A DNA stretch of 64,000 nucleotides from Verrucomicrobiota bacterium. GTDB lineage: Bacteria; Verrucomicrobiota; Verrucomicrobiia; Opitutales; Coraliomargaritaceae. Where the stretch lies: contig JBCBZJ010000001.1 in NCBI GenBank assembly GCA_039815375.1, forward strand, positions 1 through 64,000. The letters are read 5' to 3'. The notes beneath the pieces are model-generated. The model ran no database searches. It had not been told where the DNA came from and saw only the letters and a program-made list of their open reading frames with translations. This document shows, piece by piece, positions 1 to 64,000 of this stretch. Position 1 is the first letter of the stretch, and each line of letters starts with the position of its first letter. The translations under genes were made by a program, and so were the position numbers.

Positions 1-12742: not shown

Positions 12743-13243
12743 TTACCAGCTGAAGGATGGAGAACTGACGGAACTACCGCCTGCTGCGATGGTCAGGTTG
12801 TCTCCTTCTGACCAGAACTCATCGTTGATGAGGAACTTGAAGGTCACTTCACCCTTTACTCCAGTGGCACTGAAAGCCCACTCATACGGACTGATGTTCT
12901 CCAGGACAGTACCTTTTTCCCAGGACAGGCCGGCGCCTTCACCACGGATGTAGAGGCTGTTTCCAAAGCCGACATCGACATTCGCAACGATCAATGTCTT
13001 CTCCACTTTCTTAGTGGCGACTTTTTTGACTGGAGTCTTTGAGGTGGCTACCTTTTTGGCAGCTACCTTTTTCACTGGAGCCTTTTTGGCCGGAGCCTTC
13101 TTCACTGGTACCGGAGCAGCAGTGGCTTTCTTGGCCGGGGCCTTCTTCACTGGTGTAGGAGCGATAGTGACTTTCTTTGCCGGAGCCTTTTTGACGGCGA
13201 CTTTCTTGGCAGCTTTTTTAGTGGTGGTTTTCTTGATAGCCAT
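12743..13243 (-). CDS. Lys/Ala-rich histone H1-like N-terminus fused to a small Ig/CBM-like C-terminal domain
   Basis: Repeated KKAPAKK/KKVA units over ~80 aa, then beta-rich domain VDVGFGNSLYIRGEGAGLSWEKG...FKFLIND. Confidence 0.8.
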   Translation of the reverse strand: MAIKKTTTKKAAKKVAVKKAPAKKVTIAPTPVKKAPAKKATAAPVPVKKAPAKKAPVKKVAAKKVATSKTPVKKVATKKVEKTLIVANVDVGFGNSLYIRGEGAGLSWEKGTVLENISPYEWAFSATGVKGEVTFKFLINDEFWSEGDNLTIAAGGSSVSSPSFSW

Positions 13244-13399
13244 TGGACTGGTTCTTTAAGGAATGATGAAGATGTTGTTATTTTTGTTAGTTAAAACCGG
13301 ATTATTCCGTTCAACTGAAGTAGTAAGCAAATAAAAAGCCAAATTAGCACCCAATAACTACCTCGCAGGTAAAGAATGCGCAAACTTCAGTAGTGGTGC

Positions 13400-14041
13400 T
13401 TATTCCCCGGTTAACAGGTAGATGACTTCCTCTGCAAGATTCTTGGCGTGATCGCCGATTCGTTCGATCGACTTGGAGATGAGAATCGTCTCCACACGAG
13501 TGGCGGTGCTCGTCTCGTTGCCATTTGCCCCAGCAGCAGATAGGGTATCAAAGTTTGCCTTGTTGATACGGTCGACTTCCTTGTCTCGTCTGATAATAGC
13601 GTGGGCCTTGTCGAGGTCCTCCTCCACTAGTGAAGTGATCGCATCGCTCATCATTTCAAAGGCCAGCAGGCTCATGGCACGGATATCGGCGGTGTGTTCA
13701 ATACGACCATCACGAGTCAGAATGTTCCGGGTTTTCTTGGCAATGCTGTGTGCTTCGTCGCCGGCACGCTCCAGGTCATGGCTTGCCTTGATCGCGACCA
13801 TAATCAGTCGCACATCACTGGATACCGGCGAACGGAGCGTAATATAGCGAACCGACTCGTGGTCGATCTGCATCTCAAGCTCGTCGATGGCGTCGTCCAT
13901 GGCGGCTGCCTTTTGCGTCAACTCCATGTCGCTGTTGAGGAAGCCGTTCACGGCGATGCGCCCTGCCTCGCTGGCTTTTTCGCCGATCAGGATGAGTTTG
14001 CTACGAATACTCTCCAGCTCGCTATGGAAATATCGGTTCAT
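13400..14041 (-). CDS. phoU: phosphate signalling complex protein PhoU
   Basis: Two PhoU repeats ([23 protein letters not shown]), downstream of pstB. Confidence 0.96.
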
Positions 14042-14079
14042 TCGTTTTCTGGTGGGAATGGGTTAATGATGGGGAAGGG

Positions 14080-14865
14080 TCAACCAAAACGTCCGGAAAC
14101 GTAGGCTTCGGTCTGTTGATCGCTTGGATTCATGAAGATATTATCGGTCACGTCGTATTCGATGAGTTTACCAAGGTAGAAAAAAGCAGTGCGGTCCGAG
14201 ACACGAGCGGCTTGCTGCATATTGTGAGTGACGATCACAATGGTGTAGTCCTTCTTCAGCTCATGGATGAGCTCCTCGACTTTTGCGGTCGCGATGGGGT
14301 CAAGTGCGGAGCAGGGCTCGTCCATCAGTAGGATCTTCGGTTTCACCGCCAATGCGCGGGCGATGCAGAGGCGTTGCTGTTGGCCGCCTGACATGCCGAG
14401 TGCACTTTCATTGAGACGGTCTTTGACCTCATCCCAGAGTGCAGCGGAGCGAAGGCAGTCCTCGACGACTTCATCCAGCACCTTTTTGCTCTTCACGCCC
14501 TGGATTCTCAGGCCGTAGGCGATATTCTCATAAATCGATTTAGGGAAAGGATTGGACTTCTGAAAGACCATGCCGACGTGCTTGCGCAGTTCGATGACAT
14601 CGACCGATTCGTCATAGATGTTTACGCCATCGATGTGAATCGAGCCACCTGTAATGCGTGCGATATCGATAAGGTCGTTCATGCGATTGAAGCAGCGCAG
14701 GAAGGTCGATTTGCCACAACCGGATGGGCCGATGAAGGCGGTGACCTCTTTTTCATGGACATCCATGTTTATCTGGTAGAGCGCCTGTGTCGTGCCATAT
14801 GCGAAATCGAAGTTTCGTATCTTAATGACCGTCTTGAGCGGAGGAGAATTTTCTGTGTCGGACAT
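14080..14865 (-). CDS. pstB: phosphate ABC transporter ATPase PstB
   Basis: [45 protein letters not shown]. Confidence 0.99.
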
Positions 14866-14894
14866 GATATGAATTTTTGAAATGGGTGTTTAGC

Positions 14895-16100
14895 CTACCA
14901 GCGATATTTCTTACGCATGCGGACGCGTAGGAGGATGCTGCTCAGGGCAAAGCCACCTACGATAAAAAGGAAAACGAAGGCGGCTCCATACTGCATATCT
15001 CGGGTGTATTCATTCTGAGGGATTTTCGAGCTGACCACGTAAATGTGGTAGGGCAGAGCCATGACTCCCTGGAAGAAGAAGTCGGTCCATTTGTTGAGGC
15101 CCTCCCATGGGAGCTGGTCGCGCAGCGCGAAGGCTGCGGTGAACATGATCGGGGCGGTTTCGCCAGCCACACGGGCGATGCCCATAATGGATGAAGTCAG
15201 GATGCCGGGTAGGGCGTAGGGCAGCACGTTGGTGCGGATCGTCGTCCACTGGGTGGCCCCGAGTGCGAGCGATCCTTCCCGAAAGCCTTTCGGGATCGCT
15301 CGCATGGATTCCTCGCTCGCTGTGATGATCACCGGAAGGGCCATGATCGCTAGAGTGAACCAGCCGGCAAGCATCGACACGCCCCAGCCGAAGAAGAGCA
15401 CGAACATTCCGAAACCGAAGAGCCCGAACACGATCGAAGGCACCCCGGAGAGGTTGAGAATCGATAGGCGAATCATCTGCAGTGTGCGCCCCGGGCGGCT
15501 GTATTCACTCAGGTAGATGGCGCAGAGCACGCCGAGCGTGAGTGCAATGGCAATCGAGCCTGCAACCAGCAGGCAAGTGCCGATGATAGCCGGGCCGATG
15601 CCCCCACCACTGTAGGCGTAATTGCTGTAGACGTAGTCTTCTTTTGAGGGAGTTTCGCTGAGTTCCCTGTATTCGCTATCGCTATAGCGTAGCCGGCCCT
15701 CTTTGCGCTCCTCGTCGAGTGCATCGTAATTTTCATCTAGAGCGGCAATCTGTGCCTTGAGTATGATCTTTTGCTCGGGGTCGCTTTTTCCAAGATCCCT
15801 GAGGTCCCTGCGCAGGCTGAGGCGTTCGCGATTGATGCTCTCCATTTCCTCGTAGACAGCCTTGGGTTCATAGACGTGGAGCGTCTGCGGCTTTTGGGTG
15901 AGGAAGGTGATATTGATGAATGGTGCTTCGGTCGTGAAGACCGCTTTCGAGCCGTTGATCGCAATATTCGCAAAGATATATCCCGCAGCTAATATGACGA
16001 TGTAGGTTGCGAGGCGAAACATCCACTGGATGAGCCCTTCGTAAAAGCGACGCTTCGATGGGCGGCGCGTAAAGGCAGGAGGCTGTGTTTTATTGGGCAT
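14895..16100 (-). CDS. pstA: phosphate ABC transporter permease PstA (with periplasmic insertion)
   Basis: [38 protein letters not shown]. Confidence 0.97.
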
Positions 16101-16110
16101 CGCTCAAATC

Positions 16111-17919
16111 CTAGGGTTTGATCTTGCTGAAACGTCGGACGACCCATTGGGCTCCGTAATTGATAGCCAAAGAGACAAAAAATAGGACGATGCCTACCAT
16201 AAAGAGGGCACGGTAGTGGAGGCTGCCGTGCACTACTTCGCCCATCTCTTGAGCAATGATTCCCGTCATTGTGTGAACCGGTTCGACAAAGACGCCGAGG
16301 CCTTCGGTGAAGTCGGGAATCTTGATGCGATTGCCTGCGCAGAGCAGCACGACCATGGTTTCGCCAATCACCCGGCCGAAGCCCAGCATGATAGCCGAAA
16401 TGATCCCGGATATAGCGGTGGGCACGATGACTCGTATGGTTGTCTGGAGACGGGTCGCTCCCATCGCGAGGGACGCTTCCTTGAAGTGCCGTGGCACGTT
16501 GTTGATTGCGTCTTCGGCCAGCGTGAAAATCGTAGGGATGGCCATGAGCGCGAGCAGGCAGCCTGCGGTAAAGGCGTTCAGGCGCTCTTGAATCGGGAAG
16601 AAGGGCACCCACTCCATGAAGCCCTGCTGCGAAAGTAGGCGGAGTGCCTCACCGAAGACGACGATGCCGAAGAACCCAATCACGACAGACGGAATCGCGG
16701 ATACGAATTCTATGTAAGGCTTGATCAGATTACGCTCGGTTGGGCCGGCGATTTGGTTGACATAAATAGCCGCACCGACGCCGAAAGGAATGGCGAAGAA
16801 TAGGGCGATGCCGGAAATGAGTAGGGAGCCGGATAGCAAGGGGAGGAGGCCATACCAGTCTTGCTGGTCACTGGCAGTTACCCATTCGCGTCCGGTCAGA
16901 AATGAGCCGAGTGCCTGCCAGAAGGAAATCGGCTTGGACTGATCCCAGTTGACCAGTTTTTGCTTATGTTCGGCAAAGCTACCATAGAACATGGTGTTCA
17001 GCTCTCCAAAAGTGTTTATGCGCTTATCAATTGCCGAGCTGTTGAAGTCGATGCCGCCTGCTTTTGCCGATACATCGCGCAGCTTGCCTTCAAGTCGCTG
17101 AAGGATCTGTGCGTATTCGTCCTGTTCATTCGTTATCGTGATGATGCGCTGGGAGAAATCGACCGGCTTGATGCTGGCCTGCACGGAGTCGTATTCATCC
17201 TGAAGTAGGCTGGCGAAGCGCTTGCGGTCTGTTTCGGTCATCTCGCCGCCATTCTGTATTTCGCCTGCTCGCTCCCTGTAGGCGGGTGCTTTGAGATCGC
17301 CGGGGGCGGCGTTGCGGGCGTATTCATTCATGCGCAAGGCGTATTTCGCCCGATCGTCATCACGCATCGTATACTTTGGGTTCGAGACTTCAGCGATACG
17401 GTCGGCGTAATTTGCTAGAGTTTCTCGCAAATTCTCATTTGTGCTGAACTGGTCGCGAATCGCGATGGCTTCCTTCATCTTGCCTTGAACGAAACGGCGC
17501 AATTCCGAGCCGGCGCGCATATAGCCGAGGAAGAAGTCTTTCGGCTGCGGGGCCAAGACCACCTTGTTGATTTCCTGTCTGGTTCGGCCATCTGCCTCGA
17601 GCTCTTTTATCCAATCGGCCTTAACATCGTTCAGATAGCGGGTGAGCTCGGTATAGGCCTCCTGTTTTTCTTTCAGAATATCAACGTATTCGAGTCCGGA
17701 TAGCCGATATTTCTCAAGGCTATTGTGGTATTGCCCGATAAAACCCGCGCCTTCTTTGAAGAGGAAGATTGTGATCAGTCCAAGGATGACGATGGCAACC
17801 ATTGCATTGCTGCCGAAGAAACTCTTGATGATCGAGTCAGAGTCTTTTCCGAATAAAAAAGGCCTGCGCTGACTGAATGCAGGTTTTTGAGATTCGTGCT
17901 GTGGCTGTGTTTCGTCCAT
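16111..17919 (-). CDS. pstC: phosphate ABC transporter permease PstC (large periplasmic helical domain)
   Basis: [31 protein letters not shown], with a ~280-aa soluble insert after TM1. Confidence 0.97.
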
Positions 17920-17976
17920 GCGTGGCGCGATGTTGGGATTCGATCGTCAGTGTGCAACCTTATCGGAGGCCTCTAT

Positions 17977-17994
17977 TGTTACGTTTATGTTACA
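17977..17994 (-). promoter_or_regulatory. Pho-box-like direct repeat upstream of pstC
   Basis: TGTTACG-ttta-TGTTACA on + strand (11-bp period), ~60 bp upstream of pstC start. Confidence 0.7.
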
Positions 17995-18012
17995 GCACCT
18001 ATCGTGTTCACC

Positions 18013-18046
18013 AAAAAAGAGCCGCTGCGAGGTGCAGCGGCTCTTT
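18013..18046 (-). terminator. terminator downstream of pstS
   Basis: AAAAAAGAGCCGCTGC-GAGGT-GCAGCGGCTCTTT, giving a U-tract on the minus strand. Confidence 0.88.
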
Positions 18047-18072
18047 GCTAAAGTCCTGATAATCAGTTGATT

Positions 18073-18897
18073 CTAGTAGATCGGCAGGAAGTGCACGCGG
18101 TTGACGATCTCCTGACCTTCCGGGCTCATGCTGAAACCGATAAAATCATTGGCCAGCGGGCTTAGTTTCGCACCGGTGTTGATCAGGTAGTAAAGTGGGC
18201 GAGCAAGGGGATACGCAGGGTCTTCAGGGCTTGCGCCGTCGACCGGAAGCACCTTCACGCCTGGTGTGCCGATATAGGCGAGTCCGACATATCCGATGCC
18301 ATTTGGATTATTCGCGACCTCTGTGGCAATTTGTTCGTTGCCGGCCATTTTCTGTGTATCGGGGCCGTAATCACGTGAAGCCATGCCAAGCTTCTGGAAG
18401 ACGGCATAGGTGCCGGAAGAAGTGTTGCGCGTGTAAGCAGAGATGGCGCCAGTCTCTGTGGAGATGCCAGACCAATCAGTAACGTCACCTGTGAAGATGA
18501 GTTCAACTTCCTCAAGGCTGATGCTTTCAAGCGGGTTGGCTTCATTGACAATGATTGCAATACCGTCTTTCGCCATGGTGAGCTTCTTCATGTCGACGCC
18601 CTTTGCCTTCGCCTTGGCGACTTCCTTCTCCTTAACGTCACGGGATGACATGCCGATTTCTGCTGTGCCGTCGATAACCGAGGCAACGCCTGTGGAGGAG
18701 CCTTCAGCGGCAATTTCGAAGGAGACTTCGACGCCGTGGGCAGCCATCTTAGCCTTAAACTCTTCAGCGAGCTGGGGCACCATCTTGGCGCCGAGTGTGT
18801 CGGAACCCTTGATGACGATGGTTTCATTGGCACTCGCCTGCGCTGCTAAAACGGATAGGGCTGCGATGAGGCTGCGGAGGATGGTTGATCTCTTCAT
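18073..18897 (-). CDS. pstS: phosphate ABC transporter substrate-binding protein PstS
   Basis: Signal peptide from ATG 18897, [34 protein letters not shown]. Confidence 0.96.
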
Positions 18898-19001
18898 GTT
18901 CGTATGGTTTTCTTGATATAATATAGCGCCTGCATCCACATGGGGGTGTCTGCGGGAAGCCTGTAACATAGACCTCTTTTGTGCCAGTTTTATGGCTATA
19001 G

Positions 19002-19019
19002 TGTTACAGCAATGTTAAG
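19002..19019 (-). promoter_or_regulatory. Pho-box-like direct repeat upstream of pstS
   Basis: TGTTACA-gcaa-TGTTAAG (11-bp period), same heptamer pair as at 35795-35812. Confidence 0.7.
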
Positions 19020-19213
19020 TTTTACATTATTTGAAGTGCAAACATCTGGATCATTACGCCTTCATTATTTCTTAATTATCTGTTAATCAGTATTATAGGT
19101 AATTATACGTATTTTTGGTGTAAGTTGCGTGCGTTCAATTTCTGGCCGAGCAGATTTTCGGAAAACGTCAATTGTTACGCTGTAACCTGAATGTTTCGCC
19201 AAGGACTCATGAG

Positions 19214-19293
19214 CGTCACTTCAGCGTAACAATTCACGTTTATGTAACACAAAAGAGACAATGCCGTAACACGCAGGAGATAGTTTTGTTACG
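19214..19293 (+). promoter_or_regulatory. Pho-box-like phased repeat array upstream of phosphate porin
   Basis: CGTCACT/CGTAACA at 19214/19225; TGTAACA, AGAGACA, CGTAACA, GGAGATA, TGTTACG at 19243, 19254, 19265, 19276, 19287 (11-bp steps). Confidence 0.7.
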
Positions 19294-19326
19294 TTGTCTT
19301 CTGCAACGAAACCGAATTAACAAACT

Positions 19327-20490
19327 ATGAAACTTAATAAAATCACACAACTTGCTATGCTTCTCGGAGCTACATCGACGTTGGCAACTTCGAATGATGC
19401 GCTCCTCGATTTGTTGGTAAAGAAGGGCATCTTGACGGAGACCGAAGCGACGACTGTCGCCGCGGAACTCAAGGAGGAGAATAAAGGGATCAGCTTTTCC
19501 GCAAAGGGTAAAGAGACCGTTAAGCTGCGCTTCAATGGTCGCATGCACTTCCAATACGATCAACTCGATGCTGAGGATGAATTGGGAGATGAAGCTTCCT
19601 CGAACCATTTCTACTTCCGTCGTCTTCGTCTTGGTGTTAAAGCGACCCATGAGAATGGCCTTTATGCGGAGACAGTTGTCGATTTTGCCGAGAACGATCT
19701 CGCTATCGACAAAGCGGTTGCAGGCTTTGAGTTCAATGATGCGTTCACTGGCATCGTTGGCTATCAGAAGGTGCCCTTTGGTTTTCAGGAGACGACCTCC
19801 TCCTCCAAGATCAAGACCATAGAACGTTCTGCGGCGAATCGCTTTTTTGCGGACGACATTGATTTCGCCGGGCGCCACACCGGTTTGCATGCAAAGGGTG
19901 ACCTTGGTGGTGGCTTCAGCTATGCCGCTGCTGTTGTGAACGCGGCGCAGGGCGAAGGCTCCCGCCTCCTCGGTGCGTCAAACGCAGATAACGATCTGGC
20001 AGTATTTGGTCGAGTGCAGTGGGCCGGCGAGGGTTTCACCGTTGGCCTTGATGGGGGTAGCCAGTCCAACAATTCTGTTGTTGGCGAAGATGTCGTCGCG
20101 TTCACGGGTTATATCAACTACAAGTTCGAAGGCTTTGACGTTCTCGGCGAATACTTCACCGGAGACCTTGATGCAATGGATGATGTTGAAGGTTATGCGA
20201 TTCGCATCGCTTACAAGATCAACGACAAGTTTGAACCCGTCTTCCGTTTCTCGCACCTCAAGTCCGACATGTTTGAAATCGACACGGACGAGCTCATTCG
20301 CCGTGCTCCCGGTGTGAAAGTTACCGGGGCTGACAGCGAAATAGACTCTTACTATTTTGGTCTGAACTACTACTACAACCCTGCTCTCAGCTTCATGGTC
20401 GGTTATGAAATCGCCGATGCGGAGAATGGTGCAGGTACTGAAGAAAATGAAGTCGACGGTCTTCGCGCCCGTCTCCAGGTCCTCTGGTAG
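19327..20490 (+). CDS. phosphate-selective outer-membrane porin (OprO/OprP family)
   Basis: Signal peptide, FYFRRLRLGVK, GYQKVPFG.QETTSS...TIERS motifs, C-terminal aromatic beta-signal RLQVLW, divergent from pstS. Confidence 0.85.
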   Translation: MKLNKITQLAMLLGATSTLATSNDALLDLLVKKGILTETEATTVAAELKEENKGISFSAKGKETVKLRFNGRMHFQYDQLDAEDELGDEASSNHFYFRRLRLGVKATHENGLYAETVVDFAENDLAIDKAVAGFEFNDAFTGIVGYQKVPFGFQETTSSSKIKTIERSAANRFFADDIDFAGRHTGLHAKGDLGGGFSYAAAVVNAAQGEGSRLLGASNADNDLAVFGRVQWAGEGFTVGLDGGSQSNNSVVGEDVVAFTGYINYKFEGFDVLGEYFTGDLDAMDDVEGYAIRIAYKINDKFEPVFRFSHLKSDMFEIDTDELIRRAPGVKVTGADSEIDSYYFGLNYYYNPALSFMVGYEIADAENGAGTEENEVDGLRARLQVLW

Positions 20491-20522
20491 AATTGAGTCA
20501 GGCCAGTGTTTTTTGTTTTTCG

Positions 20523-20555
20523 AGCCCGGAGTGCATGTGCACTCCGGGCTTTTTT
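20523..20555 (+). terminator. terminator of porin gene
   Basis: AGCCCGGAGTGCA-TG-TGCACTCCGGGCT followed by T-run. Confidence 0.9.
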
Positions 20556-20560
20556 GATGG

Positions 20561-20636
20561 GGTAGGGACGGCTGCCCCCAGCCGTCCGGCTCCATGATTG
20601 TGGTTTAGCGGACGCCTGAGGGCAGGCGTCCCTACC
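20561..20636. repeat. GTAG-family REP doublet in inverted orientation (REPIN-like)
   Basis: Left GGTAG-GGACGGCTG-CCCC-CAGCCGTCC-G; right (reverse complement) GGTAG-GGACGCCTG-CCCT-CAGGCGTCC-G; ~20-bp spacer. Confidence 0.8.
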
Positions 20637-20665
20637 ATATCTCATGCATACGATTAGCCTCTACC

Positions 20666-20752
20666 TTAATAAAGCGGCAGGAAATGCGCCTGTTCGATGA
20701 TATGCTGGCCCTGAGGGCTTAGGGTGAAGCCGATGAAGTCGTTCGCGATGGG
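20666..20752 (-). pseudogene. pstS: 3' remnant of a second pstS paralog
   Basis: PIANDFIGFTLSPQGQHIIEQAHFLPLY* matches the C-terminus of the intact PstS ([28 protein letters not shown]) at 18/28 residues by manual alignment. Confidence 0.85.
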
Positions 20753-20753
20753 G

Positions 20754-21023
20754 ATGGATGTGCCCTGGCCGGAGAAACTGCCGATGAGCACAACCTGGGT
20801 CTTCCTAGGACTCCTTGCCGGTCGTGAGGTCGGTATCGCGATCCGTTTGCGCCTGCGCAAGAAAAACAAGGTATCGAATCTGATCTTCCGCGACGCCGGA
20901 AAGGCCTTCTTCGGCTCCGCGATTGCGGTGGTGTTGGCGCTCTTCCTTCCGTTGTTCGTATCGCCCGTAATCAGTGATGCCCCGGATGAAGTTCCGGTGA
21001 TTGAGCAAGCAGTCGGGCCTTAG
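20754..21023 (+). pseudogene. 3' remnant of a membrane transporter, PiT/PHO4-like C-terminal motif
   Basis: LPMSTTWVFLGLLAGRE resembles the PiT C-terminal P(V)STT motif, followed by a TM helix; no 5' part. Confidence 0.6.
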
Positions 21024-21028
21024 TCTGT

Positions 21029-21415
21029 TTACCAGACCACTTTTACTGGATACTGGCTGAATTTCTGGTCGCTGCTGATGATTGGCAATTTGAGTCGCTT
21101 TGCGATGCACAGGAGCAACCAGTCAAAGGGGTCTTTGTGAATCTCTGGAAGCTCACCGATGTTGTAAATATCCTCGTTCTCCAGAGGTAGAAAATTCAGA
21201 GAGAAGGCCTCGATTCGTGCAGGTAAATAATGCTCCGGTTTGTCCGGTAAAGGCAGCTTCCCTAGTTTGTTCTTAAGTGTGATTTCAAGTATGGAAACTT
21301 GACTGAAAAAGAGCTGGTTTTCCTGAGCTTCGATCACGCGACGGGCTGCCTCGGAGAGTTTCTCAGGTTCTATCCACGAGTAGATAGCCGCATTCGTGTC
21401 AAGTAGGGCCCTCAT
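21029..21415 (-). CDS. vapC: type II TA toxin, VapC PIN domain
   Basis: ALLDTN, SILEI, HKDPFDWLL, IISSD; 4-bp overlap with antitoxin. Confidence 0.93.
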   Translation of the reverse strand: MRALLDTNAAIYSWIEPEKLSEAARRVIEAQENQLFFSQVSILEITLKNKLGKLPLPDKPEHYLPARIEAFSLNFLPLENEDIYNIGELPEIHKDPFDWLLLCIAKRLKLPIISSDQKFSQYPVKVVW

Positions 21416-21660
21416 TTCGCCCCGAACATTTCTGCTATTTCCCGATTGGTGCTTTCGCTGTCCCAGCTTTCCGGCAGTTCCACTGTGCCCTGATCGAGTC
21501 CGAGAGGGCGAATCCGTTTTACTGAGTCGGACTGCTCCAGTGGGCGAATCTCAGCGAAGGGCACATTGCGCTCGCACAAAAGGATGCGTTCGCCGGCTTT
21601 CACCCTGCGTGCATAACGAGATAGATGCGTTTTTGCTTCGTGCATGTTCACTTTAATCAT
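21412..21660 (-). CDS. vapB: type II TA antitoxin, Phd/YefM family
   Basis: VNMHEAKTHLSRY..RV.AGE.I...ERNVPFAEI signature. Confidence 0.92.
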   Translation of the reverse strand: MIKVNMHEAKTHLSRYARRVKAGERILLCERNVPFAEIRPLEQSDSVKRIRPLGLDQGTVELPESWDSESTNREIAEMFGAK

Positions 21661-21664
21661 TCAG

Positions 21665-21698
21665 ACTAAGTTAAGTTGTAAATAAACTAAGTCAAGTT
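21665..21698. promoter_or_regulatory. direct repeat, probable TA autorepression operator overlapping a -35 (TTGACT, minus strand)
   Basis: ACTAAGTTAAGTT (21665) and ACTAAGTCAAGTT (21686), 21-bp period, immediately upstream of antitoxin ATG. Confidence 0.6.
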
Positions 21699-21885
21699 TC
21701 TGCTAATGAAAATGAAACCGTGTTTGGGATGAGAGAAGCGCTCGCGAATGATTAGCCCTGACTTCGCCGTTCTCTCCACGCGTCGCTATTTTCGAAGCCC
21801 TCTGTAATGTTGACTGTTCGCTCCATGCGTTTGTGCCGTCGGCTTAGTTACGATTGTTCGCTGTATTCGATTTTACTGCTGCCAG

Positions 21886-21923
21886 TGTTACAATGGTAAC
21901 GGAATTGTGACGGCAGGGTTATA
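21886..21923 (+). promoter_or_regulatory. Pho-box-like repeats upstream of TonB-dependent receptor
   Basis: GGTAACG/TGTGACG/GGTTATA at 21895, 21906, 21917 (11-bp steps); TGTTACAATGGT at 21886 is identical to 35795-35806. Confidence 0.6.
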
Positions 21924-22035
21924 ATCCTGTGTCTGCGTGAGATTTGAATTGTCCGAGCGTTTCGGTGGAGCACAAGTGCGCGCGTTGGTCGATGGGCTTA
22001 CTGAGGCCGTCGACCAGCAGCTACGGACAAACAAG

Positions 22036-25000
22036 ATGAAAACAACACTTTTGAAACCACTTTCATTTGCACTTCTCACTGCGCTTTCTGCGGGGCATGC
22101 CTATGCGATTAAGATTACGGTTCCCGAGCAGTATGAGGAGCAAGTTGAGGCTCTGCGTGAAGCGGAGGAAGCGCAGCGCGAACGTGAGCTCAGGGCGTTT
22201 CAGGGCGAAGACTCCGCGACTGAGATGGCCACCGATGCTGAGGTTGATTCTGCGACTGACGGCGGCCTTGTGTTTTCTGTCGTCGATGAGACCGAAGAAG
22301 CTGAAGGAAGCGCACCTGCAGGCGAGGTAGATGCGGATGAATTCCTCGTTCAGTCTTTGGCCGAGGCAACTGCTACGGCTGGCAAATTCGAGAAAGAAGC
22401 GCCTGAAGGGCAGGGCTTCGTTTCCGGCCAGATCGTCGATCAGGAAACGGGGCAGTCCGTGCCCGGTGTTGCCATTTTACTCGAAGACACTGACATCGGC
22501 ACCATTACTGACAGCGAAGGTCGTTACACACTTGGGCCTGCTCCGGCTGACGACTACACGATCAGCTTCATCAAGTCCGGTTACATTGAGGCCAACGTGA
22601 CCGAATTTGCGGTCGCAGCCGGTGAAGTGACCGTTTTCCCGTTTGCGCTACCACCAAGACCGCTCGAAATGTCGGACGAGGTCTATGTGCTGCAGGACTT
22701 CACGGTAACGGCTGATGAAGCAAATCAATTGATGGCTAATCTTGAATTGCGTCAGGATTTTCTTGCGTCAATGGATCTGCTTGGTTCGGAAGATTTTAGT
22801 CGATTTGGTGCGAGTGACGCAGCAGATGCCTTGAAAAGTGTTACCGGTGTTTCGATTTCAGGTGGAAAGTTTGCTGTGGTCCGTGGGCTGGATGACCGCT
22901 TTTCGACAACTTCTCTCAATGGAATTGTGATTCCAAGTCCAGACCCGGATCGTCTTGCCGTTCCATTGGATATATTTCCATCGGGCCTCCTTCAATCGGT
23001 GGTGACCCAGAAAAGTTTTACTGCAGATCAGCCAGGTGAATCTTCTGGTGGCGCGATCAATCTTATCACCAAGTCCCATCCGGAAGAGTTTACTGCAAAA
23101 ATTTCGTTTGGAGTGGCCTCAAATGAGAATGCAACGGGCGAAAGCAACTTCTTGTTCGCTGATGAGCAGAGATTTCAGCCATCACCATTCCGGTTCGCAC
23201 CCAGAAACAAAAAGCCTGGCTTGGATACCAGCTTTTCAAGTGAAATCGGTGGTTCGTTTAATGTTGGAGATCTGGAGATTGGGCTTGTTGGTGGTGCGTC
23301 TTACAGCGAAAAGTATTCGCATGCCGAAGTTGAGCGTAATCGTCTGGAGGATGATGGCGGTGATGCTTCCGTTTCTTCTTCAAGTATACAAACCTTGAGC
23401 GGTTACGAAGAGCAGCTCTCGGGGCTATTTGGTGCAAGCCTGCGCCTAAACGATGTAACCACATTGAGCTATACAGTTCTTTATGCCGGAAAAAACGAAG
23501 CTGAGGGCGCCTTCTCTACGATTGAAACTGAATCTTCGGAGCCGGTTTTCGAAACCTCCGCTAGCACGGTCGAACGTGAGTATTGGAATCAGCAGCTTGT
23601 TCTTGATCATGAATTTAACAGCATACTTGGCTTCGAAGATGTTGGTTTGAAGCTTTCATTTGCTGACTCGACAAATACACAGGATGAACCAGATATCCGG
23701 TTTTCAGATACGCTTGAGACTGGTGATGCCCCGGATTCATTTGATTCAACGGATTTCGGGCAGCCTGTTCGTTATGAGCGCCTACTCGAGCAAGAAGACC
23801 GGATTTTTAAAATCGACGTCGAAGTTCCGTATGAATTCAGGTCGGAAGAAGCCTCTGTGAAGTTTGGATTTTCGAATGAGGATACTTCCCGGGAAGTTTC
23901 TCAGCGAGAGTTTCTTGGGGCTCAATTTGATGATGCAACACTCGATGGAATGGGTGGATCGAATCCTGACGTCATTATAATTCCTGATGTTCTGGAGTTT
24001 CCTGGGGAGCCGCATTTCACAGAGATACCCGGGACCACTGTTATTGATGCAGGTGTTGCGGAAGGCACTCGAGAAATTCGCTCGGTCTATTTTCAGTCAA
24101 CGTTTTCGCCGATACAAAAAATCGAGGTGACAGCAGGCGTGCGCATGGAGGATAGTTTCATTGAGGCGGTTGCCGCTGAGCCGGGGCGGCTTACGAGTTT
24201 CGTATTCGAACCAGTTGTCGAGAGCTCTCCGATTGATGAGCAATCGGTATTGCCAACAGTCAACTTTACTTACGATATCGCCGAAGACCTCCAAATTCGC
24301 TTTGGCTGGTCCCAAACAGTTGCGAAGCCGTCGTTTCGCGAGTTGAATCCGAATCCTACTTTTAATCCGGCAACGGGTGATGCGGAGATCGGTAATCCCG
24401 GTACCGTCTTTCAGAATGAAGGCACTACGGATACAGTTCTGCCTTCTGATTTCAGTGGTCTCGAATTGGTTGATGTGACCAATTTTGATTTCAGAGTTGA
24501 GTGGTTCTTTACTGAAGAAGATTTGGTTTCCTTTTCGCTCTTTCACAAGAAGGTTGATGGCCCCATTGAGCGCATTCGGGTTCTCACTGGAGGAGGTTCT
24601 TCTTTTACTTTCTTTAACAATGACAACGAAGCGGAAGTTACAGGAGCTGAATTTGAGGTTCGATATTCTTTGGGCAATTTCAGCGATTTCCTCCAAAATC
24701 TATACATTGGAGGTAACTATACCTATATCGATGCGACGGTTGAACGCTCTACTTTAGAAACAGATATTTTGCCTGCTTCCGCGTCTCGCGAGCGCCAGTT
24801 GTTCAATCAACCCGAGAATATCATGAATGCTTTCGTGAATTACCGAAACGAAGGCTTGGGTCTGGATGCCACTCTTTCTGCAAACCAGGTTGGGCAGCAG
24901 CTGTCCGGTGTGACGTCTGCAGGTGACATCTTTATCGATCCTCACTTGACACTTAACTTTATCGTCAGCTGGAAAGTTACCGAGAATTTTTCCGTGAAGT

Positions 25001-25182
25001 TCTCCGCTAAGAACCTCTTGGATCCAAAGAAGGAGCGTAGCTATGATACCTTTGGTGCAATAACGGACCCCAACGAGATCGGTGATGCCGGTGGAGTTGC
25101 CGATGAGAGCACAGACTTTGACATCCGGGATAGCTATCGTAGCGGACGCTCCTTTGGTGTGTCTGCGAGTTATTCATTTTAG
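22036..25182 (+). CDS. TonB-dependent receptor with acidic N-terminal extension and carboxypeptidase-regulatory-like domain
   Basis: Signal peptide from ATG 22036, VSGQIVD..TG..VPGV, plug motifs VVRGLDDRFS/VPLDIFPSGLL, C-terminal GRSFGVSASYSF. Confidence 0.95.
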   Translation: MKTTLLKPLSFALLTALSAGHAYAIKITVPEQYEEQVEALREAEEAQRERELRAFQGEDSATEMATDAEVDSATDGGLVFSVVDETEEAEGSAPAGEVDADEFLVQSLAEATATAGKFEKEAPEGQGFVSGQIVDQETGQSVPGVAILLEDTDIGTITDSEGRYTLGPAPADDYTISFIKSGYIEANVTEFAVAAGEVTVFPFALPPRPLEMSDEVYVLQDFTVTADEANQLMANLELRQDFLASMDLLGSEDFSRFGASDAADALKSVTGVSISGGKFAVVRGLDDRFSTTSLNGIVIPSPDPDRLAVPLDIFPSGLLQSVVTQKSFTADQPGESSGGAINLITKSHPEEFTAKISFGVASNENATGESNFLFADEQRFQPSPFRFAPRNKKPGLDTSFSSEIGGSFNVGDLEIGLVGGASYSEKYSHAEVERNRLEDDGGDASVSSSSIQTLSGYEEQLSGLFGASLRLNDVTTLSYTVLYAGKNEAEGAFSTIETESSEPVFETSASTVEREYWNQQLVLDHEFNSILGFEDVGLKLSFADSTNTQDEPDIRFSDTLETGDAPDSFDSTDFGQPVRYERLLEQEDRIFKIDVEVPYEFRSEEASVKFGFSNEDTSREVSQREFLGAQFDDATLDGMGGSNPDVIIIPDVLEFPGEPHFTEIPGTTVIDAGVAEGTREIRSVYFQSTFSPIQKIEVTAGVRMEDSFIEAVAAEPGRLTSFVFEPVVESSPIDEQSVLPTVNFTYDIAEDLQIRFGWSQTVAKPSFRELNPNPTFNPATGDAEIGNPGTVFQNEGTTDTVLPSDFSGLELVDVTNFDFRVEWFFTEEDLVSFSLFHKKVDGPIERIRVLTGGGSSFTFFNNDNEAEVTGAEFEVRYSLGNFSDFLQNLYIGGNYTYIDATVERSTLETDILPASASRERQLFNQPENIMNAFVNYRNEGLGLDATLSANQVGQQLSGVTSAGDIFIDPHLTLNFIVSWKVTENFSVKFSAKNLLDPKKERSYDTFGAITDPNEIGDAGGVADESTDFDIRDSYRSGRSFGVSASYSF

Positions 25183-25195
25183 GATGCATCCGGGA

Positions 25196-25235
25196 TGTTA
25201 CGTGAACGTAACCCTGAGGTCTGAGATTCGTTACA
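25196..25235 (+). promoter_or_regulatory. Pho-box-like repeats between TBDR and secreted protein gene
   Basis: TGTTACG, CGTAACC, CGTTACA at 25196, 25207, 25229 (in 11-bp phase). Confidence 0.6.
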
Positions 25236-25295
25236 ATTGAAAGGTATCTTTGCACCGCCTTAGGGCCAAAATTCTTATCTTAGACTCAAAATTAT

Positions 25296-27065
25296 ATGAA
25301 AAAAGCATTCACACTAATTTCCCTCTGTGCTGCAACAGCATCGCTCGCGAGCGCTGCTGTCGTCCGCATCGAGGCCGGCGTCAGCCTTCCTGGTTCACCA
25401 ACCGTATCTGTTAATGGTCTGGGCAATCTCGTCATTGATGGTGACGCGACGCTCAATAGTTCAGATCAGTATATTCTCACCGAGATTACTTACGTAACAA
25501 ATGGCACCCTTACCATCCCCGCCGGCACGATTATTCGTGGCGAGCAGACTACCGGGGCGAACAACGATCCTGGCGCTCTTGTGATCACCCGCTCTGCGCA
25601 GATCGATGCTCAAGGCACTGCGGCCAATCCTGTCATTTTCACTACCGCTGCACTGGATACGAATAGCAACGGCTTGGCCGACCGAGTCGGTGGTAATGAC
25701 GCCATTACTTCGGCAGACTTTGTTGAGTTCGGCGGTGGAAATGATGAAAATGATTTCCTCGATGTTGACCCTTTGAATAGCCCGCTTGGGCCATACTTTG
25801 GTTGGGATACTGCGGATCGTTACACTTCGCCTCTTGCTGTGTTAGAGTATCGTGGCATGTGGGGTGGGTTGATCATCTGTGGCAACGCTCCAACAAGTAT
25901 CTCTGAAATTAATGGTGGGATTCTCACTGCTTCCTCCCTTGCTGACGGCGTCTCTGCTCCATCTCAGATCGATGACCCGTTTGAAGGTTTCATTGAAGGC
26001 ATTGCTCCTGGTGTATCCGGTGAACTTGGTGTTTACGGCGGTCGTAATCCTCACGACTCCTCCGGTAGTCTCCGTTTCGTTTCGATCCGTCACGGTGGTT
26101 CCGACATTGGTGATGGTAATGAGATCAACGGTCTCACAATGGGTGCAGTAGGTGCCGGAACACGTATCGAATTTGTCGAAGTCTACTGCAACGCAGACGA
26201 TGGTTTCGAATGGTTTGGTGGGACAGTTAACTGTAAGAACCTTGTAGCCGCCTACAACAATGACGATTCATTCGACATTGATGAGGGTTTCTCCGGCCTG
26301 GGGCAGTTCCTTTTCTCCCTTACGCTTGACGATAATACAAACGGCAACCACGCAGCTGAGCATGACGGTGTCGATGCTCTCTTTGAGTCAGTAGGTGTAG
26401 AAGGTCTCGATAGTGAAGGTGATAATGGGGGCGGCGTCTACCTTACCCATACCACCATCTACAACGCGACATACATTGGCGCAGGCGCACTGCAGTCAGA
26501 TGCACCGGATTCCGGTGAGAATACAGCATTCCGCATTCGTGACTCATGGGGCGGCGGTTACTTTAACTCGATCTTCACAGACTTCGGTGGCTATGCGCTC
26601 CGTTTTGACAGCGATGCTGCTTCCCGTTACGACGCTGGCGACATCTCCTTCCGTAGTAACATGTTCTACAACTTTGCCAAGGATGGTGGGGTAGAATTCG
26701 ATGCGACGCCAACTGCTCTTGAGCTCGGTCGCAATGAGACACGTGGCGAAGGTGCACTTGATAACTCGGGCACTAATGCAACAAACGCGGCTAACTTCGC
26801 GAACAACACGATCGACGTCGATCCATTCGCTTTCCGTCGCGTTGGTTTTATTGGATTCGCAGATCCTAAATTTGATATTCGCAGCGGCCTTGACCCGCGT
26901 CCAGACCCATCGGTTGGTGCAGTAACTGCCAATACCGAACCTGAGCTCGCGACGTTCTTCGAAAATGTTTCCTACAAAGGGGCTTTCGATCCTACCGCAA
27001 CGTCTCTCTGGACTGACACCTGGACAGCTGTTGGTGCGCTTGGGATCCTCGAGACTCAACTCTAA
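25296..27065 (+). CDS. secreted acidic beta-helix-like protein of a TBDR-associated family (possibly ElpS-like)
   Basis: SPI signal peptide; TLTIPAGT, GTAANPVIFT, WGGLIICGNAP, DSSGSLRFVSIRHGG, NEINGLTMGAVG.GT, DDGFEWFGGTVN, YKGAF motifs. Confidence 0.8.
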   Translation: MKKAFTLISLCAATASLASAAVVRIEAGVSLPGSPTVSVNGLGNLVIDGDATLNSSDQYILTEITYVTNGTLTIPAGTIIRGEQTTGANNDPGALVITRSAQIDAQGTAANPVIFTTAALDTNSNGLADRVGGNDAITSADFVEFGGGNDENDFLDVDPLNSPLGPYFGWDTADRYTSPLAVLEYRGMWGGLIICGNAPTSISEINGGILTASSLADGVSAPSQIDDPFEGFIEGIAPGVSGELGVYGGRNPHDSSGSLRFVSIRHGGSDIGDGNEINGLTMGAVGAGTRIEFVEVYCNADDGFEWFGGTVNCKNLVAAYNNDDSFDIDEGFSGLGQFLFSLTLDDNTNGNHAAEHDGVDALFESVGVEGLDSEGDNGGGVYLTHTTIYNATYIGAGALQSDAPDSGENTAFRIRDSWGGGYFNSIFTDFGGYALRFDSDAASRYDAGDISFRSNMFYNFAKDGGVEFDATPTALELGRNETRGEGALDNSGTNATNAANFANNTIDVDPFAFRRVGFIGFADPKFDIRSGLDPRPDPSVGAVTANTEPELATFFENVSYKGAFDPTATSLWTDTWTAVGALGILETQL

Positions 27066-27075
27066 CCTTTTTGTC

Positions 27076-27105
27076 GCCTCGCTCCGTTTTTATGCGGAGC
27101 GAGGC
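27076..27105 (+). other. strong intergenic hairpin without U-tract (mRNA stabiliser or partial terminator)
   Basis: GCCTCGCTCCGT...GCGGAGCGAGGC. Confidence 0.6.
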
Positions 27106-27123
27106 ACTATTTAAAATATCACA

Positions 27124-27858
27124 ATGAAAAATATATTGATTGCTACTGCGGTATTTTCATTAGCCGCATCTCTCGGAGCCCAGACTTTTATCGCGGGTTT
27201 TGACTTCACAAACACTTCAGGTACCGCAGACGTAGGAGTTTATGCTGCAGATGTCGCTGGCTCCCAGGCTGGTGTTTCTTTGAATGCATCCGCTTTTATT
27301 CAGAGCTCTAGTGCGGTTCCTTTTCCCAATGCAGGCGTTACCCTTGAAACCCGTCAAGTTGGTTTCGACACGGTTGGTAACGCGCCCGCCTTGTCTGACT
27401 TTGACGGCCAGAACGGTTTCAGTAGCGACCCGTTCGGTCTGTTTTTTCAAGGAGCTATCGACGGACTCTCGTTCTCAATCGACATCGACACATCAGGCTT
27501 CAATAGCATTCTTTTTGCTTACGATAGCTTTAGTGACGATAATGCAGTTCAGACTGGTGGCGAATGGTTCACTTCGTTCGATGGTGCCGGCGATGTTTCT
27601 CTAGATACTGTTCTCTTCGGTGCATCGTACACTGACGAGGTTTTCAACATTGATGTTACTGGAGTCGATTCTCTCACGCTAACATTTGCATTTGACTCAC
27701 TTGAAGCGGATACGTTCGGAACTGATGTTACTGGCCAGCGTGTGCATTTTGATAATTTTGCTATCGGTGGCACACCGGTTCCAGAGCCAAGTGCGTACAC
27801 AGCGATTCTTGGCCTCGTTGCGATTGGTTTTGTTGCGCAGCGTCGCCGGCGCAAGTAA
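27124..27858 (+). CDS. PEP-CTERM sorting domain surface protein
   Basis: Signal peptide and C-terminal VPEPSAYTAILGLVAIGFVAQRRRRK. Confidence 0.95.
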   Translation: MKNILIATAVFSLAASLGAQTFIAGFDFTNTSGTADVGVYAADVAGSQAGVSLNASAFIQSSSAVPFPNAGVTLETRQVGFDTVGNAPALSDFDGQNGFSSDPFGLFFQGAIDGLSFSIDIDTSGFNSILFAYDSFSDDNAVQTGGEWFTSFDGAGDVSLDTVLFGASYTDEVFNIDVTGVDSLTLTFAFDSLEADTFGTDVTGQRVHFDNFAIGGTPVPEPSAYTAILGLVAIGFVAQRRRRK

Positions 27859-27887
27859 GGCTTCGCTGCTCTCAAGCTTTAACCTTT

Positions 27888-27920
27888 AATGGCGCAGAGA
27901 AAACCTCTGCGCCATTTTTT
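27888..27920 (+). terminator. terminator after PEP-CTERM gene
   Basis: AATGGCGCAGAG-AAAAC-CTCTGCGCCATT followed by T-run. Confidence 0.88.
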
Positions 27921-27925
27921 AGATC

Positions 27926-28660
27926 ATGTATAAATTACTACTGTTTATCGCAGTTCTTTGCATTTCGAATTTTGTGACTTATCACCTGTCTCAAAATTCT
28001 TCCCGCAATTCGGACCATGATACTAATGGCAGCCGATCAATCGACTTCAATACTCCTGAAGAAGTCATGTTGCCGTCCATAAACAGAGTGGAGGTAGAGC
28101 ACATTGAGCAACTGCCAGTCGAAGTTGCTGCTTACCCTGAAATGAAAGATCTCTCCGGAGTGGGGCAGGTTCTGCTTGCTGTTGATGATTTCGCCCTTCG
28201 TGAACAACTGCTTCGGGTATTTACAGCCCATTGGTTCTTTGAGGATCATCGTGGTCTTGGAGAGTGGTTGAACGAGCTTCCCCCTGAAGTCGACGTCGAC
28301 TCGTCTTTGGCGATCTTTGCCAAGCTAGCATCTGAGATTGATCCTGAAGGTGCGGTCGAATGGGCGGCGAGTATCAGTGATTCCGATTTGCGGGAAAAAA
28401 TATTAGTACAATCGGCGAGGCAGTTTGAGACCTTCGATCCAATCCGATTTCAAGACTTTCTTCGGAGTGAAAGTTACTCGGCAAGTGCTGTTCGAGGCAC
28501 TCGTATTTTTCGCTCAAATCAGGAGATGGCGTCTGCTGAAAAGGAAAGATACGATATTGTTGAAGATGAGCCCGAGTCGATAGAGCGAATCCTGGCCCGG
28601 CGAACCAGGCTTCCATCGTCATCATCACGTGTGAACCGAGTAGAGCTTGCTGCCGAATAG
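27926..28660 (+). CDS. hypothetical exported alpha-helical protein
   Basis: 244-aa ORF, N-terminal hydrophobic segment, helical-repeat-like DPEGAVEWAASISDSDLRE. Confidence 0.7.
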   Translation: MYKLLLFIAVLCISNFVTYHLSQNSSRNSDHDTNGSRSIDFNTPEEVMLPSINRVEVEHIEQLPVEVAAYPEMKDLSGVGQVLLAVDDFALREQLLRVFTAHWFFEDHRGLGEWLNELPPEVDVDSSLAIFAKLASEIDPEGAVEWAASISDSDLREKILVQSARQFETFDPIRFQDFLRSESYSASAVRGTRIFRSNQEMASAEKERYDIVEDEPESIERILARRTRLPSSSSRVNRVELAAE

Positions 28661-28696
28661 TTTCCTTTGGTTCGCTCCATCGGTGAAGCGAGTCGA

Positions 28697-29455
28697 CTAT
28701 TGTTCCAGTGTGAAATATTCTTCGTAGATTCCTACACCGACTTTGATCCATTCTGTAGTTACCCTGGATATCCCCGTTTCGGGTGAATGAATTGTCATGT
28801 TTGAGGCGACATATACGCCTTCTTGACGTTCGTAATCGCTATAGGTTGTAACGGTAGTCCCTTGGTCCGGGCATTCTTGTTCGATTCGAGCCAGGCGATA
28901 GTCTTCGCTGTTTAGTCCGAATATATAGCTTGTTCTGCTATCTTCGCGGGTGGCTCGAATCCTTATCAAAGATATTCTGTCGATCATCTTGCTCTCAATT
29001 TTTTCTAGTTTCGCTCCTTGCCTCTGGGCTTTGATGAGTCGTGGGAGGACGCCCGCATCAGCGAGGAGTTCAGCGGCCGCTTTCGAGGAGAGTTCTTCTT
29101 TCCGCATTTCCTGCGCACCAGCCAGGCGTGTTGCTGTCCAGGCGGTTTTGCCGTCATGGGCTTGTATCACCTGAAGTTTTTCGTCTTCTTTTCCTGGTAT
29201 TGGCAAAGTCATCGTGGCGCGAATTTGGTTGGGGCGCTTTTTGACGATGACAATGTCGACGAGTTGTCCGTCGCGTTCGATGGTGCCATTGAGTTGAATA
29301 CTCTCTATCTGGCTCCAGTTGCGCATGCCGCCCATGGCTTCCCAGTGCTTATTCAGGATTTCCCGAAGTGCTGGATCGCCGGTGGCGTTCGCACCCGAAG
29401 TAAAAATGAAGGTGGCGAGTGAGAGTGTGACAATGATGCGACCCAACCGATACAT
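28697..29455 (-). CDS. exported LolA-like / outer-membrane lipoprotein-sorting-type protein
   Basis: Signal peptide, ILNKHWEAMGG, KKRPNQIR, HDGKTAW, TTYSDY pattern typical of LolA-fold families. Confidence 0.65.
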   Translation of the reverse strand: MYRLGRIIVTLSLATFIFTSGANATGDPALREILNKHWEAMGGMRNWSQIESIQLNGTIERDGQLVDIVIVKKRPNQIRATMTLPIPGKEDEKLQVIQAHDGKTAWTATRLAGAQEMRKEELSSKAAAELLADAGVLPRLIKAQRQGAKLEKIESKMIDRISLIRIRATREDSRTSYIFGLNSEDYRLARIEQECPDQGTTVTTYSDYERQEGVYVASNMTIHSPETGISRVTTEWIKVGVGIYEEYFTLEQ

Positions 29456-29627
29456 AGAGGAATAGTATACCTCTTAGTGGGTGTTCTGTCACGGAACAGC
29501 TTGGTGACATCGGTGAAGCTTTTGTGACGTGTGTTTCCGTTGTGTGCCAGTTGCCAAGGCTGTCTTTTGGTCGCTCATTTGAAACTTATGGATGCCGTTA
29601 AAGGAGGCGAATATCGCTCATCGAGAA

Positions 29628-29655
29628 TTCAATTTGCATCATGATGCAAATTGAA
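29628..29655. promoter_or_regulatory. 28-bp perfect palindrome, probable antitoxin operator
   Basis: TTCAATTTGCATCATGATGCAAATTGAA, 13 bp upstream of antitoxin ATG; extra TGATGCA half-site at the start codon. Confidence 0.8.
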
Positions 29656-29668
29656 CATGTTTTGATGC

Positions 29669-29908
29669 ATGAGAACGACTATTACTATTCAGGATTCTCT
29701 TTTGGAACGTGCAAAGGAGGAAGCTCTACGGAAAAAGTGTAAGCTTAGTGATGTGGTCAATGATGCCCTGAGGTATCGTTTGGCAGAGTCTTCTGGGGCG
29801 GTTGTTGAGGAGGCACCTTTGCTGACGTATGGGAGCGGTGGTTTAAGGCCCGGGGTGGATTTGGCGGACAGCGGTTCGCTTCAGGATATTATGAATGAAC
29901 CAAGATGA
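29669..29908 (+). CDS. vapB: type II TA antitoxin, RHH/CopG VapB
   Basis: MRTTITIQDSLL..AK..A......LSDVVNDALR and GGLRPGVDL motif; 4-bp overlap with toxin. Confidence 0.9.
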   Translation: MRTTITIQDSLLERAKEEALRKKCKLSDVVNDALRYRLAESSGAVVEEAPLLTYGSGGLRPGVDLADSGSLQDIMNEPR

Positions 29909-30342
29909 ATTTGTTGGATGTTAACATCCTGGTTGAAGCGCATCGAATCGACGCGCCTAAGCACGAAGCCATTGCCTCATGGTTAGCAAACGTTTTGCGT
30001 GAGCCCTCGGGAGTCGTCGTATCCGACTTAGTTTTGAGTGGATTTTTGTGCGTTGTGACGCACCCGCGTGTATTTAGGGAGCCCACTCCTCTTGATAAGG
30101 CACTTGATTTCGTTGCCGATTTCCGCACGCGCCCCTCTGTTCGCTTAGCAGTTCCAGGCTCACGGCATTGGACGATCTTTACGGATTTACTCACTCGTTA
30201 TGAGGCGAAGGGAAACCGCATCCCTGATGTGTATCACGCAGCTCTGGCGCTTGAATATGGATACTATTGGGTGAGTTTAGATCGTGGATTCAGTCGATAC
30301 TCTGAGCTGCGCTGGGTGCACCCCTTGGACTCGTTGTGCTGA
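29905..30342 (+). CDS. vapC: type II TA toxin, VapC PIN domain (mycobacterial-type subfamily)
   Basis: LLDVNILVEAHR, GFLCVVTHPRVF, GNRIPDVYHAALALE, SLDRGFSRY. Confidence 0.93.
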   Translation: MNLLDVNILVEAHRIDAPKHEAIASWLANVLREPSGVVVSDLVLSGFLCVVTHPRVFREPTPLDKALDFVADFRTRPSVRLAVPGSRHWTIFTDLLTRYEAKGNRIPDVYHAALALEYGYYWVSLDRGFSRYSELRWVHPLDSLC

Positions 30343-30384
30343 GAAGAGCCCTATGCCCCGGACTCGGAACTGCGATAGAGCTAG

Positions 30385-31752
30385 CTACCCTTGCGAACGG
30401 GCAGCTCGTTCGACCCGGTCAGTATAATCGGCGAGATTGCGGTCTGACTTGAGCTGAAGGGCGCGGCGGAGGAGCGGGACGGCTTTTTTGTATTCTCCAT
30501 TGCGGACAAGTGCCTGCCCATGGGCAACAAGTGCTTCGTGTTCGAAAGCCTCGATCTTCTCCGCTTGTTCGTAGCGGTTGGTTGCTTTAGCCATTTCGCC
30601 TGAGTCTGCATAATAATTGGCCAATTCAATGATGGCATCGCCGTTTAGTGCATCGCGCTCGATGATCTTGACCAGAAGTTCGGCCGCCCTCTCATCTTCT
30701 CCCATAGATCGGGCGATTTTTGCCTCGAGTGTAAGCAGTGTGAGGTCGTTTTTATCGGTCAGTCCGTTCCCGAGCTGCGATCGGGATTTCGCGATCATTG
30801 CCGCAGCTTGCTTGTAGTTTGCTGTGCGGGTGAGTAGTTCGGCAGCGCGGATGAGTGATTGGCTATCTTCAGCGGTAGCCATATCGGCTGCAGTGAGGTA
30901 GGCTTCCAAGGCCAAGTCCGGTGCCTCGTTATTCATGTAAATGTCTCCCAGAAGAGTAAGCGTAGTGAGGTCGGCTCTACCCATGCGGCGGACGATTTCC
31001 AGATTCTTCGCTGCAGCGAGGGAGTCATCTTTACCGAGGTAAGCATTACCCTGTAAGAGCCAATAGTCGCTGTTGTCCGGATCGTCTTTGATCAGAGTGT
31101 CAAACAGTGCAACGGCATCAGCATAGCGTTCGGTCCGGAGAAGGCATTGCGCGAGGCCGACCTTCCAGTCCTTGTTATCCGGCTGCATCAGGATGGCTTG
31201 GCGGTAGGCGGCTTCGGCAGGGTAGTAGCGCTCTTTAGTTAAGTAGCCATAGCCGAGTAGACCGTAGGCGCGACCGTCAACTTCACCGAGTTCCATAGCT
31301 TTTGAGATCGCCGTGATGGACTTAGCGTAGTCCCCCTTTTGTACCTGCACAAGGCCGAGGTTCTTGTAAGCGCGACGGAAGTCCGGGTGCTTAACCACAG
31401 CGTTGTTGTAATATTGCTCTGCCTTGGGGAGATTGCCTTCCTGAAAGTAAAGATTTGCGAGGATGAAGTCGAAGGCGGCGCTACTGTCACTTGTGATTTG
31501 CGGCTCAAGTTGTTGGATTGCGGCTTTCGGGCTGGCTTTGATCAGGTCGATTAGTCCGCGAAGGGCTTCTTTTTCTTCGTCAGAGATCGGTGGCTCATAG
31601 CCTGCAAGGAAGCCGTAGCTGCCGAGGAATTCCTTCACAAATGTTTCATCCTCCCATAGCTGGCTGGCGATGTTGGTGACTTGAACCGACTGGCCGACAA
31701 GTGACGCAGCACTGATTCCGGTAATGGCGAGGGTGGAGATGAGCTTTTTCAT
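30385..31752 (-). CDS. periplasmic TPR protein of TonB2-type system (TtpD-like)
   Basis: Signal peptide, multiple TPR repeats, last gene of the tonB operon. Confidence 0.88.
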
Positions 31753-31779
31753 AAGCAAATTGGGTAAGTGTTATCGAAA

Positions 31780-32436
31780 TTAATTGTATGGGATACTGGC
31801 GCGCATGCGCACCTTGACAGCCTGCCCGCCCTTTGTTGCGGGTTCAAAACGGGCCCGACGAAGTACATCCATCGTGGCATCGGAAAGGATACGATCAGGA
31901 GAATCGACGATCTTTACATCCTCAACTCGCCCGTTCTCGCTGACAATATATTCGACTCGGACAACCCCGGTAATGCCTTTACGCCTTGCTGCAGCCGGGT
32001 AGCTGAATTCGATGCGGGTGCGTGGCTTCGGCGGTGAGTCCACATCGCCAAGCTCGAAAATTTCTAAACCACCCAGATCGGTGCCGGCGACGTCGAAAGT
32101 TGGGAGAGCAAAGTCTCCGCCAAGTGCGCCACCGGTTCCCGGATTGAGGGCCATATCGAGCTGTTCCAGCGATATGGGGGGCGGAGGTGTATTTAGCTCG
32201 GGCGGTGGTTCCTCTTCTTCAGGTGGGGGTGGTTCAGGGGGATCCTCGGGTGGTGGCGGAGGTGGTGGCGGTGCTACATTAAGGGCCTCGATTTGTTCCG
32301 GCTCTTTTTGAAAATCGGTAAAGATCTGTGTCAGCGGAATGATGAGGAAAAGTGCACCACTCAAGCCGATGCCGATCACGGTCCCTGAGGCGCGCATGCC
32401 GACTCGGTGTTGCGGTGGACTGTAGATCTTTGCCAT
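31780..32436 (-). CDS. tonB: energy transducer TonB
   Basis: TM anchor, poly-Pro linker, TonB_C YPAAARRKGITGVV.VEYIV..NGRV...FEPA. Confidence 0.95.
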   Translation of the reverse strand: MAKIYSPPQHRVGMRASGTVIGIGLSGALFLIIPLTQIFTDFQKEPEQIEALNVAPPPPPPPPEDPPEPPPPEEEEPPPELNTPPPPISLEQLDMALNPGTGGALGGDFALPTFDVAGTDLGGLEIFELGDVDSPPKPRTRIEFSYPAAARRKGITGVVRVEYIVSENGRVEDVKIVDSPDRILSDATMDVLRRARFEPATKGGQAVKVRMRASIPYN

Positions 32437-32481
32437 CTGGAAAATGCTAAAAACTTCAGAAGCGATACTTTGAACGCTGGG

Positions 32482-32880
32482 CTATCGTTTCGTAGAGAAA
32501 TTAATGGACTTCGCACCGGCTAGCTTTGCTTCGCCATAGACTCGCGCGAAAACACCGTGATTGGCACCTTCGTCAGCCTGGATGATAACAGGTATGTCTT
32601 CCTGGAGCGTGAGCCGTTTCACGATAGGAGAAACACCTGCAATACCGATGTCTCGCCCACCGTAGATCACTTTGTTGTCGTTGGTGATAGCGATGAGGAT
32701 GCTGTTCTTCTCAAGTTGAATCGCCGCGGCTGCTTCTGGTTTGTTGACTTCTACACCTGTCTCTTCGACGAATACGGTCGTCACAATAAAGAAGATGAGG
32801 AGAATGAAGACCATGTCGATCATAGGCGAGAGGTTGATCTCGACATCGTCTCGTTCGTTGGCTGTGAGGTTTCGGCGCAT
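32482..32880 (-). CDS. exbD: biopolymer transporter ExbD
   Basis: [20 protein letters not shown]. Confidence 0.97.
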
Positions 32881-32916
32881 TGGAGATATTGGTAAGAGTG
32901 GGAGTGTCTAAGACTT

Positions 32917-33501
32917 CTAATCGAGTTTCAGCTTGGTCAGACAGAGTGACTCGATGCGAGCAAGCGCAGCTTCGATCGCGTGTTGACGGTTGCGGATAAC
33001 GAGAATCAGGAAGATGCCGGGCAGCGCCACGACCAGTCCGGTTTGGGTTGTGATGAGAGCCTCTGAGATGCCCTGAGAAACGACGTCGACGGTATCACCG
33101 CCACTTTTCTTGGCGATACCTGAGAAGGTGGCCAGCATCCCGATAACAGTGCCAAGGAGGCCCATGAGCGGAGCTGCGGCAACCAAAGTATTGAGGAAGA
33201 TTAATCTACGTTCTACATCGTGGAGAATGGACTGGCGCACCTCTTCGAACCGATTTCGAACATGCTTTGAGCTGCGGGCATCCTCCTGTGTATAGCGGAT
33301 GATTTCGCCTGCACGGCCTTTGGCCTTTTCCGGGTTGTAGACCCATGTCATCCATTCGGAATCACTGCCGAGTTGTATGTTACCTTTGCGGAGGAAGAGC
33401 AAAAGCTCCGCACAGTTCGTATAGATCAGCAGAGCAAGAACTGCGAGTGGATACATGACCCATCCACCGCTATTCAGGATACTAAAAATCTGCTCAAACA
33501 T
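32917..33501 (-). CDS. exbB: MotA/TolQ/ExbB proton channel ExbB
   Basis: [26 protein letters not shown]. Confidence 0.95.
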
Positions 33502-33526
33502 GACTGATATTCAAAATGGAGCTTTG

Positions 33527-34927
33527 TTAACTGCGAGAGCCCATCACGCCGTTGATAAAGCCGACTGCGATCTGCTCAAGGTCGCCGACTTTTTGACGGG
33601 CCATGCGCGAAATCAGGCCATGAGCAATTAGCGAAGGAATCGCGACGATCAGGCCGAGTTCTGTCGTGACAAGTGCTTGGGAAATACCATCAGCGAGGTT
33701 ACTCGCGTCACCGGTTCCGAAAACGGTGATGAGCTTGAAAGTGTTGATCATCCCGGTGACGGTTCCAAGCAGTCCAAGAAGTGGAGCTGCCGCTGCGGTC
33801 AAGGCCATGAAAGGCAGGAAGCGCTCGAGCTTTGGCCGGGCAACCAGAATCTTCTCATAGAGAATTTCTTCCAGTGTGCCACGCTTCTCACATGCATGTT
33901 CCACGCCTTTGCGTAGCAAGTCGCCACCTGCGCCGCCGATTTCGGAAGCCAAAGCTTGAGCCTTGGCGAGATCGTTGGCTTCAACCTGTTCCAGAACGCC
34001 CTGAATTTGAGCGGAAGATGGTGTTTTGAAGGCCACCACTTCTATGATTTTGAATAGACCGATCAGCAGACAAACTGCACCGAGACCAATAATGATGTAG
34101 CCCCAGAGCCCACCTTGGGCAATGTGTTCCATGGTGGTATCTTTGCTCTCTTCGATCTTAAGTGCTTTGCCAAGTGTTGGATCGGTCGGAATGACGCCGT
34201 CTTTGTTCGAGATGAACTCGCGAATCATACCGGTTGCACTGCCATCTAATACGGCAATCGCCGCTTCTGCTGCATTGAGCTTATTAAATGTGATGCCGGC
34301 AGCCTCGGACTGCGAGGAGGAGAAATAAACTGCGGGGCCGTATGCGGCAAAAGTGCCTTCTTCGATCATGCCGTTGGGCGTGAGGGCCTGACCTTCAAAA
34401 GTGTAGCCGCCGACAAGTTCTTCGAGGCGACCAATGGCAACACCGATCACATCAATCTGTTTGTCGAAGCGTTCGGCCTGTGTCAGGTTCGGATCGTCAA
34501 GCGCGAGGCGTGCTTCTTCTGCTGCAGAAGCGTAGAGTTGAACCTCACTAAAATCGATTCGGGTTTCGAAAGAGCGGACGAATTCATCGAGGAGTCCGGC
34601 AGCATACTCGTTTTGTGCTTTAATGGCTTCGACCTGTTCGCGGAGCCGGTTCAGGCCGAGGTCGCTGTTGTCGCGGAGGCGTCGGAGGCGGTCCAGCTCG
34701 GAAGACTTTTGGCGCACCTTATTTTCTAGAGAGGATACTTCACGGATGAGCGGTATCTTGTCCTTAGCGATGCTCTCGCGGGTGGCGTTGAGCTCATCAA
34801 GAGCAGCTTGCAGGTCCTTGTCGGCTTGAGCGCTTGCGGATTGAAAGCTTTGTGCCTGGGCGGACGTCAGAGGCAAAGCAAGAGCTGTTAGCGTCGCGAC
34901 GAGAATGGTTTTGAGAGAAGCTTGCAT
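33527..34927 (-). CDS. large ExbB-family protein with periplasmic coiled-coil domain (TtpC-like)
   Basis: Signal peptide, coiled coil, PTDPTLG, C-terminal [26 protein letters not shown]. Confidence 0.9.
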
Positions 34928-34950
34928 GGTTCGTGGCTAAATCGGAGGTT

Positions 34951-35712
34951 TTACTTGATGCTTGCTGGAACGTTGACGAACTCAATGTCCTCGGTGCCCT
35001 CGTAGACCTCGATCAGACGTTTGATTTCGGCACTGGAGTCTTGCATGCGGGGCCATTCCCAGCCATCCGGAGTCGGGTGGCCCATACCCGCGTATTCGCC
35101 GGAAGCATCGACGTAGTAGGCGGCAGCAAGACCGAGGTAGATCGTGCGCACTTCGACGACTTTGCCGCCTTCAATTTCGCGCGATTCACTGGTTTGTGTG
35201 ATCGTGGTATTAAACTTATCGGTCTGGCTGAGGATACCGACGATGTTCTGCACGCGCTCACCCAGCGAGAGGGATGTATTTTCAGGGTCCTCCGGTAGCC
35301 GGCGAATGAGGGGCTTGATGGTATCAACCAGAGGCTCAGGCAGCGTTTTAACGATAGCCTTCATCTGGGTCTCGAGCCCGCCGATATTGGCTTCGACAAC
35401 AGTAGAGGCTGCAGTCAGCGCGTCTTTTTCTGCTGTAAGCTTAGCGCGGTCTTCGTCGGCTGCGGTGGCCGATGCTTCGAGTTCTTTGAGTGCAGTGTCC
35501 AGCCGTTGCGTTTCGCTTGTTAGCAAGTTGACCGTATCGGTGAGGATGGACTGTTCGAGCTGCCAGTTCGTGTTTTCTTCAGAAATGATCTGGCGTGTCT
35601 CCACCCATTCTTCGAGGACACTACGCGTATCGCCTACTTTATCTGCTGCGTGGAGTGCGCCGGTAGTGGCTAGAGTAGCCGCTGAAAGGGCCATAAGAAA
35701 TCTGTTCTTCAT
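34951..35712 (-). CDS. DUF3450-family periplasmic coiled-coil protein (TtpB-like)
   Basis: Signal peptide, coiled coil, SLGERVQ, VRTIYLG.AAAYY motifs; first gene of the tonB operon. Confidence 0.82.
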   Translation of the reverse strand: MKNRFLMALSAATLATTGALHAADKVGDTRSVLEEWVETRQIISEENTNWQLEQSILTDTVNLLTSETQRLDTALKELEASATAADEDRAKLTAEKDALTAASTVVEANIGGLETQMKAIVKTLPEPLVDTIKPLIRRLPEDPENTSLSLGERVQNIVGILSQTDKFNTTITQTSESREIEGGKVVEVRTIYLGLAAAYYVDASGEYAGMGHPTPDGWEWPRMQDSSAEIKRLIEVYEGTEDIEFVNVPASIK

Positions 35713-35772
35713 AATCAAATTTAAGGAGTGGCGAGCGTTATCAGAAAGGGTGTGTCGATGAAAGCGCGCGTC

Positions 35773-35812
35773 TGTTAAGCTTAGGTGTCTGTAATGTTAC
35801 AATGGTGTTAAG
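35773..35812 (-). promoter_or_regulatory. Pho-box-like array upstream of TonB2-type operon
   Basis: TGTTAAG (35773), TGTTACA (35795), TGTTAAG (35806) in 11-bp phase. Confidence 0.72.
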
Positions 35813-36029
35813 CGACTAAGCGAGACACGGCCAATAGGGTATTCCGAATTTCGAGTAGTAGACATTCAATTCTTTATAGAATCGGGGGAATAATGTTAAA
35901 TTTTCTGACATTATGTTAGATATTTTGCCAAATGCGAGGATAAATGTGCCATAGCGAGCGTTACTTTGGCTGTTGGCTAATTCCCGCTTGCGCCGAAACA
36001 ACCGACAGTCCAGCATGAATAGGTCGATT

Positions 36030-36402
<373 letters not shown>

Positions 36403-36490
36403 GTCGACACTTTCACTCGCATATGGTGGAGGTTTCCGCCTTGACAGGCTCTTTGTAAAACACCACCTTCCACGCCTTTTTCAATTTATC

Positions 36491-36752
<262 letters not shown>

Positions 36753-36775
36753 AAAAATTCTACCCTAACCCCTAT

Positions 36776-36811
36776 TGCCCCCGGATTCGCTTGTCGGTCC
36801 GGGGGCATTTT
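36776..36811 (+). terminator. terminator after rpsT
   Basis: TGCCCCCGGAT...GTCCGGGGGCA followed by TTTT. Confidence 0.75.
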
Positions 36812-36828
36812 GTATCCACTGTCTACAG

Positions 36829-37641
36829 ATGCCGGCAAAATCCAGTTCGAAAAATGCCATCGGTTTTCCTCCAACCTTGCTGGGCGACGCGCCTTTCAGA
36901 CTTTTGATCCTTGGCGATTCAGAGCCATGGCTTGCTCTGGATAAACCAGCCGGGGTCGGCATGCGGGCTTTTCCCTGGGATGAGAAGCCGGATATCGACG
37001 CTGCACTCAATCTCCAGCTTCAGGAGGCTAAGCCTGAGTTGATGCGCACGGGCGCCAGCTTATTTGGTTCCGTCTATTACCTCGACCCTGAGATCTCGGG
37101 TGTGGCGGTTTTTGCAAAGAACCGGGATAGTTTGGCTGAACTGCGGAATCGTTTCGGTTCGGGCGAGTGTCGATTCAAGTTCCTATTCATTGCAGGCCGC
37201 CATGATGATCTGGAAGTAGAATTTCGTGCAGATGCCCCGTTGCTTCCACACCGGGTCAAGCCGAAGATGATTCCTTCAACAGCCAAGGGAAAAAAGTCTT
37301 TCACCGATTTCCGGAAGTTGGACGAATCCAAGCTTGGTTGGGCGCTCTGGGAGGCAAGGACTGATTTTTTCCGGCCGCATCAGGTGCGGGCTCATGCCGC
37401 CACACATGGTATCCCTGTCCTCGGCGATACCGTCTATGGCGGTCCGGTTGCTCCAACTGTGCGCCAGCTCCAGCCCCGCGCTCGTCGCTCTGATCTGGAT
37501 AAGTCGGTTTATCAGGGCCTGGCGATTCACCTCTCGCGGGCCGAGCTTTTCGCAGGCGAGCCGGACTCCGCCATTGAGTCGCACCTACCAAAGCAACTCA
37601 GCCTTCTACTCAAACGACTCGGTTTAACTAGTGAGGCCTAA
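36829..37641 (+). CDS. RluA-family pseudouridine synthase, divergent motifs
   Basis: [17 protein letters not shown] (for HRLD..TSG), [16 protein letters not shown]. Confidence 0.85.
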
Positions 37642-37715
37642 TTAAGCTCCAGAATAGGAACTTGCTATTTGATGGCGGGTTCCTTTCCTTCTCCGGTTTT
37701 TCAACAAATATCGCT

Positions 37716-38033
37716 ATGGAATTTTCTGCTCTTTTTCCGCTTGCTCAAGCGAATCCCGGAGGTGGCGGCCTCACACAATTTCTGCCCATTATTTTACTTT
37801 TTGTCGGTATGTGGTTTCTGATCATTGCGCCGCAGCGCAAACGCCAGAAAGCCCACGAGCAAATGCTCTCCGAACTCAAGACCGGCGACGAAGTGGTCAC
37901 CAGTGGAGGCATTTATGGCACCATCACAAACGTTAAGGATGACCGCTTCGTTCTGCGCATCGCCGACAATACTAAAATCGAGCTTGGAAAGAACTTTGTT
38001 GCCAACAAGGTCGATGCCGAAGCAGCCAGTTAA
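37716..38033 (+). CDS. yajC: preprotein translocase subunit YajC
   Basis: FLIIAPQRKRQK.H..ML..LK.GDEVVTSGGIYG, upstream of secDF. Confidence 0.97.
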   Translation: MEFSALFPLAQANPGGGGLTQFLPIILLFVGMWFLIIAPQRKRQKAHEQMLSELKTGDEVVTSGGIYGTITNVKDDRFVLRIADNTKIELGKNFVANKVDAEAAS

Positions 38034-38071
38034 TCGATACCAACTTCATAAATAACCGTTAGGTTTTGCCC

Positions 38072-40633
38072 ATGTCCGGTAACATACTTTGGAAATTTCT
38101 ACTCACCTGCACGATCATCTTCTGGTGCGCGATGAGTATCTCCCCGCTTCAGGATCGTCCTTTCGAAGATTACATTGTCGCGCAGGTCACTGCTGAGCAG
38201 AATGAGTTTGCCGACGTTCTACAACGTGCAGAGGCTCGCGTTGACGCAGGCGAATCCCCCACGCTTTTCATCGCGCTTCGTGATCTCGGTTTGGAAGAGG
38301 GCATTAATTACGCGAAGTTCTTTCCTCAGATTAACGTGGCCGATGTGGCCAATCAGAACAAGCGGAACGATATCCTGCTGAAGCACATTCTCAAAACCGC
38401 CCAGAGCCAACTAAAGCTTGGTCTCGACCTGAAGGGCGGCGTTGGTGTGACACTTAAGATCGACGAAACGGCGATCGAAGGCTTGGATCAATTTGAGCAG
38501 GCGGATCAGCTTGAGAAAGCCATCACTATCATGGGCGACCGTCTGGACGGTATGGGTGTCGCCGAGCCGGTAATCCGTGCACGCGGTGATAATGCGATCG
38601 AAATCCAGCTCGCTGGTCTTTCGACCAAGGATAATCCAGAGGTGATTGATTCGATCAAGAAGCCGGCCCGTCTTGAATTTCGTGCTGTTCATCCCGAATT
38701 GCGCCCTGATACAACGCCGACTAACCGCTATCCGGTTGGCTATGAGGTTCTGTCGGAAGAGATTGAAGATCGTCGCAGCGGCGAGGTTTTTGAAAGCCGC
38801 TATTTCGTGAAGATGATTCCGGAGGCGACTGGTGAGATCATTGAGGATGCTTTCGCCTCGCAAACTCCAAATGGTGGTTTCCAGATCAATCTGGTGATGA
38901 CGAATGATGGCGCAAAGGTGTTTCGCCAGGTCACGGAGCGCTTCGCTCCACAGGGCAACCAGCCGGGGCGTCCGTTGGCGATTGTTCTGGACGGCAAACT
39001 TTACTCTGCTCCGAGGATTCAGGCTGTTCTTTCCAAGAATGCCCAAATTACAGGAAGTTTCTCACAACGCGAAGCACTTGAGTTGGCTAATGTTCTCAAC
39101 AATCCGCTGGCAGTGGAGTTGCGTGTCGATGAGATGTATGAGGTCGGTCCGACAATGGCAGCCGGTGCTCGTGACAGTTCTGTCAATGCAGCCCAGTGGG
39201 GCGCAATTGCAGTTGTTGCGTTCATGATCATTTACTACTTTCTGGGCGGGATCGTCGCGGTTACCTCCGCAATCATTAACGTTATCATTGTCCTTGGTGT
39301 ATTGGCCAGCCTCGGTGCCACGCTCACTCTGCCGGGTGTTGCTGCGCTGGTCCTCACACTCGGTATGGGTGTGGATGCAAACATCCTGATTTTTGAACGT
39401 ATCCGCGAAGAGCTTCGTGCCGGTAAGAGTATAAAGAATGCCACCGCCGGTGCCTTCCAGAAAGTGACCTCCACCATCGTGGACGCGAATGTCACTACGC
39501 TGATCACTGCAACGATTCTCATCTGGCTCGGCACTGGTCCGGTCAAGGGCTTCGGTATCACGCTGGCGATTGGTATCTGCGCCTCGATTTTCTGTGCCCT
39601 TGTCGTGACTCGTTTCATCGTCGACTTCCTCGTTCATCAGATTGGCGTTTCAAAGGTGCTTGGGCTGAGTCTTTTTCCGGAACGTAAGATCGATTTCTTC
39701 AAGTTCCGTAAGCCTGCCTTTGCCGCTTCCTGGATGCTCGTGCTTGCTGGAGTCGTTAGTGTGGTGATGCATCACGACAATATTCTTGGTAAGGATTTTA
39801 CCGGTGGTGACGAAATGACTGTCAGTTACACGGAGCGTGTTTCAACGGATGAGATCATGCAGGTCGTCGATCAGCAGGATCTTGGTGATGTTACTGCGCT
39901 TTACCAAACATTGATTGGTGACGGAAGCGAAGTGCTCAAGATTCAGACTCCATTCGATCAGGGGCGCACGGTTCTGGAAGCCCTCAAAGCTGCCTTCCCG
40001 ACGGCAGGCCTGGATGAAGCAGGCCTCAGTCAAATCGGGGCTTCTGTTTCAAAGAGCATTCAATGGAATGCTTTGCTTTCTGTTGTTTGCGCACTTGGTG
40101 GTATTCTTCTTTACGTGGCCCTTCGATTCGAGATGGGCTACGGCATCGGTGCGGTTGTCGCTACGATCCACGATGTGCTGATGACGATCGGTATCTTCGT
40201 GATCTGTGGCGCACTTGGCATCTTTGTCAGCGGCCAGTTCACCGCGCCGATGTTGGCCGCGATTCTCATGATCGTCGGTTACTCGATCAACGATACCATT
40301 GTTGTGTTCGACCGTATCCGTGAAGAGCTCGAGCTAAATCCCGGCACCGATTTGCGCAGTATTATCAACATGGCGATCAGCCGCGTATTCTCCCGCTCCT
40401 TGCTCACAAGTATCACTACTTTGCTGGCAGCGACTTCGCTTTATGTTTTCGGCGCAGGCATCATCAACGATTTCTCTTTTGTTTTCATCATCGGCATCCT
40501 GACCGGGACCTTTTCCTCTATTTTCATTGCCAGTCCGGTATTCTACTGGTGGCATAAGGGGGATCGCCGCCACGTTGAAGAGCGCGAATTAACCCCGAAG
40601 CGCTACGAGTGGGAGAGCCAGAAAGAAGCTTAG
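38072..40633 (+). CDS. secDF: fused protein translocase SecDF
   Basis: LGLDLKGG, LAIVLDG, LTLPG..GM.VDANILIFERIREE, GKDFTGG, GYSINDTIVVFDRIRE. Confidence 0.97.
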   Translation: MSGNILWKFLLTCTIIFWCAMSISPLQDRPFEDYIVAQVTAEQNEFADVLQRAEARVDAGESPTLFIALRDLGLEEGINYAKFFPQINVADVANQNKRNDILLKHILKTAQSQLKLGLDLKGGVGVTLKIDETAIEGLDQFEQADQLEKAITIMGDRLDGMGVAEPVIRARGDNAIEIQLAGLSTKDNPEVIDSIKKPARLEFRAVHPELRPDTTPTNRYPVGYEVLSEEIEDRRSGEVFESRYFVKMIPEATGEIIEDAFASQTPNGGFQINLVMTNDGAKVFRQVTERFAPQGNQPGRPLAIVLDGKLYSAPRIQAVLSKNAQITGSFSQREALELANVLNNPLAVELRVDEMYEVGPTMAAGARDSSVNAAQWGAIAVVAFMIIYYFLGGIVAVTSAIINVIIVLGVLASLGATLTLPGVAALVLTLGMGVDANILIFERIREELRAGKSIKNATAGAFQKVTSTIVDANVTTLITATILIWLGTGPVKGFGITLAIGICASIFCALVVTRFIVDFLVHQIGVSKVLGLSLFPERKIDFFKFRKPAFAASWMLVLAGVVSVVMHHDNILGKDFTGGDEMTVSYTERVSTDEIMQVVDQQDLGDVTALYQTLIGDGSEVLKIQTPFDQGRTVLEALKAAFPTAGLDEAGLSQIGASVSKSIQWNALLSVVCALGGILLYVALRFEMGYGIGAVVATIHDVLMTIGIFVICGALGIFVSGQFTAPMLAAILMIVGYSINDTIVVFDRIREELELNPGTDLRSIINMAISRVFSRSLLTSITTLLAATSLYVFGAGIINDFSFVFIIGILTGTFSSIFIASPVFYWWHKGDRRHVEERELTPKRYEWESQKEA

Positions 40634-40715
40634 TCTTGTCGTTGATTGATGACGGGTGGCGGTTTGGCAACGGATCGTCACTTCTGTTTCAGACTCTATT
40701 AATCGAATCGAATCC

Positions 40716-42428
40716 ATGCGTTGGACAGTAGTTGAGACTGACGAAGCTCTTGCCGAAAAAATGTCAGATGAGCTGGGTGTCTCAACGGTCTGCGGCAAAT
40801 TGCTTGCGCAGCTGGGCTTTCCTTCGATCGAAGAAGCGGAAGAGTTCCTTCGGCCACGTTTGGCGCATCTGGACAATCCATATGCGCTGACAAATCTGGA
40901 AGACGCAGCGAGGCGAATTGAGGCTGCGGTCAACCAAGGGGAGGAGGTCGTTGTTTTCGGTGACTATGACGTCGATGGCATTACCAGCACGGTGCAGCTG
41001 ATCGGCATGTTGCGTTTGCTTGGCTTGAAGCCGCGCTTTTGCGTGCCGCGGCGGCTGAAGGAGGGTTATGGACTAAGCCGGGAGGCGATCGACCGTATTT
41101 TCGACGGCCAGGCACCTCAGCTTTTCATTGCTCTGGATTGTGGCACGAATGCGCATGAGCCGGTGGCTTATCTGCGCGAAATGGGTGTTGATGTAATCAT
41201 TGTTGATCACCACCAGGCCAAGGATAAACCCGTTGCCGATTGCACGCTCGTCAATCCCCACGTCAATGATCCTGCGGATGCGCCTTGGCGGGACTTGTGC
41301 ACGGCCGGACTGGTTTTTAAATTGCTTCACGGCCTGCTGAAGTGCCTGCGCCAGTCGGATGATCCACGTGTAGAGTCGATTCAACTTAAAGATACACTCG
41401 ACCTTGTGGCGCTTGGCACGGTGGCAGATCTGGTTCCCTTGCATCATGAAAATCGTATTCTGTCTTGGTATGGCCTACGTCACCTCCGGGCCAATGGTAG
41501 GACCGGGATACGTGCTCTCGCCGAGGTAAGCGGCATCGATACGGCACAGGAGATGACGAGTTCGGATATTTCTTTTAAGCTTGGTCCTCGGATCAACGCT
41601 TGTGGACGCTTGGCCGATGCAGCCCGCCCGATCCAGCTTTTGCTGGGAGAGGATTACAGGAGCTGCTGTGATATCGCAAAAGAGCTTGATACGCTCAACA
41701 AGGAACGACAGTCGATCGAGCGGAGCATTACGAAAGAGGCGGAGATTCGGGCCGAGACGGATTTCGCCAACAAGCCGGGGGTTGTGCTTTACGGAGAGGA
41801 TTGGCACCCCGGAGTGGTGGGTATCGTCGCCAGCCGCGTCAGTCGACGCCTGCACAAGCCTTGCATTATTTTAGGAGCCGAGGGTGAGATGGCGAAGGGT
41901 TCCGGCCGGAGTGTCGCCAACGTTAACCTCGTTGAAGTTTTCCAGCGTTGTTGCCACTTGCTGGATCACTGGGGTGGCCACCCAATGGCAGCTGGAATTG
42001 CGCTGAAAGCCGAGAATGTGGCTGCGTTTACAGAGTGTTTTATCTCAAGTCTAAGTTCGATGTATCCGGAAGGTTTACCCGATGCCTCGTTGGATGTGTC
42101 CACTTGGCTCGACCTCAACGAACTGAATGAGCAGTTACTTGAGGAGCTCGATCGCCTGCACCCATTTGGGCAGGGAAATTCCGAACCGATATTTGGACTT
42201 CGCTCGATTACTTTTGAAGAAGCCCCCCAAGCCTTTGGTCAGAACAACTTCCGCTTTCGTCTGCCCCCTGTCGAGGGTCGCGCAATATCCGGTATTGCAT
42301 GGGGTATGAGTCAGGCACCGATTCCCGGTAAAACGGTTGATTTGGCTTTGCGTTTCTCATGGAACCACTGGCGTGGTAGTCGCTACCCGCAGGTGACCCT
42401 GGTTGACTGGAGAGCTGCGGAAGCCTGA
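40716..42428 (+). CDS. recJ: single-stranded-DNA exonuclease RecJ
   Basis: GDYDVDG, DCGT, VDHH, LGTVAD, PRINA.GRL, WHPGVVGIVA, GSGRS, GGHPMAAG. Confidence 0.98.
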   Translation: MRWTVVETDEALAEKMSDELGVSTVCGKLLAQLGFPSIEEAEEFLRPRLAHLDNPYALTNLEDAARRIEAAVNQGEEVVVFGDYDVDGITSTVQLIGMLRLLGLKPRFCVPRRLKEGYGLSREAIDRIFDGQAPQLFIALDCGTNAHEPVAYLREMGVDVIIVDHHQAKDKPVADCTLVNPHVNDPADAPWRDLCTAGLVFKLLHGLLKCLRQSDDPRVESIQLKDTLDLVALGTVADLVPLHHENRILSWYGLRHLRANGRTGIRALAEVSGIDTAQEMTSSDISFKLGPRINACGRLADAARPIQLLLGEDYRSCCDIAKELDTLNKERQSIERSITKEAEIRAETDFANKPGVVLYGEDWHPGVVGIVASRVSRRLHKPCIILGAEGEMAKGSGRSVANVNLVEVFQRCCHLLDHWGGHPMAAGIALKAENVAAFTECFISSLSSMYPEGLPDASLDVSTWLDLNELNEQLLEELDRLHPFGQGNSEPIFGLRSITFEEAPQAFGQNNFRFRLPPVEGRAISGIAWGMSQAPIPGKTVDLALRFSWNHWRGSRYPQVTLVDWRAAEA

Positions 42429-42711
42429 GATCCCGTTTGCAACTCCACTTGGTCAAAGAACTTATCGGGTCTTTTTGGGCCGCCCCGGAGTGAGTTCTTT
42501 TGATCTGCTTCTGAGACACCTACTGTCGAGTTCGTATAAGAACAAACTCACTGAAATCTCCATCTTGGTTGTCAATGCGTCTATTCAACCCGAACTATGC
42601 AAACGGATTTTTTGAACAAAAGGTTTATCTTTGTAAGTGCCTTTGAATCAGGCACATTTCCAATGCATCGCATTAAAAATGTGCTCACCAGAATGGTGTT
42701 TTCGAATTGTT

Positions 42712-42912
42712 CCGGTTCCGGCCGCGGCCGGAACCGGTCTTGTCGCTTCGCTCGGAACTTAGGCGACCAAGTCACATGGCTGCCTATCAGGCCAGCAGTC
42801 ACGTATGTTTATACGCTCCTTCGGCCTTCAGTAGCCGAGCACCTTGCGCATCCTATTGCATAGATCGGGTTCAAACGATGCTGTCGTTGCTTGTCTTTTG
42901 ACGGCCATGGTT
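42712..42912. ncRNA. candidate structured RNA (6S-like 3' motif) in recJ-pdxJ intergenic region
   Basis: 26-bp perfect palindrome at 42712-42737, several hairpins, CGGGTTCAAA...ACGGC resembling the 3' half of 6S RNA; fold not verified. Confidence 0.35.
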
Positions 42913-42977
42913 TTTGTTTTCACTTTTTGCTGTGCCGTCGTTCGAGCCAGTGAATTTGGTAAGAATTGAATAATGCT

Positions 42978-43736
42978 ATGACTACATCCTCCAGACCGGT
43001 CCTTCTCGGTGTTAACGTCGACCACTGCGCGACGGTGCGTCAGGCGCGTTATCGGAGTCATCCGCTTGATTACGGTCAAGAGGTTGAGCCGGACCCGGTG
43101 GCTTTTGCCCTTGCCTGTGAAGCAGCAGGGGCTGATGGCATCACGATGCATCTGCGTGAGGATCGTCGGCATGTTCAGGATTCCGATGTCCAGCGTGCGC
43201 GGGAGCAAATTTCAACCCGCCTTAACCTCGAGATGGCCTGCACGCCCGAGATGATCGAGTATGCGCTCGTGCTCAAGCCGGACTCGGTTTGCCTCGTTCC
43301 CGAGAGTCGTGAGGAGATTACCACGGAAGGAGGCCTGGACGTTGTTGGGCAGAAAGCACGTGTCGGCGAGGTTGTTTCTGCGATGAATGATGCAGGTATC
43401 ACGACGAGTTTGTTCATTGATCCGGATCCATCCCAAATCGAAGCTGCGGCGGAGTTGGAGAGCCCTTGGATCGAATTACACACCGGAGCCTATGCTAACG
43501 CTTATTATCATGAGGGGCGGGCGGCTGAATTTGAGACGCTGCGTATCGGCGCCGAGCTGGGACATCAACTGGATCTTGTCGTTAACGCCGGCCATGGGAT
43601 CAATTACACCAACATCAGCGAAGTCATGACTTTACCGCATTTGCACGAACTTAATATTGGTCATACGATCATTAGTCGGGCTCTGACCGTCGGTATTACT
43701 CAGGCGGTGAAAGAGATGAAAGCCTTTCTCTTGTAA
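42978..43736 (+). CDS. pdxJ: pyridoxine 5'-phosphate synthase
   Basis: LGVNVDH.AT.RQAR, HLREDRRHVQ, LNLEMA, TTEGGLD, ELHTG, LNIGH. Confidence 0.98.
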   Translation: MTTSSRPVLLGVNVDHCATVRQARYRSHPLDYGQEVEPDPVAFALACEAAGADGITMHLREDRRHVQDSDVQRAREQISTRLNLEMACTPEMIEYALVLKPDSVCLVPESREEITTEGGLDVVGQKARVGEVVSAMNDAGITTSLFIDPDPSQIEAAAELESPWIELHTGAYANAYYHEGRAAEFETLRIGAELGHQLDLVVNAGHGINYTNISEVMTLPHLHELNIGHTIISRALTVGITQAVKEMKAFLL

Positions 43737-43764
43737 ATCCGGCTGTCGTTCATATCCCGGAAAG

Positions 43765-45345
43765 ATGCGCGCATTGGCCCATGCACATCCTGTTTTGAGC
43801 TGTCAGCAGTCTCGCGAGTTGGAGGCTGCGGTTCTGCCGGATGATAGCGCGGCCTGGGAAGCAATGCGGAAGGCGGGCAGAGGCATCGCCATGGCGTTGG
43901 TTCGCGACTATCAGGAGTTGCAGCCGGTCCCGGATCATCTTCGTGTTTTGGCGCTTTTAGGCAAAGGGAACAACGCGGGCGATGCACTCATCGCTTGCGG
44001 CCGGCTTCTCGCCGAATTCCCCCGGGCGCAAGTTGCTCTCATCCTAACGGTTCCTGCGGATAATTTAAAACCTCTTGCTGCGCGAGCACTGCAGGAGCTC
44101 GAAGGGCGGGTCAAACTCCATCGCTTTGAGTCCGGGACTACTGAAGATGCTCAAAAGTTGCTGCAGGCGATCTTTGGGAGTGGTGGTTACCACATTTGTA
44201 TCGACGGCCTTGTCGGTATGGACTTTCAGCCGCCTCTGCGGGAGCCGCTTCCGGCTTTGATCCAGGCGGTCAATGACAGTGATTCGATTGATCTGATGGC
44301 GGCCGTTGATCTGCCTTCGGGGTGTGGGGATCTTTCGGACGAAATCAGGTTTGCCACCGATTTCACCTACGCGACGGGTATTGCAAAGAAACCGCTTTTC
44401 AAGGGTATTGCCGAGTGTGGGCGGGTGAGATACATCGACCTGGAATTTTTCGATACGCCGGCAGGGCAGGCGCTGGATGAAGCAGAACTCATATTGCGGC
44501 CGGAAGTTCTCAAGCCACTCAAGCGCCTGCGTCCGGCTTATGTGGATAAGCGCACGTTCGGGCATCTTTATATTGTTGGCGGTTCCGCCCACATGCCGGG
44601 CGCCTTGCTAATGTCGGTGCAGGCAGCTGTGCGCTCCGGTGTCGGACTGGTAACTGCGTTCGCGCCTCAGTCGGTTGCGGCAGCGCTTTCTGCTCAAGTT
44701 CCTGAAGCGATGTGGATTCCATGGCCGGAGACTTCAAACGGGACGCTGAGCCCGGATGCATTGCCACTTTTGACAGATCGCATCGGCAGTGCCAGTGCGG
44801 TTCTTCTCGGTCCCGGATTTGGACGTGATCAGCATACGGAACTGCTCGCTCAGGAGATCGTGAAGTATGCCGAACTGCCGATGGTTCTCGATGCAGATGC
44901 CCTGCAACCCCGAGTGGTCGAGATTGCACAGGAGAGAGAGTCGGGATGGGGCGAAGTTGTGATCACACCGCATATGGGAGAGTTCATGCGTGTCGCGAAG
45001 ATTCATGAGCCTGACTACCGCCCGGAGACGCTGCAGGAGTTTTCCAGAATCTACCGTGTCACGACTCTCCTAAAAGGAGCGAATACAAGAATCTGCAATG
45101 GAGAGGCGATCCTTTACAACACGACAGGAGGTCCGGTCCTTTCCCGCGGTGGAAGCGGTGACCTTCTGGCGGGAATCATTGGCAGCATGATTGCGCAGAA
45201 TAGCAGCTCTGTGTTTATGGCAGTCGCACGTGGCGTGATGTTACATGGTCTGGCTGCTGAGAGACTGGCTCGTTCCAAGGGCCAGGTTATGGTGCGGACA
45301 ACTCAGTTGTTGGATTACTTTCCACAGGTTTTACGCTCTCTTTGA
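43765..45345 (+). CDS. nnr: bifunctional NAD(P)H-hydrate epimerase/dehydratase
   Basis: GKGNNAGD, AVDLPSG, GGSAHMPGA, VLDADAL, ITPHMGE, GGSGDLLAG. Confidence 0.95.
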   Translation: MRALAHAHPVLSCQQSRELEAAVLPDDSAAWEAMRKAGRGIAMALVRDYQELQPVPDHLRVLALLGKGNNAGDALIACGRLLAEFPRAQVALILTVPADNLKPLAARALQELEGRVKLHRFESGTTEDAQKLLQAIFGSGGYHICIDGLVGMDFQPPLREPLPALIQAVNDSDSIDLMAAVDLPSGCGDLSDEIRFATDFTYATGIAKKPLFKGIAECGRVRYIDLEFFDTPAGQALDEAELILRPEVLKPLKRLRPAYVDKRTFGHLYIVGGSAHMPGALLMSVQAAVRSGVGLVTAFAPQSVAAALSAQVPEAMWIPWPETSNGTLSPDALPLLTDRIGSASAVLLGPGFGRDQHTELLAQEIVKYAELPMVLDADALQPRVVEIAQERESGWGEVVITPHMGEFMRVAKIHEPDYRPETLQEFSRIYRVTTLLKGANTRICNGEAILYNTTGGPVLSRGGSGDLLAGIIGSMIAQNSSSVFMAVARGVMLHGLAAERLARSKGQVMVRTTQLLDYFPQVLRSL

Positions 45346-45404
45346 GTGAATATTGCCTGTAAATAAAAGATTGAGCTAACGGCGTCATGTAAGAGCCTAG
45401 AACT

Positions 45405-46523
45405 GTGTCAGTTTTAATAAATGAGAGTGAGGCTTTGTTGGTGTTAAACGCCTTGCCTCAGATTGGTCCAGTTATGCTGAGGCATCTGATGGATGAATTC
45501 GGTGGTGATGCGATTGCGGTCCTTTCAGCGACCAGAGACAGGCTTTTGAGAGTCAAGGGTGTTGGTGATGTTGCTGCGGACGTTCTCCGTAATTGGGAGA
45601 AGCACTTCGATTTGGCACGAGAGCTGAAGCGTGTGGAGGAATCCGGTATTCGTTTTATCTCTCAGGCTGACGATGCCTATCCATCGCTGCTGCATGAAAT
45701 TTACGACTCGCCGATCGGTTTGTATTGGAAAGGTGAATACATTGTGGATCGCCCCTGTTTGTCGATTGTCGGCACTCGTCGTTCGACTCTCTATGGACGT
45801 GCGACGGCCAAGAAATTTGCAGCTGAATTGGCGAGAATGGGGTTCTGCATTGTTAGTGGAATGGCCCGTGGGACGGATACGGCAGCGCATGAAGGAGCCT
45901 TGGAAGCTGGCGGTAAAACGATTGCGGTTTTCGGCTGCGGTATGGACATCATCTATCCACCCGAGAATTTGGATTTGTATCATCAAATCTCTCAGGAAGG
46001 TGCCGTAGTTAGTGAGTTTCCTTTCGGACGGCGGGCCAGTCGTCAGACCTTCCCGATGCGAAATAGGGTCGTTGCGGGAATGTGTGAGGCCATTATTGTT
46101 ATCGAAAGTGATGTCGCGGGCGGAAGTATGATCACGGCACGCTTTGCCGGCGAGCAGGGCAGGAATGTGATGGCGGTTCCGGGGCGCATCGATCAGTCGA
46201 GCAGTGCCGGTTGCCATCAACTGATTCGCGATGGAGCGACCATGATTACTTCAGTCGACGATATACTTGATGAGCTGAGGTATAAACGTCCGTTTGAGAT
46301 GGAGCTGCCTCTAGAGGTTGATGCTCCTCAAGCGCCCCACACATTGAGTGAGGCTGAGCAAAAAGTGATGCAACTCTTCGCTGGTGGAGAACGACATGCC
46401 CCTGATGCACTTTGTAATACGCTTGGTCTTGGTTCAGCTGAAGTTTCGGCTCTCCTGATGGGACTGGAGCTCAAGCGCCGCGTGGTGAAACGTGTGGATG
46501 GATGTTTCGAGTCCGTTAGCTGA
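45405..46523 (+). CDS. dprA: DNA-processing protein DprA
   Basis: [41 protein letters not shown]-terminal winged helix. Confidence 0.97.
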
Positions 46524-46564
46524 TCCGACTTGCCCAAATAGTTCAGTTTAGACATGATCATAAA

Positions 46565-47077
46565 ATGGACTCTGTATTAGTGCTTACGATCAGTGGTCAA
46601 GACCGGGCGGGTCTCGTCGAGCAATTGGCGGAAGTCATTGCGGCACACAATGGTAACTGGGAGCATTGCCGGATGGCACATCTTGCCGGACGCTTTGTTG
46701 GCCTTTTGGAGGTCACTGTTCACGGGGATCATCAGCAGGACCTCGAAGTAGCGCTTCGGACGATTGAGAATCTCGATGTGATGATCGCTGCCGGAGCAAC
46801 CAAATCCGCCTTGCAGCCGCTTCGCCAATTTAATCTCGAAGTGGTTGGCAGCGACCAGCCGGGTATCGTCCGCGATGTTTTTAAGGCTCTCGCCGCGTCT
46901 GGCGTAAACGTCGAGGAACTCAGCACTCGGGCTTTCAGTGCACCATCGTCTGGCGGACAGTTGTTCGAAGCAAAGGCACGACTCGCCTGCACTGCAGAAG
47001 TAGACCGGGAGGCGATTCGGCAGAGCCTTGAGCAGATCGCTCAGGACATTATGGTCGATATCAAGCTGCTGGACTAG
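46565..47077 (+). CDS. tandem ACT-domain protein (GcvR-like)
   Basis: GQDRAGLV and [11 protein letters not shown] motifs. Confidence 0.88.
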
Positions 47078-47149
47078 TTTGCTGAAGCCAGTATCCACCG
47101 TTGCCTGCCGGGCTTATGACTGGCGGATCTTAGCTGCCCGAACGCCGGC

Positions 47150-50851
<3,702 letters not shown>

Positions 50852-50914
50852 CAGTCATTCCAGACTGAGGGTGCCGAAACGGGATGCAAGGAGAAGCGTT
50901 TCGTAGCTGGAAAA

Positions 50915-51628
50915 TCAACGCCGCTCGATCCATTCGGAGCTGCTGAATTTCTCTTTCTCGCGCTGGATGGCTTCGTTACTAAAAAAAAGACGGAGATCTT
51001 CGGGCTGTTCCAGGGTCAGTTTGAGCGAGATCAAGATTGCTTCGATAAAATCATTTCGGAAAGATTGGAAATCCAATGTTTCGGGTAGCGCTGCGCGGTC
51101 GATGGAGCCTTGTATGAGAAGGCCTTTGCGCGTGCGTTTCATGGCAGCACCGGCGATTTTTCGTCCATCAGCAGTAAGCACGTCGTTTATGACGGGTTGG
51201 ATGAAACACTGGTCTGGGCCATCTGTCTCGGCGGGTGCTTCTTCGCATTTGCGGGGACAGGGTGCGAGTCGGGTTTCGACACTTTGCTGCAGGAGAGTCG
51301 AGGCAATAGAGCGGTGGACGTTTTCGTATATACTGGTGGAGCTGCCTTGCGCTGCGTCTAATTCGGACTGGAGGATCAAGCTGTAGGTCCAGTCGTCGCG
51401 GTGGTCGACGATGCCGCCGCCTGTGGCGCGTCGACAGAGGGTAGTGCCTTTGGGGCCGGCATTCATTACTTCCTCATATTGCTGGCTGTATCCGAAAGTG
51501 ATGGAAGGTTCCGTCCATCCGTAGTGGCGAAAGAGTGCGGCGCCGGACGGAATGGTATCCAGCAGAGCTGCATCAATCGCCATGTTGGTGAATGCGTCAC
51601 CAAATGTATTTGGCAAAACGACGAGCAT
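50915..51628 (-). CDS. lipoate-protein ligase/octanoyltransferase family protein
   Basis: NMAIDAALL, RRATGGGIVDH, GRKIAGAA. Confidence 0.9.
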   Translation of the reverse strand: MLVVLPNTFGDAFTNMAIDAALLDTIPSGAALFRHYGWTEPSITFGYSQQYEEVMNAGPKGTTLCRRATGGGIVDHRDDWTYSLILQSELDAAQGSSTSIYENVHRSIASTLLQQSVETRLAPCPRKCEEAPAETDGPDQCFIQPVINDVLTADGRKIAGAAMKRTRKGLLIQGSIDRAALPETLDFQSFRNDFIEAILISLKLTLEQPEDLRLFFSNEAIQREKEKFSSSEWIERR

Positions 51629-52533
51629 TAGGCCTGAAGGGGTTCGACGTAGGTGAGTTCGTCGAGTTGGGCTTCGAAATCGATTGGCTGCACCTTCAGT
51701 TTTCCTGCGATCGGATGGAGATTGAATGTCAGGTTCGACGGGCGTGTGGCATGCTCAGGTTCGTCTTTGATCAAGGCGGATTCAATGCTGTCGAGTGGTA
51801 GACCGAAGTGCTTGAGGATGCGCTGGCCCATTTCGAAGCGACTTAGGGTTTCGCTGCCAGCCCAGTGGAAGAGGCCGTGAAGGTCGCGGCGTTCGGTGAG
51901 CTCAAGCATGACTTCTGCCACGTTACCCGCAGATGCAGGCTGACGAATCTCATCGCAGAAGAGCCGTGGACGTTGGCCGGACTTGATGGTTGCGAGGAGT
52001 TTTTCGTGCACGCTGCGCTGGCCACTGGGGCTGTTGCCCATAAGAATAGGGATCCGGAGGACGACTGGATCTTCGGGGTTGTGCTCAAGGACTTCTCGCT
52101 CAGACATCAATTTTGTTTGCCCGTAGAGATTGGTGGGCGCAGGCATGTCGGTAGAACGGTAAGGCTCTTCAGATTGTCCATCGAAGACCATATCGGTTGA
52201 GATATGAATGAGTCGGGCGCCTAGGTGAGTGGAAAGTTGTGCGAGATGGCGGGGGAGAGCGACGTTGATTTTTTCAGCGAGTTTTGGCTCGGCATCGACG
52301 GATACTGGATTGGAAATTGCAGCACAGTTGACGATGGCATCTGGCCAAAGTTCAAGTATGAGGCTAGTAAGTTCGGTGGTATCTGACAGGTCCTGTTGCA
52401 AAGTGCGGACCAGGCCGGCTGCGGTTGGAGAATTTTGGTTTGCGAGCGCGATGATTTCATGGCCGCGGCGTATCGCGGCTTCGGCGTAGGCATTTCCAAG
52501 GAGTCCAGAGGCTCCGGTCAGCAGAATCTTCAT
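51628..52533 (-). CDS. RmlD-like extended SDR oxidoreductase
   Basis: LTGASGLLG, HISTDMVFDG, YGQTK. Confidence 0.9.
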   Translation of the reverse strand: MKILLTGASGLLGNAYAEAAIRRGHEIIALANQNSPTAAGLVRTLQQDLSDTTELTSLILELWPDAIVNCAAISNPVSVDAEPKLAEKINVALPRHLAQLSTHLGARLIHISTDMVFDGQSEEPYRSTDMPAPTNLYGQTKLMSEREVLEHNPEDPVVLRIPILMGNSPSGQRSVHEKLLATIKSGQRPRLFCDEIRQPASAGNVAEVMLELTERRDLHGLFHWAGSETLSRFEMGQRILKHFGLPLDSIESALIKDEPEHATRPSNLTFNLHPIAGKLKVQPIDFEAQLDELTYVEPLQA

Positions 52534-52595
52534 CGTTAAACAGTGGAGTTTTTGTTGCAATCGCATATCCGCAACGCAAGTTCAAAGCCATCTAA

Positions 52596-53693
52596 ATGAA
52601 CTACGCTCAACTTGCGAATCCCGGTGTGCTGAAGCAACCGGTTTATGAGCCCGGAAAGCCAATTGAGTCTGTGGCTCGGGAATATGGACTGGAAATGTCT
52701 GAAATTGCGAAGCTCGCATCGAATGAGAATCCATTTGGTCCTTCGCCGAAAGCGGTCAAGGCCGGTAAATTGGCCATGGAGCAGGCGCATCTTTATCCAG
52801 ATGGCGGTTGCCATGACCTTCGAAAAGCCCTCGCTAATTCCCGCCAGATTTCTGAGAAATCGATCATTATTGGCAATGGCTCGAACGAGATCATCGAGCT
52901 GCTCGGGCACGCTTTTCTCCGGCCGGGCACCGAGGTAGTCATGGGCTCACAGGCCTTTATCGTCTATAAATTGGTGGCGAAACTTTTTGGAGCTACGCCG
53001 GTTGAAGTGGCGATGAAGGATTTTGCGCACGATTTGAAGGCGATGCGTGAAGCGGTGACCGAAAAGACGCGCCTGCTTTTTGTGGCGAGTCCGAATAATC
53101 CGACCGGGGCTGCCAATGAGGAGGCCGAACTTCTCGAGCTTGTCGAAAGTTTACCGGATCATGTGATTTTTTGCTTCGATGAAGCTTATGCGGAGTATTT
53201 GGAAAATGCTCCTGATTTACGAGCGACGATAACAGCAAATCGAAAAGTCATCTGCATGCGGACTTTTTCGAAAATTTACGGGCTCGGTGGTCTGCGTATG
53301 GGTTATGGTTATGGGGACCCGGAGTTGATTGCTCTGCTGCAGCGGGTCCGCCAGCCTTTCAATGCAAATGCGGTTGCGCAGGCGGCTGCGACTGCAGCTC
53401 TTGAGGATGTCGATTTTGTCCAAAAGTGTTGTCTTGAAAATGAGCTGGGTCGGGCGCGGCTTTGCCGAGGTTTGGAAGAATTGGGTGTTGAGACGTTTGG
53501 TGGTGCGGCGAATTTCGTCCTCGCTAAAGTTGGTGATGGTCCGAAGGTTTTTGAACAGTTGCAGGAGCGTGGCATCATTGTTCGCCCGCTCGGACCTTAC
53601 GGTATGCCCGAGTATGTGCGGATTTCCGTCGGGCGCCCGGAGGAAAATGAACGGATACTGGCAACAATGGCCGAGTTGCTTGCCATAGCATGA
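52596..53693 (+). CDS. hisC: histidinol-phosphate aminotransferase
   Basis: YEPGKP, KLASNENP, PNNPTG, DEAYAE, RTFSKIYGL. Confidence 0.96.
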   Translation: MNYAQLANPGVLKQPVYEPGKPIESVAREYGLEMSEIAKLASNENPFGPSPKAVKAGKLAMEQAHLYPDGGCHDLRKALANSRQISEKSIIIGNGSNEIIELLGHAFLRPGTEVVMGSQAFIVYKLVAKLFGATPVEVAMKDFAHDLKAMREAVTEKTRLLFVASPNNPTGAANEEAELLELVESLPDHVIFCFDEAYAEYLENAPDLRATITANRKVICMRTFSKIYGLGGLRMGYGYGDPELIALLQRVRQPFNANAVAQAAATAALEDVDFVQKCCLENELGRARLCRGLEELGVETFGGAANFVLAKVGDGPKVFEQLQERGIIVRPLGPYGMPEYVRISVGRPEENERILATMAELLAIA

Positions 53694-54973
53694 GCGTAGA
53701 TTGGTCTATCTTCCTGATCTCGTCTCTTGCTGTGGGCACTATGTTTGTGCTGCACGGGTTTATCGTAATGGCTGAGATCAGTCTGATCAAAGTCCGCTAC
53801 GGCGAGGTGGATGACGGGGTTCTTGAATCTTTGAAGGCGCACCAAGGCATCGCGCATTTGATTGAATACAGCGACCTGACCGGACGAGTGGTGCGTTTTA
53901 GTAAAACGCTTTGCACTGTTGCTGTAGGCCTTTTGTTGATACCGTGGATAAGTGATCTGTTTACGCTGCTCAATGTTGAGTCTCTGCCGAATCGCTGGGT
54001 GGTGATCTTCATTGCCTTCGCCTTTGCGGTCTCGGTTCATTTTGTTTTTGCGGAGATTTTCCCGCGCGGCCTTGCCATGCGCGATCCGGTTTCGGGTTTA
54101 CAGCGCTCTTATTGGGTGTTGTTGGTTTTTCAGACGGCGACCTACCCTCTGATGCTCTTTTTTCGAGTGTTGAAGCGGGGTTTGTTTCGTGTGATCGGCG
54201 TCGATCTTGAGGATGAGTTTAACCCTCTTGATCTCGATGTTCAGATTCGGGCTATGGGTGAGGATGGTCAGACCCTATCGGATTTGACCCGCAAGATTAT
54301 GGACCGGACTATGCAGATGAAGGAATTGGTGGTCCACGATGTCCTTTTGCCGCGCAGTCAGGTCGTCATCTGTGATCTAGAGGAAGACATTAAATCAAAT
54401 CTGGAACGCATGAAGGCTGCAGGGCATACGCGTTTTCCGTTATGCAACAGCGATTTAGACGACTGTGTTGGCCTGATTCATATCAAGGATATCTTCCGTT
54501 GGAGGGAGCCGGTTTCACAGATCGATTTGATGAAGCTAAAGCGGAATGTGGCCGTTTTCTCTCTTGAGACGCCTCTCGAGGAGGCCCTCGAGCGCATGCT
54601 CAGAGCCAAATTTCATATGGCCTTGGCTGTAGATGAGTTCGGTGGGGTAGTCGGCGTGGTCACTCTCGAGAGCATTCTGGAAGAATTGGTCGGTGAGATA
54701 CAGGACGAGTTTGATAGCGAGGAGGCCCAGATTGTCGCTTTACCTAAAGGTGGCAGCTTTCGAATATCAGGATTTGCCCCGATACATGATGTAGAAGATG
54801 CGCTCGATCTGGAAATCGAAAACGAGGAAGTCTCAACCTTCGGCGGCCTGATTACAAGAGAGCTTGGAAGGATTCCCGTTAAAGGCGAATCCTTTAAAGC
54901 TTATGGAATGGCAGTGACGCTTGAGCAGGTTGATGAAAGGCGCGTTATTTCCGCCAGAGTAGAGATCTTATAG
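53690..54973 (+). CDS. hemolysin-family CNNM-CBS-CorC protein
   Basis: N-terminal TM (AEISL, AEIFPR), CBS pair (HTRFP, VDEFGG), EELVGEIQDEFD. Confidence 0.93.
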   Translation: MSVDWSIFLISSLAVGTMFVLHGFIVMAEISLIKVRYGEVDDGVLESLKAHQGIAHLIEYSDLTGRVVRFSKTLCTVAVGLLLIPWISDLFTLLNVESLPNRWVVIFIAFAFAVSVHFVFAEIFPRGLAMRDPVSGLQRSYWVLLVFQTATYPLMLFFRVLKRGLFRVIGVDLEDEFNPLDLDVQIRAMGEDGQTLSDLTRKIMDRTMQMKELVVHDVLLPRSQVVICDLEEDIKSNLERMKAAGHTRFPLCNSDLDDCVGLIHIKDIFRWREPVSQIDLMKLKRNVAVFSLETPLEEALERMLRAKFHMALAVDEFGGVVGVVTLESILEELVGEIQDEFDSEEAQIVALPKGGSFRISGFAPIHDVEDALDLEIENEEVSTFGGLITRELGRIPVKGESFKAYGMAVTLEQVDERRVISARVEIL

Positions 54974-56641
54974 TTAGCTGTCCTGGCTGATTAGATCTCG
55001 GTTACTTTCACGAAGGATTGCACTCAATTCAAGCAATAGGTTTTCACGATCTGGGGTGAAAATAAAACGATCGCTTCCAATTTTGCGATAGGCTTCCAGT
55101 AGAAGCTCAACCTGAGGGCGGCGCATTTGAAGTAAGCGCGTGAGCAGGCGGTTTAAGTTTTCTGTATTTCCGAGTTGAAGTTCTGCACGAATCAGTTCGG
55201 AAAGAATCTGTTGATTGGTAGGGGCTTGTGTATATGCTATGCTAAGTATTTTCTGAGCTTGTTGATACCTCTCGATGTTTGTAAATCTACGTGCGACCGC
55301 CAGATAAGTTTGCGGCTGATTGCTTTTGTCATCGATAAAGTTCTGAAGGTAAATTTCACCGATATCCGGCCGATTTATGCCGTAGGAAGCTACTGCCCGT
55401 AAGCTATGGAAAATAGCCCAACGTTGCGTCAACCATTGCGGTTTTTCTTTCAGCAGCTCCTCGGCAAATTCTAATGCGCCCGTGTAGTCGCTGTTGACCA
55501 AGTGCGCCTCAATTAGAAGTAGGGCGAAGACGTCGATCGCAAATTCATTCTCAAGCGCCTCCTCGTAGGTGCGCCGAGCGAGTTCGATATTACCGGTGTC
55601 AGCGGCAAAATTCGCTAGCGCTTGCAGGGCCGGTTCGTCTTCGCGGAATTGCTTTAGCATCCGTCTTGTTTCGCGCGTTTCCCTCTCGGTGTCTCCGGTC
55701 TTATTGTAAATGTAGAGGAGTTCAAGCCGTGGGCCTGCGCTCAATGGGTCACTGACATTGCGTAGAATTGCGTAGCGTCTGGCTTCGTCTAGCTCGCCGA
55801 TTTCCCGATGGAATCGACTTAACTGGATGAGTAGCTGTTCGGAATTCGGAAATTTCCTCAAGGAAGCTTCCATTTTCGTGATTGCGGCTATTTTCTCGCC
55901 TCGATCCCAGCTGATTTGTGAGGACAGTAGTAGGCCTTCCTGCGAATCGATCAGGCCGTAGCCCATGATATAGTCATCGGCACGATCATAATTGCCCCTA
56001 AGGTGGTTCGCATTGGCAGCACCGAAGGCCAATGTTCTGTTTCGGGTGTTGATCTCCGGCTCAGAGGGCAGGTATTCGTCTGCCAGAGCCTGAATCTCTT
56101 CATCCTTTTGGTATCGCAGTAAGATCCGAAGAGTATGTTTCAAATAGTCGATGTCATCAATACCACCGTGCTTCAGACCCCTCAGCATCTGATCTATTGC
56201 GATGTCGTGCCGCTTTAGAGCGACCTCATAGAACTCCGCTAGAGCACGGCGCCCCTTGAGGTTTCCCGGTGAGCGGACTACCCCGAGGCGCAACAATCGA
56301 AGTGCGTCACGATACTCGCCGACTTCAACTTTTTCGAGTCCCTTTGCAACGTGATAGTCTCCCATCTCTACACGGTGAGCATCCAGCCCAAATGGAAGTA
56401 GGGTTAACATTTTTATGTAGGAGACTTCCTCGAATTCCTTGTTGTATTTGAAGTGCAGAAATAAAGCAGCCGCAATTCCGAACCAGGCAATAACGCAGCT
56501 TAGGGCAAACGTAACAAAGAGCCTGGTCCAGCGAATGCTGATTTGTAATCGCCCGTCTAAACCTTTTCGCTGCACGGCAAACCCCAGTAGTATGGGCTTT
56601 TCACGGGGAATGGTGCTTTTGGTTTCTGATTTTCTTTTCAT
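54974..56641 (-). CDS. membrane-anchored TPR-like hypothetical protein
   Basis: 555-aa ORF with N-terminal TM and helical repeats, divergent from polysaccharide export genes. Confidence 0.8.
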   Translation of the reverse strand: MKRKSETKSTIPREKPILLGFAVQRKGLDGRLQISIRWTRLFVTFALSCVIAWFGIAAALFLHFKYNKEFEEVSYIKMLTLLPFGLDAHRVEMGDYHVAKGLEKVEVGEYRDALRLLRLGVVRSPGNLKGRRALAEFYEVALKRHDIAIDQMLRGLKHGGIDDIDYLKHTLRILLRYQKDEEIQALADEYLPSEPEINTRNRTLAFGAANANHLRGNYDRADDYIMGYGLIDSQEGLLLSSQISWDRGEKIAAITKMEASLRKFPNSEQLLIQLSRFHREIGELDEARRYAILRNVSDPLSAGPRLELLYIYNKTGDTERETRETRRMLKQFREDEPALQALANFAADTGNIELARRTYEEALENEFAIDVFALLLIEAHLVNSDYTGALEFAEELLKEKPQWLTQRWAIFHSLRAVASYGINRPDIGEIYLQNFIDDKSNQPQTYLAVARRFTNIERYQQAQKILSIAYTQAPTNQQILSELIRAELQLGNTENLNRLLTRLLQMRRPQVELLLEAYRKIGSDRFIFTPDRENLLLELSAILRESNRDLISQDS

Positions 56642-56842
56642 AGATGCCGCATTTTCATTGGCCTAATTTTCAGGCTGAATTCGTGATGTTATGTGAACAA
56701 ACTGATCAATAGTCCAAGCATAAATCAGGTAGATTTCGTATTGCAGTCCACCATTTGACCGCTAACTTTAGAAAATAAATAGTATTGAATAACTCTTTCT
56801 CTCCCTCATAAATCATAGCTCACTCTATAATCTGATTGTTCC

Positions 56843-58117
56843 ATGAACCGAAGTCTCTCATTAATTATAACAGCCTCTATTCTGGCTTTCTTAAACTTCT
56901 CTCACAGTTTGTTTGCAGCGCCGCTCGTTTCTATAGGCGACAACGCTGACATCTACTTTAACGGTTCCACAAGTCTTCGATACGATTCGAACGTTTTTCG
57001 AAACGAGGATGGTGAAGAGGAAGATTTGATTTGGACGATCAGTCCAGGTTTCGAATTTGACTTGGGCCGTGGGTTGTCTAACGCCGATTTCAGCATCATC
57101 ACCCGTTACGACATTCGCCGCTACGATGACCTTGATGGGCTCGATACCGAACTTTTCAGTATCGAGGCAGCTGGTTCTTACACGGGCACACGACTGGATC
57201 TTAGTGCATCTGCGAGTTTCGAAGAAGAAAAAGCTGCAACTGGTGATTTGCAAATACAGGACCTTGTTGAATCGGATAGAACTTCAGCAAAGATCGATGT
57301 GGAATACGAATTGTCGCCAAAGCTCAGCTTCGGAACTGGTATTGCATACGCAAAGAAAGATTATAAGACTTTTCAGGAGTTCTTTGCTGATCGTGAGTCC
57401 TACACTTTACCATTTGATATATTTTATGAGTTGACTCCCAAATTAGACCTGATCTTGGGATACCAGTATCGGCTCGACAAGGTTGATGGCACGGAGGGGA
57501 GGATCACGGATCAATTCCAGCTCATGGGGCAGAATGTAGTCGAAACGTTGGACACTTCATCCTACGATGCAGACAATCACTTTTTTAATGTCGGCCTGCG
57601 CGGAGATCTCCTTCCCAAACTGGTAGGTTCCTTTCGAGCTGGTTATCGTCTTAGGGATAGTGATGATCGAACCCTCCAAGCAACTACTATTATAGACGGA
57701 GTAGTTCAGCCACTTCCTCCAACGGGAACTCTCGATGGCAGATCCAACGGATCACTTGGTATTGACGCTGATCTGACTTGGCTGACATCACCGAAGCTGA
57801 CTACCTCGGTTGGTTTATCGCGTGATTTTGGTATCGGCAGCGCGGGTGAATCAACAGAAAGAACTGGATTTGATCTCATTTTGAACTACGCAATCAATCC
57901 GAATTTTTCCACTGTAGCTTTGGCTTCATATTCCTATGTCGACTTCAGGAGTGGTCGTGAAGACGATACGTATCGTGCAGGGCTTCGTTTGAACTACGTG
58001 CCGAACGAATATTGGAGCTTTGGAACTGGTTACAATTTATCAGACACGGATTCAAACACAGTTGGCCGAAGCAACACGAGTCACATTCTCGATATTTCTG
58101 CCTCTCTGAGATATTAA
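56843..58117 (+). CDS. polysaccharide-locus outer-membrane beta-barrel protein
   Basis: Signal peptide, YDSNVF...TISPG, alternating beta strands, terminal ISASLRY, upstream of wza-like gene. Confidence 0.85.
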   Translation: MNRSLSLIITASILAFLNFSHSLFAAPLVSIGDNADIYFNGSTSLRYDSNVFRNEDGEEEDLIWTISPGFEFDLGRGLSNADFSIITRYDIRRYDDLDGLDTELFSIEAAGSYTGTRLDLSASASFEEEKAATGDLQIQDLVESDRTSAKIDVEYELSPKLSFGTGIAYAKKDYKTFQEFFADRESYTLPFDIFYELTPKLDLILGYQYRLDKVDGTEGRITDQFQLMGQNVVETLDTSSYDADNHFFNVGLRGDLLPKLVGSFRAGYRLRDSDDRTLQATTIIDGVVQPLPPTGTLDGRSNGSLGIDADLTWLTSPKLTTSVGLSRDFGIGSAGESTERTGFDLILNYAINPNFSTVALASYSYVDFRSGREDDTYRAGLRLNYVPNEYWSFGTGYNLSDTDSNTVGRSNTSHILDISASLRY

Positions 58118-58178
58118 TTTCAGAACATCTCTCCGCTAATGCGGACTAAATGCCTCACTATTGAGGCATTTTCTATCT

Positions 58179-58841
58179 ATGAATACAAATTTCTCTTTGC
58201 TCTTTTTGGGCTTATTTTTTGCCGCCTGCCTTTCCGGATCTGCTCAGGATTTCGGTGCAGTTTCTGGGGCGGGGGCAGGCTCAGCTCCCTCGGCTGGCCC
58301 ATCGGGTTCTGGATCCGGAGTTGGTATTATCGTTGGTGAGAACTACGTTCTCAAGCCTTCAGATGTTGTTGGTGTCGAAGTTTTTCAAGAGGTAGATCTG
58401 AACAAGAGCGTTCGCATTGAAGGGGATGGAACAGTCGCTCTTGCTTTGATCGGAAAGGTAAAAATCGCTGGTATGACTGTTGGTGAAGCTCAGTCACTTG
58501 TGACCGATTTATACAATCGAGACTATCTTGTTGATCCTCAGATTTCCTTACTTGTGGTTTCTTTCTCACCAAAGGTTGTTCACGTTCTTGGCTCTGTGAA
58601 CAGTCCTGGAGTCATCGAAATCCCGCCGGACCGTGACCTGACCCTGACAGAGGCGATTGCCGGAGTGAGAGGTGTCAGCCGTTTGGGCAATCCCAGAGCG
58701 ATCACGATTAAAAGAGTTGATAAGGATGGCCGGGCAAAACAAATGGAAGTCAATTTCAACAAGGTTGTAACCGACCCAGATATGAAGGACGTGATTCTCA
58801 AAGAAGGCGATACGATATGGGTGCCGGAGAGAATCATTTAA
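58179..58841 (+). CDS. wza: polysaccharide export OPX protein (Poly_export + SLBB; short Wza-like)
   Basis: YVLKPSD.V.V.VFQE.DL, DGTV.L.LIG.V..AG.T, VLGSVNSPG, LKEGD.I.VPE. Confidence 0.9.
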   Translation: MNTNFSLLFLGLFFAACLSGSAQDFGAVSGAGAGSAPSAGPSGSGSGVGIIVGENYVLKPSDVVGVEVFQEVDLNKSVRIEGDGTVALALIGKVKIAGMTVGEAQSLVTDLYNRDYLVDPQISLLVVSFSPKVVHVLGSVNSPGVIEIPPDRDLTLTEAIAGVRGVSRLGNPRAITIKRVDKDGRAKQMEVNFNKVVTDPDMKDVILKEGDTIWVPERII

Positions 58842-58857
58842 ATCTCCAAAAACAAAT

Positions 58858-61142
58858 ATGAAAAACGAGTATGTAAGGGGTGGACCTGATCCGAATTCAG
58901 GTGGTTATGGCTATGGCGGCTACGGCTACGGTGGTGGATACGGGTATGGTTACGGTGGTGGCTACAGCGGTGGTAGTAGCTACGGTAGCGGTGGACCTCA
59001 GCGTTCTTTCAAAGATTATTTCCTGATGTTTCGGGAGCGCATCTGGTATCTCATTGTAGCGTTCTTTATTATCTTTTCTGGCTCAATTCTTTACACCTTC
59101 AATAAAACCAAGGTCTATACGACTGCAGCCACAGTTCAACTTCTTCGCGATGATCCCTCTGCTCTGGGTGATACTGTAGAAATCGAACAAAATCAGATTC
59201 GGACTGCGGAGGACCTGAATACACAGATTAGTGTCTTACAAAGCGCGTCGATCATTCAGGGTGTGGAACAAAGGTTGCAGGATGAAATGAGACAGCGTTT
59301 TATGGCACCCTATACAGATACATTGAGTATATCGGGTCCACTGACTCCACTTGAGGTTTTAGGGAAAAACAGAAAGATAGTCCCTCAGAGAATGAGCCTG
59401 ATGATTAATATCGCTTATTCTCATCCGGATCCATTCATTGCTGCGGAGGTAGCTAATCTCTCTTTGCGAAGGAGTTTATCGACTACAATCTGAAGCTCAA
59501 TGTAGATGGGTCAATGAAGGCTGTTGAGGACCTCCGCCTTCGGGCAGATCAGCAGAAAGAGCGAGTTGAGGAATTGGAATTTAAACTTGCTGAATACCGT
59601 GAACAAAAGAACGCCGTCTCATTGGATAGCCAAGAAAATATTGCTGGTGAACAACTCGTTAGTCTAAACGGGGTAAAGCTGCAAAATAAGAATATCTATG
59701 ACAACCTCGAAACCAAGTGGAAGCTCATCGAGAGTTACCGCCGCGAGGGTAGTAACCTTTGGAAACTTTCATTTATCTCTGAGCATCCTCGAGTCTCAGC
59801 TCTCTTATCTCAGATTTCAGATGCTAGGATTCAGATATCATCGCTCTCGAAACGTTATCGAGAAAAGCACCCGGCGATGATTCAATTAGTTCAAACATTG
59901 CAAGAGGCTGAGTTAGAGCTCGAACTAGCAGTTGAGAATGCAGTGAGTAAAATATATGCTGCCTATCTCGAGGCGGAAAAGAATTTCGAAATTGCTAGCC
60001 TTCGACTTGCTGAGAAAGAGCAGGAGCTCATCGATCTAAGTAAAACTCGCGTGGAGTTTAACTCTCTCCTTCGAGATTTGGATGTACAGCAGAGTTTCTT
60101 CCAAGCACTTAACTCGCGCATGACTACTGAGAAGGCGCAAGTTAGTCTGAAGAATCCCAATGCACGTATCGTTGATGAAGCCTTTCCACCAGCAGAAAAC
60201 CGGCCCTCTTCACCTAACGTAGTGATGAACTTAGCGGCGGGATTTTTTGGAGGTATTGCTGTGGGAACAGGTTTGGTGTTTGCAGTCGCATTCCTTGACG
60301 ATCGTGTGAAGAGTGCTTTCGACATTGAGGGGACGATTGGTCTACCCATGCTGGGGGTTGTTCCACGCATTAAGAAGCTGGATACAAACTCGAAAGCACA
60401 AGCTGTTGCTTCCAATGCCGACAGGCATGTCACCGAGACATTCCGCTCGATTCATTCCGCGCTTAAGCTAAGTGATGAGAGCAAGAACGCCAAGGTCATT
60501 CTAACAACCAGCACGGTTCCCGGTGAAGGTAAGTCTTTTGTAAGTTCCAACATGTCACTTACTTTTGCGAATCATGGTGAAAAGACTCTGTTGATTGACT
60601 GTGACTTGCGTTTGCCGAATGTTGCAAGGTCTCTTCAGCTGGAAGATGAACTAGGTCTTTTGGATCACATCGATAAAGGGATAAGTCTGGATGAAGTCAT
60701 AATCAACGAGGTTTACCCTAATCTTGATGTGCTTCCGACTGGTGGGAAATCCAAGAATCCTACTCAAGTTCTGAACAGCGAACAGTTTGAAGGTATGTTT
60801 GCCGAGCTTCGTGATCGTTATGATCGAATCGTAGTGGATACGCCACCTTTGGCTGCTGTTAGTGATGCGCTCAACCTTCTGTCATTGGTGGATGGCGTAG
60901 TTTATGTGATTAAATTCAATACCGTTAAGCGTAAGACTGCAGTGGTTAACGTTCGCCGCCTCTGGGAATCTAACACTCCGGTCTTCGGAGCTGTGCTAAA
61001 CAACATCACCAGTTCTCTCTCCAGTTACTATTACTCACAATACTCGGACAAGGCCTATCAGGATTATTACATCCATCACGACGAAGACTTTGAGCAGGAG
61101 CTTGGTGGAGAGGTGGAACCTCAACTGGAAGAAAAATCTTAA
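58858..61142 (+). pseudogene. wzc: polysaccharide co-polymerase/BY-kinase Wzc, frameshifted (ORFs 58858-59493 and 59514-61142)
   Basis: Removing 2 nt from TCTCTC (59457-59462) restores ANLFAKEFIDYNLKLNVDGSMKAVEDL. Walker A PGEGKS, A' LIDCDLR, B VVDTPP and Tyr cluster present. Confidence 0.9.
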
Positions 61143-61168
61143 TCAGATTTTGTTCTCCGGGCCTCAAG

Positions 61169-62149
61169 TTAGCGGGCTGCTCTTCTTAGCCGATCGTTTA
61201 TTGCGGATCCGACTGATTCATTCTGCGCTGCTTCAACTGTAAGCTTGCGGTAGGCCCGGCCGTCGAGTTTCTGAATTAGATCGAATAAGTTTCTTGCAAT
61301 CTCGCCGAGATCACCATTTTCAGACAGCCAATAGACATGGTCGGAATCCAGTGTGTCGGGTTTTTTGTTTAGGATAATCGCTTCATCTTCTGATGCGACC
61401 CAGTCTACCTGCCCGTTCTCGATAATATCGATTGGTGTGTGAGGGCTATAGTGTTTGGAGAGAAGGCCTGGAGAGGTCTGCGGTAGATTATCATGCCCAT
61501 CTCTTTCTTGGGTATGTATAATCAGGCCAGTTCTATTCTTAATCTCTTCTGCGCTGATGGGGCCAGGTCGGAGGATACGCGGATTATGGGCTTGATGAAA
61601 TTCAATTACGGTCGACTCGAGCCCGTGACTGCAGAACCCTCCATCCAAGATTGCCGCGATCTTTGATCCAAGCGTCTTGCTGACATGCTCGGGCCTTGTT
61701 GGGCTTACATATCCGAATGGATTTGCACTAGGAGCCGCTAACGGGAAATCCAATTTTCTTAGCAACTCTTGAAGTAAGGGATGATTGGGAACTCTTACGG
61801 CTGCTGTCGATAATCCGGCGGTTACCAAGTCGGGTATAGAATCACTTTTCTGTAGAACGAGTGTCAGGGGCCCTGGCCAGAAGGTATTTGCAAGCTTGAT
61901 TGCTTTTTCGCAGGCATAGACGTGCTTAAAAGCACTCTGAGCATCTTTAAAATGCGTGATCAGCGGATCGATGAATGGCCTGCCTTTGACTTCAAAGATC
62001 TTTCGGACGGCACTCTCGGAGAGGGCGTTTCCAGCTAGACCGTAGACTGTCTCTGTGGGGACAGCCACTAGTTGATCCTCACGGAGATGCTGTCCGCAGA
62101 TTTCTATGGACTTGCTATTACTACGCAGAATCTTGTCTGGAGAGGGCAT
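61169..62149 (-). CDS. tsaC: L-threonylcarbamoyladenylate synthase (Sua5 with C-terminal domain)
   Basis: PTETVYGL, KGRP..DPLI, FWPGPLT, AAPSAN, SPG....HYSP, AINDRL.RAA. Confidence 0.96.
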   Translation of the reverse strand: MPSPDKILRSNSKSIEICGQHLREDQLVAVPTETVYGLAGNALSESAVRKIFEVKGRPFIDPLITHFKDAQSAFKHVYACEKAIKLANTFWPGPLTLVLQKSDSIPDLVTAGLSTAAVRVPNHPLLQELLRKLDFPLAAPSANPFGYVSPTRPEHVSKTLGSKIAAILDGGFCSHGLESTVIEFHQAHNPRILRPGPISAEEIKNRTGLIIHTQERDGHDNLPQTSPGLLSKHYSPHTPIDIIENGQVDWVASEDEAIILNKKPDTLDSDHVYWLSENGDLGEIARNLFDLIQKLDGRAYRKLTVEAAQNESVGSAINDRLRRAAR

Positions 62150-62164
62150 TGTTGACTGGGATAC

Positions 62165-62193
62165 AAAAAATCCCTCCCTTTGTGGGGGAAGGA
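62165..62193 (-). terminator. terminator after rpsR
   Basis: Minus strand TCCTTCCC-CCACAAA-GGGAGGGA followed by T6. Confidence 0.7.
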
Positions 62194-62220
62194 TCGGAAA
62201 ACTCTATCCTGCGATGGCAA

Positions 62221-62418
62221 TTACTGCATGGTCAGCATATTGCGGGCCTGCTTAATTCGGTTCGTGATGCGACGCTGATGCTTCGCGGAAAGTCCGGTAA
62301 TTTTACGTGGAAGAATTTTGCCTGTTTCAGTTACGAAACGGGAGAGCTGCTCCACATCGTTGAATGTGTAGTCCATCGGGTTGCGGGAGCGGTTGGGAGT
62401 CTTATTTTCGATGCTCAT
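62221..62418 (-). CDS. rpsR: 30S ribosomal protein S18 (Cys-free)
   Basis: [26 protein letters not shown]...IK.AR. Confidence 0.95.
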
Positions 62419-62573
62419 GGAGCGGAGGAAAGTAGGGAGCCGAATCTACTGTGCAAGTCTTATTTGTGCCTTATTTTCGCTACTTGCTCCTGGGCGGTTT
62501 TACATTCGAACTCACGAATCAGCACTTGAATGATGGAGATCTGTTCTTAATCAGAGAGTTGTTGTACTACAAA

Positions 62574-62648
<75 letters not shown>

Positions 62649-62746
62649 CTTCTATAGTGTAAGCGGAGCTGCTAAGCGCAAAAAGCCTTTGCATTCTTCA
62701 ATTTAAGTAATTCTCATCAGGTCACCATATGCCCGTGGCCCATAGG

Positions 62747-64000
62747 ATGAGAACTGCTAGACTGTTATATTCATTTTGGGCATCGCTTTGCCTGATGCTT
62801 TGCGGTTCTAGTGAATTATCAGGGCAATTACCTTCTCTGAACAAAAAGCCGAGCTTGGTGCATGATGAGCTTGCTACTACGAGAGCAGAATGGCGTTCAG
62901 TTGGTGCAAAAATCGCCTTGGAGTCCGGGCTTAGTGCGACTGCGATCGTGCTTTACAGCTCATTGTTTGAAGAGAGTCCGGAGCTTCCAGAGGGAGCAGC
63001 TCAGGAGTATCGCTTAGATCTGGTGGCCGCGCTGGTTGGGCAAGGGAGATTTTCTGAAGCTCGAAAGGCTTTGGACCTGGTGTTCCCCAGCCGATTCCCC
63101 AGCCGCTATAATCTCTACAGTGCCGTTGTTGGCTATGGTTCCGGGACATATCAAGAGGCTGCATTATTAGAGGCCGCACTTTCAGGAATTGATCAGGGCT
63201 CTCTCAGGCCAGTTGATCTGCCTTGGCTCTACCTTTTGCGTGGGGTTTTGTCTGATCTTCAGGGGCAGTCTGGACTCGCCGGAGAACAGTTTTCGCGTGC
63301 AGTGGATTCTGCTGCAAGTGCTTTGCAGGAGGCTTTTTTCTTAAGCTTGGTATTCCGTCAAAAATTGCTTACCGCTCCGGCTGACGAAGAGTTGCTCCTT
63401 GAAGTTAGAAGAAATCTTGACGCGCTGTCAGGGCAGTCGGGGGCTTTTCCCTTTCTTCGTGAATATGCTGTGATTCTATACCGGATGGGCCGTGATGTTG
63501 AGGCAGTGCTCGCACTGGAGGATGAGCTGGCAAAGGTCGGCACGTCCTTCACGTCGGATGAGCGTTCAGAGCTTCTTTTACTCAAGGGACTTATCCTGGG
63601 CACTAATTCTGATCCGGGTTGGTCGGCTCTGAAGGAGTTGGTCCGAATTGGGGCCGAAAGTAAGTCGTCGGCGATTGCGTTACAGCTGCTTACAAGAGCT
63701 AGCGGACGTGATGCAGAATTGATGTCTTTTTTGAATGAGATGATTTCACAGCCGGATAGTCATCCTTTGCTTGCCATGATGTATTTCATCCGCTGCCAAC
63801 TAGCACTCGCCAATCCAGAGACAGCGGCCATCGCTGAGGCTGACGCGCGATTCTTGTTGGAGCAGTTTCCAGGTCTAGATGAGATAACGAGTGTTTACAG
63901 GCTTCTGGCATATGCAGCATTACAAAGAAGTCCTCCGCAGTACCGGGTTGCCGCTGACTATTTGATTAGTTTGAGAGAGCAGGTCTCTGGTGCTTCCGAG
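62747..64000 (+). CDS. exported alpha-helical/TPR-like protein, partial (runs off window; alternative ATG 62729)
   Basis: Frame MRTARLLYSFWASLCLMLCGSS... is still open and in phase at the window end; absent from the ORF track because it has no stop. Confidence 0.8.
   Translation, partial: MRTARLLYSFWASLCLMLCGSSELSGQLPSLNKKPSLVHDELATTRAEWRSVGAKIALESGLSATAIVLYSSLFEESPELPEGAAQEYRLDLVAALVGQGRFSEARKALDLVFPSRFPSRYNLYSAVVGYGSGTYQEAALLEAALSGIDQGSLRPVDLPWLYLLRGVLSDLQGQSGLAGEQFSRAVDSAASALQEAFFLSLVFRQKLLTAPADEELLLEVRRNLDALSGQSGAFPFLREYAVILYRMGRDVEAVLALEDELAKVGTSFTSDERSELLLLKGLILGTNSDPGWSALKELVRIGAESKSSAIALQLLTRASGRDAELMSFLNEMISQPDSHPLLAMMYFIRCQLALANPETAAIAEADARFLLEQFPGLDEITSVYRLLAYAALQRSPPQYRVAADYLISLREQVSGASE

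What the first reader, a model, noticed from the sequence alone, without database searches (positions are those of the whole stretch)
13400..35812. ~22-kb putative phosphate-starvation island: Pst + porin + TBDR/secreted protein/PEP-CTERM + dedicated TonB2-type motor
Seen: pstSCAB-phoU, an OprO/P porin, a TBDR, a secreted beta-helix protein, a PEP-CTERM protein, a LolA-like protein and a DUF3450-TtpC-ExbB-ExbD-TonB-TPR operon are contiguous, and the same phased heptamer sits in front of most transcription units. Established: PhoB-type regulators bind 11-bp-phased direct repeats, and Ttp/TonB2 operons are known from Vibrio-type systems, mostly for iron uptake. Inference: this is a complete outer-membrane-to-cytoplasm machine for capturing a polymeric or organic P source (nucleic acid, phytate, polyP or mineral P), with its own P-regulated energiser. 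I know of no description of such a system in Verrucomicrobia.
Basis: partly seen in the sequence, partly recalled or inferred. Interest (0 to 1): 0.85.

Follow-up and report, generated by a model that had tools for sequence, protein, structure and literature searches.

The report
Phosphate-switched TonB motor and receptor cluster
This bacterium keeps its phosphate-pump genes next to an outer-membrane receptor, an exported partner protein and one of its three six-gene receptor power units, and a shared DNA switch suggests that most of them are likely turned on by phosphate starvation, probably to import organic phosphorus of a still unknown kind.

Summary
The genes are as described, though two toxin-antitoxin pairs and a permease remnant interrupt them. 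The heptamer is real. A motif learned only from relatives' pstS promoters (TGTAACA, 11-bp phase) ranks pstC, pstS, oprP, the LolA-like gene, the DUF3450 motor operon, ppk1 and a phoB-like gene in the top 1% of this genome's promoters. It marks 14 of 29 orthologous motor promoters and 0 of 18 paralogous ones. The receptor's boxes lie on the opposite strand, and the PEP-CTERM gene has none. The receptor/beta-helix pair resembles the known phosphate-induced ElpS/Fjoh_0546/BT4056 pair, but lacks the lipid anchor. The full 22-kb layout recurs in only 2 of 21 relatives; the receptor, beta-helix gene and motor are linked in 7 of 21. The same trio recurs in Alteromonas (beside phoBR), Pseudoalteromonas and Fibrobacterota. 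The genome's other two motors sit in purine and iron-type clusters. Verdict: a Pho-regulon outer-membrane uptake module with a likely phosphate-specialised Ttp motor. The substrate is unknown, no hydrolase is encoded in the cluster, and nothing was shown by expression.

The parts
13400..14041 (-). phoU
   Evidence: TIGR02135 168.5 bits over cut-off 130
14080..14865 (-). pstB
   Evidence: TIGR00972 over cut-off
14895..16100 (-). pstA
   Evidence: TIGR00974 over cut-off
16111..17919 (-). pstC (602 aa, long extra N-terminal region)
   Evidence: TIGR02138 over cut-off
17977..17994 (-). Pho-type dyad before pstC, best-scoring in the genome (18.7)
18073..18897 (-). pstS (likely start 18897)
   Evidence: PBP_like_2, TIGR02136 191 bits, cut-off 207
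18980..19019 (-). four 11-bp-phased heptamers before pstS
19214..19271 (+). phased heptamers before oprP; densest GTWAC cluster of the genome
19327..20490 (+). OprO/P phosphate porin
   Evidence: PF07396 E 7e-20
20724..21023 (+). 3' remnant of a ~360-aa membrane permease that is whole in relatives
   Evidence: 76% identity to residues 278-347 of L149:3333-4448; no other match in the genome
21029..21651 (-). VapBC-type toxin-antitoxin pair (insertion)
   Evidence: PIN domain; antitoxin-like 79-aa ORF
21886..21912 (-). two strong heptamers on the strand opposite to the receptor gene, just before a TATAAT
22036..25182 (+). TonB-dependent receptor of the ElpS-partner type (likely ATG 22036; ORF open from 21937)
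   Evidence: PF00593, PF07715, PF13715; best plasmid hits are receptors next to ElpS-like genes
25196..25235 (.). three heptamer cores at 11/22-bp spacing, mixed orientation, before the beta-helix gene
25296..27065 (+). exported acidic beta-helix protein, ElpS/Fjoh_0546/BT4056-like, no lipobox
27124..27858 (+). PEP-CTERM protein, no box of its own
   Evidence: PF07589
27926..28660 (+). orphan 244-aa ORF in the variable slot
   Evidence: no Pfam match; no clear relative
28697..29455 (-). LolA/TP_0789-like exported protein
   Evidence: Atlas TM 0.77-0.80; near the beta-helix gene in 9 of 21 relatives
29532..29549 (-). Pho-type dyad before the LolA-like gene (13.0)
29669..30342 (+). second VapBC-type pair (insertion)
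   Evidence: TIGR00028 over cut-off
30385..31758 (-). TPR protein (TtpD-like)
31780..32436 (-). TonB
   Evidence: PF03544
32482..32880 (-). ExbD
   Evidence: PF02472
32917..33501 (-). ExbB
   Evidence: PF01618
33527..34927 (-). TtpC-like long ExbB
   Evidence: PF01618 at residues 336-451 of 466
34951..35718 (-). DUF3450 protein (TtpB-like)
   Evidence: PF11932 E 1e-37
35735..35763 (-). conserved core-promoter-like element TTTCAT-17-TAACGC of the motor operon
   Evidence: 13 of 32 motor promoters of this clade, 0 of 18 paralogues
35773..35812 (-). 11-bp-phased Pho-type boxes before the motor operon (12.8-12.9; 99.6th percentile)

Best explanation
The cluster holds the Pst pump, an OprP porin, a TonB-dependent receptor with an ElpS-like beta-helix partner and a six-gene Ttp-type TonB motor, most behind 11-bp-phased boxes that likely bind PhoB, so the motor likely powers the receptor to import scarce dissolved organic phosphorus when phosphate runs out. 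Shown: the genes, the boxes and their conservation, and the recurring linkage. Inferred steps: (1) a PhoB/PhoR-like pair on contig C59, which has a box before its own genes, activates pstS, pstCAB-phoU, oprP, the LolA-like gene, the motor operon and probably the beta-helix gene. (2) Free phosphate enters by OprP and Pst. (3) The beta-helix protein would act at the surface as a binding lid; its conserved Asp/Glu ladder would need a cation such as Ca2+ to hold a phosphorylated solute. (4) The motor would open the receptor and pull the solute into the periplasm. (5) The Tat-exported PhoA would release phosphate, Pst would import it and Ppk1 would store it. I favour a small soluble phosphoester (nucleotide or sugar-phosphate size) over a polymer, phytate or mineral.
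For: Motif found de novo in 23 relatives' pstS promoters. Scored over 3000 promoters of this genome, it puts pstC, the phoB-like gene, oprP, pstS, the LolA-like gene, DUF3450 and ppk1 above the 99th percentile. The ppk1 box lies in the region shared with the only phoA. Motor orthologues pass in 14 of 29, paralogues in 0 of 18; the signal peaks at spacing 11 (10.4 vs 3.4-7.5 at other spacings). It is on the sense strand only (16 of 32 vs 0 of 32), and the orthologue beats the paralogue of the same genome in 12 of 13. The receptor is adjacent to the beta-helix gene in 20 of 21 relatives and 68 of 75 wider loci; pst genes lie near in 32 of 75. A six-gene motor lies beside the pair in 7 of 21 relatives, in Pseudoalteromonas, in Alteromonas with phoB-phoR-pstS, and, by DUF3450 and TtpC/ExbB matches, in three Fibrobacterota loci. 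Literature: Caulobacter CCNA_00169/00170 are in the direct PhoB regulon; F. johnsoniae Fjoh_0545/0546 are induced by low Pi.
Against: No expression or binding data for this organism. At the receptor promoter the boxes are on the opposite strand (9 of 11 vs 3 of 11 sense), so induction, repression or service to a divergent gene are all open; one Caulobacter paper called the receptor constitutive, data not shown. Fifteen of 29 orthologous motor promoters miss the mark. The motor is on another contig than the receptor in at least 6 relatives with long contigs (G018, G020, G028, G029, G036, G057). It keeps the box in genomes where the beta-helix gene was not found (G003, G005, G006, G032, G033; four are under 90% complete). 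The PhoB and PhoR candidates score below curated cut-offs (241 vs 296, 271 vs 334). The protein is strongly acidic (80 D+E vs 25 K+R), which does not by itself suit a polyanion. No substrate-defining enzyme is linked. Kin are not independent, so the p of 3e-4 overstates.
Confidence: 0.6

Rival explanations
1. The motor is the lineage's general-purpose TonB motor. PhoB merely raises its level in starvation, and it serves many of the genome's receptors, not mainly the neighbour.
For: Orthologues occur in most genomes of the family and are the only DUF3450 match in several small genomes. The genome has 14 receptor barrels over cut-off but 3 such motors. Caulobacter exbBD were listed as direct PhoB targets yet not regulated in a later data set.
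Against: No other receptor promoter in the genome reaches the box threshold. Paralogous motors sit in purine and FecIR-type clusters with other promoter marks. Distant motor clades are found beside the same receptor pair in two more phyla.
Confidence: 0.25
2. The beta-helix protein is a Ca-dependent lyase or hydrolase, or a mineral-binding protein, that frees phosphate or phosphorylated oligomers from polymers or particles. The receptor takes up the products.
For: Fold matches polysaccharide lyases, epimerases and tailspikes (Z 18.9-14, rmsd 3-4 A). Invariant D301, D302, E305, D323, D324, D327, D329, E330, E355, H356, D357. In FCB-group relatives the domain carries a T9SS tail.
Against: Identity to all solved folds is at most 15%, with no sequence hit. 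Purified ElpS had no phosphatase activity. Gammaproteobacterial homologues are 2-3 tandem repeats, which suits avid binding.
Confidence: 0.2
3. The repeat is read by another OmpR-type regulator (for example a nitrogen regulator, as GTNAC repeats are in Actinobacteria, from recall), or the clustering is chance.
For: Seven OmpR-type DNA-binding domains in the genome; glnD lies 4 kb away.
Against: Top hits are pst, oprP, ppk1/phoA and the phoB-like gene. The purine-linked motor has a sigma-54-spaced site instead (5 of 6 vs 22 of 3055 background). The orthologous regulator pair lies two genes upstream of the receptor in L144 and L146.
Confidence: 0.07

Closest known systems
ElpS/CCNA_00170 of Caulobacter crescentus (PMC2996285; PMC11208175), Fjoh_0546/Fjoh_0545 of Flavobacterium johnsoniae (PMC8115612), BT4056/BT4055 putative lid pair (10.1101/2023.03.17.533168)
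   Same: Receptor plus pectin-lyase-fold partner side by side, tied to phosphate starvation, substrate unknown; F. johnsoniae also has oprP and phoBR in the cluster.
   Different: Here the partner has no lipobox (0 of 53 aligned rows), there is no T2SS next to it, and a PEP-CTERM gene, a LolA-like gene and a six-gene motor are attached. The passages seen name Bacteroidota and Proteobacteria, not Verrucomicrobiota.
Vibrio TonB2/TonB3 systems, TtpB-TtpC-ExbB-ExbD-TonB-TtpD (PMC6957404)
   Same: Same six-gene order, with a long TtpC and a closing TPR protein.
   Different: TonB2 is Fur/iron-regulated for siderophores and TonB3 has no known iron role; here the promoter carries Pho-type boxes and the neighbour is a phosphate-linked receptor.
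Pseudomonas aeruginosa exbB2-exbD2-tonB4 (PMC7035377)
   Same: A separate TonB system expressed in the phosphate-starvation response.
   Different: Three genes, controlled through sigma-VreI and described as uncharacterised; no TtpB/C/D and no ElpS-type pair were seen in the passages read.
PusCD systems of Flavobacterium (PMC8115612)
   Same: Low-Pi-induced TonB-dependent uptake proposed for organic P.
   Different: PusCD are SusC/SusD pairs with linked phosphodiesterases; this receptor scores far under the SusC model (36 vs 368 bits), and no SusD or hydrolase is in the cluster.

Membership tests
Ttp-type (TonB2/TonB3-like) motor | six genes in the order TtpB, TtpC, ExbB, ExbD, TonB, TtpD(TPR) | tested here: met
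   DUF3450 = TtpB rests on position and recall (the paper holds the term twice, passage not shown)
Vibrio TonB2 system proper | Fur/iron-controlled promoter | tested here: inconclusive
   Pho-type boxes found; the candidate iron palindrome is absent from this promoter; the canonical Fur box was not scanned
Vibrio TonB2 system proper | needed for siderophore uptake | not testable with these tools
   needs mutants
ElpS/Fjoh_0546/BT4056 family | sequence homology to the named members | tested here: inconclusive
   No named ElpS sequence could be fetched. Homologues (HMM E 4.5e-45 and 2e-86) sit in the elpS-receptor-T2SS layout in Sphingomonas and Indioceanicola, the layout described
ElpS/Fjoh_0546/BT4056 family | pectin-lyase-like beta-helix fold | tested here: met
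   AF2 pLDDT 90, best Z 18.9, rmsd 3.1 over 267 residues; PF28492 Beta_helix_4
ElpS/Fjoh_0546/BT4056 family | encoded next to its cognate TonB-dependent receptor | tested here: met
   20 of 21 relatives, 68 of 75 wider loci; receptor best hits are the neighbours of the homologues
ElpS/Fjoh_0546/BT4056 family | lipoprotein with N-terminal lipobox | tested here: not met
   0 of 53 rows of A1; the proteobacterial and Bacteroidota homologues show an N-terminal Cys motif. Hence filed as ElpS-like, not as ElpS
ElpS/Fjoh_0546/BT4056 family | induced by phosphate starvation | not testable with these tools
   box above the mark in 9 of 15 promoters, not in this genome's
Pho regulon | direct repeats at 11-bp phase before the genes | tested here: met
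Pho regulon | same box before canonical members and the regulator itself | tested here: met
   pstC, pstS, oprP, ppk1/phoA region, phoB-like gene
Pho regulon | PhoB/PhoR present | tested here: inconclusive
   best model is PhoB but under cut-off; best genome hit of Alteromonas PhoB
Pho regulon | PhoB binding and induction shown | not testable with these tools
   needs ChIP/EMSA and RNA-seq
PusCD (SusCD-like) systems | SusC receptor with SusD lipoprotein | tested here: not met
   TIGR04056 36 bits vs 368; no SusD family hit among cluster proteins
horizontally acquired genomic island | deviant composition, mobility genes, variable presence at a fixed site | tested here: not met
   GC as genome; no integrase among ORFs scanned; ftsK-side flank shared with G002 and G019, rluA-side with G003, G005, G023

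The most novel reading that the evidence does not exclude
Six-gene Ttp motors are nutrient-class power units. Opitutales keep separate phosphate, purine-nitrogen and iron copies, each under its own regulator, and the phosphate copy is the obligate energiser of the widespread ElpS-type receptor. That receptor has been paired with a Ttp motor separately in Verrucomicrobiota, Alteromonadales and Fibrobacterota, as a main route for dissolved organic phosphorus.
Probability: 0.35. Interest if true: 0.8.

Novelty: new variant of a known kind. Interest (0 to 1): 0.6.

Why it matters
The ElpS-type receptor pair is reported in 621 genera and is among the most strongly phosphate-induced genes in Caulobacter and Flavobacterium, yet its substrate is unknown. 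Tying it to a defined, Pho-boxed motor gives a clean knockout target and a cultured model (Alteromonas, Pseudoalteromonas). It also offers a non-iron role for Ttp-type motors, which are known for siderophore uptake; the Alteromonas copy was earlier read as iron/vitamin-related (PMC6972757). It gives a first Pho-box model for this Verrucomicrobiota family, usable to map its phosphate regulon.

Tried and rejected
Complex prediction of receptor residues 346-1048 with beta-helix residues 186-480: no verdict, score 0.00, both chains cut and the plug removed. RNA runs: none was listed. Earlier scan notes: nothing shown by place, words or sequence. PDB sequence search: no hit for the beta-helix protein, only a weak FecA plug hit for the receptor; Foldseek gave nothing at E<=0.001. 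Genome-wide spacing spectrum of GTWAC pairs shows no excess at 11, as expected for a small regulon. The sigma-70 and terminator scan was at chance level (10 vs 15.5; 27 vs 22.7). Phytate as substrate is disfavoured: PF02333 not found (other phytase types not searched). PhoX and GDPD not found (genome 99.9% complete). DNA as substrate is not supported: five EEP-family genes and the PhoD-like gene lack the box, and a secreted 5'-nucleotidase scores 8-9, under the mark; other nuclease families were not searched. The ORF at 35816-36148 is spurious, overlapping RNase P RNA. PF28492 is not in the searchable library, so the named control genomes could not be queried for it. Supplements of PMC8115612 could not be read and those of the bioRxiv preprint are closed; they may hold the FI/FII/ElpS alignment, ExbBD expression values and genus lists that bear on novelty.


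Full report
1. What is there. The stretch holds phoU-pstB-pstA-pstC and pstS (minus), an OprO/P porin, a TonB-dependent receptor, a 589-aa exported protein, a PEP-CTERM protein and an orphan ORF (plus), then a LolA-like gene and TPR-tonB-exbD-exbB-ttpC-DUF3450 (minus). The closest named record is a Coraliomargarita sp. MAG with 86% identity in the 589-aa protein (L140). Composition is ordinary and flanks are shared with some relatives, so this is a native cluster.

2. The motif. GTWAC occurs 17 times in 2072 bp of island intergenic DNA against 2.5 expected (chosen after looking). To avoid circularity I learned a motif from 23 pstS promoters of relatives only. It came out as TGTAACA-N4-xGCCACA-N4-YGTAACA, an 11-bp phase. 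One outlier site (G029) was dropped before building the heptamer model. Over 3000 crudely called promoters of this genome (99th percentile 11.7) it scores pstC 18.7, a phoB-like gene on C59 16.5, oprP 15.0, pstS 14.0, the LolA-like gene 13.2, DUF3450 12.9 and ppk1 12.7. By definition about 30 genes pass, most unrelated. The ppk1 box lies in the region shared with the genome's only PhoA, a Tat protein. The C59 pair best fits PhoB/PhoR but under the cut-offs; its orthologue lies two genes upstream of the receptor in L144 and L146. I read the motif as this lineage's Pho box; its likeness to the E. coli box is from recall.

3. The motor promoter. The genome has three DUF3450-TtpC operons. Among relatives, 14 of 29 orthologous promoters (>=50% identity) pass the mark against 0 of 18 paralogous ones, made up of 16 of the 42 lower-identity hits plus this genome's two. 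The signal peaks at spacing 11, is on the sense strand only (16 of 32 vs 0 of 32), favours the orthologue in 12 of 13 within-genome pairs, and occurs in 9 of 16 genera. Thirteen of 32 promoters also share a TTTCAT...TTTCTGCT core just downstream, absent from 18 paralogues. Fifteen of 29 miss the mark, mostly small genomes, and kin are not independent.

4. Where the motif does not fit. The receptor promoter has its boxes on the opposite strand (9 of 11 vs 3 of 11), abutting a conserved -10-like element. The beta-helix promoter passes in 9 of 15 cases but not here (6.6). PEP-CTERM (0 of 5), the permease remnant (0 of 9), the orphan and phoU have none.

5. Three motors, three settings. A quick maximum-likelihood tree of TtpC (careful search unfinished; one spurious row included; long branches flagged) splits the Opitutales copies into this clade (31 rows, 93), a second (6 rows, 100) and a third (10 rows, 100). 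The second lies among purine-catabolic genes in 5 of 6 loci and has a sigma-54-spaced site in 5 of 6, against 22 of 3055 promoters. The third follows a FecI-FecR-receptor set in this genome, but such genes were not seen in the other fetched stretches, and a TTGAGAC-N3-GTCTCAA-like palindrome marks only 4 of 11 promoters; its iron label is weak.

6. Linkage. The beta-helix gene was found in 21 of 60 relatives. Within up to 20 kb each side: receptor 20, LolA-like 9, PEP-CTERM 8, six-gene motor 7, pstC 4, oprP 3, motor plus pstC 2; six of the 21 stretches are under 20 kb. In single- or two-contig genomes G014 and G047, pst is hundreds of kb away. In the best 75 of 257 confirmed loci across GTDB, many close kin, the receptor is near in 68, pst genes in 32 and some motor gene in 12. 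Recurring neighbours include ppk1, a Na/Pi cotransporter and PhoU, but no hydrolase among the 23 clusters scanned of 42 that recur. Pseudoalteromonas replicons carry DUF3450-motor, homologue, receptor; the Alteromonas macleodii BGP9 plasmid carries phoB, phoR, pstS-like, homologue, receptor, motor. Their promoters show CTGTCAT-type dyads with one mismatch in 3 of 3 homologue and 2 of 3 motor promoters, with no shuffle control. DUF3450 and TtpC/ExbB genes also lie beside the beta-helix gene in three Fibrobacterota loci. These motors fall outside the Opitutales clades on long branches, so separate recruitment is possible but untested.

7. The beta-helix protein. It is predicted as a parallel beta-helix (pLDDT 90; best Z 18.9, rmsd 3.1) with 6972 representatives at E<=0.001, an invariant acidic ladder and no lipobox. 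Homologues in Sphingomonas and Indioceanicola sit before a receptor and a T2SS operon, the layout given for elpS. I could not align ElpS itself, so this link is indirect. How it stays at the surface without a lipid anchor is unexplained; the LolA-like and PEP-CTERM neighbours are candidates by position only.

8. Literature seen. PMC2996285: abstract, first part of the text and passages. PMC8115612: passages with Table 1; supplements unreadable. Preprint 2023.03.17.533168: passages. PMC11208175: passages and supplement rows; CCNA_00169 and 00170 rise from hundreds or a few thousand reads to over 100,000 in a pstS mutant and are marked direct PhoB targets, while exbB/exbD are listed from an earlier regulon but not regulated in that data; equating CCNA_00169 with ElpS is my inference. 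PMC6957404, PMC7035377, PMC6972757, PMC12872454: passages. Ten full-text searches listed no paper linking a DUF3450/TtpC motor to phosphate or describing this cluster in Verrucomicrobiota; the library lacks most subscription papers.

9. Verdict. The parts are known kinds: Pst, OprP, an ElpS-like receptor pair, a Ttp motor. What appears new is the Pho-boxed six-gene motor, its repeated pairing with this receptor and the nutrient-sorted paralogues. Phosphate control of the motor operon is well supported by sequence (about 0.8). That it powers this receptor for organic-P uptake is about 0.6; strict dedication is about 0.35. The substrate is unresolved. New variant of a known kind; interest 0.6.

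Noticed in passing
window 36029-36406 +: RNase P RNA class A; the 110-aa ORF at 35816-36148 that overlaps it is spurious.
   Followed up: yes
window 170-3350 +, 62574-62645 +: 23S and 5S rRNA genes and a tRNA.
   Followed up: no
window 20556-20641: 33-nt inverted repeat of REP-like shape between the oprP terminator and the permease remnant; may mark the event that removed the permease's 5' part.
   Followed up: partly
L149:3333-4448, L146:8196-9269; window 20724-21023: A ~360-aa membrane protein with no Pfam match, repeatedly found beside pst or the receptor in this family; candidate phosphate permease, broken in this genome.
   Followed up: partly
window 12743-13243 -: Lys/Ala-rich histone-H1-like protein whose C-terminal ~85 aa are conserved right after phoU in most relatives.
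   Followed up: no
G000 C27:211-23318 (L226): Second six-gene Ttp motor inside a purine-catabolism cluster (adenine deaminase, NUP, NCS2 permease, xanthine dehydrogenase) with a sigma-54-spaced site and no receptor in the stretch listed.
   Followed up: partly
G000 C31:51030-69285 (L227); C62:91977, 213002: Third motor behind a FecI-FecR-receptor set; a TTGAGAC-N3-GTCTCAA-like palindrome occurs five times in this cluster and before two genes on C62; candidate iron-regulator box.
   Followed up: partly
L149:12729-14861, L151:13588-15750, L153:13680-14828: O-antigen-ligase (Wzy_C) proteins follow the PEP-CTERM genes in the variable slot of some relatives; possible glycosylation of the surface proteins.
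   Followed up: no
G002, G018, G023 (L059, L135, L077): A second pstS, in G002 and G023 divergent from the receptor gene; could explain the inverted boxes there, but they persist where no divergent gene exists.
   Followed up: partly
L217:9115-13215, L219:12216-16286, L221:10177-12972: Gammaproteobacterial homologues of the beta-helix protein are lipoprotein-type with two or three tandem copies of the domain.
   Followed up: partly
G031 C18 and C4 (L084, L088): Two copies of the phosphate-clade motor, both without the box, in a genome where the beta-helix gene was not found.
   Followed up: no
window 56843-61142 +: Polysaccharide export genes: beta-barrel porin, Poly_export, Wzz-like and tyrosine-kinase-like ORFs.
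   Followed up: no
G000 C11:248878-252639 +: 1253-aa exported 5'-nucleotidase-domain protein with a sub-threshold box (8-9); candidate partner if the substrate is a nucleotide.
   Followed up: partly
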